Below, piece after piece: positions 1 through 64,000 of a DNA stretch of 64,000 bases. The notes under the pieces were generated by a model. The model saw nothing but the letters and a program-made list of their open reading frames with translations. It made no database searches and was not told the DNA's origin. The stretch comes from Candidatus Babelota bacterium (GTDB lineage: Bacteria; Babelota; Babeliae; Babelales; Vermiphilaceae). The DNA lies in the NCBI GenBank assembly GCA_049325595.1, contig JBMOLF010000001.1, positions 32,001 through 96,000 on the forward strand, in the 5' to 3' direction. Position 1 is the first letter of the stretch. Every line of letters starts with the position of its first letter. Position numbers and translations under genes: made by a program.

Positions 1-179
1 TCAGTAGTAGTGCGGTAAATAACTTTAATGCGCGAAAGGCCGGTAATATAATGCTCAACCGATTCTAAAAGTGCTTGTATTTGTAATGGCCTATTAAATG
101 AGAAAATAATAAGATCAATATGGTTATTGGCACTGGCTATAAAACTTATACATACCATAACTAAAGCAAATATACGCAT
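1..179 (-). CDS. Partial (N-terminus only) glycosyltransferase-like protein with signal peptide; paralog of 2248..3132
   Basis: Hand translation MRIFALVMVCISFIASANNHIDLIIFSFNRPLQIQALLESVEHYITGLSRIKVIYR aligns with DMVIFSFDRPLQLYALLESVDTYVTGLETINVIYR; runs off the window edge; AAGGA upstream. Confidence 0.8.
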   Translation of the reverse strand, partial: MRIFALVMVCISFIASANNHIDLIIFSFNRPLQIQALLESVEHYITGLSRIKVIYRTTT

Positions 180-274
180 ATTCATTCCTTTTTTTATTGA
201 TGTAATGATTGGTTTATAAAATATTAAATTTTCATATACTAAGCAAATCAACCTCTTAAAAAAAGGACCGTTTA

Positions 275-1084
275 ATGAATCGATTCAAACTAAGTCTGCA
301 TATTGCATGTATGTTATTTTTTACTCTATCTACTTATACTAAACATTTTGTAATAGTTATTCCCTCTTACAACAATAAAGAATGGTATCAAAAAAATCTT
401 GATTCGGTTTTTATGCAACAACATACCGATTTTGAACTTGTCTATATTGCTGATTGTCCTACCGACGGAACTGACACTTTAGTTGAAAATTATTTTAAAG
501 CAATTAACTCACCAATTAAAACTACCTTAATTAAAAATAAAGAACGGGTAGGAGCTCTTGCAAATTTATATAACACTATAGCGCAATGCGACCCGAGTCA
601 CATAATTGTTACCCTTGATGGCGATGATTGGTTTCCTGATGAAAAAGTGTTAACCCACTTAAATCATATTTATTCCCACAACGAAGTGTGGATGACGTAT
701 GGCCAATCGTTGCACCACCCATCAAATCGAATTGGTGGAGCGCGTCAAATTCCCAACGAGGTAATAGCACATAATTCATACCGCTCTTATGATTGGGTTG
801 CAACTCATTTGCGAACATTTTACGCCGGATTGTTTCAACGTATTGCGGTAGAAGATTTAATGTATGAAGGAGAATTTTTTTCAGTCGCCTGGGACCTGGC
901 TTTTATGTTTCCTATGCTAGAAATGGCCGGCATTCATAGCTATTACATTGATCGCATTATGTATGTGTATAACTGCAATAATCCTATAAGCGATTTTAGA
1001 ATTGCCGCACAAAAACAAGCGCAATATGATCGCTATATTAGAACAAAAAAACCGTATGAACCATTAGAATATTTGTTCAATTAA
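275..1084 (+). CDS. Glycosyltransferase family 2 with N-terminal signal/anchor
   Basis: VIVIPSYN, DCPTDGT and LDGDD (DxD) GT-A motifs. Confidence 0.9.
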   Translation: MNRFKLSLHIACMLFFTLSTYTKHFVIVIPSYNNKEWYQKNLDSVFMQQHTDFELVYIADCPTDGTDTLVENYFKAINSPIKTTLIKNKERVGALANLYNTIAQCDPSHIIVTLDGDDWFPDEKVLTHLNHIYSHNEVWMTYGQSLHHPSNRIGGARQIPNEVIAHNSYRSYDWVATHLRTFYAGLFQRIAVEDLMYEGEFFSVAWDLAFMFPMLEMAGIHSYYIDRIMYVYNCNNPISDFRIAAQKQAQYDRYIRTKKPYEPLEYLFN

Positions 1085-1088
1085 ATTT

Positions 1089-1125
1089 AATAAGAGCTCG
1101 TCTAATCACGAGCTCTTATTTTTTT
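1089..1125. terminator. Intrinsic terminator between convergent genes
   Basis: AATAAGAGCTCGT-CTAATC-ACGAGCTCTTATT perfect stem followed by a T run. Confidence 0.8.
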
Positions 1126-1126
1126 G

Positions 1127-2092
1127 CTATCTATGCGCAACAATTTCATAGGAAGGCATAACATGCAATGATACATGGTGTGGTTGGCAATATACCAATG
1201 GATACTGACTTCTTATGGCATCCATAACTAAGGTGTGCCCTACAAATTTAAAATTATCACCCCACCCATGTAGTTGGCCTGAAATATAGCAAAGAGGTGC
1301 TTGAAAGAATTTTTTATCAACAATCATTTGTTGCGTGTTACATGATGATTCAGATAACGCAAACGTAGAAATAAATAAATCTGCACTCAAAGAAATTTCT
1401 GGAACCATAAATACCGGAATCAAATGAATTGCACCTTTTTCAAAAGATTCTGGTATGCGATCGTGTAAAATTACTTCTACATCAGGCATGGTAGCTTTCA
1501 GGAAAAAATATTGCAACGCTAATAATTCCGGCAAATCAATAAGATATAGGGTTGTTTCAGGCATTATCTGCTTAAAAACACTGGCCAAATTACCATAGCC
1601 ACTACCTACTTCCACAATTGAATTTATCGATTCATTAGGCCAGTACTCTAAAACTTTTGCTGCATAATATAAATGGCCTAAACAGTTACTTGAACAATTA
1701 AATTCTTTACAACAACGATCAAGCCCTAAAAAGTCAGACTCGTGAAAAGCTGATAGTTTTTCTTTGGTTTTTGCACTAATGCAATCACGCAAGTATAACA
1801 TTTCATACGATTGTACCACACTTATTCCTTGGCGAACCATGGTATTCCAAATACAATAATGTCGAGTAAAAAAACGATCGGGGTTGCCCAGCAAAATAGT
1901 TTTTACTTCTTGTTTGGTACTCTTCCAAATATCGTGGCAATAGTTACTTTCATGTTGATCAAGACCGGTTGTATGTAAAAAATTACAAAGATTTTTATAT
2001 TTTTCTTGCATATCATACCACAGAGAATCAACATAATTAGTTTGAATTTTAGCTACAAAAAGCAGCAATAATAAACTGATCTGTTTTTTCAT
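1127..2092 (-). CDS. Putative sugar O-methyltransferase (SAM-dependent) with signal peptide
   Basis: IVEVGSGYG, IDLPE and DLFISTFALSE motifs; start moved to ATG 2092 behind AAGGAG. Confidence 0.75.
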   Translation of the reverse strand: MKKQISLLLLLFVAKIQTNYVDSLWYDMQEKYKNLCNFLHTTGLDQHESNYCHDIWKSTKQEVKTILLGNPDRFFTRHYCIWNTMVRQGISVVQSYEMLYLRDCISAKTKEKLSAFHESDFLGLDRCCKEFNCSSNCLGHLYYAAKVLEYWPNESINSIVEVGSGYGNLASVFKQIMPETTLYLIDLPELLALQYFFLKATMPDVEVILHDRIPESFEKGAIHLIPVFMVPEISLSADLFISTFALSESSCNTQQMIVDKKFFQAPLCYISGQLHGWGDNFKFVGHTLVMDAIRSQYPLVYCQPHHVSLHVMPSYEIVAHR

Positions 2093-2247
2093 GACAAACT
2101 CCTTATTTGTGTTGATTAATTTGATGTGAACGAGTTTTACACAGTTGATTGATAATTGCAAAATATCTTTTATGATTTGCTTTTTTTATAAAGTTATGCA
2201 ACGGTATTAGCACCATTTCAAAACAACTTAAATCAAGGGGTTTTCTT

Positions 2248-3132
2248 ATGAAGCGCCAATTTTTACTCTCTTTGCTTTTTGTAAGCATAATGACATCGTG
2301 TCTTGCTCAAAAAGCAGATATGGTTATTTTTTCTTTTGACCGACCGTTACAACTCTACGCATTACTTGAATCGGTAGATACGTATGTAACAGGGCTGGAA
2401 ACGATTAATGTTATTTATCGTGCAAGTTCAGATGAATTTGCTTACGCATACGATTGTATACAGACTGATTTCCCACATGTAATATTTATAAAACAAGGTG
2501 CTAACCCTCGCCAAGATTTTAAGCCTCTTACTATACAGGCAGTAGAAAACACTCCTTCTCAATACATTATTTTTGCCGTCGACGACAATATCATAAAAGA
2601 TTACGTTGATTTAGAAGAATGTATCGAGTTGCTCAACCAAACAAATGCCTATGGATTTTACTTGCGACTCGGCTTAAATATATCCCATTGCTACACGCAA
2701 AACCAACCACAAATAATTCCCGCTCATCAACCAGTAAATAATGAAGTTTATGCATGGATATTCAAAGATGGTAGTTATGATTGGGGATACCCAAATACCG
2801 TTGATTTAACCTTATTTAAAAAAGAAGAAATTTTACCGACCATACGTACCTTATCATTTTATTCACCCAATGTATTTGAATGTGTATGGGCACAAAAAGC
2901 AGACGCTATTATGCAGCATATCGGTCTTTTTTTTGCTGAATCAAAAATTGTAAATCTACCACTTAATATGGTGCAAGAAGATTGGCATAATCGTAACCAA
3001 CAAGAACTTTTACCAGCTCAACAACTTGAGTTATTTTTCGCAGGTAAAAAAATAGATATTAAGCCTTTGTATAAAATTGCAAATCAATCACCCCATATGG
3101 AATATTGTCCTACCTTGATTGATCGTAATTAA
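2248..3132 (+). CDS. Glycosyltransferase-like protein (GT-A fold) with signal peptide
   Basis: IFSFDRPLQL and FAVDD motifs; lies in the GT cluster. Confidence 0.65.
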   Translation: MKRQFLLSLLFVSIMTSCLAQKADMVIFSFDRPLQLYALLESVDTYVTGLETINVIYRASSDEFAYAYDCIQTDFPHVIFIKQGANPRQDFKPLTIQAVENTPSQYIIFAVDDNIIKDYVDLEECIELLNQTNAYGFYLRLGLNISHCYTQNQPQIIPAHQPVNNEVYAWIFKDGSYDWGYPNTVDLTLFKKEEILPTIRTLSFYSPNVFECVWAQKADAIMQHIGLFFAESKIVNLPLNMVQEDWHNRNQQELLPAQQLELFFAGKKIDIKPLYKIANQSPHMEYCPTLIDRN

Positions 3133-3956
3133 AAAAGTTCTTTATGCGGTAATTTAGGATTAAAATAAATTACCGCTGTAGAAACATTTGAAATAGTGTG
3201 AATAAAAAAATCGGTACGTGCTAAAATTAAAACTTCGATGAGAACTTCTCGCCCTGCTTGCGTTCTATTAGATTGCTCGGGATTATAATGAATGGGAAAT
3301 CCATTTGTTGATCGACCAGCCGCAAAAGAAATAACCGGTTTATTAAGTGCAGTTTTTGCGGCCTGTAAAATTTCTTCTTCGTCTGTTGCTACAAAATATT
3401 GGTCTGCATCATACCTATTAGTGCAATCAAAAATTGTTTGTAGAGGAACATGCGGACGTTCAGAATTTTTATCAGTCCGTCTGATATGAATACCAATAGT
3501 TTTTTTACCTTTTATATGCTGTTCATAATAATCATCTACAACTTTTAATATGGATTCATTTACGTATATCCACTTATTAATGAGCTCATTAATTTCTGCT
3601 CGTTGATGGCTACACGGTGGTATAGCGATCAAATTATGACCATCTTTATCAAAATAACTGTTGTGAACATAATCACCATTTTCATAATTCTGCTCAGAGA
3701 CTGGTTTAAAAAAACATGGCCATGCATTTGCATTATTTTTACATTCAACATCACGTTCATCAAAATACAATGAACTCTTATCCCAATATATCACCGGAAC
3801 TTTATTATTTTGCTCGCACCATATTAAATTATTAAGCGCACCAAAAAAAGATGAAAAAAAACCACACCCATGTTGACCAATCACAAACTTTTCATGTGTT
3901 TGAGCAATAAGAGATAAAGAACATATAAAACTAATTAATAAAAGTTTTTTTAACAT
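3129..3956 (-). CDS. NodZ/alpha-1,6-fucosyltransferase-like (GT23/O-FucT-like) protein with signal peptide
   Basis: GFFSSF, IGIHIRRTDK, FVATD and HTISNVS motifs. Confidence 0.8.
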   Translation of the reverse strand: MLKKLLLISFICSLSLIAQTHEKFVIGQHGCGFFSSFFGALNNLIWCEQNNKVPVIYWDKSSLYFDERDVECKNNANAWPCFFKPVSEQNYENGDYVHNSYFDKDGHNLIAIPPCSHQRAEINELINKWIYVNESILKVVDDYYEQHIKGKKTIGIHIRRTDKNSERPHVPLQTIFDCTNRYDADQYFVATDEEEILQAAKTALNKPVISFAAGRSTNGFPIHYNPEQSNRTQAGREVLIEVLILARTDFFIHTISNVSTAVIYFNPKLPHKELF

Positions 3957-4027
3957 ATATCCCCTTTTTTAACACCAAATGGATTAAAAAAGAGGATATA
4001 ATAATTACAAAACATAAGGCAATGTTA

Positions 4028-5005
4028 TTAATACAGGCATATAAGCGCAGGATTTACATATATTTTGTCATATCCTTTGCAAATCATTGATGCATGGAGT
4101 GTCGTATGCTCACATACAACGGGTAAATCATAACCACTATTCGGTATGAAAACTAATGGTAATGGTCTTTGATCACTATTGATAAGTAATGTATAAATGC
4201 GGTAATAAAGATGATTAGTCGCCATGTTCTTATTGAGTATCTGATCACTAAGATGTTCAAGATCTTTGGTAACATACCCACAATACCAACAATCTTTTAA
4301 TGCATTTCGTTTATACAATGCAATACCACCAAAAGCAGAATACACTTTTTGTAAAGGTAAGCTGGGTGCAAATGCAATTGGCTGCTCAAGGCGAATACGC
4401 CAAAATTCTTCACCCAATAATTCAGGACCAAGAGGAAATTGATCATCCCGATAAGCAAAACGATCGTAATGGTAATGATCACCATTTACGCCATTTGCCG
4501 CAATACAATCCCATTGCTCAGTACAATTGAATGATGCAATTACATCGTTTACCTGCCAACCTATCCTAAAATCAAGATCTGTCATTATAATATAGTTATA
4601 ATCCGCAAACAGATCGCTCATTGCTTGTTTGAGCACTTGATTGCGCGCATAGGCAATCAGTTCCATACGACACGGTGCTTTATCGCGCAAAGCATGGCTT
4701 TTGGTCCGATTACTTAACTGCTGGTCAGAAAGATATTCAGATATGATAGTTACTCTTGGATTTTTAATCATCCATGCGTTTAATACATCTAACGTGTTAT
4801 CAGTTGAATTGTTTTCATAAATGATAACCTGATAATCCTTAAAATAATCTCCTAATTGCTCAATCTTTTGCATCATATTTGGCAAACATGATGCAATATT
4901 TTTACCAACACCTAAAATTAATAGTTTTTCATTTTTTGGATTAATAGCTGCGTTCAGGTACCCAACAAAACAACCAAATATAAAAATAAATTTGAAATAG
5001 TTCAT
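4028..5005 (-). CDS. Glycosyltransferase resembling the cryptococcal mannosyltransferase (CAP59/GT69-like) family
   Basis: IIYENNSTDNT, IAYARN, DLD, YDRFAYR, VYSAFGGIALY and CEH motifs; signal peptide. Confidence 0.65.
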   Translation of the reverse strand: MNYFKFIFIFGCFVGYLNAAINPKNEKLLILGVGKNIASCLPNMMQKIEQLGDYFKDYQVIIYENNSTDNTLDVLNAWMIKNPRVTIISEYLSDQQLSNRTKSHALRDKAPCRMELIAYARNQVLKQAMSDLFADYNYIIMTDLDFRIGWQVNDVIASFNCTEQWDCIAANGVNGDHYHYDRFAYRDDQFPLGPELLGEEFWRIRLEQPIAFAPSLPLQKVYSAFGGIALYKRNALKDCWYCGYVTKDLEHLSDQILNKNMATNHLYYRIYTLLINSDQRPLPLVFIPNSGYDLPVVCEHTTLHASMICKGYDKIYVNPALICLY

Positions 5006-5006
5006 G

Positions 5007-5807
5007 TTAATCCTGTTGCGCATATTGTTTTAATTGCTCTAGAATGTAGGCTGCTTGCGCATGATTTTTGCACCCATGCAGCATGTAATAATGTATATCT
5101 GGTTGCGTATACCCATGCTCGTAAGGAATTCTATTTTCGCGCCATGCTTGTATGCTTTCAAAATATGGATCATAAACTGGCAGATATTGAGTCGCACCAT
5201 ATTTCCAAAGCAAAACATTTAATATAGTTTCATCAAAGTTTGGCGCCTTACGACCATATTTTAAGCATGCCTCGTACCATTCTTGTAAAAATGCTCGGCA
5301 AGTGTGTGAAAATAGAATATGCGCATGCACATACGGCATTGATTTATGGGTAACTCCCATTAACTTCATAATCTGATATTGATTTTCAGGATCTTTCGGA
5401 TGTAAAGGACATAGCGGATAGTCTTGTATGGTTTTACATACATCAAATAAGGTATCGACTCCTTTATTTAAAATATCATCTGCTTCGATATAGACCCCAT
5501 AATCCAGCCCTGATTCTAAAATAATACGCACTTTAATAAAAAAAATATGTACTTTGCTTAAATCAACATCAAGTCTACGTTTTATTAAACGAGGATATTG
5601 TGCCGTATCAAAAGGAATTTCGGCATTAATACCATACGCAATTACCGGTCGTGTTGAAAATTCATGTGCACTATCAAGGGTAACTTTAAGCAAATCAAAA
5701 TAATTACTGGTAGCAAAAGTAACAAAACCTTCGGATGGTTGTGTATGCGCATGCATATGCATACCAAGTACACATAAAATAATTACTATATATTTTTTCA
5801 TGTTCAC
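5007..5807 (-). CDS. Putative glycosyltransferase with signal peptide
   Basis: K..IILES...GVYIEADD and DETILN(VLLWK) GT-like motifs; cluster context. Confidence 0.55.
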   Translation of the reverse strand: MNMKKYIVIILCVLGMHMHAHTQPSEGFVTFATSNYFDLLKVTLDSAHEFSTRPVIAYGINAEIPFDTAQYPRLIKRRLDVDLSKVHIFFIKVRIILESGLDYGVYIEADDILNKGVDTLFDVCKTIQDYPLCPLHPKDPENQYQIMKLMGVTHKSMPYVHAHILFSHTCRAFLQEWYEACLKYGRKAPNFDETILNVLLWKYGATQYLPVYDPYFESIQAWRENRIPYEHGYTQPDIHYYMLHGCKNHAQAAYILEQLKQYAQQD

Positions 5808-5816
5808 TCTTTCTGT

Positions 5817-6596
5817 TTATTCAATGCCTAATAAATGAACAAGCTCATTCAATTGCTGTTCATAGTAATCATAGGGACGCAACATATGGCAATCTGTGTA
5901 ATATCCTGATGATACTAATTGTGCATCATAACCCCACCATCCACGGTCGACACGTTTATCAACATGGTGACCGAGCTTTACTAATCGACCCGTTTGTGCA
6001 TGCCATCTATTGAGCGTATGATACAGTATTTGTTGATCAGTCGTCCAACCAAGTCCTAATGCATACCATTGTTTGATAATTTCAGGAATTTGATGTACTG
6101 AATCAACATTGAAAATCTCTTTAAATATGCTTCCTTTAGCAACATTGTAGCACATAGGATATTCGCACATATCTTGTCCTGCAAAAGCACCATCTTTGAA
6201 GGTAACAAAACAATCATCAGGAATATCTTTTACACTCTTTGCAAAATATTCTTTGCTTAAAGGAATCATATCCATATCAGAAATTATACATACTTCATCT
6301 TCAAAATAAGCCGGTGCTAATAACCGAATTACCTGCGCTTGAAAAGAAGTTGGAATACCTTCTATGGGTTCAAAACGAATTACCTCACCAAGAGTTTCAT
6401 CAACTACTACATTAGCTGGTGCAACCAAAAATAGAGTAGGTTGTACTCCTACTAGTTGTTTCCACGTTTTGGCAACAATCGGCCAAAATGGTAAATACAT
6501 AGGATTTGCATCAGATGCGATAATAACCCGGTCTATATGCAACGCTTGTATGCAAGGGGCTATTAACAATAGCCCCATAAATAATATGCTTTTCAT
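5817..6596 (-). CDS. Putative glycosyltransferase with signal peptide
   Basis: IISDMDMIPL (DxD), WTTDQQIL and DCH motifs. Confidence 0.55.
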   Translation of the reverse strand: MKSILFMGLLLIAPCIQALHIDRVIIASDANPMYLPFWPIVAKTWKQLVGVQPTLFLVAPANVVVDETLGEVIRFEPIEGIPTSFQAQVIRLLAPAYFEDEVCIISDMDMIPLSKEYFAKSVKDIPDDCFVTFKDGAFAGQDMCEYPMCYNVAKGSIFKEIFNVDSVHQIPEIIKQWYALGLGWTTDQQILYHTLNRWHAQTGRLVKLGHHVDKRVDRGWWGYDAQLVSSGYYTDCHMLRPYDYYEQQLNELVHLLGIE

Positions 6597-7312
6597 TACT
6601 TTTCACCTAATTGTAGTGGCGCATTGGCAAAATTAACGTATAAATCATCAAAGCCACCAAACTTGGTAATAAAGGTAAAACCTTTTGATTCCAATATTTT
6701 TTGTACATCAGTAGTGTTTTCATTATTCTCAACACTGATTACAAAAATAGGTATGTGATCAAAATCAATCGATTTAATAATATCAAGCTCAGAACCTTCT
6801 GTATCGATTGATAAATAATCAACACGCGTAATGCCATGCTCATCCATAGTTTTATTAAAGGTAATTACGGGTATATCAATGATGGTGTAATAGCTGCCTG
6901 GCGTTGTTGCTAAATACAAGTTCACCACTTTCCACCGATGTGGTTCTTCATCAAAAAATTTCTTGAGACCACTTAATTCTTCTAATTTTGCTATATCAAC
7001 AAATTGCATCATGCCTTCTGTTCCTGCCATGGCAGCTTGTATGCACGTACAATTACGTGCGGCTTTTAAATCAGCAAAAATTCGGGGAACTGGTTCGATG
7101 CATAACCCTTTCCAACCAAGCTCTTTTTCAAAAAAATAACTATTGCTAAAGCAAACACCATTATAAGCACCTATTTCAACAAACGTGCCGTTGCGCATAT
7201 TCTTAAAATAATGTTCATTCACGAACTTATCTTGGCCAACTTGGCTATAATATTCTGCAACACATGATGAAGCTATAAGCAATAAACTTATTACTATTTT
7301 TTTCATAGACAA
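6596..7312 (-). CDS. FkbM-family methyltransferase with signal peptide
   Basis: YSQVGQD, FVEIGAYNG..SNS, IEP and LSIDTEGSE motifs. Confidence 0.9.
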   Translation of the reverse strand: MSMKKIVISLLLIASSCVAEYYSQVGQDKFVNEHYFKNMRNGTFVEIGAYNGVCFSNSYFFEKELGWKGLCIEPVPRIFADLKAARNCTCIQAAMAGTEGMMQFVDIAKLEELSGLKKFFDEEPHRWKVVNLYLATTPGSYYTIIDIPVITFNKTMDEHGITRVDYLSIDTEGSELDIIKSIDFDHIPIFVISVENNENTTDVQKILESKGFTFITKFGGFDDLYVNFANAPLQLGEK

Positions 7313-7318
7313 TCTTTC

Positions 7319-8611
7319 TTAAGCTGCAGCAGCCGCTATTTGTGTTTGCTGTTGAGCAATCAAGGATTTGCGATCTTCATAGAATTTAAGATTTTTCTTT
7401 AAATGTTCCATCTCTGGTCTATTTTCAAGTGCACAACGAACACCTTTTTCTCCCATGTCATATTCACCGATATACCAGGAAGAAATACCAACCACATCGT
7501 GACGCTCAAAATCATAAATGTTTTTATCTACAAACAATACATCACTAGTTGGATACGGTTGTTCACATGCACGGTGAGCAAAAAGATATGCCAGTGCATG
7601 CTCTCCTTTTGCCAAATAATGTTGAGCAATTTTTACCAATGGTTCTGTTCGGCATGATCTATAAGAATATGCTTTTAAATAATATTCAAGCGCTTTGGCC
7701 CAGGTATATTCGTCTTTTTCTTCTTTTTGCGCAAGCCATTCAGTAATTTGCGCTAAGCGATACCAGGTAACAAAATTCTCTTCGTACCAGCCAGGCAATG
7801 TGCTACGGTGTTTATAGTATTTATGTGCATTCTCAAGATCACCTAAACATGCATACGTTTGCGCAAGGTAAAATGTAGTACGCGGATCATTAGGGTGCTC
7901 ATTATGATATTTGAGTAATAAATCTAAATCACGTTTCCAACGAGCCATAGATTTATCGGCACCAGTTTTTGATGGCCGCAAATCAAAATATATTTCACCA
8001 GGCACACGATACGGAGTTCCTTCCATAATTGTTTCATGCACAACCCCACCAAAACGTAACTGGGCACTCTTGCGCAATAAACGTTGGGTATAAAAATCAA
8101 TGCTTGGATTCATGATACGCACTAAATAAGACGATTCTATAATATTATCTTTGTGCTCTTGGCAATAATCCATTAATGCCGGCATATTAACCATGTACCA
8201 CTCAGCATCGGGCATCATTAAAAACACTGCATTAGGGAATTTTTCTTCTGCAAGTTCTAGGCCTCTATTACGCGATGTTGCAAAATCAACAAAAGGTTCT
8301 TGAGCAATAGCTGCATTAGCAATACCATTTTCGGTAAAAAATTCTTCTGCTTTTTCAATTGTTTTATCAGTCGATCCCGTGTCGAATACAAAAAAACCAA
8401 GCGCACTTTTTTGTTCTTCACTTAATCCAACAATATATGATTCTAGGGTTGGTTTTATTACCGGTTCTTCGTCTTTGACCATAAGAACAACAACAAGCAT
8501 TAATTGATCGTACGATTTAAAACTATTCATAAATCGATTAGTTGCCCGTAATGTAAGCGGCACAAGGGCCAATAAGGTAATTAAAGACCAAATTCGTAAT
8601 AATATTTTCAT
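7319..8611 (-). CDS. GT2 glycosyltransferase fused to TPR repeats
   Basis: MVKDE, DTGSTDKT, DFATSRN, DAE and GVVHE motifs, followed by TPR-like FYLAQTY repeats. Confidence 0.85.
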   Translation of the reverse strand: MKILLRIWSLITLLALVPLTLRATNRFMNSFKSYDQLMLVVVLMVKDEEPVIKPTLESYIVGLSEEQKSALGFFVFDTGSTDKTIEKAEEFFTENGIANAAIAQEPFVDFATSRNRGLELAEEKFPNAVFLMMPDAEWYMVNMPALMDYCQEHKDNIIESSYLVRIMNPSIDFYTQRLLRKSAQLRFGGVVHETIMEGTPYRVPGEIYFDLRPSKTGADKSMARWKRDLDLLLKYHNEHPNDPRTTFYLAQTYACLGDLENAHKYYKHRSTLPGWYEENFVTWYRLAQITEWLAQKEEKDEYTWAKALEYYLKAYSYRSCRTEPLVKIAQHYLAKGEHALAYLFAHRACEQPYPTSDVLFVDKNIYDFERHDVVGISSWYIGEYDMGEKGVRCALENRPEMEHLKKNLKFYEDRKSLIAQQQTQIAAAAA

Positions 8612-8632
8612 CTTCTACTTTCCTTTTTTTTG

Positions 8633-9406
8633 TTATTCGTAATATGCGTAAATATCTCCCCACAGCAAATTGCCAATTTTGGGCAACTGTTGACTTCGTA
8701 GATCTTGTAATGTTGTTAATAACTCAGATGCTGATAGCCAGACAGAACTTACAAATTCAGTACTTTCTGCTATTACAAAATTAAATTTGGTATACCCCAG
8801 TTTTTGCAATCGTTCTAAACAGTTACGACTGTTATGCTCAGTTTCGCAGGCATACTCAAAAGAAATAAGTTGAATAGGATAAGATAATCCTTTAAGAACT
8901 TCATACTCAAAGTTTTCTACATCGATTTTGCAAAATACCGGCGTGCCATGTTTTTGTATCATATGATCTAATGTTGCAATGGGCACTTGAATAACTGTAT
9001 CCCACTTAAAACTGCCACAGCTACCATCAGAAAAGCGCGATTGCTCAATCCACTCACGTGAAAATGTTGAAAGGGTATCAGCATCGCACTGATAAAAAGG
9101 TAATACTCCTTCTTTTTCACCAATGGCAAGAGGCTCAAGCAAAATATGATCATTATTATTAAATCTATTTTTTAGATACCTTTGTAAATGTGGCTGCGGT
9201 TCAAAACAGACAACACGTGCACCTAAACTTGTCAACGATGCTGCTTTTTTCCCTTGGTGTGCACCAATATCAAATACAAGGTCACCGGTTTTAATAAATG
9301 GCTTTAAAAACTCAGAATATCCTATTGGATCAAATTGATCTTTGATGGTGTATGAAAAAATTATTGATGTGCTAAATAGTAAAATCCAAAGATATGATTG
9401 CTTCAT
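8633..9406 (-). CDS. FkbM-family methyltransferase with signal peptide
   Basis: VFDIGAHQG, FEP and KIDVENFEYEVLKG motifs. Confidence 0.9.
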   Translation of the reverse strand: MKQSYLWILLFSTSIIFSYTIKDQFDPIGYSEFLKPFIKTGDLVFDIGAHQGKKAASLTSLGARVVCFEPQPHLQRYLKNRFNNNDHILLEPLAIGEKEGVLPFYQCDADTLSTFSREWIEQSRFSDGSCGSFKWDTVIQVPIATLDHMIQKHGTPVFCKIDVENFEYEVLKGLSYPIQLISFEYACETEHNSRNCLERLQKLGYTKFNFVIAESTEFVSSVWLSASELLTTLQDLRSQQLPKIGNLLWGDIYAYYE

Positions 9407-9472
9407 TACACTCCTTTGTATCTCAATTTTTGAAGATGACCTTACTATGATTTAATGCAAAGGTCAATTTAT

Positions 9473-11374
9473 CTAAAGTACTCGTCGTATTACTACTCCT
9501 GCTGCCGGCTGGCTCGCATTGTAAGTAGTAACTTGATATACAGAACAATTATCTTTATTCACACGAGCTTGTATCATAAAACTTGTACCTACCGAAGCAT
9601 TAATAAAAAATGTTTTTGTTAGGGGCATTGTAACATTATTAACTGGATCAGCGGTAAAGTTACCAATAGCCATACTAGTTAGATATGCCGTACTATCAAC
9701 AACTGCTTGTACTGCAGCGGTAGTTACACCGCTAGGTCCTAGCAAAAAATTTACCCAATAGGTAACTTCATAAAGCCCTGCCAATGTACAGGTAAATTGA
9801 GTAGCACCACTCAATGTTGTTGCTGTCCACCCATTGGGCGTCAATGCAGCTGAACTCATAACAATTCCTGTCCATGAGTTATTTGGTAATGTCGATGAAC
9901 TAATGCGATAATTACTTAAATATCCTTGCGGAGAACTATCAAATGTTCCGGTATTTCCTTGTGGACCAGTAGCTCCTGTGTTGCCAATTAGTCCCTCTGG
10001 ACCAGTTGCACCAGTAAAGCCAGCTGGGCCCGTGTTGCCGGTTGCTCCTTGTGGTCCTGTTGCACCGGTATTTCCCGTTGCACCTATAGATCCAGTATTA
10101 CCAATTGGTCCGGTAGATCCAGTAGTATTTGAAATAGTAACTATGCCAGCAATACCACCTGCACCAAAACTCGCATCAAAACTACCATCAGAATTTAATT
10201 GCGTGAGCATAATAAATGATGATGAGCCTGCATTAGCTATCCCTGCGGTAATAATATTTCCGTTAGTGTTAATTCTTAATGCTTGTGCTTGATTTGAAAT
10301 AGCAAGATTAGTAGTTACTATGCCATTCATTCCAAAAGAGGTATCAATCGCTCCCGCAGAGGTATACCGTACTACTGTCGTTTGTGTTGGATCTCCACCA
10401 TTCACTGATCCACCACCAACAACAATAGATCCGTCTGTTTGCAAGGCACCACAAAAACCAAATGCTTGCGTATTAATGTTCGTTGTTACAATACCATTAG
10501 TACCAAAAGTAGCATCAAGCGCGCCAGCAGGAGTAAATCGGGCCATTGATATAACAGAAAATCCATCTAATATTGATGATCCAATTAAAACAGGTTTGCC
10601 ATCAGATTGCACCAAAACTTTTTGTGCAGTATCAGAACCAGTAATATTCGCTATGCTTACACCACCAGTTCCAAAAGTGGCATCAAGAACTCCTGTTGAA
10701 AGATAGCGCGCTACAAAAAAATTTTGTTGCAAACCAGTAGTAACTGATCCGCCTACCACTATGGTACCATCACCCGGTAAAGCAAGTGAAAATAATGCAA
10801 TGCCATCATCTTGGGTAATAGTGGTAATACCATTAGTCCCAAAGCTATTATCAAGAACTCCTTCACTGGAATATCGCGCAACAAATCCATAATTTGTATT
10901 GGTTATTATTGCCGATCCTGCAATAACAATTGAATCATCAGGTTGAATAGCAAGCGCATATGCAGAGGCTGCAGAACCTAACGTAGTTTCTACAATACCA
11001 CCAGAGCCAAAGGTAGTATCTAAGTCACCAGAGCTTAAATAACGAGCAACTATAATAATATACTGATCATTCATTGTTGCGGTACCGGCAATTATAATTT
11101 TTCCCGTTGATTGTAGTCGCACACTATACACTTTAGCATTTGAACCAATTGAAAGTTGCGCAACTCCTTGAACGCCAAATGAACTATCTAAAGCTCCTGA
11201 TGAAAGATATTGAGCAAGCACTGATTGAGTATTTGAATATCCTGCCGTTAACAAAGATCCATTTGATTGTATAACAAAACTTCGAGCAACGCCATTTAAA
11301 GGTCCACTGCTCGAATTAATCGATAAAGTAATTAGTAGTAATGATATTAGCATCTTACATAAAATTTGCTTCAT
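9473..11374 (-). CDS. Secreted delta-60 repeat + short collagen + BclA/C1q-like head protein
   Basis: Signal peptide; repeats QxDGxIxxxG...ARYxxxGxLDxxFGxxG; about 20 GXY triplets; C-terminal GW...[11 protein letters not shown] domain. Confidence 0.85.
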
Positions 11375-11417
11375 GCTTTCTATGCTCCCCTATAAATAAA
11401 TTAATTCTTTAATCATA

Positions 11418-11447
11418 AAAAAATAGCGCGGCAAAAATACTGCGCTC
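11418..11447 (-). terminator. Probable intrinsic terminator
   Basis: Minus strand AGCGCAGTATTTTTGCCGCGCT followed by ATTTTTTT. Confidence 0.55.
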
Positions 11448-11451
11448 TAAT

Positions 11452-14136
11452 TTAGAATAACTCTATTTGCACTACCGTATTTGCCGTTGCAGAGCCAGCT
11501 CCACGAACTACTTTCACTGAAATAGAATCACCTGGATTAAATGCTACTGAGACTGAGTTGTTAATGGCTGAGGTATTAGTACCACTTAAAGAAACCGATA
11601 ATACAGTATCAACACCATTTTTTCTTACGGTAAAGGTGTCGGTATTACCAACGCCTGGCGCAGTAACAGCACGTACATCAATAGATTTTACCAAAACTTT
11701 TTGTGATACACGTATAAATGCCTCTGTAGCATTGGGAGATGTTGTACCTGGCCACATAAAATTAGTTCCAGCCGGCAATGCCCCTTGATCGGCAAATAAT
11801 ATAAGAGCAGGTTGCGTTACCGTGCCAAAACCTAACCCATTTGCATTGTTATTAATCAAATTAGCCGAACCTAATGACAAAGTCCCATTTGTTTGCGAAA
11901 TATCTGCGCCATCACCAGCTACTGATACGAGTCGACCAGTCAATTGAGCACCAGTGCCTATGGTCTCAATACCAATATAACCGGAGTTACCGGTAATACC
12001 CGTTAATCCTCTAACCAAAATATTTACATCTCGAATGTTAAATGAACTATTTTCTACCAGAACTCCTCTTTTTGGACCAGTTCCAGCCGATAATACTTTA
12101 ATAGTCGTCGTACGCACATTGGTAGCTTCTTCTGGGCTAATGCCTGTGGCTGCGATACAATGTATACCATAAACGGCTGAACTACCGGTCGGTGATGCCG
12201 TTGAGTTGTCTACGGTAACATTAACCGTATTAATTCGCGCATCGAGATTTGTTCTTCCAGGGAATACTATTCCGCGTATTTGCTGATGCTGATTAGATTG
12301 CAAGAGAATTGATATATCTTGCAGTCGGGTGTCAGTGCCCATGGTTACTAAATCCGTTGGTCCGGTGACTCCGGTAAGAAAAATATTGGTATTGAGTAAA
12401 GATAATCCACGCAATGAAACCCCATCTTTAATAGTTACAATTTCTGGATAGTTACCCGGGAAAACCCACACAACCGTACCTGGCAATGCAGCATTCATCG
12501 CAGCGTTAATAGTTTTAAACGGAGGGCCGTTCAATTGGCCAGTGCTATCGTTACCATAAATCTGGTCAACCCGCGCTACATTACCAAAAGCTTGTGTTCC
12601 AGTAGCTGGAGCAGGACCAGTAGCACCGGTGTTACCTTGTATCCCTTGTGGCCCCGTTGCACCAGTATTACCCTGTGATCCTTGGGGACCTGTTGCGCCT
12701 GTGTTACCAGTTAGTCCCTCTGGGCCAGTATTCCCTGTATTACCCGTAGTTCCTTGAGCTCCTTGTGGGCCAGTCGCTCCTGTATTACCAGTATTCCCCA
12801 TTGCACCAGTTGGTCCGGTAAAACCAGTATTACCTCCCGGACCAGTAAAACCTGTTGATCCCTGAAATCCTGTGTTTCCTGTTGGTCCTGTTGGATTAGG
12901 TTGTATACAACTTGCAATGCCTCCAAAGCCAAAAGCTTGGTCAAACGTTCCATCAGCTAAATATCGTACAAGAGTAAAATAAACAATACCATTAATTTCT
13001 GCATAACCACCTATGACAATTTTGCCATCAGGTTGTAAAACTATTGATCTTGATTCAGAGTTATCCCCTACCGATGTTTCTTTTATACCATCGATTCCAA
13101 AGGTCATATCAAGAGCTCCATTAGATGCATACCGAACAGTAGCCATGTATAATTGGCTTGCCAAACTTGATGCATTACCAGTTACTACAATATTGGTATC
13201 TGGCTGAATTAACATGCTAAGACCAAAAGATCCCTTGGCAATAGGAGTGGTTACAATACCTCCCGTACCAAAACCACCATCTAGGTTCCCCGCTGAAGTA
13301 TATCGCACCAAAGATATTGTATTTAACTCATTAATAAGTGAAGTCCCCGTAACTACTATGTTACCATCAGCTTGAATAACCAAAGAATGTGCAATATCTG
13401 TAGAACTTATGGATGTAGTAACAATACCTCCTGATCCAAAGGTGCCATCAAGAATACCTCCTGTTGTATATCTCGCTACTGCAAATTTTGTTGTAATATC
13501 ATTGATGGTAAAACCTGCAACGACTATGCTTCCATCAGATTGTAATGCTACCGCATTAGCACCGGTAAAGGTATCAATTCCCGTCGTAACAATACCTCCA
13601 CTACCAAATGTAATATCAAGAACACCTAAAGAGCTATATCGAGCAAGAATAATCTCAGTACCATTATTGCGAGCAACTGTACCTGCAATAACAATTTTAT
13701 TATCTGGTTGTACAACAATCGCACTTGCTACACACCCATCATCTACTGGCGTGGTTACAATGCCACCAGTACCAAAGGTTACATCCAAAACACCAGCGAT
13801 TGTATACCGAGCAAGAACAATCTGAGGAACTCCTGAAATAATAGCCTGCCCAGCAATTATAATGCTCCCATCAGATTGCAATGCACATCCATATGATACA
13901 GCTATTGATCCTACCGTGGTATCTACAACGCCATTTGTACCAAATGAACTATCTAATGAACCATTACTCGTATAACGCACCGTTCGTAACTGGTTATTAT
14001 TAAAACCGGTTGCCACAATTTTGTTGTCAGATTGAAGCACAATACCATTAATAATCCCCTGAGGCGTACTGCAAGGCCTACTACATGTAGCAATAACACA
14101 TAACAATAATCCAAGATAATTTATAAGTTGCTTCAT
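11452..14136 (-). CDS. Secreted delta-60 repeat + collagen + pectin-lyase-like beta-helix (tailspike-like) protein
   Basis: Delta-60 repeats; about 30 GXY triplets; [10 protein letters not shown]...PFKTINAA...VFPGNY beta-helix cap motif. Confidence 0.8.
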
Positions 14137-14150
14137 TATCTATTCCTTTT

Positions 14151-16448
14151 TTAAATCTTAGTTATCGTAATAGAAATACTTGGGCCAGTTAATCCTGTTG
14201 GAGCTGCATCAAAATTATTTCCTGCTCTCAGTCGCACCGCTGCTGCATTTGCCGCAAATCTAAATCTCAGTATTTGAGCTATACCGCTGCAATTTAAGAT
14301 AAAACTTTTCGATATGGGTAAAACTTGATTAGTAGTATTTAAATCAATTGAGCTTTCACTGCCATTTACTAAATTATCATTTAATGTTGCTCTAAAAGCT
14401 GTTGTCATTGTAGCGCCAGCTATTTTTTCAACTTCTGCATCATATTGAACTAAATATAAGCCTGTTACGCTGTTAACAAACGATGCTGTTCCAACTGTAT
14501 GAGACCATCCATTAATTTGTTGATTGATATTAAATAGAATATCTTGATAGGTATTTGCAAGCGCAATCGCTTGGTTGGTTGTATCAAATGAAAATACATA
14601 ATTTGCTGCTGGAGGTATAACTCCCGTATTACCCTGCGGACCAGTATTACCAGTTGCCCCCTGTGGACCAGTATTACCGGTATTGCCAGTTGATCCTGTT
14701 GCACCAGTTGGCCCCGTAGAACCTGTACTACCTTGTGGTCCTGTATTACCCGTAGCACCACTATTACCTTGAATACCCTGGGGACCAGTTGCACCTGTAG
14801 CACCGGTTGGCCCTAAGTCACCTTGGGCGCCGGTATTACCAGTGCTACCGGTTATACCTTGTATTCCTTGTGGACCTGTTGCTCCAGTAAATCCAGTATT
14901 TCCTTGAGGACCGGTATTTCCTGTAGATCCTTGAATTCCCTGCGCACCGGTAGCTCCCGTATTGCCAGTAGAGCCGGTGGCACCCACTGTTCCTTGTGGA
15001 CCAGTTGCTCCTGTATTACCAGTATTTCCCATCGCACCAGTTGCTCCGGTAAAACCAGTAAAGCCGGTATTTCCCGTTGCCCCTGTCATACCATTATTTC
15101 CAGTGGGACCAGTATTTCCTGTAGTGCCTTGCACACCTTGGGGACCCGTATTACCAGTAGTACCTTGAATACCCTGTGGGCCAGTATTTCCAGTAGTTCC
15201 AGTTGTACCTGTGTCTCCCTGAGGCCCCGTGTTGCCTTGTGGACCCGTATTGCCTTGGGGGCCGGTATCACCAGTAGCACCCGTACTACCTGGGTCACCA
15301 GTCACACCTGTATTTCCTTGAGGACCAGTATTACCCTGAGACCCGGTTTGGCCAGTATTGCCTGTTGAGCCTTGTGGACCGGTATTTCCTGTCACTGAGG
15401 GCCCGGTATTACCCTGTGGGCCTGTGTTACCTTGTGCTCCGGTTTGGCCCGTATTACCGGTAGTTCCTTGTAATCCAGTTATTGATGGTCCGGTATTGCC
15501 TTGAGGGCCAGTATTACCCTGCAACCCTTGTGGACCGGTGTTACCTGTTGCTCCCGTATTTCCTGGATTTCCTGTTGCACCGGTATTACCTTGCGGACCT
15601 GTATTGCCTGGATCTCCTGTAGCACCCGTATTTCCCGTGCTCCCTTGTGGTCCGGTGTTTCCGGTAACTGATGGTCCAGTATTACCTTGAGCGCCTGTAT
15701 TACCGGTCGCACCAGTAGAACCGGTAGTTCCTGTTGGTCCACCTTCGGGTCCTTGTGGGCCAGTATTACCTTGTGGGCCCGTTGCACCGGTGTTACCTTG
15801 CCCACCACCTCCGCCTCCCGTGCAAATACATTGAAGACCCGGATTGATGATTTTACCGCATACGAGTAAATCTCCTCCTATACGCACATTGTGGCGGACA
15901 CACAAGTTATTAAAAACTTTTACTGCTTTTCTATGAAGTAGTTGATCATTTTCATCATTATTGTAATGATTACCAACAAATCTACCATCCTCATCAAACT
16001 GCGCATAAAAACTATGTTCTTGGTCGGCAAAAACACCAATTGATATCATGCGCTCATTATCAATAAAACAATCAAAATTATTGATTGTCGCATCAACAAT
16101 CACACATCTAGTTAGTCCGTTTTCGCCAAATTTTTCATCAATTTCTCCGGCAACATAACGAATTAAGAAAATATGGGTATCAAGACCTTCTTGTCTAACT
16201 CCCGTTAACAAACAGGCATCATTACCAATTTCAACTACTCCCCAAGAGGCAAAATCAAACAAAAAAGGAGTTTTAATAATACGTGTAGTTGTCAGTTGAT
16301 TATTATCATTGTCATTTAAGATAAGTTTAATAGTAAGATACTCATCATCTTCACACAAAATAGAATCTGCTAATGTTTTTTGATGAGATAAAAATAATAA
16401 AGAGAAAATAACTATAAGTTTTTCAAAGCAATTTTTTGACCACATCAT
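14151..16448 (-). CDS. Secreted long collagen-like protein with BclA/C1q-like head
   Basis: Signal peptide; GGDLLVCG neck; about 130 GXY triplets (GNT/GPQ/GAT); C-terminal beta domain. Confidence 0.9.
14616..15806 (-). repeat. Collagen Gly-X-Y coding repeat, about 397 codons
   Basis: 9-nt periodic GGN-NNN-NNN; recurrent GGTAATACTGGNCCACAA. Confidence 0.95.
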
Positions 16449-16543
16449 AACTACTCTTTTTTTAAAATTATTAGTACTACTCTATGATGAAATCTATTAA
16501 AAAAGAAAAAATGGTCAAAAAAAATTTTATGAAAAAATACAGT

Positions 16544-16571
16544 AAAAAAGGCCACCATGTAAGATGGCCTC
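16544..16571 (-). terminator. Probable intrinsic terminator
   Basis: Minus strand AGGCCATC-TTACAT-GGTGGCCT followed by TTTTT. Confidence 0.6.
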
Positions 16572-16584
16572 TTGTAAGATAAGA

Positions 16585-18441
16585 TTATAATTTAGAAATA
16601 GTTATTGTTGCACTTGGACGCGTTGTTCCTGATCCATTATTAGCAGTAATTTGGTTATTAGTTGTTGTTCCCGTAAACTGCAAAACTATCTGATCAGAAG
16701 CTACACAATTTACTAAAAATGATTGATGTACCGGCAACAATTGTCCAAGTAATGCGCCTAAAGTAATAGATGTTTGACTTCCCGGAATTTCCGCGCCATT
16801 TAATAATGCCCGAGCTGATATGGTAGAAGCAAGCGCAACAACTGATGTATTATTAGCTAATAAACGATACTCAACTAAATAAGTACCATCAGCAGGACAG
16901 GTAAATGTTGCTGTACCACCGGTGTGAGTCCAACTATTAATTATTTGATTGGTTCCAAAGGTAATGTTTTGAAAACTATTTGCTATTGTCACTGATTGAT
17001 TAGTAGTATCATAAGCAAACACATAATTAGCTGCGGTTGCTATTGGACCTGTATTACCCGTAGTTCCTTGAATACCTTGTGGGCCAGTATTACCTGTTGC
17101 ACCTTGTGCACCTACTGGACCCTGATCACCCGTGTTACCAGTAAATCCTTGTGGGCCAGTATTGCCCGTAGGGCCAGTATTTCCGGTGCAACAGCTGGGT
17201 CTTTGTATGGGACCTGCTATGCCATCAACACCAAATGATTGGTCAAGCGATCCATCTAATAAATAACGTGCTAAGGTAAAATAAATGATCCCATTAAATT
17301 GTGAATAACCAGCAACCACTAATTTAGTATCTGGTTGTTGTACAATAGTCCGCGCACCAGCATTATCACCAATACTCGTAATTACGACACCGGTTGAATT
17401 AAAACTGGTATCAATAGTTCCATTTGTTAAATAACGTGCCGTAGTAAATTTTTCAATACTAGCAAAACTTACCGTACTCCCTGTTGCGGTAATAGCACCA
17501 TCAGCTTGCACTAAAACACCCAAACTAAATGATCCATTTTCTTCGGTGGTTGTTACAATACCACCAGTTCCAAAACCAGTATCAAGTACACCGCTTGAGG
17601 TGTAACGAGCCACCGTTATACTTGTTGTAGTCGACGAAGAATAACCTGAAGCTACAATGCTGCCATCAGATTGAATTGCAATTGATCTGACTATATCTGA
17701 TCCAGTAATGGTAGTTGTTACATAACCATTTCCTGATCCAAAGGTTGCCGTATCTAATGCACCGCTTGTTGTATAACGAGCAATGGTAAAATTAGTACCA
17801 CTTCCATTAACCGATAATCCTCCCACTACAATTTTGCCATCTGATTGTAATGCAATACTATAGGCAGCAGATGATGAATCTATAAGCGTAGTAACAATAC
17901 CGCCCGTACCAAATGTACCATCGAGCGTTCCGGTTGAATCATAGCGTGCAACAACAATATTAGGTGTGCCGCTGATTACCGCAACACCCGCAATCACAAT
18001 ATTACCATCTGGTTGTATGACAACTGCATTAGCTGTTGCACCGTCACCTATTGAGGTAGTAACAATACCACTAGTACCAAAAGTGCCATCAAGCACACCA
18101 CTACTATCATAACGCGCTAATGCTATTTGAACATCCGAAGGTACTCCATATCCTGAAACAACGATATTTCCATCAGATTGTATTGCTACACCCGATGCTT
18201 GCGATGAACTACCAATTAAGGTTGAAACAAATCCTCCTGTTCCAAAGGTTTCATCTAACGATCCATCTGCATTATAGCGAGCAGTTTGAAAGGTTGAAGC
18301 AGAGTTATCAAATCCAGTTGCAACTATTTTGGCGTCACTTTGTAATGCTATTGAATTAATTTGACCATCAACGGCGCCATTAATATGCCACACACATAAA
18401 TTGGTTAATAATAATATTAAGATTTTACTTTTTTTGATCAT
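16585..18441 (-). CDS. Secreted delta-60 repeat + short collagen + BclA/C1q-like head protein
   Basis: About 7 delta-60 repeats; CC then about 16 GXY triplets; [12 protein letters not shown] head. Confidence 0.85.
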
Positions 18442-18572
18442 GTTACTCCTCTAAAAATGAGGTCTTTCTATATAAAAAAATTAATTTCATTGCATATATT
18501 TTGTTAATTCATTAATACCTCCTCTTTTAAAAAAGGCCTCATAATAAAAACAAAAAAAATCAGATTGTTTTT

Positions 18573-19181
18573 TTAGGAATCTATAGGTGTGATAGTTATA
18601 AATGCCGATGGAATCGTTATAGCAGAGACAGTCGCAATATTTGAATTACTTGTTTTAAATTGAATATTTATAATCTGATTTTTTTTAGCGTGCAATATAA
18701 AAGTTTGTCCCATAGGAAAAGTCGTTATATTTGATTGATTAAAAGTTACTTGATATAAACAACGGCTTTCAACTATTTCTTGGCCATCTAAGGCAAGCTG
18801 TGATAGTAATTGTTCAGATATTTTTGAGCTAGATGTAAATCCAATGGTTAAGGAGTATGTCACCAAATAATAGCCCGTCTGAGGAACTTTAAAATTTCCA
18901 TCGGTACGTATCCATCCATTATAAACGCCATCTTTATCAAACAAGATATTTTGAAAAGTATTTGGGACACTAATATTTTGGCTCGTGGTACTATAAGAAT
19001 TTATATAATTTTTAGGATGATTATTATTTTTATGAAACTGTTGACTATTTCTCTTCCAATTATTATATACCACCTTTGTTGTCAGAGAATTATTATCACT
19101 CAGCTGGCACCGTAAAGAGCTACACATAATAGTAGCTAACAAGAAAGGCATTATATAGAACAATCGGTTAGTAGGTTTCAT
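18573..19181 (-). CDS. Secreted stand-alone BclA/C1q-like head domain (no collagen)
   Basis: NYINSYSTTSQ..PNTFQNILF..NGW..TGYYLVTY is homologous to the heads of neighbouring genes. Confidence 0.7.
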   Translation of the reverse strand: MKPTNRLFYIMPFLLATIMCSSLRCQLSDNNSLTTKVVYNNWKRNSQQFHKNNNHPKNYINSYSTTSQNISVPNTFQNILFDKDGVYNGWIRTDGNFKVPQTGYYLVTYSLTIGFTSSSKISEQLLSQLALDGQEIVESRCLYQVTFNQSNITTFPMGQTFILHAKKNQIINIQFKTSNSNIATVSAITIPSAFITITPIDS

Positions 19182-19363
19182 ATTTTTCTCCTTGAAAAAA
19201 ATTAAACACTAAGCCGACCTTACTTTATCGATTTACATAAAATCAATATCCTATATTTCTTATTGTACTAATACCCAATTTATAATTGATTATTAGATCC
19301 TATTAAGACAATCTAAGATTTAGTCAATTATCATATGTTATCACTCTATTTGCATAGCACCAA

Positions 19364-20806
19364 TCATGTTACCCGAGTTATAGTAATTGCAGCACTTATT
19401 CCTGTGCCAAGCGAAACATCGGTTATGGACACCAATGAAAATGCTGTTGTACTGTCGGTAGCAAATTGAACACTAAATTGATCACCCGCAGTAGCTAAAT
19501 AAAGAAAACTTTGTGCATTAAGACGCCCATAGTTAATAGCACCAACCGGACGTAAAGTCCCCGCATTAGTATAGCTTCCTGCTATAGGCGAACCATTAAC
19601 AATTACACGAGTAAAAACATTACCCGGAGTATTAGTATTAAAACTAAAATTAAGCACATAACTTATTTTATAAAGTCCTGTTGCTGGACATACAAAAGTT
19701 GTATTGTTATTTGTTTTTGTCCAACCATTTGGTGCAATACTATTAAGCGGAAAAAATATGGTAACCCAGGTAGATTGAGCAACGGTATTTTGACCAGAAA
19801 AAGAATATGAGCTCAAATAATTTGCCGTTGTTGGAGCAGCACCCGTATTGCCCGTCAAACCTTGGGGGCCTATGGCTCCTGTACTTCCCTGCAAACCTTG
19901 TGGACCAGTAATACTCATTCCTGTTGCTCCGGTTGAGCCCTGAGGGCCAACATTACCTGCTTCTCCATTATTTCCGGTAAAACCAGTAGCCCCTATTAGC
20001 CCGGTATTACCAGTAAAACCCGTAAAACCTATTGGTCCTGCATTTGCCTGTGCTCCGATAGCGCCATCAGTTCCCGTAAAGCCTTGAGGCCCTGTATTGC
20101 CGGTGAATCCAGTAAAACCAGTGGCTCCTGTTAAGCCTGTATCACCGGTAGCACCTTGTTGACCAATAATACCAGCAAGTAATTGAAACCCTTGTGCCCC
20201 GATTGCTCCTTGTTGCCCATTATTTCCGGTAAAACCAGTAACACCCGTAGTACCTTGATCACCTTGCATTCCGGTAGCACCAGTCACACCCGTAGCGCCA
20301 GTTGCACCTGGTAAACCATCTGGACCCGTATTGCCAGTAATACCAGTAACGCCCTGAGCACCTAGTGCACCATTATTTCCTGTTAATCCTCTTTCACCTG
20401 GTGCGCCAGTAAATCCTGTAGTACCTGTTACACCTTGTACGCCAGATATTCCCATAGCACCGAAAGTTCCGGTACTTCCTTGTGGACCTATAGCCCCCGT
20501 GTTTCCCGTAGGACCGGTTTGGTTATTTAGTTCTCCAGGCACACCAGTTGGTCCTTGCGGCCCCGTGTTACCTACCACACACTCACAACCTGACTGGTAA
20601 CACGCTTTGGGTATTATTATTCTTCCACATACAACTAAGTCTCCACCAATTTTCATGCACTGCTTAACAATCAAATTGCTATATGTTTTTAAAATTTTTT
20701 TAACAATATTATTAGATATTTCATTTTCAGCTAATGTCGTGTTAATTAATAAAAAATAACCGGCATACACACAAAAATTTAAGCTCTTTGATAACCACAA
20801 TTTCAT
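19364..20806 (-). CDS. Secreted collagen-like protein with BclA/C1q-like head
   Basis: GGDLVVCG neck; 246-aa collagen region; ANYLSSYS head. Confidence 0.9.
   Translation of the reverse strand: MKLWLSKSLNFCVYAGYFLLINTTLAENEISNNIVKKILKTYSNLIVKQCMKIGGDLVVCGRIIIPKACYQSGCECVVGNTGPQGPTGVPGELNNQTGPTGNTGAIGPQGSTGTFGAMGISGVQGVTGTTGFTGAPGERGLTGNNGALGAQGVTGITGNTGPDGLPGATGATGVTGATGMQGDQGTTGVTGFTGNNGQQGAIGAQGFQLLAGIIGQQGATGDTGLTGATGFTGFTGNTGPQGFTGTDGAIGAQANAGPIGFTGFTGNTGLIGATGFTGNNGEAGNVGPQGSTGATGMSITGPQGLQGSTGAIGPQGLTGNTGAAPTTANYLSSYSFSGQNTVAQSTWVTIFFPLNSIAPNGWTKTNNNTTFVCPATGLYKISYVLNFSFNTNTPGNVFTRVIVNGSPIAGSYTNAGTLRPVGAINYGRLNAQSFLYLATAGDQFSVQFATDSTTAFSLVSITDVSLGTGISAAITITRVT
19835..20572 (-). repeat. 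Collagen Gly-X-Y coding repeat (246 codons)
   Basis: GXY periodicity with interruptions NNQT, LLA, ANA and IT. Confidence 0.9.
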
Positions 20807-20808
20807 AA

Positions 20809-22602
20809 TTAAGCTACCCTTCTAATGGTATATGAAGCACCAAGAGCTGTACCCAATCCGGCTGCAGTGAGCACACGTATATATACCGAATTGGCATTGG
20901 TTGCACCAAATTGAAGCTGAAAAAAATCATTCACTGCTGCAGAAACAATAAAGGTTTGCGTTAAGAGATTGGTAAGGGTACCAGAATTTGAACCATTCCA
21001 AGAAACAGCTACCACGCTTCCCGGAACGATCGTCGTTCCATTTTGCAATACACGAGAAAATGCTGTTTGACTGGTAGTAGATATCGGTGCACCAACTGTT
21101 ATTGTGTAAGTCATTTCATAAATACCTGCTTGATTACAAATAAAGGTATCTGCAGTTTTTGTCCAACCTGCTGGCACAACCGCATTTAATTCAAATTGAA
21201 CACCTGTGTAAGCATTTTGCGGAGCGGTAGCAGATGTTTGCGAATAAGAACTAACATAATTTGCCGGTTCTAGAGCAGTTCCAGTGGGACCTGTATTACC
21301 AACAGAACCCGTAGCACCGGTGTTACCGGTAGTACCTTGAATCCCTGTGTTACCCGTTGCTCCTTGTGGACCAGTATTTCCCGTTTGTCCCTGTAACCCC
21401 GTTGGCCCGGTAAAGCCGGTAGAACCTCTCTCGCCTTGGGGGCCAGTAGCTCCCGTTGCACCAATATTTCCTTGTGGACCGGTAAAACCGGTAAAACCCG
21501 TTGGCCCGGTAAAGCCAGTAACTCCTTGTTGACCAGTAAAACCAGTTGACCCCTGAGCTCCAGCGGCACCAGCTGCTCCAGCTGGTCCTTGTGGCCCGGT
21601 AAAACCTGTATTGCCCGTAGCTCCCGTAAATCCAGTTGGCCCAGTAAACCCCGTCGCTCCGGTAAAGCCAGTGGCGCCTATCGGCCCGGTATTTCCTTGA
21701 ATACCAGTAAAACCCGTAGCTCCTTGTGCTCCTAATGAACCGGTATTTCCTTGAATACCTTGCAGGCCTTCTGCACCAGTGGCGCCTTGTGCACCTTGCA
21801 AGCCTGTTGGTCCAGTATTACCGGTTGCTCCTGGATCACCTTGAACTCCGGTAGCACCGGCTGGTCCGGTAGCTCCTTGTAGACCAGTAGCACCCTGAAG
21901 TCCGGTTGGTCCGGTGTTTCCGGTATTACCTTGCGGCCCTGGGTTGCCGGTAGTTCCCGTTATGCTAAAACCTGCTGGACCGGTGTTTCCTTGTGGACCA
22001 GTTGCACCGGTGATTCCAATAGCACAATCAGTTTGACTAGGCTGTGCTAATAAATTTTGATTAATAATGCGCCCACACACTATTAAATCACCACAAATTT
22101 TTACCTTATTGCGCACACACAAATTATTTAAAATTTTGAGCGCTTTATAACGGTCTATTACTGAATCATACTTATAATGGTTTTGTAGCCATTTTCCGTT
22201 GTTATCAAATTCGACATATATACATTGTTCGTGATCAGCAATGAATTCAATTTTTATGGTATTATCTATCAAGCAACCTTGGTAATTAAGATCTGTATGT
22301 GGTATTAAGCAAAAGGCAATACCATGTTCACCAAAACTCGAATCGATTATTCTTTGGTTATATTTGATTAACGTAATATGAGCATCAGATTCTCGTTGCT
22401 CTATTCCAATTAATAAATAGGTATCATTATCTATGTTGATAATTTTCCATAGAGTGTTATCTATACTAAAAGGTGTTTTTATATTCTCTTTATCTTCTGT
22501 TTTTATAACGACAAAACCATCACAGTTATCAATCGTAGGAGAAGAAATAACACAATCATTTAGGCCCAATAAAACAAATAATAGTATCTTTTTTAACTTC
22601 AT
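20809..22602 (-). CDS. Secreted collagen-like protein with BclA/C1q-like head
   Basis: Signal peptide [21 protein letters not shown] neck; 248-aa collagen region; ANYVSSYS head. Confidence 0.9.
21274..22017 (-). repeat. Collagen Gly-X-Y coding repeat (248 codons)
   Basis: 82 GXY triplets with one IT interruption. Confidence 0.9.
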
Positions 22603-22630
22603 TACAAACACTCATCTCTTTTTTAAAAAA

Positions 22631-23167
22631 TTATCGCTCTATTTGTGTTGCACAGGGCGTTACATTGCATACCGGATCGTTAATTATTTTTCCACATACA
22701 ATTAAATCACCACCAACACGCATACAGCGTCTAATATTTAATTGATCAAACGTACGAGTGATGGGATTTGCATATTCAAAGCAACTGCGGAACGCAATAT
22801 CTATAACTTCTTGAACCCTGAGATTGTCATTATTATCAAATACCAACCCAACAATGCTTGAGCCATTTTTAAAATAGCCAATAAAAAGGTCGTTATTTGG
22901 AAGTAATTCCCATAACAAAAGATCGATAATATATGGTGCTTTAAAACATATTAGATCATTATATTCTTGTACATCACTAATGTTTGGGCGATTTTTTTTA
23001 AACATGAAATAAGAATGATCAGCACCAGGAGCCACAATGCAATACAATGACTGATTGCTTGGCAATGCTATAGTATGCTTAATAACTTCTGTTTGTATAA
23101 AATTAATGAAAAAAGAAAGCATGCATAAGTACACACTTTTTATGAGGCTTTTTTGCTTCATTGCCAT
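22631..23167 (-). CDS. Secreted protein ending in the GGDLIVCG neck motif, with no collagen or head
   Basis: C-terminus FDQLNIRRCMRVGGDLIVCGKIIND matches the necks of neighbouring collagens. Confidence 0.7.
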   Translation of the reverse strand: MAMKQKSLIKSVYLCMLSFFINFIQTEVIKHTIALPSNQSLYCIVAPGADHSYFMFKKNRPNISDVQEYNDLICFKAPYIIDLLLWELLPNNDLFIGYFKNGSSIVGLVFDNNDNLRVQEVIDIAFRSCFEYANPITRTFDQLNIRRCMRVGGDLIVCGKIINDPVCNVTPCATQIER

Positions 23168-23359
23168 CCCCTACTTTTTAATATGCTTAATAGGGAACTT
23201 AACACGGGATGCTCAAAAATCAACCCTCAACTGATTTTTTTAGGAATACAAAATCAGCATATCTTATTAAATAATTGAACCGCCATTTTGGTAGAAAAAA
23301 TAAATAGGTTTCTATTTTTTTTAGCAAGGGATGATGCTTTTTGCATCACCCCCCATTCA

Positions 23360-24760
23360 TTATGCTACACGTCTAATAAGAAAACTTGTCGCTTTACCAA
23401 CATTAGTAAATGTTGTAGTAGGTACAAATAAGGTCGTAGCTTCGTTCGCATTTGCTTGCACGACTAATGTTGTTCCAACCGTGCAATTTACCAAAAGAGT
23501 ATTTGATTGTAATATACCGAGATTATTAGCACTACCTGCAAAATAATTACCCGTGCTGTATGATGCGGTAGGAGCTGAGCCGTTAACTAAAAGACGAAGT
23601 CCTATACTAATATCATTACCTGCACCGCCAAGGTTAAAATATCCCGAATAGGAAACTTCATAAAGTCCTGCAAGTTGGCAAGTAAAGGTAATATTATCGG
23701 CTGTTGTCCAACCATTATTAGCAATATTAGCTGAAGGATAAGAAAGACTTGTCCAGGTATTAGCTGGTATGTTAATTGTTAGCGCTGCTGTATTATATCT
23801 ATCAATATATCCCTGCGGGGAATCTAATGAACCGGTATTGCCTTGTGGACCTTGAGGGCCAGTATTACCCGTTGATCCTTGTATACCTTGAGGCCCTGTT
23901 GCTCCTGTAGCACCCGGTAATCCCTGTGGACCAGTATTACCCGTTGATCCTTGCAATCCTTGAGCGCCGGTATTTCCTGTAGCACCCATTAATCCTTGTG
24001 GCCCCGTGTTACCTGTTGTACCTATGCCAGTATTCCCTTGTGGACCAGTGTTACCTTGTGGTCCTGTTGCACCTGTTGAACCCAAAACACTTAACCCACT
24101 AGCACTAATTGGTGAACCGTTAATTTCTGTCACAAAAATACTAGTAGCATTAATTGTTTGGGCATTAATAATATTGCTGTTGAGAATATTATTATTAATA
24201 ACATTAATATTAGCAATATCACTGTTAATGCTGGTGGCATTAATAATTTGTGAGTTAATTATTTGCGAATTAAGAGTAATAATATTAGCAGTATTTGCAT
24301 TCAAATTATTTGTGGTAACACTGTCAGCGGTAACTTGGCCACGCACCACAACATCACCACCAACACGTATTGAATTTCTTACACAAAGGGAATCGATAAT
24401 TTTACAACCACGAGTTCCTATATATTGAGCATCTATTACATTTGAACCTGAATTAAGATCGCTTTCATATTCTTCCAGCGCTTTTGCAATCTCATTATAG
24501 GTTTTTTGATCGCACCCCTGCATAGAGCTGAGTAAATCTACGGCGTCTTTTACTGTTTTTTTTGCATTTTCAATGGGCATACATGAATCACATTCAAGAT
24601 TTAACACTTGCTGTTGTAGTTCCGGTGCCATACCATACAATTTTTTTAATGCGTCAACAAGGTAGGGTGTAATAACCGCATAAGGCATTTTGCTGCTTGC
24701 AGAGACATTATTCATTAGCGCTAATAACAATAACAATAAATATTTTTTTGGTCGCTTCAT
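23360..24760 (-). CDS. Secreted collagen-like protein with Asn/Ile pentapeptide stalk and BclA/C1q-like head
   Basis: [17 protein letters not shown] neck; (NxxxI)n repeat; about 28 GXY triplets; SPQGY...[13 protein letters not shown] head. Confidence 0.85.
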
Positions 24761-24869
24761 TGTTCTCCCCTTTTAAAAGTAAGCTTTAGGTTAGAATAAA
24801 AAAAAATAATCGCCTCGATCAATGGTTAAAAAACTATTCAACATCAATTAAATGTGCAATTAACCTTAT

Positions 24870-26165
24870 TCAATGAGTAGATGACACTAAATCAAACGGT
24901 AATAGTTTTTTTGCTTTTTCAAATCTATTTAGCAAATCTTGTTTGTCTTGTGCACCCAGATGAATAAGTCCATAGCGATAGCTTTTGCCATCTTGTAATA
25001 CGTCAGACAATAACATTCCTGGTTTTACATCTGCATAAAAACGTGCATCAGGAAATTGTCTAAAAAAATGAGCAATCTGATCTTGGGTAGGAACTTGTAA
25101 AACTTTTTTGTTTTCAAAGGTGCGTAAAACACAACTTGCAGCTATTGCGTGGTTTCCCTTCTTTCTAAAAATAACTGGTTTTTTGCCAAGTGCGATATCA
25201 AGCATCAACTGATAGGTATTAAAACCATCAACTTTTTCGTATAAATCAGCAAACTGGGCTGCCATGCGTGGATTAATTTCAATAATACCTATTTTGTCAG
25301 TTTCGGGATTATACATAAACTCGATATTGAACATACAGTTATCTAAATGCATAGCTTTAACAATTGTTAAAGCTATTTCTCCCATTCGATTTTGTACTGC
25401 TTGTGGCAATGATGAAGGATATTCAAATCGCGCAAAAGATATGGTGCCAGGAAACATAATTGAATCAACAATGCCAACAATCTCGATTTGCCCCTGATAA
25501 CAATACCCCTCAAGCGTTACTTGGACCCCTGAAAGATATTCTTCCACCATAACTGCACAGCTATCAATTTCACTTCCGCCAAATGTTTTTAAAAACCAAT
25601 TAAAATGCGAAAGAAAATGGGATGGTAATAATGCTTGTCTTAACATTTCTTGTAATTGCTGGTAATTCGTAGCTTTATTAGCACCCACTGAATAATAAGA
25701 TTTTACCGGTTTTACAAAAACTGGATACGAAAATCGAGCACCATCAGCAGCTTGAATTGAATCAAGATCGTTAAACAAAGTGAATTTTGGAGTTGCATGT
25801 GGCACATATTTTTCTTGAATTAACCGAGCATTGTATTTGTGCTGGCATTGGAGCAATGCCGCCGGACGAGCTCCAACCAAATTACAATAATGCCCTACAA
25901 TGCTTGCATAGATCGAACCAGGATAATCGTCCGTGCTCACAATACCATTAACATTGTTCGATCTTGCAAGCAATAATAAAGAATCAATTATCTGCGAGGG
26001 ATTTGTTGCAACAAAATCATCCACAACACCATTTGCAAGAATGCGCTCAAATGAATCAACTTTATAATCATGAAACAGAATGTGGTAATTATCTTTGGTT
26101 GATAACTTAGATAACTCAACCCGATCACGAATAGATGGACAAATAACAAAAATGGTATGCTTCAT
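24870..26165 (-). CDS. ATP-grasp domain protein (putative amino-acid/carboxylate-amine ligase)
   Basis: YPVFVKP, MVEEYLSG, FNIEF and IIEINPR motifs; ATG 26165 behind GGGGAG. Confidence 0.8.
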   Translation of the reverse strand: MKHTIFVICPSIRDRVELSKLSTKDNYHILFHDYKVDSFERILANGVVDDFVATNPSQIIDSLLLLARSNNVNGIVSTDDYPGSIYASIVGHYCNLVGARPAALLQCQHKYNARLIQEKYVPHATPKFTLFNDLDSIQAADGARFSYPVFVKPVKSYYSVGANKATNYQQLQEMLRQALLPSHFLSHFNWFLKTFGGSEIDSCAVMVEEYLSGVQVTLEGYCYQGQIEIVGIVDSIMFPGTISFARFEYPSSLPQAVQNRMGEIALTIVKAMHLDNCMFNIEFMYNPETDKIGIIEINPRMAAQFADLYEKVDGFNTYQLMLDIALGKKPVIFRKKGNHAIAASCVLRTFENKKVLQVPTQDQIAHFFRQFPDARFYADVKPGMLLSDVLQDGKSYRYGLIHLGAQDKQDLLNRFEKAKKLLPFDLVSSTH

Positions 26166-26239
26166 CGACTCCCCTATCTTGTTATAGATAGGGTAATCAG
26201 ATTGCATACCAAATTAATAGAGTTCTAAACAGAAGATAA

Positions 26240-28084
26240 TTATTCGACCGTTACTGATTTTGCCAAGTTACGTGGTTTATCAATTGGTCGTCCTAACTCT
26301 TTGGCAACTTGATACACGAAAAATTGCATTAACCCAGTCATGGCAAGCGGTGCTAACAATGATTTTGTTTTAGGAAATAAAAATATCGTATCGGCTAATT
26401 CAATTAACTCACGTTGCCCTTCAAATGCAAATAATACGATGTGGCCACCACGCGCTTTTATTTCTTGTGCATTGGCAACAAGTTTCTGATAAATAAGTGC
26501 ATCAAGATGCGAGAATAAGAAGATTGGTGTTTGATCATCGATTAACGCAAGAGGACCGTGCTTTAATTCACCTGCCGGATACGTTTGCGCAAAAATATAA
26601 GAAATTTCTTTCAATTTAAGCGCAGCTTCTTGTGCTAATGGATAACTTACATGTCTGCCCAAAAAAATTGCTTTTTTAAAGTGCGCATATTTTGGTGCAT
26701 CTTCTTGTGCAATACGCGTTTTATAATTTTCTATACTATTTTCAAGTAATTCTGCCGCTACTAATAAATCTTCTTGCGCACTGACCAATTGCTGATGATT
26801 AATAATACCTTTATGGTATGCAATAAAATGCGCAAACCAATATAATGCTGCAACTTGTGTTGAAAATGCTTTAGTAGACGCAACAGCAATTTCATGACCA
26901 GCTTGCGTAAGCAAAAAACCACCTGCTTCGCGTACCATCGTGCTTGAAGCAACATTGGTCAATGCAATAGTTTTCATATTCATTGATTCAATCAAACGCA
27001 ATGCCTCAAGCGTATCGGCTGTTTCACCTGATTGAGAAATCATAACATACAATGATTTAGGCTCTGAGAAAAAATGATTATAACGAAACTCTGAAGCTAA
27101 ATGTACGGTGGTTGGCAGCATACAAACTTGTTCAAAGAAAAATTTAGCAATCAGGCCTGCATGCCACGAAGTACCGCATCCTACTAAATGCACACGCTCT
27201 ATTTCTTTAAGCTCTTGTACAGTAAGTCCTAAATGATCAAAAATAGCATCTTCAAGTTCATGCAAAAAACGTACGGTTGAATAAATTGCATTTTTTTGCT
27301 CATAAATTTCTTTGAGCATGTAGTGCTCATAACCCATTTTTTGGCTGCTTTGCCAATTTACTTTTATTTCCTGCACGTGAGGAACTAATGGTTTACCGGT
27401 AAAATCATAGAGCTCGATGATATCTTTTTTTACTAAAGCAAAACTTTCATCGGGCAAAAATATTACTTTATTAGTTTTGTCTGCAAATGCGAGCACGTCT
27501 GATGCAATAAACATCTCACCATCGCCAATACCAATACATAGTGGTGAACGACGACGCACCACTACAAGGGTGTCTGATTTTTGCTGTGCCAATGCCAAGA
27601 ATGCATATGCACCATCAAGTCTGTTTACCAAGTCAGTTACCGCTGCCTTAAAAGTATTGTGTGAAATAAGAAGCGATTCAAAAAGATGGGCTATAGTTTC
27701 GGTGTCAGTCTGTGAATGAAAAACATGACCAGATTCTTGCAGCTGCTCACGTAATTCGTGATGATTTTCAATAATACCGTTATGAACAATTGATATGGTT
27801 TTTTGACAATCAAATTGGGGATGAGCATTTTCGGTTGATGGCACCCCATGGGTAGACCATCGTGTATGACCGATTCCCAAAAAACCATCTATCGGATGTT
27901 GACTAAATTGAGAAGTTAAATTTTCAAGTCTTCCTATGGCCTTTGCATAAAGAAGCTGATTGTCTTGAGAGCTTAAACAGGCAAACCCTGCCGAATCATA
28001 CCCTCGATATTCTAAGCGACTAAGGCCTTCCATAACGAAAGGCCTACTATTATTCTTACCAACATACCCAATGACACTACACAT
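26240..28084 (-). CDS. glmS: Glutamine-fructose-6-phosphate transaminase (isomerizing)
   Basis: MC start, LEYRGYDSAG, GHTRW, SQSGETADT and PRNLAKSVTVE. Confidence 0.98.
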   Translation of the reverse strand: MCSVIGYVGKNNSRPFVMEGLSRLEYRGYDSAGFACLSSQDNQLLYAKAIGRLENLTSQFSQHPIDGFLGIGHTRWSTHGVPSTENAHPQFDCQKTISIVHNGIIENHHELREQLQESGHVFHSQTDTETIAHLFESLLISHNTFKAAVTDLVNRLDGAYAFLALAQQKSDTLVVVRRRSPLCIGIGDGEMFIASDVLAFADKTNKVIFLPDESFALVKKDIIELYDFTGKPLVPHVQEIKVNWQSSQKMGYEHYMLKEIYEQKNAIYSTVRFLHELEDAIFDHLGLTVQELKEIERVHLVGCGTSWHAGLIAKFFFEQVCMLPTTVHLASEFRYNHFFSEPKSLYVMISQSGETADTLEALRLIESMNMKTIALTNVASSTMVREAGGFLLTQAGHEIAVASTKAFSTQVAALYWFAHFIAYHKGIINHQQLVSAQEDLLVAAELLENSIENYKTRIAQEDAPKYAHFKKAIFLGRHVSYPLAQEAALKLKEISYIFAQTYPAGELKHGPLALIDDQTPIFLFSHLDALIYQKLVANAQEIKARGGHIVLFAFEGQRELIELADTIFLFPKTKSLLAPLAMTGLMQFFVYQVAKELGRPIDKPRNLAKSVTVE

Positions 28085-28151
28085 CTACCTATTCCTATTG
28101 TATGAGTAGCTTACTATCACGCAAAGTAGGTTTGTTGATAGTTCAAAAGGA

Positions 28152-28595
28152 TTAACGTTTTACGAATTGGAACTTACGACGAGCGCCTTTTTGTCCGTAT
28201 TTTTTACGTTCTTTGCGGCGAGAATCAACGGTGAGGAAGTCATACTCACGCAATTGAGATCTGATAGACTCATCTTGTGCTAACAATGCACGAGCGGTTC
28301 CCAATTTAACTGCGTCTGCTTGAGCGCGCAATCCGCCACCTTCAACATTAACGTCTACGTCAAATGCTGAACCGATTGGCAATAAGCGGAAAGGAGCTGA
28401 AGCTTCTAAGCGAGTTTCTTCGGTATCAAAATAGTTACTATAATCTTTTCCATTTACTACTATTTTGCCACTTCCAGCTCTGAGCCAAACACGGGCAATA
28501 GCAGTTTTTCTGCGACCAACGCCATGTCCTACTGGAGCAGTTTTGATAGAAGCAGCTTTAGCTTTTGGCGCCTTATTTGTTGTTGTTTTTTTCAT
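28152..28595 (-). CDS. rpsI: 30S ribosomal protein S9
   Basis: GRRKTAIARV and ERKKYGQKGARRKFQFVKR. Confidence 0.98.
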   Translation of the reverse strand: MKKTTTNKAPKAKAASIKTAPVGHGVGRRKTAIARVWLRAGSGKIVVNGKDYSNYFDTEETRLEASAPFRLLPIGSAFDVDVNVEGGGLRAQADAVKLGTARALLAQDESIRSQLREYDFLTVDSRRKERKKYGQKGARRKFQFVKR

Positions 28596-28709
28596 ACGTG
28601 TAAACCTAAAAAAACTTGTTTGTGATAATAAGCTACAATATTAAATATTTTATATTTAGGATAATCTGCAGGTGAGAAAAAGTCAAAATTGACTACTATA
28701 TTTTTGAAC

Positions 28710-28785
<76 letters not shown>

Positions 28786-28908
28786 ACTAGCTGCAGTTAT
28801 TGTATCAGATTAAATAAAAAAAGCCATGGCTTATTATCAAAAAATAGCAATAATGGATCCCATCGAGAATATTTGTTTCAATCTGAATATATAGCGCTAT
28901 GCGACAGG

Positions 28909-29286
28909 TCAAATTGAAGAATGTCCCCCTTCTTCAAACAACTCTTGGCACGATAAACAACGGGTAGCATTAGGGTAAAGCTTTAATCGCTTCTCTGAAA
29001 TGGGATTTTGGCAATCCACACAAATCCCATACGTGCCTTCTTCAATCATCTTAAGTGCATTTACCAGGCGATGATATTCTTCAATACGAGAATCTTGCAA
29101 CGAATTGCGTAAACTTTCCATAGTTGATGCCAATGCTTGGTCACCCGGATCTTGCACCTGATCATCAGAAAACTTTTCGGTGTATAATGTTTGTAGTTCT
29201 TGCTCTAATTCCATTTTACGTTCTAAGAGCTGTTTTTTTATTGCAGACAAGTCAAATTGCGTCGACTTTTTTTTTGCTTCAGCCAC
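28909..29286 (-). CDS. dksA: DksA/TraR C4-type zinc finger protein
   Basis: DPGDQA (DxxDxA) coiled-coil tip; YGICVDC..PISEKRL..P.ATRCLSC. Confidence 0.8.
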   Translation of the reverse strand: MAEAKKKSTQFDLSAIKKQLLERKMELEQELQTLYTEKFSDDQVQDPGDQALASTMESLRNSLQDSRIEEYHRLVNALKMIEEGTYGICVDCQNPISEKRLKLYPNATRCLSCQELFEEGGHSSI

Positions 29287-29788
29287 TATGGTGCTTCCTT
29301 TTTTGTTTAAAAAATTGTTTTAACAATAATGCCGCGTTTTCAGCATTAACACCCTTTATTATTGCAAGAGTGTCTCTATGGTATAGCGAAACTTGCCCGG
29401 TATTGTCAAGGTGGTACCCAAAAAGAGGCGATTCGGCACCATAGACAACTCCCGCACAGCGACTTAACTTAATACTATTTAAACACATAGCACAGGGCTG
29501 CAAAGTAACGTATACCCAACACCCTTGCAGTCGCCAATCTCCAATTTTTTTTCCTGCTTGTGTAATCGCTCTTAATTCTGCATGCGCTGTTTGAGTACAC
29601 ATTTTTTCTACCAAATTGTAGCCACGACCAATAATTTTTCCCTCATTATTTACTATAATCGCTCCAATTGGCACCTCATCATATTCCGCTGCTTTTCGCG
29701 CTAGTTTCAATGCCTGCTCCATATACCAACTATCTTTTTCTTGACCAAAAGGAGAATAGCTTTTGTGCATGCTCGACATTTTTTCCAT
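29279..29788 (-). CDS. tadA: tRNA adenosine(34) deaminase
   Basis: EVPIGA, HAE, WRL and TLQPCAMC motifs. Confidence 0.9.
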   Translation of the reverse strand: MEKMSSMHKSYSPFGQEKDSWYMEQALKLARKAAEYDEVPIGAIIVNNEGKIIGRGYNLVEKMCTQTAHAELRAITQAGKKIGDWRLQGCWVYVTLQPCAMCLNSIKLSRCAGVVYGAESPLFGYHLDNTGQVSLYHRDTLAIIKGVNAENAALLLKQFFKQKRKHHSG

Positions 29789-29978
29789 TCCGTAAAAAGA
29801 TGTAATTTATTGTATTGACTAACCTTAACGTATTGAATATTGCAAAACCTAGATCATAATCGTTATAAACAATGCTGCAGACATTGGTAAATTAATAGAA
29901 AAAAATACGATTTCTTATATACTAAATATAATAATTTTTACGTAAATATTTGAGCGGTCACCAAAGCACCAAACATAA

Positions 29979-32441
<2,463 letters not shown>

Positions 32442-32444
32442 GCA

Positions 32445-33413
32445 ATGAACATTATTAATTTGGTAATTTCATACATTCAAAAACATATGTTAATCCCCTC
32501 CGGCACTAGCGTGCTGGTGGGGCTTTCTGGTGGCCCTGATTCAGTTTTCTTACTGCATGTTTTGGTGTTATTGCGCAATCAAGGATTAATTACCGATTTT
32601 ATGGCAGCACATCTTGATCATCAATGGCGTGAGGATTCAGCAAAAGATGCACAGTTTTGCAAAGACTTGTGCAAAAAATGGAAAGTACCACTTATTATCA
32701 ATAAACTTTCTGATTTGGGCATTTCACAAAAATCCACAGGATCTAAAGAAGAACTTGGTCGCCGTGCTCGTAGACAATTTTTTGAACAAGTAAAACGAGA
32801 TTATGAGCTTGATCGTATTGCACTTGCCCATCACGCGCAAGATCAACAAGAAACATTTTTTATTCGTCTCATTCGCGGTACCAGTTTAACTGGATTAACC
32901 GGTATGCGCCCCCAATCAGGTGATTACATTAGACCTTTATTAGAGTTAAATAAAAATGATATTGTTGCTTATCTTGATAAGCATGCAATTCCTTATATTA
33001 TTGATCCGAGCAACCTTTCAGAAGAATATTTGCGCAATCGCATTCGCTTAAAAGTAATTCCCGCATTGCAAGCATGTGATACACGCTTTGATCAAAACTT
33101 TGCTCAAACACTTGCTCGTTTGCAAGAGACTGAAGATTATTTAGAAGAACATACCACTCAAGAATTTGCAAAAATTGCTACGCCAGATTATAAAACAATC
33201 ACGGTAAACAATTTGCTCTCGTATCCATCTTTAATGCGCTATCGATTGCTGATGCACTGGATGCAAGCAAATAATGTGCGCATTCCTCTAAGCCAATCAT
33301 TTTTAGATGAAATACTGAGATTTTTGAGTAGTCCACACGGCGGCGCTCACGATTTACATCATGAATGGCGTATTGAGAAAAAATCTGGCATGGCAACGAT
33401 CAGCAAAAATTAA
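32445..33413 (+). CDS. tilS: tRNA(Ile)-lysidine synthetase
   Basis: SGGPDS, AHHAQDQQET, IRPLL and DPSN..RNRIR. Confidence 0.95.
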   Translation: MNIINLVISYIQKHMLIPSGTSVLVGLSGGPDSVFLLHVLVLLRNQGLITDFMAAHLDHQWREDSAKDAQFCKDLCKKWKVPLIINKLSDLGISQKSTGSKEELGRRARRQFFEQVKRDYELDRIALAHHAQDQQETFFIRLIRGTSLTGLTGMRPQSGDYIRPLLELNKNDIVAYLDKHAIPYIIDPSNLSEEYLRNRIRLKVIPALQACDTRFDQNFAQTLARLQETEDYLEEHTTQEFAKIATPDYKTITVNNLLSYPSLMRYRLLMHWMQANNVRIPLSQSFLDEILRFLSSPHGGAHDLHHEWRIEKKSGMATISKN

Positions 33414-33434
33414 TTTATATGTTGGGATGAAAAA

Positions 33435-33854
33435 ATGACCAATCAAATCAAATTTGCGTGTGAAATTTTTATTATTAATAACAATTCATTATTACTTGGC
33501 AAAAGAAAAAATTTTTACGGCGAAGGTATGTGGGCTTTACCAGGGGGGCATTTAGAATATGGTGAAACTCTTATTGATTGTGCAAAGCGAGAATTAAAAG
33601 AAGAACTTGGTATTGAAAATGCTCAACTACAACTTATTGCAATAACCGATGACATTAATCAAGAACGTCATTACCTTCATGCGTCATTTTTACTCAATAA
33701 TTATAATGGTCCGATTATGCTAATGGAACCAGACAAATGCTATGAATGGAAATATTTTAATCTCTATCAATTACCACAAGAATTTTTTGAACCACATACA
33801 AAAATATTAAAAACATTTTTCAATAACTCTATTTATTTATCGAGCAACACATAA
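33435..33854 (+). CDS. NUDIX hydrolase (MutT/NUDT15-like)
   Basis: Nudix box GGHLEYGETLIDCAKRELKEELG; MEPDKC. Confidence 0.9.
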   Translation: MTNQIKFACEIFIINNNSLLLGKRKNFYGEGMWALPGGHLEYGETLIDCAKRELKEELGIENAQLQLIAITDDINQERHYLHASFLLNNYNGPIMLMEPDKCYEWKYFNLYQLPQEFFEPHTKILKTFFNNSIYLSSNT

Positions 33855-33858
33855 TATC

Positions 33859-33881
33859 ATGGGGAGAATAGTATTCCCCCC
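33859..33881. terminator. Possible hairpin between convergent genes
   Basis: GGGGAGAATA-G-TATTCCCCC imperfect inverted repeat. Confidence 0.35.
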
Positions 33882-33896
33882 TTATTGGATTAGCAC

Positions 33897-34805
33897 TTAT
33901 AATTTTACTGCGCTTAACGTAGCAACAACTGGTAACCCGGTTATTAGACCACCATTATTTAAAAAGTCATTAGCGCTTAAGCGCAATACATCACCTTGAT
34001 TAAAAAAAGCAAGAAAGCTATATGATGCCGTTTTAGGATCGGTAGATTCTATGGTGGCAGCAACTTGGCTTTGGGGCAAAATAGCAATATTATTTACCGT
34101 CACCTGCACTAAAAAATATCCCGTTGTAATACCCGAAATAGCAGTAAGCGAATAAGAAACTCGATAAAGCCCAGTAGTTGGACAAATAAATGTGGTATTG
34201 GTAAGCGTCCAATTATTATTAAAATCGATATTATTAAAATTAATGGTTGTAGCAGGAGTAGTAAATTGCTGCAAAGTAGTTTTATTTACTTGAAACAAAT
34301 TGTCCTGCACAAATACTCCTGTTGGTCCTTGGGCACCTTGCGCACCAGTAGCTCCTTGACCTGCTGGTCCTGTATTGCCGGTAATTCCTGTTATGCCCGT
34401 AGCACCTGGGATTCCTCCAAAGAAATTATTCCCATTAATAGAATCCACGCTTAAATTAGTTATCTGTGCATCAATACCTATTAAATCGATAGTGTTTAGT
34501 TCACTAAACGTAGCGCTATTGGCAGTCGTTACACAAGAATTAATTAATGTGGCTATAAGTTGTGGCGTTATTAATCTCGTACTACGCAAAATATTTTTAA
34601 CACAGAGAGACTGACATATACAGACTATTTTAGAAATGGTAGTTCTAGGTATATAGAATGTTTCTTGCCCACTATCATCCAATATATGTTGAAATGTTAA
34701 TTGGTCTTGTTCACCACAGGTATTATCATCAGCTTGTAAAAATGGCTGAAGAGAAATGATTAGTATAAATAATCTAATAAACATCTTAAAATGAATATAA
34801 AACAT
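33897..34805 (-). CDS. Secreted short collagen-like protein with BclA/C1q-like head
   Basis: Signal peptide; SLCVKN neck-like motif; about 11 GXY triplets; FICPTTGLYRVSY. Confidence 0.8.
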   Translation of the reverse strand: MFYIHFKMFIRLFILIISLQPFLQADDNTCGEQDQLTFQHILDDSGQETFYIPRTTISKIVCICQSLCVKNILRSTRLITPQLIATLINSCVTTANSATFSELNTIDLIGIDAQITNLSVDSINGNNFFGGIPGATGITGITGNTGPAGQGATGAQGAQGPTGVFVQDNLFQVNKTTLQQFTTPATTINFNNIDFNNNWTLTNTTFICPTTGLYRVSYSLTAISGITTGYFLVQVTVNNIAILPQSQVAATIESTDPKTASYSFLAFFNQGDVLRLSANDFLNNGGLITGLPVVATLSAVKL

Positions 34806-34818
34806 GTAGGCAATCTCC

Positions 34819-35736
34819 TTAATTAATTTTATTTACACTTAAGGTGGCGATATTTGGAATATTTTCAAAGCTAATATTAGATTGCCCAATAAAACCAAGA
34901 CGAATCGCATTGCCTGCATTTAACGCAGTAATAAAGGTGTGAGTTGCTGACTCAATGTAGTTACTCGTATTTAAAAAAGCTCGATATTGAACGCTTGGAA
35001 ACAAAATGGCAAAGACACCATTTAACAATACAAATGTTTGAATGGATGCTGGTGGCGCACTGGTAGCAGTTCGGAAACTTATTACATAAGAAATTTCATA
35101 AATACCTGTTTCAGGGCAGATATATGCCGTATTTCCTATATTGGTCCACCCTTGAGCAAAATCAGTAGAATCAAAGGTAATAACTTGTGGGTCAGAGCTA
35201 TCAATTGGTGTAAAAGGAGTTGATAAACTTGCACGAAAATAACTAGTAGCTGCAGCTTTGGGTCCGGTATTGCCAGTAAATCCAGTCGCACCGGTATTAC
35301 CAGGAAGACCTTGGGGGCCCGTATTACCTTGAGGGCCTTGTGGACCAGTATTACCCGTTAAATTGCTCGTTATTAAACCGGTTCCATTAATAGTTTGAAC
35401 ACCGGTGAGAGAAGTAGCAATCAATGTATTGGCAATCAATGATGAAAACTGTACTGTTTGGGCATTAACGGTTGATGCATTGAGTATACATGTTGTTAGT
35501 TCGTTAGCATATAATTCATTACTACAACTATTTTCTCTAACTGATAGTGTATCTTCTACGCCCATCAAGTTAGCTATCACCGATGACTTAATTTTTTTCT
35601 TATCACTTTTGAAAATATTATTTTTAGACAAATCAGTAATTATCTCATTAACATCATTATAACAAACATTTGGAATCTTTATTTCTTGTGCACATAGCGA
35701 AGTAAATAATATAAATACAAGTAAAATGAAAGCCAT
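34819..35736 (-). CDS. Secreted short collagen-like protein with BclA/C1q-like head
   Basis: TING stalk end; about 11 GXY triplets; YICPETGIYEISY. Confidence 0.8.
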   Translation of the reverse strand: MAFILLVFILFTSLCAQEIKIPNVCYNDVNEIITDLSKNNIFKSDKKKIKSSVIANLMGVEDTLSVRENSCSNELYANELTTCILNASTVNAQTVQFSSLIANTLIATSLTGVQTINGTGLITSNLTGNTGPQGPQGNTGPQGLPGNTGATGFTGNTGPKAAATSYFRASLSTPFTPIDSSDPQVITFDSTDFAQGWTNIGNTAYICPETGIYEISYVISFRTATSAPPASIQTFVLLNGVFAILFPSVQYRAFLNTSNYIESATHTFITALNAGNAIRLGFIGQSNISFENIPNIATLSVNKIN

Positions 35737-35750
35737 ATTTTTCCTTTTTA

Positions 35751-36626
35751 TTAACCAACACGATTGATAGCTAATGTTGCACTGGTGCTAAATATACCGA
35801 GATTGAGTTGTATTGGGGGCTCGGCAATGAATGCAAGCCGTAATTGATCGCCTGCAGATAGTGATATTAAAAAAGTTTGAAATAATGATACAAGTTCACC
35901 GTTATTTCCTGTGTAATAACCTCCTGCATAACTAGCAGGAATAGCATTAGCAGTAGCTGTACCATTTAAAAGAATTACTCCTTGAATTGGGGCTGGAGAA
36001 TTATCTGTAGTGTTAAAGGTAAGTGAATATGAAATTTGATATATTGCCGTTTGTTGACAGGTAAAAATAGTATTGGTGCCATCAACAGTCCATCCAGAAA
36101 TAAAAAAAGGTATTACTGATGTAACCACTTGTGGATCAATACTAAATGCTTGTGCTTGTTGAATATCATCTTTTGTGGCCATTAAATAATTTTGTGGTGA
36201 TGTTGGTAATCCGGTGGGACCGGTTAATCCCCTTGGGCCTGTATTACCGGTTAACCCATTAGCGCCCGGTGCTCCTTCTGCTCCTTGAGCACCTGCAGCA
36301 CCCGTAGGGCCTGTTCCTCCAAGGCTTTCTATTGATTGACCATTAATTGTTTCAATACCAGTAATATTGGTAATAATTGCTTGTACCGCAGTAACGGTAT
36401 CAGTTGTTAATGTTGATACTCTCAAAACAGGATCTTGTAAATTTTGAGTTTGAATTGAATCAGCGCATACCACTTGCGTACAGACTTTTTTAGCGCATAA
36501 ATTATTTTTTACCATAGCGTTTTGAACGCATAGTCTATCGTAATTTTTCGATTTATTATTAGATCGTACGTGATCATACCCTCTTATGCACGTAGTAGCT
36601 ATTAAAAAAAACACACACAATCTCAT
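35751..36626 (-). CDS. Secreted short collagen-like protein with BclA/C1q-like head
   Basis: ATG 36626 behind AAGGAG; RLCVQN..NNLCAKKVC; about 13 GXY triplets; FTCQQTAIYQISY. Confidence 0.8.
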   Translation of the reverse strand: MRLCVFFLIATTCIRGYDHVRSNNKSKNYDRLCVQNAMVKNNLCAKKVCTQVVCADSIQTQNLQDPVLRVSTLTTDTVTAVQAIITNITGIETINGQSIESLGGTGPTGAAGAQGAEGAPGANGLTGNTGPRGLTGPTGLPTSPQNYLMATKDDIQQAQAFSIDPQVVTSVIPFFISGWTVDGTNTIFTCQQTAIYQISYSLTFNTTDNSPAPIQGVILLNGTATANAIPASYAGGYYTGNNGELVSLFQTFLISLSAGDQLRLAFIAEPPIQLNLGIFSTSATLAINRVG

Positions 36627-36738
36627 ACTTACTCCTTTTTTTGTAAAATAATAAATAATAAAAAAAGGGTAGAACAAGATTTACCATAAAAAAAATTGCG
36701 CTTGTAATTAGGTAAAAGCGCTTTCTATTGCTGTATTT

Positions 36739-37320
36739 TTATTTAGAAACCCATTTATTGTTAATCAGATGAAAACGCCATAATTTATCTTGCGCTTGAG
36801 AAATACCAATACGTTGAGTGGTAACAATTAAAGATGAATTATTTTTTTCCCCTTGCATGAGATATAGATTATTTTTTTTATCAAGAAGCTTACCCTTATG
36901 TTCTAAAGTAATTCCCATTGCTTGAGTAAGTTTACCCGGACCATTGGTGATAGTGATAGGACAAGAAATGCCTCGATTAGATTTCATTATTTCTATGCCT
37001 TCAACTGGTTCTAAAGCTCGTATTAATACTCCACCAGCAGGCATGTCATTCGTTCGAGCAACGGTGTTAAAACAATAATGAATACCATAGCTTATGTATA
37101 CATATGCATGTCCAACTGGACCAAACATAGGGGCATTGCGATCCGTTTTACCTTTATAAGCATGGCTAGCTGGATCTTGTAAGCCTAAATAAGCTTCTGT
37201 TTCAACAATTTTGCCAACAAGCTTGGTGCCATTTATTTCGTGTACTAAATAACAGCCAAGAAGTTCTTTGGCAACAGTGATTGTATCTCGAGCAAAAAAT
37301 GAGTGACCCAAAATAGACAT
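36739..37320 (-). CDS. mpg: DNA-3-methyladenine glycosylase (MPG/AAG type)
   Basis: IVETEAY, DPASHA, YVYISYGIH, VLIRALEP, NGPGKL and RIGIS. Confidence 0.93.
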   Translation of the reverse strand: MSILGHSFFARDTITVAKELLGCYLVHEINGTKLVGKIVETEAYLGLQDPASHAYKGKTDRNAPMFGPVGHAYVYISYGIHYCFNTVARTNDMPAGGVLIRALEPVEGIEIMKSNRGISCPITITNGPGKLTQAMGITLEHKGKLLDKKNNLYLMQGEKNNSSLIVTTQRIGISQAQDKLWRFHLINNKWVSK

Positions 37321-37487
37321 GTTTTCAACCTGCATTTTATTCTTATAAGAATAGTTTAGCATTTTTTCGAAAATTATTAAGTCTCTTACAGAGCACTAAA
37401 AAATCGTCTGTTGTTGCCTTACCTAAAAAAAATCCCTAGGCTCAAAAAGATAGCCTTATTGAAGCAAAGGCCTAGAGGGAGTAGTAC

Positions 37488-38543
37488 ATGAAAGACAGAT
37501 CGCTAAAAACCATCATTATTATCTTTTTACTTGTTCTACTCCTTCACTTATTATTATTTTTAGCTCTTTTTTTTATGCAAATGCAGCATGAATTTTCAAT
37601 GCCCCCTGTTCGCATGGAAGATTTAATGCAAAAACCAGCACAAGCGCAATCTCAATCATCACCCGAATCTAAACAAGAACAAGAAAAACCTGAAGAAGAA
37701 AAAAAACAAGAATGGGCTTCATTACGTCCCCAAGCTTCGTCATTTGGCGCGCCGGTAATATTGTATGATGAGCCAGATGATGGTGATTTACCACAAATAG
37801 AAAGCGCACAAGAAGCAATTGAACCAGATTACCAAGGTCCAGCAACTAACGAACAACCGGCCGAGCAAGAATTAGCACAAGAAGAGGATCTTACTCCAGA
37901 AGAAAAAAAATCCGAACCTGAACAAACCCCATTAATTGAGCCATTAAGCAAATCAATCGAACAACTAATAGAAAAAATATCACCCGAGACCCTAAATGCC
38001 GTACAAGAGCAAACACCATCGGTCAAACCTGCTCGTCAAACAAATCGGACAAAAAGAACACGCCGCAGAAAACGAGCACAAAAAAGACAAGCCGGCAAAA
38101 ATATTACCCTAGCCGATATTACTCAAGGATTTTTAGAACAATGGAAAAATAAAGGCCCTAACTTAGTGCGCATGTATGGAAATGATAATGCTGCGCCAAC
38201 TGATGAGCAAATACGTTACGAGCGTTACGCGGCGCGAATTTTATGGTGCTTACAAAATGCATGGAAAATAAAACTTTCAGAGTTACCCCGTCATGCCGCA
38301 GTCGAAAGTGAATTACAAATTTGTATGGTAATTAACAAACAAGGAAAATTAGAAAACGTAACCGTAGTTCGCTCATGTGGACATTCAGAAATCGATCGCT
38401 TTATTGTGGGAACTATTCAGTATGCGGGTAGTTCATTTCCCCCATTGCCAGGTTTTATCAAAGAAGAACCTTTTTATATGCCATGGATAATCAAACTTCA
38501 TTTAGAAAAACAGGGCGGACCAGCACGATTTAGCATGTACTAA
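37488..38543 (+). CDS. TonB/TolA-like membrane-anchored protein with TonB_C domain
   Basis: N-terminal TM containing His; Pro/Glu/Gln-rich linker; INKQG...RSCG..EID...FPPLP. Confidence 0.75.
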   Translation: MKDRSLKTIIIIFLLVLLLHLLLFLALFFMQMQHEFSMPPVRMEDLMQKPAQAQSQSSPESKQEQEKPEEEKKQEWASLRPQASSFGAPVILYDEPDDGDLPQIESAQEAIEPDYQGPATNEQPAEQELAQEEDLTPEEKKSEPEQTPLIEPLSKSIEQLIEKISPETLNAVQEQTPSVKPARQTNRTKRTRRRKRAQKRQAGKNITLADITQGFLEQWKNKGPNLVRMYGNDNAAPTDEQIRYERYAARILWCLQNAWKIKLSELPRHAAVESELQICMVINKQGKLENVTVVRSCGHSEIDRFIVGTIQYAGSSFPPLPGFIKEEPFYMPWIIKLHLEKQGGPARFSMY

Positions 38544-38615
38544 AACTCTTGTTAGACATCATAAAATAGCGCTACAGTAATAGCTATACTCGATTTTTGT
38601 TTGGAGGGATAAGCT

Positions 38616-40319
38616 ATGAAAACAAAATTTTTTATCTTAATACTTATTAGCATCACTCCTATTTATACTATGGAAAAAGAAAGGATTGATTTTAACGCTA
38701 ATGATCATTTACCAAAAAAAAGACGTAATACCTCATATCAACGACAAAACACTCATCCTAACCTTTCTTTACAACAAGAAGCTGAGCTTGAAACTAATCG
38801 GATTAAATTAGCTGATGCCATTGAATATAGTAATTTAGCGGCAATAAAAAAAATAATTAACAATAATCCTACTATTATTACTTCTTCATTTAATAGTGAA
38901 GATAATGACTCGCTGTTGCATATTGCGGCACAAAAAAAATGCTCTACAGAAACTTTACAGCTTTTATTAAAATTAGTTGACCAAACAGAAAACAAAAATG
39001 AAATTTTACAATCTACTAATTCAGCTGGGCGAACCCCTTTAATTGAAGCTATTATGCATAATAATTTAATAGCTTGTCGGCATTTTGTAGAACACAACGC
39101 TTCATATTTAGAAGCTTGCACACAAGATGATAAAACTTGTTTACATCTAGCAGTTTTAAAAGAAAACGAATTACTTGTAGCCGAAATATTAAAATGGGCA
39201 GAAAAGAAAAGCACATTAACTCTTAAAAAAATTTTATCCAGTATTGATTATGCGGGAAGAACCCCACTTTCACTTGCAGCATCTCAAGATAATGTAGACA
39301 TATTATTAAAAGTGGCAGATGAAAATACAATCAATTTAGAAGACAAAAAAGGATGCACACCTCTTTATTGGGCTACCTATCGTCAAAAACCAATTAATGT
39401 AAAAAAAATTGTTGAACGGGGAGCTAAAAACTCACCTAATAACGATGGAGATTACCCCTTACATGTAGCATGTACCATTAACACCAGCAAAGCTTACCAA
39501 TGCCTTAAAATACTCAGAAAATTTTCGGGCACTACGGAATTACGTAATAGCCAAAAACAAACTGCATTAATGGTTGCCGCCAAAAATTTAAATAAAAAAG
39601 CATTTAAATATCTCAAAAGAAAACGAGCCAATTTATTTGCCCAAGCACAACATGGCGAAACTATTCTTCATCTTTTAGCGGCTACCCCCCATGCACAAGA
39701 TTTTATCGCATACTATTTAAAAAAGAAAAAAGTGGCAGCTAACAATATGCTTGAAACGCCCGACGCCCAAGGAAGAACTCCCTTGTTTTATGCATTAGAA
39801 AATTTTGATAACTTTAAGTTTTTAGTAGAAAATTATGGTGCAAATATTACCGCTATCGATTTTAAGCTTAATTCCTTGCTTCATGTTGCATGTTCCAAGA
39901 AAAATTACAGCCAAGAAGTTATTGCTTACATTTTAAAACATGCTGCTGCCTTAATTGATTGGACTAATAATAATAGTGAAACTGCTTTAATAATCTCAAC
40001 TCAGTTAGGTCATACTACATGTATGGAATTACTATTAAAGCATGGTGCTAATATTAAAAAAACTGATTCAACAGGATGGACACCCTATCAATGGGCTGCC
40101 ACCAATGAAGGACCTGAATCGCTACAGATACTGAATAATACCAATCAAATGAGCTCAGAGGAAGCAAAATCAGCTTTAGAAGTAGCAAAAAAATCAAATA
40201 ACCAAGCAGCTATATTTTATTTAAAATCTTTTGAAAAAAGTAGTACATCAGAACAAAAAAGCGAACAAACATCTGCATCCTCTGATGAGCCACAAACCTC
40301 TTCTTCATTGACATATTAA
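38616..40319 (+). CDS. Secreted ankyrin repeat protein
   Basis: More than 10 GxTPLxxA-type repeats; signal peptide. Confidence 0.92.
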   Translation: MKTKFFILILISITPIYTMEKERIDFNANDHLPKKRRNTSYQRQNTHPNLSLQQEAELETNRIKLADAIEYSNLAAIKKIINNNPTIITSSFNSEDNDSLLHIAAQKKCSTETLQLLLKLVDQTENKNEILQSTNSAGRTPLIEAIMHNNLIACRHFVEHNASYLEACTQDDKTCLHLAVLKENELLVAEILKWAEKKSTLTLKKILSSIDYAGRTPLSLAASQDNVDILLKVADENTINLEDKKGCTPLYWATYRQKPINVKKIVERGAKNSPNNDGDYPLHVACTINTSKAYQCLKILRKFSGTTELRNSQKQTALMVAAKNLNKKAFKYLKRKRANLFAQAQHGETILHLLAATPHAQDFIAYYLKKKKVAANNMLETPDAQGRTPLFYALENFDNFKFLVENYGANITAIDFKLNSLLHVACSKKNYSQEVIAYILKHAAALIDWTNNNSETALIISTQLGHTTCMELLLKHGANIKKTDSTGWTPYQWAATNEGPESLQILNNTNQMSSEEAKSALEVAKKSNNQAAIFYLKSFEKSSTSEQKSEQTSASSDEPQTSSSLTY

Positions 40320-40397
40320 TAAAGAAGACCTAAAAACGAAAAAAGATTTTATTCAGCTCTTTCTCCATGTTAATCTGTAAGTGAGACAAAAAAGGAG

Positions 40398-40970
40398 ATG
40401 CGTATGATTTTACGCAGAACACGCCTCGTTATTCTCATATGTATTACTGTTCATGGACTCCATGCACAATTATGCACATTGCATACTCATGCTGAATGGG
40501 AAAATTTGGAAAAACGTATTGCTACTAGTGAACGCTTTGGAAGCAAACTTATTCTTATTGGCACTTTAATGTTTAAAAAACGAGCAAATGAACCCATTAT
40601 TCTTAATCATTTACAAATGCAATGGCATGGCACTTATATTGATCAATTAAGCGCATCCTTATATCACAAAAAAAACAATCTTCGGTTCATTCCCCTTGAA
40701 GACAATCTCATATGTGATGGAATCTGGAACAAACACAAGCAACGCATTACCTTTAAATTTAATAAACCCTATTCTTTATCAGCGCATACCCAATTTTATA
40801 TTGTGTTATCAATTCCCTCCGAACTTGAAAACACTATGAAACTGGGCTCTTTCACTATAGAAAAAAATAGCATGCCTGATTTGATACAGTGTTCTATTCC
40901 CGATAAAGCTTGCATATTACAGATGGCACAAGGTTCCACAGCTCCAAATTTAGCTAGTATAGGCAAATAA
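40398..40970 (+). CDS. Hypothetical secreted protein
   Basis: AAGGAG SD; signal peptide; 190 aa. Confidence 0.65.
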   Translation: MRMILRRTRLVILICITVHGLHAQLCTLHTHAEWENLEKRIATSERFGSKLILIGTLMFKKRANEPIILNHLQMQWHGTYIDQLSASLYHKKNNLRFIPLEDNLICDGIWNKHKQRITFKFNKPYSLSAHTQFYIVLSIPSELENTMKLGSFTIEKNSMPDLIQCSIPDKACILQMAQGSTAPNLASIGK

Positions 40971-41075
40971 TAAAAAAAGGCTTAGAGGCTGATCATTTTC
41001 AAAATAGAATTTTTTGTTATACTAAAAAACGAGTATAAATAGATTTCCCCTACATTTTTATCTTACGAGAAAGCT

Positions 41076-42206
41076 ATGGAAAAAAAAGATTACTATAGCA
41101 TACTAGGCGTTGCTAAAACGGCAACTAATGAAGAAATTAAAGCCGCATATCGCAAACTAGCGCTTAAGTATCACCCTGACCGCAATCCTAATAATAAAGA
41201 AGCTGAAGAAAAATTTAAAGAAGCAGCTGAGGCATACGAAGTATTATCTGATGAGAAAAAACGACGCCAATATGACCAATTTGGACATGCTGGATTAGGC
41301 GGTGGCATGGGTGGTGGCCCAGGCCATGGCATGAATATGGATGATATTTTTGAAAGCTTTGGCGATATCTTTGGTGATATTTTTGGTGGTGGTCGTCGTA
41401 GCGCCCGTAAAAAAACAGGGCCCGAGCCACGCCGCGGACACGATTTATCAAAAGATGTAGAAATTAGCCTTAAAGAATCTTATTTAGGTACCAAACACGA
41501 AATTGGTTACTATCATTATGAGCAATGTGATACGTGTAAAGGCAAAGGCGCTCAACCAGGAACTAAACCACATATGTGTGAAACCTGTAAAGGAACTGGC
41601 CAGGTTAACTTTACGCAAGGTTTTTTCATGTATTCACAAAGCTGCAGCGAATGTGGTGGCCAAGGATTTAAAATTCCATCTCCCTGTTTGACCTGCAACG
41701 GTCAATCCCGTGTTCAAATTTATGATAAATTTAACATCAATATCCCTGCTGGGATTTATGATGGAGCTGAGTTGCGTATTGCTGGCAAAGGTGATGCGGG
41801 TGTATATGGTGGACCCTCAGGTGATTTATTTGTTCGCGTACACGTAATGCCAGATAAAAAATTTGAACGCGTTGAAGATGATTTGGTATGCACTGTCTTG
41901 TTAACCTATCCACAATTGGTATTTGGCAGCCAGGTTGAAATAGAAAATATTGATGGTACCAAGGAAACCATAAAAATTCCTAAGGGCTGCCCAGTTGGTG
42001 AAAAACTTATTATTGCTGGCAAAGGTTTTAGTAAAATTCGCGGCAATGTAAAGGGTAATTTAGTAGTGGTTACACAATGTGACATCCCTAAAAAATTATC
42101 TTCCTCAGCCAAAGAATTGTTAACGAAATACTCTGAAGAAATTGGTACCACTATTGAAAATAAAGATGGATTTATCTCCGGATTATTCAAAAAATTTTTG
42201 GGGTAA
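41076..42206 (+). CDS. dnaJ: Chaperone DnaJ
   Basis: HPD J-domain, G/F region and four CxxCxGxG repeats. Confidence 0.98.
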
Positions 42207-42209
42207 GGA

Positions 42210-43340
42210 TTAAATTCCCATCCGTCTTTTTTTCATACTTTTTTGAGAAATGGTGATCTGGTGTTTATGCTCGATCGCCATTTTTGTTATTAAATGGTAA
42301 AAAAAATCGCGATCAGGGCCTTTTATTACCGCCTGTTCATGAGCCTCAGCTAATGCTACAGGATAGCCTCTTCCTTTTATTGATTGATCAACAATAATAC
42401 GTGAAATCATCTCAAGTAAATCTGACCGTTGTGCAACCCATGCAGGAACTTCAATACGAACAATTTCCGTGTCTACATCTAAGTAAAAAAAATGCGGAGC
42501 ATTATGAGGTGGATATAAATGAGTAATAGCTGCATTGTTTTTAAATATAATTGAGCGGGTAAAGCTATCTAAATACAATCGTGCGATAGTTGCATCAACC
42601 ACCGTATCAAGCTGAGCAAGTTCAGGATCTGCGCTTTGTGCATTGCCATTTGTTATACCAAGCTTTAATAAATTTACCAATTCTTTGCTCTTAGGCAAAC
42701 TAATGTACCCTGCTAATGGGATACCCGCTTGATAAAACTTATCAAGAGCAACTAAGTATTTATGTAAAAAGAAATCTTTAAGCACCGCATCTTTAGATTC
42801 TAAATGCCAAAAAATAAGTGAGCCATCAAACAAAAATAATAAAGGATCATCTGGATATTGCTTCTTTAAAGCTAAAGAGCGATCCAATCCGATAGAAAAT
42901 TCAAGCTCCTGTCTTCTACAATTAACAAGCTCATTTGAATCTGCACTCACTAACTCATCTTCAACCCCGGTGTATAAAAAGGGTTGGGAATCAAGTTTAA
43001 TAGCTTTGCCCTCAGTGCCATAACCAAGTTCAACAGTGCCAATATTAATTAAAAAACAGGAAGTACCTTGGTGACGATCTGGATATACTTGCGAACCGTC
43101 AACACCTAGCACCCGATAGTGTTCCATTGGGTGAGGAACCACAATAGCATCACCTAAAGGTTCTTGCCAGTGAGGAATAAGCCAGGCACTTGATGCGTGC
43201 CTTGCCTTATACATAAACAAAGGATCATTACATAACTGATTCCACCAGGCTCGAATAAAGTCTATGTTAAAAGTAGGAGCAACAAAAATATGCTCTTTTT
43301 GAGCTTGTAATTCCTGAAGTATACGTGCACGGTTTAACAT
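42210..43340 (-). CDS. nurA: DNA double-strand break repair nuclease NurA family
   Basis: GVDGSQ, FDGSLIFW, RIEVP and GYPVALAEAHEQA. Confidence 0.85.
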   Translation of the reverse strand: MLNRARILQELQAQKEHIFVAPTFNIDFIRAWWNQLCNDPLFMYKARHASSAWLIPHWQEPLGDAIVVPHPMEHYRVLGVDGSQVYPDRHQGTSCFLINIGTVELGYGTEGKAIKLDSQPFLYTGVEDELVSADSNELVNCRRQELEFSIGLDRSLALKKQYPDDPLLFLFDGSLIFWHLESKDAVLKDFFLHKYLVALDKFYQAGIPLAGYISLPKSKELVNLLKLGITNGNAQSADPELAQLDTVVDATIARLYLDSFTRSIIFKNNAAITHLYPPHNAPHFFYLDVDTEIVRIEVPAWVAQRSDLLEMISRIIVDQSIKGRGYPVALAEAHEQAVIKGPDRDFFYHLITKMAIEHKHQITISQKSMKKRRMGI

Positions 43341-43342
43341 GG

Positions 43343-43717
43343 TTATTCTCGCGTTTTATAGGAAGTTGCTCCCTCTTGCAATGCAATAAGAGCAATTAAT
43401 GCACAGCGTAAGCGATTGGGGCCCAATGAAATACCAATTAAATTTAAAAGATCTTCAGTCGAAAAAGAGAAAATAGCTTCTATTGGCTTACCTATAAACT
43501 GCTCACATAGCAACGATGCAGTAGCTTGACTAATAACACATCCTGACCCTTGAAAAGCGAGATCAACCACAATCTCGTTTTCAATAATGCCTTCAAAAGA
43601 GACTCGATCTCCACATGAAGGATTATATTGCTCTGATACCAAATTGGGCTCTTTGAGCATTTTTCTATGCGGGGAGTGTTTATAATGATCAATAAGTGCT
43701 TGGTGATAGATATTCAC
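43343..43717 (-). CDS. sufU: SufU/IscU-type Fe-S scaffold or sulfur-transfer protein
   Basis: IDHYK..P, NPSCGD, GSGCVISQA and RLRCA. Confidence 0.88.
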   Translation of the reverse strand: MNIYHQALIDHYKHSPHRKMLKEPNLVSEQYNPSCGDRVSFEGIIENEIVVDLAFQGSGCVISQATASLLCEQFIGKPIEAIFSFSTEDLLNLIGISLGPNRLRCALIALIALQEGATSYKTRE

Positions 43718-43801
43718 TCAGATTATCCTCCTATACCTTATCTAGTATAGCGTAGCTTGCGTTATTGAAAAACCCCCAAGCACTTATTTTATCGTATCGT
43801 C

Positions 43802-44590
43802 TTAGTTTTCCTCAGGTACAGGGTGCCCAAGATACTCACTTAATCGTCTAATATGGGCCATAAGAAGCTCAAGCTGGGACATATTGGTCGTCACCGCATT
43901 CTTAAGACGCTTTAAGCTTTGAGCTGATTCTTGTTCAATTTGTTTCCAATAATCTTTGACTACATTATTGTTCCTACCATAGTTATCAAGTAAATGCGCT
44001 ACTTGATCATCAATACGAGCACGTTCTTGTTGGTATTGTGAAATAACCTGAGCTAGGGCTTCTTTTAAATCAACAACAGCTAAAGTATATTGCTTAAGCT
44101 CTTGTTCGGACAATGCACGTTGTTCTAATGCATGAGCTGCGCGAGCAAATTCTTGCACTAATTTTTCCATATTACCAAACGCGCTACTTACTTGAGATAA
44201 AATCTCTAATAAACTGGCAAGCTCATTTTGTAATTTTTCTCGATCATACTGATCTTCATATTTGGCATTGATCACTCGATTGCGTGCAAACGTAAATTGG
44301 CGATCTAATTCAGCCATTGTGGTTGCAAGATTTTGAGCATGTTCTTGTGAAGATTGATTAATAAGCTGTTTAATTTCAGTTGCCGTAGTACGTGGTGGTT
44401 GACCAGCAATTTCATGCCATAATCCAACGATACCATCTTTTAAGGATGGATTATCAATATTAAGAATTGCATGCAATTTTTCTAGGGTAGTTGGCACTCG
44501 CTCCTGATCAGTTTGCGCTAAAAATGAAACAGGATAACCAATCACTAATACATACAACAACAATCGTTTCCCCTGCTTCATATGCACCAC
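43802..44590 (-). CDS. Hypothetical secreted alpha-helical protein
   Basis: Signal peptide; coiled-coil-like composition; AAGGAG SD. Confidence 0.65.
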   Translation of the reverse strand: MVHMKQGKRLLLYVLVIGYPVSFLAQTDQERVPTTLEKLHAILNIDNPSLKDGIVGLWHEIAGQPPRTTATEIKQLINQSSQEHAQNLATTMAELDRQFTFARNRVINAKYEDQYDREKLQNELASLLEILSQVSSAFGNMEKLVQEFARAAHALEQRALSEQELKQYTLAVVDLKEALAQVISQYQQERARIDDQVAHLLDNYGRNNNVVKDYWKQIEQESAQSLKRLKNAVTTNMSQLELLMAHIRRLSEYLGHPVPEEN

Positions 44591-44758
44591 TCCTTCTTTA
44601 CCAGTATTTTTTATTTCTAACGTTAATTAGTGTGTGCTGGATAAAATGAACAAGTCAAGCTATTGTTAAATTTAAATTATTAAAAAATATTCAATTTTGA
44701 TTTCTTCAAAAATTTAACTTATATTTTCATTATCTATCAATCAAAAAAACAACCATTA

Positions 44759-45586
44759 ATGCAAAAAGTTCTTATGAAAAAAATATTTTTTATTATAGCT
44801 ATCTTGAATTGTTTATCACTAATCAATGCTGCAGAGCATAATCCTACTCAAATTGCAAGCCAAAACCCTCCTACACAAACGGCATTATATTACGCTAGTA
44901 AATATTGTAAAAATCTTCCTGTAGCAGAAAAAAAGATGTGGTTTCTTTTCAATACACTAACTCCCATACAAGACATTGCAAAAGAATTAAAGTCAATTTC
45001 CTATACAGAAAAAGAATTAAGTGAAATAGATAAAGAAAATCAGAGGGTACATGAACAAATTTTATCTATTATAAAAACAAATATGACACTGCAACAAAAT
45101 GAGCAAATAACCGCTATAATAAAATCACTTGAAAACAAAAGAGAACAAAAATTAGCTTGGATCGATAGCTTATATCAAAAAACATGTAAGGTTATTTATG
45201 AGCTATATAAGATACTAGCAGAAAATTGTGATGTTACCCATAATCCTGCATTGCAGCAAAAAAAAGAATCTCCAGCAAAATATGACCATTCAACATTTTG
45301 TCAAGTACTAACTAATAGTACCAAACAACCTTTAAAAGGACTTTTACACAAAAAAAATAATCCTTTCAAATTTAATGGCAAAAATTCAGCGCAATCAAAG
45401 CTAAAAAATGTTTATGATGGATATCATTTTGATTCACAAACTCATACGAAAGATCCAATTAATTGTAATGTAAATCCAAAAAATATTTTTTCTGCATCTT
45501 TAAGAAATAAAGAAATTAAAGATAATTACGATTTATTTTCACCATACAAAGAATTAATCAATGAATCGGTGTGGTATAGAAAATAA
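44759..45586 (+). CDS. Hypothetical secreted protein
   Basis: MKKIFFIIAILNCLSLINA signal peptide (likely start 44774). Confidence 0.65.
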   Translation: MQKVLMKKIFFIIAILNCLSLINAAEHNPTQIASQNPPTQTALYYASKYCKNLPVAEKKMWFLFNTLTPIQDIAKELKSISYTEKELSEIDKENQRVHEQILSIIKTNMTLQQNEQITAIIKSLENKREQKLAWIDSLYQKTCKVIYELYKILAENCDVTHNPALQQKKESPAKYDHSTFCQVLTNSTKQPLKGLLHKKNNPFKFNGKNSAQSKLKNVYDGYHFDSQTHTKDPINCNVNPKNIFSASLRNKEIKDNYDLFSPYKELINESVWYRK

Positions 45587-45684
45587 TTTTTTTATTATCA
45601 ATTTCAAAAACAATTTTTGATCTTTTGAACATGATTTGAGAAAATGTATACCATGCATTTAGAACATTCAATCAGGGAAAAATC

Positions 45685-46680
45685 ATGAAAAAATTATTAT
45701 TATTTTTTTGCACACTAATAGGAATTCATTACACAAATACCATGGAGAAGTGGGATAATGCATACAATCAAACGATGTCTATTAAACCTGGTATGTCTTA
45801 CGAAGAACAAGAACAAATTTTATCACAAGCTCACAATAATTTGTCTCAATTTAACACTCAATTACGCCAAAATCCAGTTGGTGTAATAGCAAATAATCAA
45901 AATAAACAAAGAGCAGAACAATGGGAATCAAAAAATAATTTGCCACAAAATTGCGATAATAATAACGATGCTCGGTCAAATGAACAAAATGAACTTAATG
46001 ACCATCTAGTTCGTGATTTTATAAGCTGGGCAGAAGACCATACCGCACGTCAAGAAAAACAACGTAAAGATTTTGATGCGCTTGCAAAGAAAGCGATTGA
46101 GGATGCAAAAAAAATGAATCCTCCTCTACTCAATCACAAAAAAGCTCTGTTATTAGCTGGGGCATCATGTACCGCATTAAGTGGATGGGTAGCTTATAAA
46201 AACAGAGAACGCATTGCAGAATATTACAACAGAATCGACCCTAAAAAACTAGCAAAAACATGCTTATATATTGGTTGTGGATCGGCAGTATTTATTGCAG
46301 GATTATATGGTTACAAAAAATTAACTACTTTGAACTGGAGCAGCAAAAACAAATTAGAAGAACCTGAAATAGTGATTATTCCTACAAGGGCAACCACATC
46401 TAAAAGAGAATATCAGGACCACGCACAAGAAATGAGAGAAAAATATAATATTCCTAAGCGTGAAAGAAATAACCACAATTCATCACGAAGAAATAATAAT
46501 AATTATTTTCAGGAAGCTAAAGAAGAAATACAGGCTGATTGGGAACATTTAAAAAAGACCACTAAAGATACTATAGAAGAGGCGCCAGAACTTTTAGAAG
46601 AAATCGGAGAAGATATTAAAAACAGTTTTAAACGTGGATGGCGCAAATTTAAAAAATTGGTTGAAAAATTAATCAATTAA
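45685..46680 (+). CDS. Hypothetical secreted protein with two internal hydrophobic segments
   Basis: Signal peptide followed by ME; two TM-like segments. Confidence 0.7.
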   Translation: MKKLLLFFCTLIGIHYTNTMEKWDNAYNQTMSIKPGMSYEEQEQILSQAHNNLSQFNTQLRQNPVGVIANNQNKQRAEQWESKNNLPQNCDNNNDARSNEQNELNDHLVRDFISWAEDHTARQEKQRKDFDALAKKAIEDAKKMNPPLLNHKKALLLAGASCTALSGWVAYKNRERIAEYYNRIDPKKLAKTCLYIGCGSAVFIAGLYGYKKLTTLNWSSKNKLEEPEIVIIPTRATTSKREYQDHAQEMREKYNIPKRERNNHNSSRRNNNNYFQEAKEEIQADWEHLKKTTKDTIEEAPELLEEIGEDIKNSFKRGWRKFKKLVEKLIN

Positions 46681-46682
46681 TC

Positions 46683-46724
46683 TAAGTAAAAAAGCGTTTT
46701 TAAGCTAAAACGCTTTTTTACTTA
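46683..46724. terminator. Bidirectional intrinsic terminator
   Basis: Perfect 18-bp inverted repeat TAAGTAAAAAAGCGTTTT-TAAGCT-AAAACGCTTTTTTACTTA. Confidence 0.8.
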
Positions 46725-46751
46725 ATTGTAGATTTGCTAACAGGATTAAAA

Positions 46752-47081
46752 ATGTATAGATACATAAACAAACAATATCTCATTCTATTATTGATTGTTA
46801 TAAAATATACAAATGTGCGCGCAATGGATAAATCTCAATCTGTCTTTGGTCTAGGGTATCACCCTACTATCAATACTCTTGCCAAAATACGGGATCAAAA
46901 ACCTCTTGAATGGTGTAGTTTACCGTACACTAGAATATTTAATAGAGGAATTAATCCGGTAAAAATCAAAATACCCAATATAGCACTGTTAAACACTACC
47001 AATGCAGAATGGCATAAAAAAACTCTTCAGGCATGGCTGCGAGCAAAAAATCATAAAAATAAATTTTTCTCAGCAAAATAA
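46752..47081 (+). CDS. Small hypothetical secreted protein
   Basis: Signal peptide ending VRA-MD. Confidence 0.5.
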   Translation: MYRYINKQYLILLLIVIKYTNVRAMDKSQSVFGLGYHPTINTLAKIRDQKPLEWCSLPYTRIFNRGINPVKIKIPNIALLNTTNAEWHKKTLQAWLRAKNHKNKFFSAK

Positions 47082-47250
47082 ATCTGCTCTAGATAGTTTT
47101 TACTTAAAAGAGCAGTACAAACAGTCAACAATTATAAAAATTGCTTATTTATCGCTATTTTTTCGTTTATTGCGCTTTTCGCTCCTTGTGATAGCCTGAT
47201 AATAGGTTATCATTAAAAATTTCCTATAAATGGGGGAAAATTACGTGATT

Positions 47251-48093
47251 ATGAATAAAAAATCATTTTTATTTGTTTTTTTTATATTATTTGCCGGGCT
47301 TACCACTAAACCACTCAATGTCATCTTTGACATGGGAGGAGTACTTGCCGAAACTAATACACTTGGTTTTTTGTGGGAAGTAGGACCTTTAAAAATTATT
47401 CTAAATACTCTATTCACCCAAAAAAATCCTCGTACCGTACTTTATAAATTTTTAGATACTCTAATTGTTCGCAATGAGCACGAAACCAAGGCTCGTGATG
47501 ATAAAGGCAATTATGTACCTCAAATTATGTGTGAATGGCTCAAAGGGACCTTAACACCTCAAGAAATTTATGATCTGATAGCCAAATCGATTGATGAACA
47601 TCCAGAGTTTTTCATGAATGAAACTGATCAAGAAGTTATTAAATCAATTGCTCGTACTATGTTTAATCCCGAGACTTTTATAAAAACACGCGTACTTTTG
47701 CAAGAGAGTATCGATTTTGTAAAACGCTGCAAAGAACAAGGACATTCCGTTTATATTTTATCAAACTGGGATGCCATATCATTTCCACTTTTATTAGAAC
47801 AAAACCCTGAATTTGCACAACTCTTTAAAGATCACATAGTTGTTTCAGGAGCAATTGGCCTTATCAAACCCAATCCAGCAATTTATTACTATTTGCTCAA
47901 TACCTACAAGCTTAATCCTACCGATTGTGTTTTTATCGACGATCAGCTTGAAAATATCATCGCTGCTCGCGATGTTGGTATGCATGCAATTCATTGCACT
48001 AAAGTAAAAGGTTTAATTGGGAGCAGCCCTGATATTGCGTCAGTTCAAGAACAGTTTGATCAATTGTGTGCTCAAAAACTAACTACCGCTTAA
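47251..48093 (+). CDS. HAD-family phosphatase with signal peptide
   Basis: IFDMGGV, LSNW, KP and FIDD motifs. Confidence 0.85.
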   Translation: MNKKSFLFVFFILFAGLTTKPLNVIFDMGGVLAETNTLGFLWEVGPLKIILNTLFTQKNPRTVLYKFLDTLIVRNEHETKARDDKGNYVPQIMCEWLKGTLTPQEIYDLIAKSIDEHPEFFMNETDQEVIKSIARTMFNPETFIKTRVLLQESIDFVKRCKEQGHSVYILSNWDAISFPLLLEQNPEFAQLFKDHIVVSGAIGLIKPNPAIYYYLLNTYKLNPTDCVFIDDQLENIIAARDVGMHAIHCTKVKGLIGSSPDIASVQEQFDQLCAQKLTTA

Positions 48094-48793
48094 GATTAAT
48101 TTTTGTTCCGTTATAAAATAGATGCAATTTACGCAAAATAGTAGGCACTGCCGCAAATAATCCCAGCATGACAAATGCTGCCAACACCTTGGGAGTAAAA
48201 ATATCATGCAATGAGTGTATTTGGGTAAGCTGTTTGCCCGTATATGCATAAATTAATGATGAGGGAATAATACCTAATGAGGTTGTCCATACAAACGTCC
48301 ATAAAGGAACTTTTGTTAATCCTGCCAAAATATTAATCACAAAAAAAGGTATCACAAAAATAAAACGTGTCATCATTAAATACCACCAACCTTTTTCATG
48401 AAATGCTTGGTTAAATGTAGCTAACTGACGCTCATATTTTTTTTGTAAAAAATGTCCAAACAAATAACGAACTGATAAAAAAGATATCGTAGCTCCGAGT
48501 GTTGCACCAATATTGGCATATAATGCACCGGGAATAACGCCAAATAAAAAGCCACCAAGTAACGTAAGTAATGCTGACAGTGGTAAAACGAGAATTACTT
48601 CAGTCATATAAGAAAGAATATACATTATAACTGATTTTATATAATGCGTTCGTACAAACAGCTCAAGATGTTTAATATTTTCTTGAATATTTTCGAGCGT
48701 TAATCGTTCTTTTAGACCATGTCGCCATAATAATGCAACACCAATTGCAGCTATGATAACAAAGATAAATCTATTACGGATTGTTGGATGCAT
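48083..48793 (-). CDS. TVP38/TMEM64 (DedA superfamily) membrane protein
   Basis: LLGGFLFG, GATLGA and RFIFVIPFFVIN. Confidence 0.9.
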   Translation of the reverse strand: MHPTIRNRFIFVIIAAIGVALLWRHGLKERLTLENIQENIKHLELFVRTHYIKSVIMYILSYMTEVILVLPLSALLTLLGGFLFGVIPGALYANIGATLGATISFLSVRYLFGHFLQKKYERQLATFNQAFHEKGWWYLMMTRFIFVIPFFVINILAGLTKVPLWTFVWTTSLGIIPSSLIYAYTGKQLTQIHSLHDIFTPKVLAAFVMLGLFAAVPTILRKLHLFYNGTKINLKR

Positions 48794-49478
48794 GCTGTTT
48801 CCTGTTGCTAAATTTTTGAATCACAATAGGAATAATTGCAAGCAAGGCTAAAATTCCAAATAAAATCATAATTTCTTGAGAAAATATCTCTTTTACCGAT
48901 TCTATTTCGCCAAGTTTTTTACCCGCAAGCACACAAATAAAAATAAATGGCAATGAACCAATAGCCGTAATAATCAAAAATTTACCAAGTGTGATACCTG
49001 AGATAACAGCAAGCGTATTTACTACAAAAAAGGGAATTACTGAAAAAAAGAAAAGAACTAATAAATAGCTGGTTCCATACTTTGCAAAATTAGCTTTGAA
49101 TTTTTCTAATCGTGGGCCATGTTGCGCTTGCAACCAAGATTTAAATAATGTTTTAAGTAAGGTAAACGAACTGGCAGCTCCTATAACTGAACCAGCTTCC
49201 GAATAAGCAACTCCTTTAACTAATCCAAATAAATAACCTCCAAGCAGTGTAAGAGGTATTAATATAGGCAAGCCAAATGAAATAATAAGTGCGTAGAGCA
49301 AAATATAAATTGCCGCTGCGATGATTTGATTATTATCCACGGCAGCTTTTATAGCTACTTGCTTTGCTTGAATATTCTCAAGCGTTAACATTTTATATAC
49401 ACCAGTAGCGTAACCAATCAATAGTACTGAACTTAAAATACTAAGAACAATAAGAATTTTTTTTATATTGCCACTCAC
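48774..49478 (-). CDS. TVP38/TMEM64 (DedA superfamily) membrane protein, tandem paralog
   Basis: LLGGYLFG and IPFFVVN. Confidence 0.88.
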   Translation of the reverse strand: MSGNIKKILIVLSILSSVLLIGYATGVYKMLTLENIQAKQVAIKAAVDNNQIIAAAIYILLYALIISFGLPILIPLTLLGGYLFGLVKGVAYSEAGSVIGAASSFTLLKTLFKSWLQAQHGPRLEKFKANFAKYGTSYLLVLFFFSVIPFFVVNTLAVISGITLGKFLIITAIGSLPFIFICVLAGKKLGEIESVKEIFSQEIMILFGILALLAIIPIVIQKFSNRKQHASNNP

Positions 49479-49556
49479 AATTCACCTTAAGCAGATAAAA
49501 GGGTTACCTGCTTAAGATGTCTTATTATTATTTCACAAATCAAGAATCTACTAAAT

Positions 49557-50846
49557 TCATTTTTTATAGGGTAATGCTGCCTGTTGCAAATTAGTACTAG
49601 AGTAGGCAAATGGTTTAGTTAGAAATTGATTAGGAAGTCCATGAAAAACTTGATTTTTTTGTTGCTCATCTGTTGATGTAGCATATTTTTTTGATGTATC
49701 AACTATAGTAAGAATTTGAGAAACACCTTTTCTCAATTCAGCTGTATGCACCGATTGATTTGATGCAAAATTCTCTAATGAATCTAATTGTTTTTTTTGA
49801 GATTTTTGTCCTTGCTCGATAGTATCCAACCGAGACATAACATTATCTAATATACCCTTAGTCTCTTTTACTTCTTGCTTAAGCAAAGTTATCTCTTGTC
49901 CATTTTCTAGTGTTAATTTGAGCAAACCATCTTGTTGTTTTTGCAAAAACTCATAATTTAATTGCGATTGAAATCTGAGCAATTGCTTATTGTTCATTTG
50001 ACTTATTTTTTTCCCTTTTTGTTCTGCAATATATTCTTCTGCTTCTGCATAACTACATTGGTAATACTGGCTTGCAATTAGCGTAATCTCACCAAGAAGC
50101 TGCTCTTTTTCAGAACTTATAGCTAATTCTTTTGCCTCTTTATCTTCATCAATTTCTTTTTTAAGCATTTGAAGATTGCTTGAAATGAGCTTTAATGATG
50201 TTTTAGTTTCTACATCAGCTAGTTTAAAATCTAATTTTAATGAATCAAGTCCTTTATCAATATCCTTTTTAAATTCGGCAAATTGCTTTTCTGTATCTGT
50301 TTTAATAGCATTAAGCGCTAAGGCAATATTTTGCTCTAATGTTTTGCGGGTTTGATCTTGTGAAATTTCGGTAGTTTTTTTAATTTCATCAAGGGCTAAT
50401 TCAAGTTGGTGTGTAAAATGTTCTTTTAATTCACCTATAACCTTTTGATCACCTTGAACCATTAATGCTTTTATTTCTTCATGGTTTTCTTCAATTGTTT
50501 TTCTTAGCTCATCAATTTTTTTACTTAATTTTTGAAATCCATACGCCACCGGACTCGTGAGTGTTCCTAACAATGCCGCTGCTGCATATGATTTGAGTAA
50601 CAGAAAAGCTAAAAAACCGCCGCCGCAGCCGCAGCCTACTGAAAAAGTAATAATACCTGCTGTCGCTATTTTATGATTACAGTCATATAAAAAATCTTTG
50701 GTCTTTTTATAACTACTTTTTAATGAATTATATGTTTTAAAAAATTCAAAACCATTATTCACTTCCATCGGCATAATTGATGAGGTAGAAAATAGTATCA
50801 AGATTATGGAAAGCAAAAAATTTTTTGATTGAACAAAAGAATGCAT
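49557..50846 (-). CDS. Hypothetical secreted protein: long hydrophobic hairpin + coiled coil
   Basis: Signal peptide followed by ME; about 45-aa hydrophobic stretch; heptad-rich tail. Confidence 0.7.
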   Translation of the reverse strand: MHSFVQSKNFLLSIILILFSTSSIMPMEVNNGFEFFKTYNSLKSSYKKTKDFLYDCNHKIATAGIITFSVGCGCGGGFLAFLLLKSYAAAALLGTLTSPVAYGFQKLSKKIDELRKTIEENHEEIKALMVQGDQKVIGELKEHFTHQLELALDEIKKTTEISQDQTRKTLEQNIALALNAIKTDTEKQFAEFKKDIDKGLDSLKLDFKLADVETKTSLKLISSNLQMLKKEIDEDKEAKELAISSEKEQLLGEITLIASQYYQCSYAEAEEYIAEQKGKKISQMNNKQLLRFQSQLNYEFLQKQQDGLLKLTLENGQEITLLKQEVKETKGILDNVMSRLDTIEQGQKSQKKQLDSLENFASNQSVHTAELRKGVSQILTIVDTSKKYATSTDEQQKNQVFHGLPNQFLTKPFAYSSTNLQQAALPYKK

Positions 50847-50912
50847 GTAAAACCCCTGGATGTATGTGCAAAGATAATCAAAAAATAGTTATTAACTTAT
50901 ATAACTTACTTT

Positions 50913-52133
50913 TTAAAAGTATTTTGAGCTACAAAGCTTTTCAATGAGTATAATTAACTGGTCTATTTCTTCAAGCAAATTGTAACAATAGAAACTTGCT
51001 CTCACTGATGCATCAAGCCCTAAACGCTGTGCTAACGGCTGCGCACAATAATGGCCAGCACGCATATAAACACCGTTATTACCTAAATATGTAGCAACAT
51101 CATGAGCATGTATACCATCGATGGTAAAACTTACTAAATGCCCGTGTTGCTTAAGTTGCTCAATAGGCCCGAGAACTTTTACGCGAGAAATTGTTTGTAA
51201 TCCCTCAATTAATCGAGAACACAATGCAGCTTCATGAATGCGCAACGTGTCAAAAGGAACATTTTTTTCAAGATAAGAAATTGCAGCACTAAGACCAATT
51301 GCTTGGGCTATAGGAGGGGTTCCTGCTTCAAATTTTTGCGGTGATTTTAACCACGTAGCCGTATATTTTTCAACATTAAATACCATGCCACCACCAAATT
51401 GATATGGCTGCATTTTGTCGTGCAAATGAGCAGCAATATATAATATACCAATTCCCGTAGGTGCTAACATTTTGTGTCCACCAAAGACCAGAAAATCTGG
51501 TTGTAGTAGTTGTATATCTATAAGTTGGTGCGGCGCAGACTGAGCAGCATCGATTAAACACAATGCTCTTACTGCATGCGCTCGTTCAATGATAGGCTTA
51601 ATATCAATATGAGTTCCTAGTGCATTTGAAACGTGAGTAATTGCAACCAATTTTGTTCTGGTGTTTATTATTGATTCTAAGTCTTGCGTATTAAGCAAGC
51701 CATTATTATAAATGGGAATAAACTTTAATTTCGCACCAGTCGCTTTACATACTTGTTGCCAAGGAACTAAGTTTGAATGATGTTCAAGTTCCGTAACTAA
51801 AATCTCGTCGCCTTCTTTTAGGTTGTGTAGTGCCCATGCCGTTGCAACAGCATTAATGCCTTCGGTAGTTCCTTTGGTAAAAATTATTTCGTTTGGATTT
51901 GCATTAATAAACTGAGCAACATGCGCACGTGCTTGTTCATAAAGTTCTGTAACTTTTTCTGCTGCGGCATACACACTACGGTGAATTGGGGCATTATCGT
52001 AGGTATAAAAATGAGAAATTGCATCTATTACGGCTAAGGGCTTTTGAGTCGTTGCAGCATTATCAAAATAAATAATCGGTTTATCATTAACACGTTGTTG
52101 TAAAAAAGGAAAGTCGCTTTGCAAATGTTTCAT
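50913..52133 (-). CDS. sufS: Cysteine desulfurase SufS
   Basis: YFDNAATTQKP, EHHSN, GHKM, FEAGTP and RAGHYCAQP. Confidence 0.95.
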   Translation of the reverse strand: MKHLQSDFPFLQQRVNDKPIIYFDNAATTQKPLAVIDAISHFYTYDNAPIHRSVYAAAEKVTELYEQARAHVAQFINANPNEIIFTKGTTEGINAVATAWALHNLKEGDEILVTELEHHSNLVPWQQVCKATGAKLKFIPIYNNGLLNTQDLESIINTRTKLVAITHVSNALGTHIDIKPIIERAHAVRALCLIDAAQSAPHQLIDIQLLQPDFLVFGGHKMLAPTGIGILYIAAHLHDKMQPYQFGGGMVFNVEKYTATWLKSPQKFEAGTPPIAQAIGLSAAISYLEKNVPFDTLRIHEAALCSRLIEGLQTISRVKVLGPIEQLKQHGHLVSFTIDGIHAHDVATYLGNNGVYMRAGHYCAQPLAQRLGLDASVRASFYCYNLLEEIDQLIILIEKLCSSKYF

Positions 52134-52140
52134 GATTTCC

Positions 52141-53289
52141 TTATGGTAATACGGTTAAAATAAATGCCATAAATGATTCTCTCATTTCTTGATCAAGATC
52201 TTGCAAAATTTCTTGACTAAATGCTTGCAGCAATAATCGTTGCGCTTGTTTTTGGCTCATGCCACGCGCTTGTAAATACAATAATTGATCATAATCAAAA
52301 TAACCTGTTGCACTTCCATGTGAACATTGCACATCATTGGTTAATGCTTCAAGACTTGGTATCGATCGTGCTTGAGCAAACTCAGAAAACAACATATTTT
52401 TATTTTCTTGATGAGCATTGGTATTATGCGCAGTAGAACTTATATGCACAAGACCGGCATAATCAAATAATGCATGATCAGCAAGCAACCCTTTAACCAG
52501 CAAATTACTGGTTGCATTACTTGCTTGGTGATGCTGATGCGTGCGCAACATAAGCTTTTGATGATTATGCAACACACTCAGCTCTTTAGCTGTTAATAAA
52601 CTGTTTTTACCCACCAGTTGAGCATGCCATTCGTGCAGGGTATTATGCGCGTAACGTGCTACCGAATAGTAGTTTAATTGCGCATGATCGTGTAAAACAA
52701 AATCAGTAAATCGCAACGCTGCTTGAACTTTTTCTTGATTGCTAATCTCGATCCAACGCAGTATCGCATGGCGATGAATAACGGTAGTTGTTGCAGTTAT
52801 TGAATGCACATGCGTATAAGCCCGATCATTAACAATGGTAATATTTGAATTTTCATCTGCAATGATAAGCAACTTTTCACAGGAAGCTGATCCAAAATAA
52901 TCATATATCTGCGAGAGTAAAATATGATGATTCTCATAAGGCGCACAATACAACACAATATAGTGTTTGCAAATCGCGTTTACCAGCTCTCGTATCGGTG
53001 ATGACGTATCGGAAATTGATTTGTTTATCTTATCAGATATAAGAAAAAAAATGTCATCATAATGCCCAGCAAATGAATTAATCGAAAAATAAAGCGGTTT
53101 TTTTTGTTTTTGATGTTGTACTAATGGTTCAATATGCCAATCAATAACAGGCATCAAAGAAATTTTAGCCTTTGGTAATTTTTCTAATAATTCTTCATAT
53201 TTTTGTAAATGATGTAATCGAACGTTATTTTCTACGTTGTTAGTAAGCCATTGCTTTGCTCGATCAATTGAAGGATAAAAGGTATTCAT
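52141..53289 (-). CDS. sufD: Fe-S cluster assembly protein SufD
   Basis: [25 protein letters not shown]; position in the operon. Confidence 0.88.
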
Positions 53290-54656
53290 CCAATAGATCC
53301 TTCCATTTCATGTTCAATAAGTCGATTAATTTCTATGGCATATTCCATTGGCAATTGTTGAACAAATGCATCAATAAATCCATTTACAATAAATGCTCGT
53401 GCTGCTGCCTCAGACAACCCACGGCTGGTAAGATAAAAAATTTGATCATCACTAATTTTGCTTACCGAAGCTTCATGACCAATATCAACTTTTTGTTGTG
53501 CTACATCCACTGTCGGATAGGTATCTGAACGAGAATGCTCATCAAGTAACAATGCATCACATTGCACGCGAGATTTTGCGTTGGCAGCTTTTTTTGAAAC
53601 TTTTAAAAGACCACGGTAACTTGTTCTGCCACCATCTTTACTTATCGATTTAGAAACAATATTAGATGTTGTATTTTCCGCCAGATGAATTACTTTAGCA
53701 CCAGCATCTTGATGTTGACCTTTTTTGGCCACCGCAATTGAAATAATCTGAGCTTTTGCGCCAGCTTCTTTTAAAACAACACAGGGATATTTCATGGTAA
53801 CTTTACTACCAAAATTGCCATCTATCCATTCTACGGTAGCATTTTTGTGAGCTATTGCCCTCTTTGTTACCAGATTATATACATTATTCGACCAGTTCTG
53901 GATTGTGGTATAGCGAATATGGCTTTCTGAAAGTGCTACCAATTCAACAACAGCGCTATGCAACGAACTCTTACGATACAATGGCGCGCTGCATCCTTCA
54001 ACATAATGCACGAAACTTCCTGGTTCGGCAATTATTAAGGTACGTTCAAATTGCCCCATTTGAGCCGCATTAATTCTAAAATAGGCTTGCAATGGTTGAT
54101 CAATCTGCACACCTGAAGGTACATATACAAAACTGCCACCACTCCAAACTGCACTGTTAAGTGCTGCGAACTTATTATCACGTACCGGTATTACTGTCGC
54201 AAAATATTTTTTGAACAAATCAGGATAATTAACCAATGCAGTGTTCATATCACAAAATATAACACCTTGTTCTTCCCATTTTTTTTGTAATTTTTTATAC
54301 ACAACTTCTGATTCGTATTGAGCGCCTACCCCTGCTAAGAATCGTTGTTCAGCTTGTGGAATACCTAAGGCATCAAACGTATTTTTAATAGAATCTGGGA
54401 CGGTATCCCAACTTGTTTTTTGATCTTCAAGTGGCTTTAAGTAATAGTAGATATCATCAAGTTGCAATTCACTCAAATCAGCACCCCACAAAGGCATTGG
54501 TATTTTTTCAAATACTTCTAATGCCTGGAGTCTAAAATCGGTCATCCAACCGGGTTCATTTTTTTGTTCAGAAATTTGAGTAACAATATCTCTTGTGAGC
54601 CCTTTTTTTGTTTTAAAAACATAAGAGCTCGAGAATGGATCACGAGAAGACATCAT
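53286..54656 (-). CDS. sufB: Fe-S cluster assembly protein SufB
   Basis: [24 protein letters not shown] and HEASVSKI. Confidence 0.97.
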
Positions 54657-55371
54657 ATCCTTTTATTTCTACTTCTTGGGCAAGCGCGATAGTACCACTC
54701 AAGCTAATGGTGCCATTTTTTAAAATATGAACATGATCAACCGGCATATGGTGCAAAAGACGGTTATAGTGGGTAATACAAAGTACAGCAAATTGATTAT
54801 TTTCTTTACGCAACTGTTCAATTACCCGCGCAACAAGCTTTAGCGCATCTACATCTAGCCCTGAATCTATTTCATCGAGTATTACTAACTTGGGCTTTAA
54901 AATAAGCATCTGTAACAACTCTAAGCGCTTTTTTTCGCCACCTGAAAACGACTCATTCAATGCCCTGTGAGCAAACGCATAATCCATATGCAAAAATTCA
55001 AGAGCTTGCGTAAGAAGATTCATAAAATCTTTAGCTGATATTGATGTTTTAAAAGTTGCCTGATAGGCCTCTTTTAAAAAATTAGAAACCGTAACACCAG
55101 GGATTTCAATTGGTTGTTGAAAAGCTAAAAATAACCCCTGTTGCGCTCGTTTATCAGGCGAAAGTGCTAAAAGATCCGATCCATTGTAATCAATTTGGCC
55201 TTGTAAAACCTGATAAGCAGGATGACCCATGAGCGTGTAAGCCAAGGTACTTTTACCCGATCCATTTGGCCCCATTATGGCATGAGTGGAGCCAGGTTCA
55301 ACATGCAATGAACATTCAGAAAGAATAACTTTTTGATCACGGCTAACCGTGACATTTTTTATATGAAGCAT
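54640..55371 (-). CDS. sufC: Fe-S cluster assembly ATPase SufC
   Basis: [17 protein letters not shown] and [13 protein letters not shown]. Confidence 0.97.
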
Positions 55372-55452
55372 TATATATAAATCGATTAGAATTATTTTTA
55401 TTATAGTATATCACAATGATAACTCATGTACTAATACAATAAGGAGAGCCCG

Positions 55453-56058
55453 ATGTTTTTTATTGTAATGCTTATTGCTTTTTGCCACTCAAGCGCATTA
55501 GGAATGGAATTAAAAATAGAATCCTATAAAGAATGTAAAGCCGCTCAGGAAAAAGTATGCGCTGCTGCTAAAAATGGAATTTTCCTTCAGGCATTGGTAC
55601 ACACCGAATCCATTCTTTCAAAAATAGATTCCAAAAAGCTTAATTCCTGGACTCATTTTACTCTTCAAGCCGGCGCTTTTGCTTATCTAAGCCATCAAAT
55701 TTTTAGATCTAAAGAACACCTTGAGGCACTCTACTCAAAACAATTTGATCCTTCATCTCATTTAGAATTTAAAAAAGTAAAAGCAGGTTATTATTTAGCG
55801 CAAATAGCTCTTGATGCAAATAATCTCCATCAAGCATTTGAATATTTGAGCGCTGCTTCACAAATCAGCTTGATAAGCAAGAAACGCAAAGAGTTTTATA
55901 TTACTGTTATGAATGATCTAGCAGAATTGTATAAACTTAGAAACGATTTATTAAATGCATGTTCCTGCTATGAAAATATAACGAGACTCGCTGAGGAATT
56001 TCCCCATGATGCGGCAGGCGCACAAATAGATTTAAAGCGATTAGAAAACATCTTATAA
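55453..56058 (+). CDS. Hypothetical secreted TPR-like protein
   Basis: AAGGAG SD; signal peptide ALG-ME; helical TPR-like pattern. Confidence 0.6.
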   Translation: MFFIVMLIAFCHSSALGMELKIESYKECKAAQEKVCAAAKNGIFLQALVHTESILSKIDSKKLNSWTHFTLQAGAFAYLSHQIFRSKEHLEALYSKQFDPSSHLEFKKVKAGYYLAQIALDANNLHQAFEYLSAASQISLISKKRKEFYITVMNDLAELYKLRNDLLNACSCYENITRLAEEFPHDAAGAQIDLKRLENIL

Positions 56059-56060
56059 AC

Positions 56061-56576
56061 TTATTTCAACAGCTGCACATATGCACTATCTAAATAGGTG
56101 TTTATTTCAAAAAAATAATCACATTGCCAAGATTGGGTTTCTAATGCTTGTTTGCTGCTCACCGTATCCCAAGGAGGATAAACACGCATAGCTCGTTTGC
56201 CACCTTTTTCATTTTTTGATAAAAAGCCTTTTTTATGTAGTATTTCTTTGGGAAATATAAAATGCCCCAAGCAATCAGCCTTATGAACACTGACTATCAA
56301 TAATTCAAATGAATCATTTAAATCTAATGGTATTATTGTACCCCTATCATTTCGTTTCCATAAAGTAACAAATTGACCTATTTTTGTAGGAGTTATTTTA
56401 GCAACTCTAAATTTAACTGATTTACCATTTAATTCATAACAACTTGCGCTGTATTCTTTGCTCTCAGCTTCAATAAAAAGATTTGCAATCAAGAAACCAG
56501 CAGCCTCATACAGCTTCAATGCCTTGTGTAAATCAGGATGTAAAATTAAATTTTGAATAGTGATGGAGTTTTTCAT
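56061..56576 (-). CDS. MepB family protein
   Basis: ESKEYSA, FRVAKITPTKIGQFVTLWKR and GKRAMRVYPPW. Confidence 0.88.
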   Translation of the reverse strand: MKNSITIQNLILHPDLHKALKLYEAAGFLIANLFIEAESKEYSASCYELNGKSVKFRVAKITPTKIGQFVTLWKRNDRGTIIPLDLNDSFELLIVSVHKADCLGHFIFPKEILHKKGFLSKNEKGGKRAMRVYPPWDTVSSKQALETQSWQCDYFFEINTYLDSAYVQLLK

Positions 56577-56581
56577 AGAAA

Positions 56582-57754
56582 TTATAATACCCGAATTACT
56601 TCTTCAAAGGAAGTAAGTCCTTGCGAGAGTTTTGCAAAAGCATCTGCAGCCAACGTCTTCATTCCCTCTTCTTGTGCAATTTGTTCAATATCAGTTAATT
56701 TAGGTTGCTGCACAATAACTGAACGCAACTGATTGCTCATGATAAGCAATTGAAATATACCAATTCTACCCTTATAACCAGTGCCTAGGCATTCAGTACA
56801 ACCAACTGACTCATATAATTTCTCAATGGTGCAACTTAACTTAGTCATTATAGATTGTTGATCAGCAGTAGGTAACTTAACCACCTTACAAGCGTTACAT
56901 AATCGTCGTACCAATCGTTGCGCCAATACACCCGTAAGTGCGGCATTAATTAAGAATGGCTCAATACCCATATCAAGCAGTCGCATGATCACGCTTGGTG
57001 CATCACCCGCGTGAATAGTGCTTAACACAATGTGCCCCGTTAGTGCTGCTTCAATAGCAATATGTGCTGTTTGTTTATCGCGCATTTCTCCAACCATTAT
57101 AATGTCAGGATCTTGTCTAAGCAAAGCGCGCATACCTTTTTCAAAGGTAAATCCTGCTTCAGGATGTATTTGAGCTTGGCTAATGCCAGGAATATTGTAT
57201 TCAATAGGATCTTCAAGAGTGATTATATGTTGCCGTCGATTATTGAGCGCAGAAAGCGCTGCATACAGCGTTGTCGTTTTGCCCGATCCAGTAGGCCCTG
57301 CTGCTAAGAAAAAACCAAATGAACCGGAAAGCAGCTGTTGCGATTGAGCCAACATAGTTGGTTCAAATCCTAGTTGTGGCATTGATATTTTTAATCGTTC
57401 TTGATCAAGCAAACGCAATACAATTTTTTCGCCAAACGAACAAGGAAATGTAGAAAGTCGTACATCGATGATACGATTTTTAAAATTAAAACTAAATTTA
57501 CCATCTTGCGGAATCCGATGCTCAGCCACATTGATATGAGCAAGTATTTTAAGTCGAGCCATTACCGAAGATATGGTATCTATAATACAAGTCGCCGCAT
57601 CATATAAAACGCCATCAATACGCACTCTGATAACCAACCCTTCTGATGATGGTTCAAAATGAATATCAGATGCATTATAAAGCGTTGCCTGCTTTAATAC
57701 CGTATCAACCAAAGAAACGGCAGATAGCTGTTGATCAGCAGGTATACGAAGCAT
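56582..57754 (-). CDS. GspE/PilB-family secretion ATPase, core lacking the N-terminal domain
   Basis: ASDIHFEP, RIDGVL, GPTGSGKTT, LRQDPD, tetra-Cys and GYKGR. Confidence 0.93.
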   Translation of the reverse strand: MLRIPADQQLSAVSLVDTVLKQATLYNASDIHFEPSSEGLVIRVRIDGVLYDAATCIIDTISSVMARLKILAHINVAEHRIPQDGKFSFNFKNRIIDVRLSTFPCSFGEKIVLRLLDQERLKISMPQLGFEPTMLAQSQQLLSGSFGFFLAAGPTGSGKTTTLYAALSALNNRRQHIITLEDPIEYNIPGISQAQIHPEAGFTFEKGMRALLRQDPDIIMVGEMRDKQTAHIAIEAALTGHIVLSTIHAGDAPSVIMRLLDMGIEPFLINAALTGVLAQRLVRRLCNACKVVKLPTADQQSIMTKLSCTIEKLYESVGCTECLGTGYKGRIGIFQLLIMSNQLRSVIVQQPKLTDIEQIAQEEGMKTLAADAFAKLSQGLTSFEEVIRVL

Positions 57755-57757
57755 ACT

Positions 57758-58348
57758 TTATTCTCCTAGATCTTCATCTTCATTAGCAGATGGATCATGG
57801 ATTTTAGGACTTTCATCTTCCTCTAAGAGCAATTCATTGTGCAACTCTAATTCAATTTCATTTTCATTCATTACTTTGTCGTAATCATAACCTTGAGTGA
57901 GGGAATCTTCATAATATTCTTTTACTGCATCTTCAATATCACGCCCAAGTCCTACATAAAACTGAATATCATATGAAACATATTCACCTATTTCTGGTAA
58001 CAATTCAGAATCATTTGGGTTACTTGCAACCATGATCAAAATATTTTCATCGACTTGCAAAGGAATAATACGCTTACGCAATAAAAAGTCTTTAGGAAAT
58101 TTATGTAATAAAAAAGTTTCAAAAAAATATCCCACCACATCAATGGCAGGAACTTCATAAAGATCACTGAGCGCTTTTAATAAGGGCGCTTCTTCTACCA
58201 ATCCCTCTTCTAGCAGAAAATCATCAAACGATTCTTTAGAAGAATTTTTAAATGCACGCTGCATTGCTCGTGCTTCTTCTGGTTTTACTACTTTATTTTT
58301 TACTAAAATATCGCATAATGCTTGGGCAAATGTCTCTCTCTTTTCCAT
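57758..58348 (-). CDS. Stand-alone GspE/PilB N-terminal (MshEN/T2SSE_N-like) domain
   Basis: LLEEGLVEE..LLKALS, IIPL and VASNP.D; directly upstream of the ATPase core. Confidence 0.8.
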   Translation of the reverse strand: MEKRETFAQALCDILVKNKVVKPEEARAMQRAFKNSSKESFDDFLLEEGLVEEAPLLKALSDLYEVPAIDVVGYFFETFLLHKFPKDFLLRKRIIPLQVDENILIMVASNPNDSELLPEIGEYVSYDIQFYVGLGRDIEDAVKEYYEDSLTQGYDYDKVMNENEIELELHNELLLEEDESPKIHDPSANEDEDLGE

Positions 58349-58362
58349 GCTTCATTTCCTTT

Positions 58363-58752
58363 TTAACCAACGCGTATGCCAAATGCACAACCACCAGCAA
58401 AACTTAATGCGATGAGAACATTATTTTTTATCCATGTCCATAATAGTTGAATAATATCTCCTTCAGTTGCACCATATTCGATGCCAAAAAAAGAACGTAA
58501 TTTATCTTGATTTAAAGAAATCTGGATGATTTCAAACTGATTAAGAATTACTAATCCAATAATGACGCTAATAATAATTGCAAGAATATGTGCATAGCGC
58601 TTTAGTAAATAACCAATTACAAAGCCTAATCCAAATCCGACAAGCATACCCGTTAAAGTACCACGCATGTCCCAAAATTTTTGTTTAATATTCTCAACAT
58701 GTAATGAATCTTTTACTGAGTCAACCCAATTAGTCGCACTATTTTGTGCCAT
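58363..58752 (-). CDS. FUN14-family membrane protein
   Basis: GFGLGFVIGYLLKR and C-terminal FAGG..FG. Confidence 0.7.
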   Translation of the reverse strand: MAQNSATNWVDSVKDSLHVENIKQKFWDMRGTLTGMLVGFGLGFVIGYLLKRYAHILAIIISVIIGLVILNQFEIIQISLNQDKLRSFFGIEYGATEGDIIQLLWTWIKNNVLIALSFAGGCAFGIRVG

Positions 58753-58828
58753 ACGAAATCTCCAGTTTTTTGATAAAAAATTTTGCTCTCTGATTTAGAT
58801 CTTAACGTACTGAAAAAATTTTTTCCAT

Positions 58829-58863
58829 AAAAAAAGGAGAGACATCAATTTGATGTCTCTCCT
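58829..58863 (-). terminator. Intrinsic terminator of the HU gene
   Basis: AGGAGAGACATCA-AAT-TGATGTCTCTCCT followed by a T run on the minus strand. Confidence 0.85.
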
Positions 58864-58887
58864 GCAATTTTTAGCTTTTTTCGTTAA

Positions 58888-59166
58888 TTACGCTTTGGTA
58901 ACTAAAGATTTAAGAGCTTTTCCTGGTCTGAATTTAGGAACTTTCTTAGCAGGAATTTGCATTTTTTTACCAGTAGCTGGATTTACACCAACTCTGCTTT
59001 TTCTTTTCATTACAGTAAATGTACCAAAACCGGTTAATACAACTGGTTTACCTTGTTTAAGTGCAGTACTGACAGCAGAAATGAAAGCTTCGAGGCTTTC
59101 CTTGCAAGTTGCTTTAGAAAGCTTGGTCTGCTTTGCCATGCTTTCAACTAATTTAGCTTTGTTCAT
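58888..59166 (-). CDS. hup: HU family DNA-binding protein
   Basis: MNKAKLV, GFGTF, GVNPATG and VPKFRPGKALK. Confidence 0.95.
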   Translation of the reverse strand: MNKAKLVESMAKQTKLSKATCKESLEAFISAVSTALKQGKPVVLTGFGTFTVMKRKSRVGVNPATGKKMQIPAKKVPKFRPGKALKSLVTKA

Positions 59167-59275
59167 GAAATATCCTTCAATTGTTTGTTCTCAATTTTTG
59201 AGCAAACAAAACTAGTACTACAATGTACACTATTTGTCGTCTAAATTTTTGTCAAGAATAATTTGGATTTTTTGA

Positions 59276-59362
59276 TGGTGCCGAGAGCCGGACTCGAACC
59301 GGCACAGACTTACGTCCGAAGGATTTTAAGTCCTTTGCGTCTACCAATTTCGCCATCTCGGC
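59276..59362 (-). tRNA. tRNA-Leu(TAA)
   Basis: GCCGAGATGGCGAAATTGGTAGACGCAAAGGACT-TAA-AATCCTT, long variable arm, GGTTCGAGTCC, CCA end. Confidence 0.97.
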
Positions 59363-59400
59363 ATGTATTTCAATATATTGTACCACAAAATTATGATTTG

Positions 59401-59474
59401 TGGAGGCGGCACCCGGATTCGAACCGGGGGTCAGGGTTTTGCAGACCCATGCCTTACCACTTGGCTATGCCGCC
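59401..59474 (-). tRNA. tRNA-Cys(GCA)
   Basis: GGCGGCATAGCCAAGTGGTAAGGCATGGGTCT-GCA-AAACCCTGACCCCCGGTTCGAATCCGGGTGCCGCCTCCA. Confidence 0.97.
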
Positions 59475-59483
59475 TTGAAATCT

Positions 59484-59999
59484 TTATTTACCTATTATAC
59501 CAGCTGCTACCATTTTTTCATACAACTCTTGTGTTGTGATTACTTTAACAGTATCAGAAGCTTCTTCACTAAGCATATCGTCTTCAGCAGGTTTTTCAAT
59601 TTTTGATTTCAAGTATGCACTAGCACAAGCGCCTTTAACTGGTAACCCTTGCTGGTACCATTCAGCCATACCTGCTTCGTATGCCCATACATGCTCAAAT
59701 CCAAGATTCTTGAAAATCTTGTACGCTTCGCCACTGGCAGCACACATATAGTTACTGCAATATATTACTACTTCAGCATTTTTTGGCAATGTTTTTGCAT
59801 ATTCCGCGACTTTTTCAAAAGGAACATTAATAGAACCTATAATGCTGCAATCGTCAAACTCTTTAGCGCCCAATACATTAATGACATACAATGATTGAGT
59901 AGCTAATTCCTCTTTAGGCTTTTGAAAGCATGAAGGAAGAATTGTCAAAGAACATAACCCCAAAATTAGTAAAAATAATCTTGAAAAAGAAGCTGTCAT
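59484..59999 (-). CDS. Rhodanese-like lipoprotein
   Basis: ATG 59999 behind AGGAG; lipobox-like LPSC; IYCSNYMC; AYEAGMAEW. Confidence 0.8.
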   Translation of the reverse strand: MTASFSRLFLLILGLCSLTILPSCFQKPKEELATQSLYVINVLGAKEFDDCSIIGSINVPFEKVAEYAKTLPKNAEVVIYCSNYMCAASGEAYKIFKNLGFEHVWAYEAGMAEWYQQGLPVKGACASAYLKSKIEKPAEDDMLSEEASDTVKVITTQELYEKMVAAGIIGK

Positions 60000-60086
60000 A
60001 AGGTCTCCTGATTTATTATTACCAATCTTGCTTGCGTCTACTGTACCAAAAAATAAGTATTGTGCAATATTTTTCATACAAATCCT

Positions 60087-60482
60087 TTAAATTTTCATTA
60101 ATTTTCGCAATTCTGCTGCGCCAATAGTACGTATCTCTTCTGTTCCTTGTTCTGGAACTGCTGGTTTAGAAGTTGGTTTTGATAAATATTCCAACTTACA
60201 TTCACCCTGCACCGGAAAACCCATTTGAAACCATTCTACAACACCACCTTCGTATGCCCACACATTTTTAAAACCCATTCTATTAAGTTTTTGCCATGCC
60301 AGACGGCTCATCGGACATAAATAATTAGCACAATATACTACAACTGGTTTTTTTCGGTCCCATTCTTTAACTTCTTGTTCTAATTGATCAAGATGAATAT
60401 TAATGGAATTTTGTATATGGCAATCTATATAGGTTTTATTATCGAGCACATTGATAACAGCTAGATTAGTATCGGGAAGCAT
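60087..60482 (-). CDS. Rhodanese-like protein (cytoplasmic paralog)
   Basis: HIQNSINI, VYCANYLC and AYEGGVVEW. Confidence 0.88.
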   Translation of the reverse strand: MLPDTNLAVINVLDNKTYIDCHIQNSINIHLDQLEQEVKEWDRKKPVVVYCANYLCPMSRLAWQKLNRMGFKNVWAYEGGVVEWFQMGFPVQGECKLEYLSKPTSKPAVPEQGTEEIRTIGAAELRKLMKI

Positions 60483-60506
60483 TCTACTCTCCTTTTTTTT
60501 TAAGAG

Positions 60507-61496
60507 TTATTTAACAATTTGTAAGAATCTATTCCAACGTACCCGTTTCCAAAAATCTATTGGATGTTTTATAAGATCAACAATCCACCAATCTTCGTTG
60601 CTATCAACTGACCAAATTCTGAACAAAATACGCGCATGGATATATTTACCATCAATAGGTCCAAAATAGCGACAATCTTGACTGCCACGACGATTATCTC
60701 CCATACACCAATATTGATTTTTACCTAATTCTATATAAAAATCATCAGTTCCATTCCAATAATTTTTGCTTCCCGGTTGCGGTGGACGCACACATTGTGG
60801 TTTAGTCTCTGCAACAAATGGTTCAATTAAAATTGGCTTGCCATCACGATATACAATACGATCAGGAGTTATGCGATAAAATGGTTGATCTTCATATGAT
60901 ACTGAAGGATCATATGAACGACGCACTTGATATTCATAACGCAATTGCGTAGCAACAAAGTCATTAAATTGTGATGAGTGTAAATAACCGTGAGAAATCC
61001 ATTTTAAAGCTTCTTGCTCAACGTTTTTTTGTGCAATCGCGGGATCAACCTTCCATAAATCAATTAAGGGATATTTATTAATATAAGGTTCATTAAGTTT
61101 TACATCATTAAGATATATTACTGGTTTGCCATCTTCAATTACCCCACGAATTTTATCACCCGGAATACCTATTACTCGTTTAGTCCAATTTGAAGGTCCC
61201 CATACATATTGCTGGAAAAGATAGGTGAGTGGATTTGATGAATAATTAAAAAGCGGGTCGTTAAAAGCAATTATTTCGCCACGTTGTGGAGCTCTAAATA
61301 GATAGGTAAATTTATCTGCAAAAAAACGTTCTCCAACTAACATAGTTGTTTCCATCGAACCAGTTGGTACTTGATAAAGACCAAATCCAATAGTTCTAAT
61401 TAAAAACACCACCGATAATAAAAAAATCATTTGTCCTAATGATTCCAAAAAACTTTTTGGTGGTTTATTAGTTTTATTTTTTGAAAATATTTGCAT
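60507..61496 (-). CDS. lepB: Signal peptidase I
   Basis: PTGSMETT, KRVIGIPGD and MGDNR..SQDCRYFG. Confidence 0.95.
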   Translation of the reverse strand: MQIFSKNKTNKPPKSFLESLGQMIFLLSVVFLIRTIGFGLYQVPTGSMETTMLVGERFFADKFTYLFRAPQRGEIIAFNDPLFNYSSNPLTYLFQQYVWGPSNWTKRVIGIPGDKIRGVIEDGKPVIYLNDVKLNEPYINKYPLIDLWKVDPAIAQKNVEQEALKWISHGYLHSSQFNDFVATQLRYEYQVRRSYDPSVSYEDQPFYRITPDRIVYRDGKPILIEPFVAETKPQCVRPPQPGSKNYWNGTDDFYIELGKNQYWCMGDNRRGSQDCRYFGPIDGKYIHARILFRIWSVDSNEDWWIVDLIKHPIDFWKRVRWNRFLQIVK

Positions 61497-61538
61497 ATTA
61501 TTTCCCTTACAAAAAATTAAACAACTTTGTGGCGCTTA

Positions 61539-62518
61539 TTATACCAAAAAATACAAGGGATCAACTTGTCTGCCAAACATATGCACTTCAAAATGCAAGT
61601 GTGAGGCATCTTTCCCCTTTTTATGCACATGACCTGTTGACCCTACTTCACCAATCAAGGTTCCTTTTTGTACTTTAGTGCCAACTGGTGCATGTATTTT
61701 GTGTAAATGAGCATAACGAGTTCTATATTTATTGTTATGAACAATTTCTACCATATTCCCGTAACCAGAATAATAGCCGGATCGTATTACCACACCAGTT
61801 TCAGCTGCTTTTACGGGTGTACCTTGGGAAGCAGCCATGTCTATCCCCGTGTGAAATCCACGTGGTTTTTTTCTTGGACCAAAAAATGAACTCAACCAAA
61901 ACTGAGCCCGCTCAATTGGCCATGCAAGACTAATATCATGCTGTAAATTAGCTGGGCGGCTTGAATAAATTTTCTTCAATCGCCCGGAAGACACGATTGG
62001 TCGTGGCCGTTTAGGAATCACTTTGCGTTTGCGTTCTGGTACTTTTGGTTTAGTAGCGTCAAGCACCTGATCACTATAATCACGCCATTCATCAAGATCT
62101 AAATGGTTTAACAAATTATCTAGTTTTTCTGCTTTTAAATAATCAATCATTGATTGACGCAAATAACCAAGTTCGCGATTTACCACGACAAAATTAGTTT
62201 CTTTGGCTTCATTTTCTGCTGATTGATTTTTTTGCGAGCGATCAACTGCACGAGCGACTTTAACAGCAAGGTGTGAATATCGCTCGCCAGCTACTTTCCC
62301 AGATTGTCGATCTCCTGGGCAGCTAACGTATTATAGTCATGTAATACTTTTTTGAGCGCAACAATATATGATTGATATTCTTGCTTGAGCTCTAACATTT
62401 TATCAGCTTGTCGCACAAAAAAGCGGTATTCAGCATACAATAAAATACTTAAGCCACTGGCAACAAGGGTGAAAAATAAAAAAAAATATTTACTTAATTG
62501 ATTGATACATAGCTTAAT
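61539..62518 (-). CDS. M23-family metallopeptidase, probably expressed via a -1 frameshift at 62294-62300 (frame 0: 62518-62291; frame -1 continues to 61539)
   Basis: HTGID, YAHL and HLHFE motifs in the 3' ORF; the upstream frame encodes a TM anchor plus coiled coil ending CTG-GGA-AAG-TAG. Confidence 0.75.
62234..62316 (-). promoter_or_regulatory. Putative programmed -1 ribosomal frameshift signal
   Basis: AGGAG, 11 nt, G_GGA_AAG, TAG, then stem GCGAGCGAT pairing with GTCGCTCGT or ATCGCTCGC. Confidence 0.7.
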
Positions 62519-62553
62519 GGTACTTCCCTATCCTGTAAGACGCATATTACTCA

Positions 62554-63264
62554 TTAGACCATTGATAATGCTTCATTATTATGCTCTATCCATCCTATTA
62601 CAGATCCTTGTTTAACTTTGCACCAAGTCTGTTGTTGTTCTTTTATTATAACCTCGGAGCCTTTTTTTAATGTCCCAACTATTGGATATTGCACTTGTGG
62701 CCCCGCATGTAAACAAATCTGATCAGTACAAATAGCAGTAACTGTTTGTGCTTGATAATATTTTGTATATAAAATAGTACCAACACAAAGCATATTCAGA
62801 CCAGCTAAGAGTACCAGTGTCTTCTTTTTTCGACAATAGGTATACCATATAATAAGACTAAAAAACAAAACCCAACTTATTAAAAAAATCAGTTGAAGCA
62901 TCCCTAGTGAAGTTTGACTCCATGTTTGGATTGCTATTTTTTTTTCTTGATCTTGTACACCAAGAAGCAAAGCAACATTATTAATTTGCTGTTGGGCTTT
63001 TTGATATATTGATGAAGTTGAATTTGTCTTTTGTGCTTTACGCCATGCCCATAATGCCTGTGGATAATTTTTTAAACAGTAATAACAATTACCAATGTTA
63101 TACCAAACTGCACTACTCTTTTGTTTAATTTCTTGATAAGTAGTCAATGCTTGTTCAAATTGTTTTTGTTTATACAAATGGTTACCACGCAAAAAAGTTT
63201 CTTGTGTTGTTGCACTCAAACAGATGCTTACCGCGAGCAATAGACTAAAGATCAGTCGTTTCAT
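62554..63264 (-). CDS. BatE-like TPR + TM + SH3b protein
   Basis: GNHLYKQ..F..A, WYNIGNCYY TPR; C-terminal HAGP...GSEV...W.KV...GW; ATG overlaps the upstream TGA. Confidence 0.75.
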   Translation of the reverse strand: MKRLIFSLLLAVSICLSATTQETFLRGNHLYKQKQFEQALTTYQEIKQKSSAVWYNIGNCYYCLKNYPQALWAWRKAQKTNSTSSIYQKAQQQINNVALLLGVQDQEKKIAIQTWSQTSLGMLQLIFLISWVLFFSLIIWYTYCRKKKTLVLLAGLNMLCVGTILYTKYYQAQTVTAICTDQICLHAGPQVQYPIVGTLKKGSEVIIKEQQQTWCKVKQGSVIGWIEHNNEALSMV

Positions 63265-64000
63265 ACCAGCTCCTCCCAAAAAACTACCCATTTATGCGCA
63301 CGATCAAACAAATCAGCAAATTGATTTTTGTCTTTAAACAACCCAAAACGGGCTTCAGATAATTGTTTCCAAAAATCTTCCCATTGATGTTGTATTTGGC
63401 TAGGAACTGCACGATATTTAAATACTGATGCTATTTGATTTTCAAAATCTGCTTCTTGATCGATTGCCGTTTTTTGTATCACAAAAGATCTAACTTCTTG
63501 ATACAGCAATTGATAGTTCATTGTTTTTTGTGCTTTGCTAATGCTTTTCTGAACCTTTTTTAAGGCAAAAACATGAGATGACATGAATGGTAAACTTCCT
63601 TGTTGAAGCATGCGAAAAATAATTAATCCTCCCGAGGCTCCGGCAATGAGTATGCAAAGCATTATAAAAAAATTCCAGGGAATAATTTTTTCAGTTGTGG
63701 CATTCCATGGCCCCTCTGCTAATGCAGGTATTGCACTATCATCTTCTTTTTTTTCAGTTAACTCTTCTGGTCCTAATTGGTTTTCCTGAATCGGTTGATT
63801 ATTTTTTTGGTTATTAACCGCAATCACATGTATTGTTAAAGGAGAAGTAGTAAGAGTACGGTATGCTCTTTTTTGTGTGTCAAAATAGATAAATTTTTGT
63901 GCAGGAATTTCCCAATCACCTGCTTGTGTTGCTTGAATTATATACTCAAAAACTTTCTTTTGTTGATTATTATCTTGCTGAATTACCTGTTTTTTTGATT
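63261..64000 (-). CDS. BatD-like protein (partial; N-terminus lies beyond the window)
   Basis: Frame stays open to the window edge: KKVFEYIIQATQAGDWEIPAQKFIYFD...YRTLTTSPLTIHV, then a TM segment. Confidence 0.7.
   Translation of the reverse strand, partial: SKKQVIQQDNNQQKKVFEYIIQATQAGDWEIPAQKFIYFDTQKRAYRTLTTSPLTIHVIAVNNQKNNQPIQENQLGPEELTEKKEDDSAIPALAEGPWNATTEKIIPWNFFIMLCILIAGASGGLIIFRMLQQGSLPFMSSHVFALKKVQKSISKAQKTMNYQLLYQEVRSFVIQKTAIDQEADFENQIASVFKYRAVPSQIQHQWEDFWKQLSEARFGLFKDKNQFADLFDRAHKWVVFWEELV

Follow-up and report, generated by a model that had tools for sequence, protein, structure and literature searches.

Short Sec-type leaders on a Dependentiae island of glycosyltransferases and methyltransferases suggest extracytoplasmic decoration of surface fibres

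What would it mean for a run of sugar- and methyl-adding enzymes, which are normally cytoplasmic, to begin with secretion signals? In an intracellular bacterium of amoeba-like cells, this arrangement suggests that surface fibres are decorated outside the cytoplasm. The locus lies in a Dependentiae genome (1.29 Mb, 95% complete) that includes contigs C1 and C10, and the window, i.e., the whole 64,000-nucleotide stretch analyzed, begins at C1:32001. It had originally been predicted that nearly all glycosyltransferases and methyltransferases at positions 1 to 9406 carry an N-terminal leader, and the six peptides quoted were indeed all found at ORF N-termini. Each of the 11 ORFs in this part of the window that are 80 aa or longer had a positive start, a hydrophobic core, a small residue, and then a polar mature end. 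The pattern was broader than claimed: given a corrected start for one methyltransferase, leaders were present on 18/18 genes of an island consisting of these 11 ORFs and seven genes upstream of the window (C1:24444-32251).

The island encodes GT2, GT6, GT10, NodZ-like, and CAP59-like enzymes, two Pfam-less GT-A families, and FkbM/class-I methyltransferases, and for 9 of the 11 ORFs at 1-9406 an identity as glycosyl- or methyltransferase was backed by Pfam, PDB sequence match or predicted fold. At the window edge, 3..251 (minus strand) encodes the N-terminal portion of a GT-A enzyme that starts with leader MNMRIFALVMVCISFIASA and whose gene extends upstream (C1:31310-32251); this protein, a row of alignment A1, is a paralogue of the 2248-3132 product (48% identity). 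A GT2 glycosyltransferase with leader MNRFKLSLHIACMLFFTLSTYT follows at 275..1084 (plus strand; Pfam PF00535, 2.1e-17, domain from residue 27). The protein encoded at 1127..2092 (minus strand, leader MKKQISLLLLLFVA) is weakly class-I methyltransferase-like (Pfam Methyltransf_2, 0.0032, below cut-off) and gave no significant match in a PDB sequence search. Its ORF had been called as 1127-2161, but MKKQISLLLLLFVAKIQT begins at an internal ATG at 2092 with AAGGAG ahead of it; judged from the sequence, this ATG is the true start and the TTG at 2161 is wrong. The Pfam-less glycosyltransferase at 2248..3132 (plus strand, leader MKRQFLLSLLFVSIMTSCLA) has a predicted GT-A fold (AF2 pLDDT 92.3) with Foldseek matches to SpsA, GnT-I, and TarP (E 3e-8), and its family, in which alignment columns D112-D113 are invariant, was found in 103 of the 201 genomes sampled from the phylum. 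A putative fucosyltransferase of NodZ/FUT8-like (GT23-like) type with leader MLKKLLLISFICSLSLIA is encoded at 3129..3956 (minus strand; PDB NodZ 2hhc, E 3.6e-5; weak Pfam FUT8_N_cat and NodZ matches), and a CAP59/Anp1-like GT-A enzyme with leader ...MNYFKFIFIFGCFVGYLNA at 4028..5023 (minus strand; PF11735 5e-6, PF00535 6e-6, PF03452 4e-4).

The enzyme-sized product of 5007..5807 (minus strand, leader MKKYIVIILCVLGMHMHA) had neither a Pfam nor a PDB sequence match; its only look-alikes came from a language model (Atlas clusters PF03407, 51%, and PF01501, 20-99%), a lead toward a possible GT8/Nucleotid_trans-like transferase. A second Pfam-less enzyme, of retaining-type GT-A fold, is encoded at 5817..6596 (minus strand, leader MKSILFMGLLLIAPCIQA; AF2 pLDDT 93.5), with Foldseek matches to ABO transferases, glycogenin, and GT8 (E 4e-7) and with D106 and D108 invariant in its family alignment. 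The remaining ORFs, all on the minus strand, encode an FkbM-family methyltransferase at 6596..7312 (PF05050 2.8e-20), whose leader MKKIVISLLLIASSCVA contains a possible lipobox, a protein with a GT2-like domain and TPR at 7319..8611 (leader MKILLRIWSLITLLALVPLTLRA; TPR_14; PF00535 1.9e-4, with 21.9 bits where the cut-off is 23.3, and 23.3 bits in a six-frame search), and another FkbM-family methyltransferase at 8633..9406 (PF05050 6.3e-17), whose borderline leader MKQSYLWILLFSTSIIFS is the least hydrophobic.

Throughout the island, the leaders look like short cleavable Sec signal peptides. The n-region carried a net charge of at least +1 in 17/18, the hydrophobic core spanned 10 to 18 residues (≤15 in 16/18) and was closed by a small residue, mostly Ala, and AAGGAG or AAAGGA (SD-like) preceded most leader starts. 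A Tat motif was absent from all 18, and a lipobox-like motif was possible in two. Pfam profile positions 1-5 fell at residues 22-32 in the leader-bearing GT2, Gmd, Fcl, RmlB-like, RmlD-like, and Ugd enzymes, and at residues 4-5 in a leaderless GT2 (C10:50583-51356) and the GalU-like enzyme. The AF2 models of the 2248-3132 and 5817-6596 products placed a detached helix at residues 2-16 and the first strand at 22-23, the catalytic domain beginning a few residues past the leader. The genome encodes SecY, SecE, SecG, SecD, SecF, YidC, LspA, Lgt, and two secretins, and signal peptidase I (LepB; 60507..61496, minus strand; Pfam Peptidase_S26, 1e-32) would be the enzyme that cuts the island leaders.

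How unusual such a series is depends on the base rate. Leaders were called with a home-made heuristic (a leader and no other TM segment), also applied in a stricter version that flagged 10 of the 11 ORFs at 1-9406, missing 8633-9406, which the first rule had flagged. Genome-wide, the heuristic flagged 584/1319 ORFs (44%), with 56% having any N-terminal hydrophobic segment, and a Rossmann strand of MurG was among the false positives; at a base rate of 44-56%, a single leader here is weak evidence. By hand calculation from these genome rates, with adjoining genes non-independent, chance would give 11/11 with p of about 1e-4 to 2e-3, and 18/18 with p of about 4e-7 to 3e-5. After start correction, C1:7713-40611 formed a succession of 30 flagged genes, matched in 0/5000 shuffles; before it, the top run was one of 16 genes at another sugar locus, on C10, and 91/2000 shuffles reached 16.

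Leaders were also frequent among relatives, being flagged in 116/120 GT6 homologues, in 108/120 proteins and 21/29 loci of the 2248-3132 family, in 22/24 orthologous loci of the 5817-6596 family, and in 95/120 homologues of the CAP59-like enzyme, some of them in records named Chlamydiia and Rhabdochlamydiaceae. A syntenic island in G107, a genome of the same genus, held orthologues of 17 of the 18 genes, that of 8633-9406 being absent. Residues 2-22 were 23% identical (89/383) in this comparison and the remainder 66% (3183/4817), while the hydrophobic core was kept in 17/17, so the leader is, as far as these alignments indicate, conserved as a property while its sequence drifts. Within the genome, leaders were absent from MurA, a GT28-like protein, the GalU-like enzyme, a GT4 enzyme, GlmS, and one copy each of GT2 (C10:50583-51356) and FkbM (C10:52250-52849); the same leaders were present on the soluble nucleotide-sugar enzymes Ugd, Gmd, Fcl, and RmlB/D-like at two further loci. 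Leader anatomy, drift under a conserved property, and the split between leaderless housekeeping enzymes and leader-bearing tailoring enzymes thus support, at the level of sequence, the predicted action outside the cytoplasm.

Could the leaders stem from miscalled start codons? The crude gene call did give wrong starts to the methyltransferase C1:27081-27854, ORF 1127-2161, and GlmU, yet SD-like motifs stand ahead of the leader starts, and the leaders recur on independently called database proteins (95-116/120 per family) and in all 17 G107 orthologues, and we give such an artefact almost no weight. The textbook expectation for enzymes using NDP-sugars and SAM is that hydrophobic N-termini would only tether them, facing the cytoplasm, to the inner membrane for the usual cytoplasmic glycan assembly; moreover, several island proteins have positive charge on each flank of the core, which makes orientation unreadable from charge alone. 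We regard this as improbable, because a positive n-region, short core, and AXA-like end form a Sec export signature, soluble Gmd, Fcl, Ugd, and RmlB/D-like enzymes share the leaders, GT2 and FkbM copies also occur without them, and neither a flippase nor an oligosaccharyltransferase was found among 252 membrane-protein candidates. The leaders might instead remain uncut, as signal anchors and a few lipoprotein anchors that keep the enzymes attached to the inner membrane on its periplasmic side in a Golgi-like type II manner, as originally predicted. Cleavage is a prediction only, several island proteins have uncharged stretches as long as 17-20 residues, and Lgt and LspA are encoded alongside the two lipobox-like motifs; however, strictly hydrophobic cores of 10-18 residues are short for a stable membrane span, they end in a small residue, and no stem separates leader from catalytic domain, making the anchor topology unlikely. 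Uncut anchors would still leave the enzymes acting extracytoplasmically.

Leader-bearing collagen-like genes lie on either side of the island, here and in G107. The array at 9473..24760 (minus strand; Pfam Collagen, DUF5122, BclA_C) comprises ORFs 9473-11374, 11452-14136, 14151-16448, 16585-18441, 19364-20806, 20809-22611, and 23360-24760, and across these and three ORFs at 33897-36677, Thr occupied Y in 243/422 G-X-Y triplets (58%). The 2248-3132 family occurred in 48/62 genomes with BclA_C and 55/139 without (odds ratio 5.2, uncorrected for kinship), and BclA_C genes lay within about 25 kb of its members in G120, G036, G172, and G186. The 55 genomes with the family and no BclA_C match mean that the link is not strict; still, the Thr-rich BclA-like collagen proteins are the most likely acceptors.

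Taken together, we infer export, cleavage, compartment, acceptor, and donor source as follows, with a probability of roughly 0.55. The island enzymes would be soluble Leloir-type glycosyltransferases and SAM-dependent methyltransferases, exported by way of cleavable Sec signal peptides. Their site of action would lie past the inner membrane, whether in the periplasm, on the cell surface or in a host compartment into which they are released, and there they would glycosylate and methylate collagen-like fibres that are themselves Sec-exported. The host would supply SAM and the UDP-, GDP-, and dTDP-sugars, and leader-bearing Ugd, Gmd, Fcl, and RmlB/D-like enzymes would tailor the sugars in the same compartment. 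Either host or exported donors had been predicted. Nothing pointed to exported bacterial NDP-sugars, as the search for nucleotide-sugar transporters that the prediction had called for returned none of that family among the 252 candidates. Host supply fits better: the only NTP_transferase matches were GalU-like and GlmU, neither a GDP-mannose pyrophosphorylase, and MetK was not found in the 95% complete genome. The 252 candidates did include two TLC nucleotide transporters and four EamA carriers, and a diderm parasite taking up host ATP through the inner membrane must already have an outer membrane that passes nucleotides. Against our reading count the lack of an identified transporter or porin for NDP-sugars and the folding and cofactor loading that NAD(P)- and metal-dependent enzymes would need outside the cytoplasm. 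Enzymes of the GT6, GT10, and GT23 types usually lengthen existing glycans, and the lack of an identified protein-priming transferase likewise counts against our reading.

Alternatively, the enzymes might be secreted effectors that alter the glycoconjugates of the host or deplete its nucleotide sugars, leaving the bacterium's own fibres untouched. GT6, GT10, NodZ/FUT8-like, and CAP59/Anp1-like enzymes belong mostly to eukaryote-type glycan-building families, leader-bearing ankyrin-repeat proteins are interspersed in the C10 sugar locus, the secretome of Chromulinavorax destructans has been interpreted as host-directed (PMC6561590), and those 55 genomes lack BclA_C matches. We nevertheless find this doubtful, given the collagen-like genes tightly bordering the island in both genomes and the proximity and co-occurrence of BclA_C with the GT-A family. 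The preferred reading, fibre decoration, can be set beside several known systems.

BclA is an exosporium glycoprotein of Bacillus anthracis with rhamnose/anthrose glycosylation. The array shares its collagen-like GXT repeats and BclA_C head, and both loci adjoin glycosyltransferase genes as well as genes for making deoxyhexoses and methylating sugars, but BclA receives its glycans in the mother-cell cytoplasm from enzymes not known to carry leaders, whereas acceptors and enzymes here both carry Sec leaders. Legionella Lgt/SetA, large clostridial toxins, and NleB are also Leloir enzymes using host-cytosol UDP-sugars outside the bacterium; these, however, are single host-targeting enzymes not known to carry Sec leaders, delivered by T3SS, T4SS or toxin uptake, while the island is a multi-enzyme line adjoining presumed self acceptors. 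In Golgi type II glycosyltransferases, too, an N-terminal hydrophobic segment sets the catalytic domain on the non-cytoplasmic side, and GT6, GT10, GT23-like, and CAP59/Anp1-like families are common to both, but the island enzymes, with ends that seem cleavable, have neither a long membrane span nor a stem, and the 252 candidates included no nucleotide-sugar antiporter. PglB/PglL-type and GT-C enzymes with polyprenol-linked donors likewise modify in the periplasm; these systems, however, need cytoplasmic glycosyltransferases, a flippase, and an oligosaccharyltransferase, and Wzx, Wzy_C, Bac_transf, STT3, and PMT had zero matches among these candidates, MraY, MurJ, FtsW/RodA, and BacA being the only lipid-carrier-type matches.

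Within the phylum, the cultured C. destructans is a diderm that enters the host cytoplasm, with signal peptides on 44% of CDS, a share equal to that found here, and with export proposed to run through Sec (Deeg et al. 2019, PMC6561590). That paper names proteases, nucleases, hydrolases, and ankyrin proteins, and "glycosyl" at word start has 0 occurrences in its main text. A parallel in enzyme use is the obligate intracellular Chlamydia trachomatis, which, in the account of Gehre et al. 2016 (PMC4829429), makes glycogen in the inclusion lumen with normally cytoplasmic carbohydrate enzymes, including a Leloir glycosyltransferase, that are extracellular and fed by host UDP-sugar. There, type 3 secretion exports the enzymes, the product is glycogen, and host SLC35D2 moves UDP-glucose into the vacuole (PMC4829429), whereas the island points to Sec signal peptides, a large line of glycosylating and methylating enzymes together with ones that tailor nucleotide sugars, and a glycoprotein coat as the likely product.

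The enzyme genes at 1-9406 in the window belong to an island of 18 genes (C1:24444-41406, on contig C1 of a genome of 1.29 Mb in 24 contigs, with 35% GC and 95% completeness). The window carries the housekeeping genes gyrB, dnaJ, sufBCD, glmS, and lepB and is therefore of bacterial origin, and for three island proteins the closest homologues with a name were "Candidatus Dependentiae" or Babeliales records. The 11 ORFs of the region encode the N-terminal part of a GT-A enzyme (3-251), a GT2 protein (275-1084), a weak methyltransferase-like protein (1127-2092), a predicted GT-A-fold protein lacking a Pfam family (2248-3132), a NodZ/FUT8-like protein (3129-3956; PDB NodZ match with an E of 3.6e-5), a CAP59/Anp1-like GT-A protein (4028-5023), a protein without family assignment (5007-5807), a second Pfam-less protein (5817-6596), an FkbM methyltransferase (6596-7312; PF05050, 73.6 bits against a curated cut-off of 22.7), a GT2-like domain with TPR (7319-8611), and another FkbM methyltransferase (8633-9406; 62.7 bits, PF05050, against the same curated cut-off of 22.7). 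The seven further island genes, upstream of the window, encode a GT2-GT10 fusion, an unassigned protein, two class-I methyltransferases, a GT2, a GT6 (2.5e-49), and a GT10 protein.

The original prediction read the N-terminal segments of these enzymes as signal or anchor peptides of a Golgi-like line outside the cytoplasm. All six of the leader peptides it quoted were found in the region, and a leader, i.e., an N-terminal segment resembling a Sec-type signal peptide, was present in 11/11 ORFs of the region and in 18/18 island genes. SD-like motifs preceded most leader starts; for the ORF at 1127-2161 the start is the ATG at 2092, and for one island methyltransferase it was moved to an internal ATG just past the stop of the preceding gene. 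The n-region had a net charge of at least +1 in 17 of the 18 proteins (0 in C1:27900-28634). The hydrophobic core spanned 10 to 18 residues, and at most 15 in 16 of the 18, by a home-made measure rather than SignalP, the reference for a Sec signal peptide being roughly 7 to 15 residues. Under a lenient rule that takes the earliest candidate, a potential cut site with small residues at -3/-1 was found in 18/18 proteins; by eye, Ala closes the leader in most of them, with a polar mature end behind it. There were no twin-arginine motifs among the 18 leaders, and two possible lipoboxes. Catalytic domains began at residues 21 to 32 according to Pfam, with the first strand at residue 22 or 23 in AF2 models. 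A Golgi-type anchor would have an uncleaved span of ~17 to 25 residues and, behind it, a stem tens of residues long. Neither the length of the leaders nor their closeness to the first catalytic strand leaves room for this tail-span-stem design, and that part of the prediction was not supported.

How much weight the leaders can bear depends on their frequency in the genome. When a protein was flagged only if it had a leader and no further TM segment, 584 of 1319 crude ORFs (44%) were leader-bearing, and 56% had any N-terminal hydrophobic segment. The rule is stricter than an initial heuristic, which accepted alternative starts, included multi-pass membrane proteins, and flagged 59% of ORFs. In a random sample, the N-termini of 45 flagged ORFs looked like normal Sec leaders, and 25 ORFs without a flag were mostly ribosomal proteins, synthetases, and the like. 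MurG was wrongly flagged even by the stricter rule, the flagged stretch being a Rossmann strand. Enolase, alanine racemase, and GlmU have apparent N-terminal extensions that were likewise rejected as leaders, as they look like miscalled starts; in GlmU (C12:28747-30303), where the leader-like extension spans 35 codons and the Pfam domain does not begin until residue 43, translation probably starts at an internal Met. For Chromulinavorax destructans, a cultured member of the Dependentiae, its genome paper gives the same share, 44% by Phobius, and its main text nowhere contains "glycosyl" (PMC6561590). Leaders are thus common in the phylum, and the surprise expressed in the prediction must be discounted accordingly. 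Still, 18/18 leaders would be unlikely even at these base rates (p of about 4e-7 to 3e-5, calculated by hand from 44 to 56%, with neighbours not independent). After a start correction made with the hypothesis known, 30 genes in a row were flagged at C1:7713-40611, and 0 of 5000 shuffles gave a run of this length. Before that correction, the longest run was one of 16 genes elsewhere (C10:34547-49911), a length reached in 91 of 2000 shuffles; the uncorrected test did not single out the C1 island because one start was miscalled and 8633-9406 was borderline.

The leaders were also conserved in homologues. A leader was flagged in 116 of the best 120 homologues of GT6, and the four exceptions look like truncated sequences or wrongly placed starts. 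The 2248-3132 family had a flag in 108 of 120 proteins and in 21 of 29 orthologous loci, the eight other loci showing hydrophobic stretches or a fusion, and for the 5817-6596 family the count was 22 of 24 loci. For the CAP59-like protein, 95 of 120 homologues were flagged, records named Chlamydiia and Rhabdochlamydiaceae being among them. Where the best 120 homologues in each of three families carried names, these were only Dependentiae, Babeliales, or Chlamydiae. In a genome of the same genus (G107), the island is syntenic for 17 of the 18 genes, with collagen-like genes on both sides. Between the two genomes, residues 2 to 22 were 23% identical and the rest 66%, and the hydrophobic core was kept in 17/17. 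A property retained despite such sequence drift looks like the pattern of a working signal peptide. With the anatomy of the leaders, this conservation makes action outside the cytoplasm, as originally predicted, the best-supported reading of the sequences.

AlphaFold models of 2248-3132 and 5817-6596, built from orthologue alignments, had pLDDT values of 92.3 and 93.5, respectively. The top Foldseek matches were the GT-A enzymes SpsA, GnT-I, and TarP for the former and ABO transferases, glycogenin, and GT8 for the latter, with TM values of 0.45 to 0.59 over both sets, and both proteins are accordingly predicted to adopt a Rossmann-like GT-A fold. Candidate DXD-type motifs were D112-D113 of 2248-3132, invariant in 26 sequences, and D106 with D108 of 5817-6596, invariant in 18 sequences. 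The 2248-3132 family (including homologues P0250 and P0296) has 1494 database members at an E of ≤0.001 and no Pfam model, and often forms fusions of 500 to 600 aa with a GT2 domain. Among sampled genomes, it was present in 103 of 201 from the phylum, and the 5817-6596 family in 24 of 151. Sequence searches of the PDB with the alignment of the set containing 3-251 and the 2248-3132 family, and with 5817-6596, 5007-5807, and 1127-2092, returned nothing significant. The protein at 5007-5807 was considered as a paralogue of C1:26245-27180 and rejected, the match being weak (E of 1e-4) and partly over the leaders. Almost every one of its nearest look-alikes in the ESM Atlas, by language model and structure, was a viral cluster (Uroviricota, with some Nucleocytoviricota); several were fused to FkbM, GT1, or methyltransferase domains.

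Elsewhere in the genome, GlmS, a GalU-like nucleotidyltransferase (its Pfam domain beginning at residue 5), a GT4 enzyme, MurA, and a GT28-like protein had no leader. The same was true of a GT2 protein at C10:50583-51356 (domain from residue 4) and of a nearby FkbM protein at C10:52250-52849. These two stand side by side with a 340-aa multi-pass membrane protein without a Pfam family, and C10:50583-52849, which lies outside the window, may encode a conventional polyprenol-phosphate sugar route alongside the leader-tagged enzymes. Two other loci were fully leader-tagged, with Pfam domains beginning at residues 22 to 32: C10:36-48 kb, with Ugd, two GT2 proteins, a NUDIX protein, a Gmd-like enzyme, Fcl, and Gmd, and C9:72-80 kb, with RmlB-like and RmlD-like proteins, two Methyltransf_24 proteins (one matching rhamnosyl O-methyltransferase/CmcI), a GT-D fold protein, and others.

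Leader-bearing collagen-like genes flank the island, with 13 upstream of the window (C1:7713-24335), seven directly after the island at 9473-24760, and three more at 33897-36677. Many of the proteins have a BclA_C head (Pfam Collagen and BclA_C, some BclA_C scores lying under the cut-off), and Thr occupied the Y position in 243 of 422 G-X-Y triplets. The 2248-3132 family was found in 48 of 62 genomes with a BclA_C match and in 55 of 139 without one (odds ratio 5.2, a value that ignores kinship and rests on weak BclA_C detection). BclA is a glycoprotein of Bacillus, and by analogy the collagen-like fibres are likely targets of the island enzymes. Three of the proteins (9473-11374, 11452-14136, and 16585-18441) begin with a DUF5122 beta-propeller followed by collagen repeats, and in one a BclA_C head closes the chain, giving a surface protein of an unusual three-part build.

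Genes for SecY, SecE, SecG, SecD, SecF, YidC, Lgt, and LspA were present, as were those for LepB (Peptidase_S26; 60507-61496 in the window), for two secretins, and for T2SS/type IV pilus platform proteins. By the textbook view, bacteria keep Leloir glycosyltransferases, the enzymes that tailor nucleotide sugars, and SAM methyltransferases in the cytoplasm, and periplasmic glycosylation depends on lipid-linked donors. En bloc glycosylation of proteins or O-antigen on a lipid carrier did not match the gene content: among 252 membrane candidates, many without a family so that distant forms are possible, there was no Wzx, Wzy_C, Bac_transf, STT3, or PMT, and the lipid-carrier side consisted of just the peptidoglycan set MraY, MurJ, FtsW/RodA, and BacA. 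The alternative that the bacterium exports its own NDP-sugars, part of the original prediction, found no support either, since the same 252 candidates included no TPT, UAA, or Nuc_sug_transp transporter at an E of ≤1e-5 or 1e-7. They did include four EamA carriers and two TLC nucleotide transporters. As the only two NTP_transferase genes are the GalU-like one and glmU, the GDP-mannose pyrophosphorylase for a Gmd/Fcl route is absent. The C-terminal domain of S-adenosylmethionine synthetase (MetK) was not found in the whole, 95% complete genome, which, with the four EamA carriers, fits SAM import from the host. Uptake of host ATP via TLC carriers means that nucleotides must be let into the periplasm of the parasite, and nucleotide sugars and SAM might arrive there likewise. 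C. destructans is described as diderm, as entering the host cytoplasm, and as shedding vesicles (PMC6561590).

A bolder reading, at a probability of roughly 0.35, is that in Dependentiae and, judging by the homologues, some environmental Chlamydiae, glycosylation and methylation from nucleotide sugars and SAM proceed as one complete line located in the periplasm or immediately outside the cell, a counterpart of the Golgi lumen without lipid carrier, flippase, or nucleotide-sugar transporter. These three would be dispensable if host UDP-, GDP-, and dTDP-sugars and SAM reached the exported enzymes directly, and the host sugars would be tailored on site by exported Gmd, Fcl, Ugd, and RmlB/D-like enzymes. 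The nearest precedent is Chlamydia, which secretes glycogen enzymes into the inclusion and feeds them with host UDP-glucose (PMC4829429). The likeness would lie in exported sugar enzymes fed with host substrates; unlike that case, the enzymes here carry Sec leaders, form an entire line for glycosylation and methylation that includes sugar-tailoring enzymes, and have presumed acceptors of the bacterium's own. In titles and the starts of abstracts, we found no description of leader-bearing glycosyltransferases in Dependentiae or of periplasmic glycosyltransferases in intracellular bacteria.

If this is true, protein glycosylation in bacteria would have a fourth mode, and a fucosylated, methylated collagen coat in a 1.3 Mb parasite without GDP-mannose and SAM synthesis would be explained; the two Pfam-less GT-A families would gain a function, and likely determinants of amoebal uptake would be named. 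Export would imply that obligate intracellular bacteria can shift surface-glycan synthesis into a compartment bathed in host metabolites, and that extreme genome reduction is compatible with an elaborate glycoprotein coat. Cultured Dependentiae would offer a testable system. A genome announcement exists for a cultured relative (PMC8812299).

Two minor observations concern the rest of the genome. A protein at 38616-40319 in the window looks like an ankyrin-repeat protein with a Sec-type leader, in agreement with the report that most ankyrin proteins of C. destructans bear signal peptides (PMC6561590). Eukaryote-type families were found on contigs C10 and C21 (L036:11485-13110, L075:17161-18600, and L042:1618-2472), the matches being to RPE65 carotenoid oxygenase (1e-110), to an NCA2 domain (7e-15), and, weakly, to a mitochondrial carrier (1e-6).

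Follow-up and report, generated by a model that had tools for sequence, protein, structure and literature searches.

Secreted collagen-like fibres and signal-bearing candidate glycosylation enzymes encoded at one locus of a Babeliales bacterium

The window analysed here is a stretch of 64,000 nucleotides from Candidatus Babelota bacterium (contig JBMOLF010000001.1, positions 32,001 to 96,000), whose group lives inside protists. In this Babeliales genome (G000), whose Dependentiae affiliation the analysis bore out, 18 glycosyltransferase (GT) and methyltransferase (MT) genes are flanked by 13 and 7 Thr-rich collagen genes. This is twice the size given in a preliminary description of the locus; the window cuts it, leaving seven GT/MT and 13 collagen genes immediately outside, ahead of base 1 (G000:C1:7713-31317). 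Positions 1-9406 hold 11 GT/MT genes, the first one cut by the window edge, and these do abut, as described before, nine co-oriented genes for secreted collagen, head or neck proteins (9473-24760, minus strand); all genes were found in their places. Beyond the region described then, 33897..36677 (minus) holds another three genes for short secreted collagens whose heads are BclA/C1q-like. In total 30 ORFs of the genome have at least six GXY triplets.

The enzymes of 1-9406 all bear a signal peptide and are encoded on the minus strand, apart from those at 275..1084 and 2248..3132 (plus). Of the cut gene (1..251; full gene G000:C1:31310-32251) the window keeps the 5' end; it is probably a GT-A gene, has no matching Pfam family and is a paralogue of 2248..3132, a probable GT-A enzyme of an unnamed family with an invariant AVDD, for which neither Pfam nor a PDB sequence search gave a match; the GT assignment of both derives only from the DD motif and from fusions with GT2 and GT6 domains. 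The GT2 glycosyltransferase at 275..1084 is over the Pfam cut-off and has five copies in the genome. A NanM-like putative sugar O-methyltransferase (1127..2161; TIGR04371, 55.7 bits, cut-off 44; likely start Met24), a FUT8/NodZ-like probable fucosyltransferase (3129..3956; Pfam E 0.007 and 0.01, weak and below cut-off) and a CAP59/GT2/Anp1-like GT-A glycosyltransferase (4028..5023; Pfam, DxD at 149) are accompanied by two orphan GTs. One is GT8/GT77-like (5007..5807; probable, ESM Atlas feature score 0.97, nearest clusters viral), the other a probable GT-A enzyme (5817..6596; ESM Atlas 0.99 unnamed and 0.94 GT8/GT77, DxD at 107, nearest clusters viral and unnamed); with 2248 and 1-251 they make up the four genes of the block lacking a Pfam match. 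Two FkbM-family methyltransferases, both over cut-off (6596..7312 and 8633..9406), enclose a GT2-TPR enzyme of the SunS/ThuS/GmaR type (7319..8611), which is weak in Pfam.

Seven of the nine proteins encoded next contain collagen repeats. A delta-60 beta-propeller precedes 20 triplets and a BclA-type head in 9473..11374, 16 triplets and a BclA_C head over the Pfam cut-off in 16585..18441, and in 11452..14136 31 triplets and another kind of C-terminal domain, 385 aa long and not assignable to a known family. An N-domain and a neck are found in 14151..16448 (Cys-rich neck, 131 triplets, about 110 nm), 20809..22611 (82 triplets) and 23360..24760 (neck with Asn/Ile repeats, 28 triplets), each with a BclA-type head, while 19364..20806 consists of a neck, 73 triplets and a BclA_C-like head. 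The remaining two are a BclA_C/C1q-like head-only protein (18573..19181), for which no PDB match was found as a single sequence, and a neck-only protein (22631..23167), both devoid of collagen. All nine open with a signal-peptide-like segment, and neither a membrane anchor nor a lipid anchor was apparent in any of them. Hairpin-plus-T-run sequences, seen by eye between some of the collagen genes, suggest several transcription units; a promoter/terminator scan gave a result not above chance. An ATP-grasp ligase gene (24870..26207, minus) and glmS (26240..28084, minus; TIGR01135 over cut-off) lie upstream on the same strand as reported earlier. We reject them as members of the collagen system: they travel together as a housekeeping pair which merely flanks the locus, the ligase being without a signal peptide and GlmS being cytoplasmic.

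Over the 381 triplets of the window collagens the Y position is mostly Thr (220) or Gln (92), in agreement with the first impression, and the commonest triplets are GNT (78), GAT (52), GPQ (46), GFT (25) and GST (20). Y=Thr is kept at 42-98% across lineages while X varies by lineage. Taken alone this is weak evidence, because Thr is common at Y in bacterial collagens generally (31.6%; PMC8968730). Among the heads 48/62 match BclA_C at E<=0.01, and the modelled head of the 16585 protein (pLDDT 95) finds its best fold match in the F-BclA CTD (TM 0.80), then in BxpB, BclA and C1q. By profile and model, the fibre heads are thus of the BclA/C1q fold, as had been proposed, the 11452 protein being the exception. 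Three copies of the neck and first triplets of the 20809 protein were modelled as a homotrimer with a score of 0.55 against 0.00 for the best of three controls, where the mark is reached by 20/30 solved pairs and 1/23 single chains; at least 88% of contacts agree between runs (pLDDT >=67). This pass may be carried by likeness to solved collagen helices. The locus would accordingly encode secreted, putatively trimeric collagen-like fibres, together with candidate enzymes for their O-glycosylation. In each fibre a signal peptide is followed by a propeller or neck module, then by a Gly-X-Thr/Gln stalk some 14-110 nm long and, in most, by a head of the BclA/C1q fold.

Such a design recalls Bacillus BclA and F-BclA, which have a collagen stalk and a C-terminal trimeric C1q/TNF-like head (PMC12357932; PDB 9h38, 1wck, 8d02); there BclA carries O-glycans, f-bclA has a GT gene nearby, and BxpB/ExsF is head-only like the protein at 18573. 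The N-terminus of those fibres, however, is an exosporium leader or ENA hook, whereas here we find a signal peptide followed by a delta-60 propeller or Cys-rich neck, and the stalks are rich in GNT, GAT and GPQ with GPT in just 13 of 381 triplets. BclA-type proteins are characterized by a Thr-rich stalk, which the window collagens share, and by a spore context and no Sec signal, neither of which describes the window collagens.

SunS, ThuS and GmaR are cytoplasmic, and their acceptors are peptide Cys/Ser or flagellin. These glycocin S-glycosyltransferases and the Listeria protein GmaR (PDB 7msp, 7msk, 22ao, 7x9r) are the best profile and fold matches of the GT2-TPR at 7319, with the same order of a GT-A domain and then TPRs, although identity is 14-17% and only the GT2-TPR has an export signal. 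Alignment of 16 homologues to SunS shows invariant D77-T-G, D135-A-E137 and H192-E193 motifs, which we take to be nucleotide- and metal-binding. A parallel is C. difficile SgtA, an enzyme of GT-A plus TPR layout encoded beside a Thr-rich collagen gene and reported to transfer beta-O-GlcNAc from UDP-GlcNAc onto Thr of BclA3 collagen peptides (PMC7157674). SgtA/BclA3 belongs to the spore exosporium and to sporulation time, while here a Babeliales cell has about 30 collagen genes and signal peptides on both enzyme and acceptor.

The GT2-TPR gene is linked to the gene of its putative acceptor. Across 151 genomes of the phylum, which are related and not independent samples, 46 have both GT2-TPR and collagen (match at E 1e-5), 6 only the GT, 7 only collagen and 92 neither, leaving 13 discordant, and the co-occurrence repeats within five families; one of the six genomes without a collagen match (G008) has collagens at 1e-3. 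A collagen gene is the neighbour of the GT2-TPR in the relatives G001, G010, G012, G013, G015, G021 and G029, and 15/17 loci of another clade, largely of Legionellales, have a Thr-collagen no further than about 1 kb away. In the Babeliales clade 30 of 62 copies are without collagen within 8 kb, 14 of these having short flanks. The enzyme, already singled out as the best protein O-glycosyltransferase candidate, is on this sequence evidence likely the initiating Thr O-glycosyltransferase of the collagens. We are fairly confident that it would add the first sugar to stalk threonines, probably GlcNAc because of the analogy with SgtA.

All 18 enzymes of the block begin with a Sec-type signal peptide, 17 by our own hydropathy rule (SignalP was not used) and the last by eye. 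The rule gave false positives and scores 688 of the 1232 ORFs of the genome positive, while 5/42 normally cytoplasmic control families pass it; for Chromulinavorax, signals were predicted on 44% of proteins (PMC6561590). By the same rule 59/62 GT2-TPRs of the Babeliales clade are signal-like versus 0/17 in the mostly Legionellales clade, which sets the former apart from the cytoplasmic, signal-less SgtA/SunS/ThuS/GmaR type. Basic residues preceding a hydrophobic stretch put the following domain outside (positive-inside rule). The block enzymes have such residues, with small-residue cleavage-like sites after the stretch, so the catalytic domain should lie outside. Since the sugar-transferring enzymes, unusually, carry export signals too, the fibres are probably coated with sugars outside the bacterial cytoplasm, from host supplies.

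It is improbable, in our view, that the N-terminal segments stay on as anchors or have no use, with the enzymes on the cytoplasmic side, the collagens glycosylated before Sec export and EamA/DMT carriers bringing in the donors, an arrangement which the signal-less pairs of the Legionellales clade suggest for those bacteria. In its favour, the usual place of NAD(P)H, SAM and NDP-sugars is the cytoplasm, the genome has four EamA carriers, the GMD extension, present in 14 of 21 genomes, is absent in seven, and the Legionellales-clade GT2-TPRs are signal-less next to collagens of which at least 6/8 with complete starts bear a signal. Besides the residues just described, the extensions speak against it, as they vary in sequence yet keep their character over many genera, and no Tat motif or lipobox was flagged on them. 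We slightly favour O-glycosylation of the collagens after export, in the periplasm or a host compartment, with donors that come largely from the host.

Since there are Sec-type signals on enzyme and acceptor alike, transfer would rather probably take place after export and directly from nucleotide sugars, with no lipid-linked glycan. Wzx/Wzy O-antigen, capsule and OST-type clusters share GT2, GT6, GT10, FkbM and GMD/Fcl families with the locus, but neither a phosphoglycosyl transferase, Wzx, Wzy/ligase (PF02397, PF01943, PF04932) nor LpxC was found in the genome, and the enzymes have export signals. ManC was not found there either, nor MetK, which is present in 1/41 genomes; these absences are provisional because the genome is 95% complete in 24 contigs. 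SAM and GDP-mannose would have to be host-supplied, and donor conversion on the spot would fall to GMD/Fcl, UGD and rhamnose-type enzymes that are likewise exported and have their genes elsewhere. The GDP-fucose enzymes do carry export signals: gmd and fcl are over NCBIfam cut-offs with models beginning at residues 20 and 27. As GlmS, GlmM and GalU stay in the cytoplasm, UDP-sugars would call for an exporter, unless they came from the host. That the whole nucleotide-sugar-dependent line (donor interconversion, initiating GT, extending GTs, SAM methyltransferases) is exported with the collagens and fed with GDP-mannose, UDP-sugars and SAM from the host seems possible, though we would put it somewhat short of an even chance.

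Whether the rest of the block serves the collagens was judged from 40 relatives, in which neither the family of 275 (GT2) nor that of 2248 co-occurs with collagen (genomes with both, with the gene alone, with collagen alone and with neither: 11/10/4/15 and 8/9/7/16). The expected synteny of GT and collagen genes thus holds for the GT2-TPR and not for these two, and a collagen-specific role of the whole block is only partly supported. Both families form large clusters in collagen-free relatives, where big GT clusters hold ManC/GMD/Fcl as well; the collagen-free G003, G011 and G019 have large clusters of signal-bearing GTs. This would suit a division in which the GT2-TPR puts a single sugar on the collagens and the remaining 17 exported enzymes make a surface glycan of their own, on lipid or other proteins, in place of LPS. 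G010, G015, G021 and G029, with GT2-TPR and collagens and no GT block alongside, fit as well, as does SgtA, for which no extending enzyme was found (PMC7157674). Yet the block lies between two collagen arrays in G000 and G001, and GT/FkbM genes are kept with GT2-TPR and collagens in G007, G008, G009, G013, G017 and G018; NDP-sugar, GT and MT genes, spread over three loci in G000, form one in G013 and G018, where GMD, GT2 genes, collagens and GT2-TPR stand together. We consider such a division unlikely, if the most serious competitor. For the alternative, that the collagen glycan is extended and capped with methyl groups by the remaining GTs and the five methyltransferases, as part of a family-wide exported toolkit also serving non-collagen acceptors, the chances appear balanced.

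The fibres might coat an LPS-free cell with a glycosylated layer that serves host binding, uptake or protection. Least probable to us is that fibres and enzymes are secreted into the host, where the GTs would remodel its proteins or glycans and the fibres with their C1q heads would act as released lectins or scaffolds instead of a cell coat. In favour of this, ankyrin, WD40, deacetylase and kinase-like proteins of the genome bear signals of this sort, two secretins and a T2SS/T4P ATPase are encoded as well, the fibres lack a visible anchor, and secretion into the host has been proposed for ankyrin proteins of Babela (PMC4378268); the tight coupling of GT2-TPR and collagen, in the phylum and in the Legionellales clade, argues instead for the bacterium's own collagens as acceptors.

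If the whole glycosylation line is indeed exported, it would be what the Golgi is to eukaryotes, or the viral factory to giant viruses, and the glycosylated collagen layer would replace the lost LPS. Megavirinae, parasites of amoebae, make their fibrous coat with gene clusters in which 6-33 NDP-sugar, GT and methyltransferase genes are found together (PMC10117803, PMC9614988). The proposed likeness to Mimivirus fails in its chemistry, since its collagens are of the Gly-X-Lys type and glucosylated on hydroxylysine by L230 (PMC9614988), while here Lys is outside the six commonest Y residues. It stands in the logic of the gene clusters, in which NDP-sugar, GT and methyltransferase genes are likewise grouped, and the two orphan GTs have viral nearest clusters.

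The locus proved larger than the preliminary description had it, although its core claim, a real collagen and glycosyltransferase (GT) locus, held up on gene content, domains, folds, linkage, co-occurrence and N-terminal extensions. It runs from 13 collagen genes (C1:7713-24335) through a block of 18 GT and methyltransferase genes (C1:24444-41406) to nine co-oriented secreted collagen, head and neck genes (window 9473-24760). The part before the first base of the window (loci L001 and L002, C1:7713-31317) holds the 13 collagen genes and seven signal-bearing GT or methyltransferase genes, which include GT2-GT10, GT6, GT10 and GT2 enzymes and two class I methyltransferases. The source genome, G000, in which the window covers C1:32001-96000, comprises 1.29 Mb in 24 contigs and is 95% complete; in G001, a genome of the same genus, the gene order of the locus is identical. 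A single operon found no support, the promoter and terminator scan being no better than chance. C23:33223-38267 and C1:146-1039 encode six further collagens, all short, whose heads belong to another family and whose stalks are almost equal in length (18/18/18 and 19/19/20 triplets); the matching genes look contiguous in G001, which suggests that C23 joins C1.

Collagen stalks are present in seven of the nine genes and span 16-131 triplets, or about 14-112 nm when computed at 0.286 nm per residue. Their lengths (20/31/131/16/73/82/28 triplets) rule out three-gene cassettes of matching length. Thr occupies the third position (Y) of 220 among the 381 triplets, and Gln that of 92. Work on vent-worm cuticle collagen reportedly found that glycosylated Thr stabilises the triple helix without hydroxyproline. 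A secreted GH81 beta-glucanase encoded elsewhere (L004, C22:28849-31770) also carries a short Gly-X-Thr linker, together with two CBM56 domains.

Three of the nine proteins start with a delta-60 beta-propeller, and five share a Cys-rich neck that is also present in the upstream array. The C1q/BclA-like nature of the heads, proposed earlier, held up, with the 11452 protein as an exception: among 62 heads from the window and related loci, picked by length and likeness with longer or clearly different C-termini left out, 48 match Pfam BclA_C and 13 match C1q (E<=0.01), and the model of the 16585 head (pLDDT 95) matches the F-BclA CTD (TM 0.80, E 1.6e-10) as well as BxpB, BclA and C1q domains. The C-domain of 11452 differs from the other heads and found no match in a PDB sequence search, nor did the head-only protein when searched there as a single sequence. 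For the N-domain of 20809 no homologue was found by a search so insensitive that even known paralogues were not returned. Modelled in three copies, the 20809 neck with its first triplets reached a score of 0.55, whereas the best of 3 controls stayed at 0.00; resemblance to collagen helices already solved may account for the pass. At least 88% of contacts were shared between runs, with a pLDDT of at least 67. In the calibration, which held two copies only, 20 of 30 solved pairs and 1 of 23 single chains attained the score mark.

The glycosylated fibres would be displayed on the surface and may serve host binding, uptake or protection. The nine proteins show no membrane or lipid anchor, and one main rival explanation holds that enzymes and fibres are secreted as host effectors. 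Delta-60 propeller genes with little or no collagen adjoin collagen genes in three relatives (G008:C11:10428-16700, G018:C1:1510000-1518200, G007:C1:242142-248259); their products are possibly a base or anchor layer.

The gene at 7319 (GT2-TPR) had been named as the best candidate for a protein O-glycosyltransferase, and both profile and predicted fold agree with this. A profile built from 16 homologues finds SunS at E 1e-15 and also GmaR and ThuS (entry 7msk), and the best folds for its model (pLDDT 91) are ThuS and SunS. It shares its domain layout with SgtA, which attaches beta-O-GlcNAc to the Thr residues of collagen peptides from BclA3 (PMC7157674). GT2-TPR would probably put a sugar on the stalk Thr. 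The locus would work like SgtA/BclA3, yet it falls outside the exosporium family, and catalysis possibly takes place in a new location. Across relatives Thr accounts for 42-98% of Y residues, while the commonest X residue varies (Leu, Ser, Pro, Asn or Ala); Thr at Y is also frequent in bacterial collagens generally, at 31.6% (PMC8968730).

The expected linkage of GT2-TPR with collagens was recovered in relatives. Among 40 of them 13 have both, two only the GT, two only collagen and 23 neither (not counting a match in G020 to the TPR part only). For the 151 genomes of the phylum with a completeness of 85% or more the numbers are 46 (G000 included), six, seven (four of these being single matches) and 92, although P values for such counts are too strong because kin genomes are not independent. 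The co-occurrence recurs within families f1, f3, f6, f12 and f13, and in seven genomes (G001, G010, G012, G013, G015, G021, G029) the gene next to GT2-TPR is a collagen. The closest named relative of GT2-TPR, with 83% identity, is in Ca. Dependentiae bacterium Noda2021 (L118), where eight other block genes keep their order and collagen genes are present as well; the remaining named matches are mostly Dependentiae/Babeliales. Noda2021 is cultured in Vermamoeba vermiformis, whose mitochondria surround its cells (PMC8812299). With about a third of the sampled phylum genomes (46/151) and a cultured relative carrying it, the system is directly testable. Phage and plasmid collections yielded GT2-TPR matches of only 22-30% identity, and around the best Bacillus match a stretch of 6 kb to either side is free of collagen ORFs.

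Besides GT2-TPR, we followed co-occurrence across genomes for the families of genes 275 (GT2) and 2248, which occur in 21/40 and 17/40 relatives without tracking collagen; the 2248 family has no match in a PDB sequence search. Long clusters of signal-bearing GT-like genes exist in the collagen-free G003 (C1:929000-975000), G011 (C1:1187000-1225000) and G019 (C52). This makes the block a glycan toolkit of the whole family, joined to collagen genes in G000, G001, G013 and G018. The collagen-linked GT block of the preliminary description is borne out as linkage in these four genomes; collagen specificity is not supported for the 275 and 2248 families. One main rival is that the block builds a separate, non-collagen glycan; that the neighbouring enzymes instead would lengthen and methyl-cap the collagen glycan we consider an even call. 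The ATP-grasp gene and glmS, also assigned to the coat locus, were rejected as members: ATP-grasp lacks a signal and occurs in 8/41 genomes, four of the eight without collagens, and it adjoins glmS in all eight (with one gene between in G002), in G018 some 700 kb from the collagen locus.

In bacteria, glycosyltransferases fed by nucleotide sugars normally operate in the cytoplasm, and glycosylation beyond it draws on lipid-linked donors. All 18 block enzymes begin with basic residues and a hydrophobic stretch, mostly followed by a cleavage-like site of small residues; the calls stem from our own hydropathy rule, not SignalP, with 17/18 passing and one judged by eye. The rule is positive for 688 of 1232 G000 ORFs, membrane proteins included. 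Of 42 control proteins from normally cytoplasmic families, picked from a scan of 143 of 255 prepared G000 proteins, five were positive: one clear false positive and four real-looking cases (a deacetylase, a uridine-kinase-like protein and two GH1), while all translation, replication and chaperone proteins were negative. Signal peptides also mark members of the histone-deacetylase family, uridine-kinase-like proteins and GH1 enzymes encoded on C15 (L103, L104), which are candidate host-directed enzymes. In Chromulinavorax 44% of proteins are predicted to bear signals (PMC6561590).

In a quick tree of 79 GT2-TPR loci, 17 rows (16 Legionellales/Gammaproteobacteria/Coxiellaceae and one Oligoflexia; SH-aLRT 99) stand apart from the remaining 62. 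Those of the 62 that carry a name are mostly Babeliales, and one Chlamydiae genome is nested among them. Signals are found on 59/62 enzymes of this larger group versus 0/17 of the smaller, and a Thr-collagen within 8 kb in 32/62 versus 15/17. In the clade of 17 at least six of eight collagens with a complete start carry a signal, and none of the enzymes does. Judged from sequence, this is the usual arrangement, in which glycosylation would precede export, and in Babeliales a signal would have been added to GT2-TPR. A conventional cytoplasmic location of the enzymes is a further main rival; glycosylation outside the cytoplasm, by enzymes acting there, would nevertheless be the likelier course. 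If they are exported with their acceptors, the rule of cytoplasmic GTs is broken and a new host dependence exposed.

Signal-like starts extend to donor synthesis. The G000 gmd and fcl score above NCBIfam cut-offs with models beginning at residues 20 and 27, and such starts also occur on another GMD-like gene, on Gmm and UDP-glucose dehydrogenase, and on RmlB-like and RmlD-like enzymes. Together with gmd and fcl these form two further clusters, which also hold GTs and methyltransferases, at C10:36349-48167 and C9:72218-80443; GalU, two phosphomutases and GlmS are without them. The best GMD copy bears the extension in 14 of the 21 genomes where its start is complete (the incomplete G030 was set aside), and G003 and G013 have both forms. 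Near GT2-TPR in relatives, an NDP-sugar epimerase and, by eye, a WecB-like epimerase and a GT4-like gene have signal-like starts (G012:C2:13331-14518, G010:C1:350313-352563). ManC, LpxC, phosphoglycosyl transferase, Wzx and Wzy/ligase were not found in the 95% complete G000, which has four EamA carriers and two secretins. Since MetK was found in 1/41 genomes and ManC was not found in G000, SAM and GDP-mannose must be host-derived, wherever the enzymes act. GlmU (C12:28747-30303 and L113) has, in G000 and G001, an in-frame signal-like stretch ahead of what is likely an internal start, a stretch absent from G009, G010 and G018; a dual start is possible.

Literature searches combining Dependentiae with collagen, Babelota with glycosyltransferase, and exported GDP-fucose or GT enzymes with amoeba found no description, and word look-ups in the main text of PMC6561590, PMC4776705, PMC12172432 and PMC4378268 returned neither collagen nor glycosyltransferases. 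The same texts report no LPS genes for Babeliales, whose surface cover would be explained if our reading is true. Engineers of prokaryotic collagens could profit from an O-glycosyltransferase that is specific for collagen Thr and comes with a wide range of natural substrates.

In uncultured Legionellales/Gammaproteobacteria (L134-L188) a signal-less GT2-TPR adjoins a Thr-rich collagen that is secreted and has heads other than the BclA type; the next gene often encodes a membrane protein resembling, by eye, a GT-C transferase. This would be an apparently undescribed cassette for collagen glycosylation. In an uncultured member of the Chlamydiae (L168) a signal-bearing GT2-TPR, nested among Babeliales sequences in the quick tree, is accompanied by five short collagens and by further GT-like genes that also bear signals.

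Follow-up and report, generated by a model that had tools for sequence, protein, structure and literature searches.

In the genome of an amoeba-associated Babelota bacterium, the gene for an M23 peptidase is interrupted in the linker that connects its membrane anchor to the enzyme, and the full-length protein is readable only via a -1 shift. The explanation that we favor, albeit tentatively (probability about 0.45), is that a real one-base deletion has occurred at a slip site found throughout the family, and that the full-length enzyme would still be made by -1 ribosomal slippage. The more solid new observation is the tract of A residues found at this site across the family, rather than the possible recoding in the gene studied here.

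According to the favored explanation, one base would have been lost in the linker, just 3' of the heptamer G_GGA_AAG. Ordinary reading would then stop at a TAG codon and yield only a peptide of about 75 residues, with a transmembrane (TM) helix and a coiled-coil-like stretch. Ribosomes would pause at the heptamer, where the stop codon comes next, a hairpin lies 6 nt further on and a Shine-Dalgarno (SD)-like motif 11 nt back, and a fraction of them would slip back by one base to produce the full protein of about 326 residues, with the junction ...DNLGK-VAGER.... The deletion may have been tolerated because the break point is itself the slip site, represented by A10 to A12 in related genera and by G_GGA_AAG with a strong hairpin in this genus. 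The occurrence of slippage, its rate and the importance of either product are what we infer.

If slippage is indeed used, the gene would provide a case of recoding in a chromosomal cell-wall hydrolase, and would offer a simple means for a small-genome symbiont to limit or divide the production of an enzyme that could damage the cell itself. In the literature searched, no report was found of recoding in genes for M23 or other cell-wall hydrolases, or in Dependentiae; the words "M23" and "peptidase" are absent from the main text of PMC3711429.

Architecture of the M23 gene

The window is the whole stretch of 64,000 nucleotides that was analyzed (positions 32001-96000 of contig C1) and belongs to a draft genome of 1.29 Mb in 24 contigs, termed here G000. 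The M23 gene is located on the minus strand, with a TPR-SH3 gene upstream and the signal peptidase I gene (lepB) downstream, and the same order is found in G001, a genome of the same genus, and in G022. The G000 genome also codes for a second M23 paralogue (C10:49381-49890). The features of the gene are as follows:

62291-62518, minus strand: zero-frame ORF (TM frame) with a short N-terminal tail, TM helix and coiled-coil-like stretch, ending ...DNLGK TAG
62432-62488, minus strand: predicted membrane helix YFFLFFTLVASGLSILLYA, from the translation; a homologous hydrophobic segment lies in the M23 frame in 28 of 33 orthologues
62291-62293, minus strand: zero-frame stop TAG, adjoining the heptamer; the frame ends CTG GGA AAG TAG
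61539-62330, minus strand: -1 frame (peptidase frame) with the linker, the FVVVNRE..YLRQS region and the M23 domain; 263 open codons, stop TAA at 61541-61539
61557-61856, minus strand: Peptidase_M23 domain, residues 159-258 of P0001 (-1 frame), with FHTGID as HxxxD and HLH as HxH
61539-62186, minus strand: ORF from an internal GTG as reported by gene callers, 215 residues, without the membrane anchor (from the ORF list)

The TM frame is free of stop codons from 62527 to the TAG at 62293-62291. Its translation includes KYFFLFFTLVASGLSILLYAEYRFF and proceeds to ...QEIDNLGK before the stop; direct translation of the minus strand gives ...IKLCINQLSKYFFLFFTLVASGLSILLYAEYRFFVRQADKMLELKQEYQSYIVALKKVLHDYNTLAAQEIDNLGK as the end of the protein. 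The peptidase frame matches the Peptidase_M23 profile (PF01551) with an E-value of 2.1e-30 and a score of 105.2 bits, as against a cut-off of 28.7. The metal-binding motifs of M23 enzymes are HxxxD and HxH, which are intact in the active endopeptidases, and both of them are intact in the -1 frame, as FHTGID and SHLHFE.

Judged by its sequence, the gene encodes the form that a membrane-anchored endopeptidase of the cell wall takes in Dependentiae, composed of a TM helix, a coiled-coil-like stretch, a linker and an M23 domain. EnvC, MepM/YebA and NlpD are M23/LytM proteins of the divisome and elongasome that have a membrane anchor or a coiled coil; the comparison with them, made by architecture, shows the same order of an anchor at the N-terminus, a coiled-coil-like stretch and, at the C-terminus, an M23 domain with intact HxxxD and HxH motifs. 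We know of no use of recoding by any of the three. The proteins of the relatives are publicly named Dependentiae or Babeliales, and JGI labels them "MepM/NlpD".

The first-pass annotation had suggested that the peptidase ORF is called from an internal GTG and that an upstream frame with a TM segment ends in CTG GGA AAG TAG. The former is borne out by GTG 62186 in the ORF list, which holds for this gene only the 215-residue ORF from that codon and a 49-residue ORF from TTG 62440; the latter was confirmed by translation of the minus strand. At the start proposed for the TM frame, 62518, the frame is open, but the codon is ATT, and no ATG, GTG or TTG occurs upstream of TTG 62440, which itself lies inside the helix. 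The length of 75 residues for the TM-frame peptide applies if translation begins at ATT 62518, the start being uncertain. The ATG of G001 aligns to ATC 62506-62504 in the window, and ACC ATT AAG is kept between the two genomes. In the proteins of a sister species, gene callers place the starts within or past the helix. The missing canonical start before the TM helix could represent a second lesion of the gene.

Two other modes of translation were rejected. An ATG at 62510 lies in the peptidase frame, which stops after six codons, and its use as a start would require two shifts. The gene could also be split, with re-initiation in the peptidase frame; the first start in that frame, GTG 62186, is located 36 codons past the junction and would give a product with neither anchor nor signal, which does not suit a periplasmic enzyme.

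The one-base break in comparison with close relatives

In G001, a single ORF of 322 residues, starting from ATG, encodes the TM helix and the M23 domain together. The DNA alignment reveals that the window is one base short just 3' of GGGAAAGTAG, at which point G001 reads GTG GGA AAG TAT TAT AGC GAG. The closest proteins on record, about 84% identical, are five variants from a sister species (P0003, P0124, P0125, P0126 and P0127), all of which are continuous and read ...DDLGKLASERYSQLAV...; P0004 is likewise without a break. The alignments to G001 and to the sister-species proteins confine the missing base to a short interval:

62286-62300, minus strand: interval holding the missing base; the spacing from AAG to GAG is 8 nt, versus 9 nt in G001 and three codons in the sister species

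After the -1 step, the window reads ...DNLGK-VAGERYSHLAV..., which is collinear, residue for residue, with the sister-species proteins. One added base gives ...LGK[L/V]AGERYS, compared to ...LGKLASERYS in the relatives. Besides the window, no lineage of the genus was found to be broken, as judged from DNA for G001 and from proteins only for the sister species and P0004. Sister-species DNA was sought in one metagenome scan, which yielded 11 loci with a best identity of 51%, none of them of this genus.

The quality of the assembly was assessed by a census of frame changes, in which 518 ORFs of G001 of at least 200 residues, each with a match of at least 45% identity in G000, were filtered for abutting pieces in different frames. 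Among the four candidates, the M23 gene alone consists of two abutting pieces of high identity (56% and 77%); the remaining candidates comprise a degraded remnant (C17:17082-17544), a match of 41-42% at a contig end and a match of 10 residues. Since the M23 gene is the only clean mid-gene break among these 518 conserved ORFs, the G000 assembly is otherwise clean, unlike that of G001, where the reverse comparison showed frame changes in 48 of 545 genes, and that of G014, where seven genes within 400 kb are affected. The same matches bear on an alternative genetic code, which was rejected: stops occur in 25 of the 518 best matches, are a mixture of TAA, TAG and TGA, and are situated at alignment ends or in shadow ORFs.

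It is conceivable that the break is an artefact of sequencing or consensus, such that the organism possesses the extra base and an ORF as continuous as those of its relatives. The genome is a draft of 24 contigs, and the addition of one base would suffice to give an ORF collinear with the relatives. Against this stand the freedom of G000 from any general indel problem, the composition of the site (G3, A3 and T1, with no long homopolymer) and the intact A7 and T9 runs of the same gene. In addition, the exact 215-residue ORF is recorded for two contigs, one from NCBI and one from Logan, so that the break is also present in a second assembly, which may rest on the same reads. We consider an artefact improbable; the break is probably real, and either young or harmless.

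A young break would correspond to a recent null allele, in which the gene was inactivated by the spontaneous loss of one base, the 263 C-terminal codons are clean only for lack of time, and the signals at the junction are inherited or due to chance and serve no function. Several of the findings agree with this: every close relative is continuous; the heptamer is already in frame in the unbroken G001 (GTG GGA AAG) and has no needed role in the continuous relatives; the change from ATG in G001 to ATC may be a second lesion; and the M23 paralogue on C10 could cover the loss. The state of the coding sequence, on the other hand, argues against it. In an alignment with 122 homologues, 51 columns are at least 90% conserved, and the true frame deviates at none of them, the single deviation among the 51 falling in the out-of-frame first residues. 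The identity of the peptidase part to G001 is 74.3%, compared to 74.4-74.8% for the sister species. The possible signs of a decaying pseudogene are one frameshift and a missing canonical start of uncertain meaning, with no loss of conserved residues and no excess of rate, a picture that very recent inactivation would share. Also unfavorable to a null allele are the uniqueness of this clean break among the 518 genes and the presence of a peptidase match in 39 of the 40 relatives' genomes, which in six of them is only a weak match of the paralogue type. On balance, a null allele seems rather unlikely. It would reduce the case to an ordinary broken gene, and the A tract conserved in the relatives would still need an explanation.

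Recoding-like signals at the junction

The following signals are found where the two frames meet:

62294-62300, minus strand: shift-prone heptamer G_GGA_AAG, whose phase is that of the TM frame; other genera have their A10-A12 tract at the aligned position
62312-62316, minus strand: SD-like motif AGGAG, 11 nt upstream of the heptamer; absent from G001
62243-62293, minus strand: predicted 15-bp hairpin with a single bulge, whose GC-rich core GCGAGCGAT (62287-62279) pairs with GTCGCTCGT (62258-62250)
62234-62242, minus strand: ATCGCTCGC, an alternative exact complement of the 5' stem arm, unused in the minimum-energy fold

The first-pass annotation had described an overlap of the two frames at 62330-62294 with an in-phase heptamer, together with AGGAG and a GC-rich stem that has two possible partners, and all of these elements were located as claimed. 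The overlap amounts to 12 codons, and the stem arm GCGAGCGAT starts 6 nt downstream of the heptamer. In comparison with sites of the dnaX and IS type, the in-phase heptamer within the overlap is present, and the downstream structure and the SD-like motif are present as predictions. The genome contains a 16S 3' end with the anti-SD sequence CCTCC, the gene ending in ...CACCTCCTT. Genome-wide, in-phase heptamers of the form X_XXY_YYZ occupy 4202 of 317,613 codon positions, from which 0.16 would be expected per 12-codon overlap.

The 69 nt located 3' of the heptamer fold with a predicted energy of -21.5 kcal/mol (z -2.47, equaled by 3 of 200 shuffles), and an equally strong fold occurs in only 0.47% of 4000 random 69-nt coding segments of this genome. 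In a context of 151 nt the overall z is only -0.26, and the same hairpin persists. At the corresponding place G001 has a predicted hairpin of -16.7 kcal/mol (z -2.24) with a different 3' arm. The heptamer together with a hairpin is common to the window and G001 only. Because the case was chosen for its resemblance to a frameshift cassette, the coincidence of heptamer, SD-like motif and hairpin is partly a product of selection.

The codon at which slippage would occur was considered in the context of the genome. GGGAAAG is rare in phase in G000, with one occurrence observed and 7.1 expected in 830 long ORFs (six and 7.7, respectively, in G001). In-phase A_AAA_AAG is over-represented in G000 (160 observed versus 82.5 expected) rather than avoided, suggesting that heptamers ending in AAG cost little in this organism. 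ARAGORN identified 38 tRNAs, which include tRNA-Lys with both UUU and CUU anticodons; with CUU present beside UUU, AAG is expected to be less shift-prone, a point that also favors a null allele. In E. coli, the shiftiness of A_AAG stems from the reading of AAG by one weakly pairing tRNA-Lys. The shiftiness of AAG has been tied to the possession of a single Lys tRNA, and the two Lys tRNAs of Thermus to its use of polymerase slippage, as described in PMC5009743; for E. coli, this review counts G_GGA_AAG among the highly shift-prone sequences. PMC4066793 was consulted for a measured -1 rate of this heptamer, and its main text does not contain the motif. Transcriptional slippage was rejected for the window, where the runs are only 3 nt, versus the run of about nine or more identical bases that it calls for. 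With only G3A3 available, slippage here would have to be ribosomal.

The layout of E. coli dnaX consists of A_AAA_AAG with an SD and a hairpin. Like dnaX, the M23 orthologues carry, at one and the same position, either a heptamer accompanied by an SD-like motif and hairpin (in this genus) or a long A run (in 15 others), and the short and long products would share their N-terminus. Unlike dnaX, where the shift yields the short product, the shift in the window would yield the long one; moreover, the heptamer is G_GGA_AAG, the break is not conserved, and the products are predicted from sequence. The heptamer of lambda G/GT is also G_GGA_AAG, and the likeness extends to the direction of the shift and to the longer fusion as the shifted product. 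The two differ in that lambda G/GT is a structural gene of a phage, with a shift that is kept among phages, whereas the M23 gene is chromosomal, codes for a cell-wall enzyme and has relatives that are read without any shift. The relation of lambda gpG to gpGT is described as a -1 frameshift in PMC5009743. As reported in PMC3711429, species differ in whether their dnaX orthologue uses ribosomal frameshifting or transcriptional slippage.

The correspondence with dnaX, in that the heptamer is preceded at 11 nt by an SD-like motif and followed at 6 nt by the stem core, and the existence of two possible 3' partners would also suit an evolved cassette that fixes the ratio of the two products, with the alternative partners of the stem serving as a regulatory switch. 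G001, however, shares neither the break, nor the SD-like motif, nor the 3' partners; the minimum-energy fold uses one partner only; and with just two sequences, covariation lends no support. Such a cassette is accordingly the most remote of the readings considered.

The A tract in orthologous loci of Dependentiae

Orthologous loci of the M23 gene were compared using the following sample: (i) 33 loci were usable, including the window and 32 from relatives; (ii) G006, in which the locus meets a contig end, an anchor-less second copy in G029, and G005, in which lepB is split as well, were left out. The TM helix and the M23 domain occur in one open frame in 28 of the 33 orthologues, and the frame is broken in the remaining five. 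The linker contains a run of A10 to A12 in 15 loci and A9 in one more (G037); the other 17 are without a slippery tract. Aligned as protein, the lysine run that the tract specifies occupies the columns of GK in G001, i.e., the position of the heptamer. All five broken orthologues are interrupted at this tract or heptamer site, and four of them need a -1 shift:

Window (G000): GGGAAAG, shift needed -1
G014: A10, shift needed -1
G024: A10, shift needed -1
G037: A9, shift needed -1
G023: A11, shift needed +1

No other frame changes were detected in the conserved ORFs sampled from G024 (0 of 52), G037 (0 of 20) and G023 (0 of 24). The break in G014 may be an assembly error in view of its seven frame-changed genes per 400 kb, and is not independent support.

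The first-pass annotation had interpreted the junction as a programmed -1 frameshift and had proposed the alignment of orthologues as a check. The proposal survives insofar as the signals are real, the site aligns with a slippery tract that has been kept, and four other orthologues are broken there; the break itself is not conserved. With 28 of 33 orthologues continuous, and with G001, the sister-species proteins and P0004 unbroken, a conserved programmed frameshift fails at the level of the genus. The position of the break tells against a null allele, since in a gene of about 326 codons the deletion would, by chance, have struck only a few codons away from the one site at which the family keeps a slip tract.

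The A tract is more than a lysine motif of an AT-rich genome. Of the 17 loci with a lysine or A run in the linker, five of them coding for just KK, 16 have a tract of pure A, the exception being G033. Elsewhere, KKK is encoded entirely by AAA in only 64 of 441 segments (pooled from seven genomes), versus the 44-60% expected from codon use. Counted on both strands of whole genomes, stretches of at least ten A are very rare: two in G004 and G014, three in G022, G012, G025 and G007, and six in G024 and G039; in each of these eight genomes, the linker tract is one of the 2-6 runs. Furthermore, stops in the other frames come sooner 3' of the tract than in the rest of those genes (median 1 versus 3 codons, Mann-Whitney p 1.3e-4). 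A shared hairpin 3' of the A tracts was not found, z being below -2 in one of 16 loci (range -2.5 to +1.6). The genomes with tracts are related and do not represent independent samples, such that these counts overstate independence.

Bacterial RNA polymerase slips frequently on stretches of at least nine A or T, a property that Thermus dnaX exploits, according to PMC5009743. Iterated AAA codons lower protein output, and ribosomes slide along homopolymeric A, according to PMC4363877. The linker of the M23 gene resembles a slippage site of this kind, and the break in the window looks like one on the local equivalent of the tract. Rescue by compensatory frameshifting or poly(A) slippage is described for the endosymbionts Buchnera and Blochmannia in PMC5009743. 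The likeness to the favored explanation lies in an indel in a needed gene for which low-level slippage at a slippery site compensates; the difference is that Buchnera and Blochmannia rely on long A runs and RNA polymerase, whereas the window has only G3A3.

The tracts also raise the possibility of on/off phase variation, a heritable switch by which the genome would have been caught in its off state. The A9-A11 tracts are broken in four of the 16 tract-bearing orthologues, and tracts of this kind are typical of slipped-strand switches, as described in PMC3711429. For the genera with A tracts, phase variation is a serious rival. For the genome studied here it is very improbable, as the window offers only G3 and A3 at its break and, with no long repeat at that point, reversible switching at a high rate is not expected.

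A broader and doubtful, though not negligible, extension of the favored explanation is that the junction between anchor and enzyme is an old recoding site of Dependentiae, represented by A10-A12 in most genera and by a dnaX-like -1 cassette here. It would set the ratio of short to full product, and slippage would be so frequent that the frame encoded in the DNA could flip between species (5 of 33) without loss of function; the genera with A tracts would use RNA-polymerase slippage or ribosome sliding. If true, this would be the second gene, after dnaX, whose orthologues reach the same two-product outcome by different mechanisms of slippage. Annotation pipelines call the broken M23 genes as truncated proteins of 215-290 residues and miss the anchor, which keeps the pattern hidden.

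Linker A tract in orthologous M23 genes

The linker between the coiled-coil-like part and the M23 domain contains a pure A10-A12 tract in 16 of the 33 Dependentiae genomes with a usable orthologous gene, one A9 locus being counted among them (loci L003, L005-L008, L011, L012, L015-L018, L115, L118, L120, L125 and L126). The tract lies 569-707 nt 5' of the HxH metal-binding motif, or 451 nt in the case of L126. Runs of this kind are otherwise avoided in the tract-bearing genomes, and in four of the 16 loci the reading frame breaks exactly at the tract. The linker tract is a candidate for a conserved slippage or phase-variation site. A second M23 copy of the same type in one relative (L129, G029:C1:602900-605800) has an open frame and lacks the membrane helix.

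Gene neighbourhood and start of the membrane-anchor frame

The M23 gene of the window is flanked by the following genes:

62554-63291, minus strand, TPR-SH3 membrane protein gene (5' neighbour)
60507-61496, minus strand, signal peptidase I gene (3' neighbour)

The window, the same-genus genome G001 and the relative G022 share this gene order, from the TPR-SH3 membrane protein through the anchored M23 peptidase to signal peptidase I; in G014, another relative, the neighbouring ORFs appear similar in translation.

Examination of the minus strand between 62440 and 62530 revealed no ATG, GTG or TTG upstream of the predicted TM helix in the same frame. The G001 ATG aligns with an ATC in the window (62506-62504), and the ATG at 62510 belongs to another frame, which reaches a stop after six codons. 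Since the window and G001 have ACC ATT AAG in common, the ATT at 62518 may serve as the start codon.

Heptamer use and frame changes genome-wide

Heptamers were counted in all ORFs of at least 200 aa in the window's genome (G000) and in G001, and compared with codon-usage expectation. In-phase A_AAA_AAG occurs at about twice the expected number (160 versus 82.5 in G000; 160 versus 64.2 in G001), whereas AAA AAA AAA is strongly avoided in both. In-phase G_GGA_AAG is depleted in G000 (1 versus 7.1 expected) but not in G001.

Frame changes affect 48 of 545 conserved genes in the single contig of G001 (L033-L094) and seven conserved genes, some broken several times, within 400 kb of the single-contig G014 (L095-L114). 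These changes resemble either indel errors stemming from the way the genomes were sequenced or slippage-tolerant decay on a wide scale. In G000, the only conserved gene seen disrupted besides the M23 gene is a remnant outside the window (C17:17082-17544), whose matches to its 386-aa G001 counterpart are limited to residues 13-74 and 303-385, across three frames.
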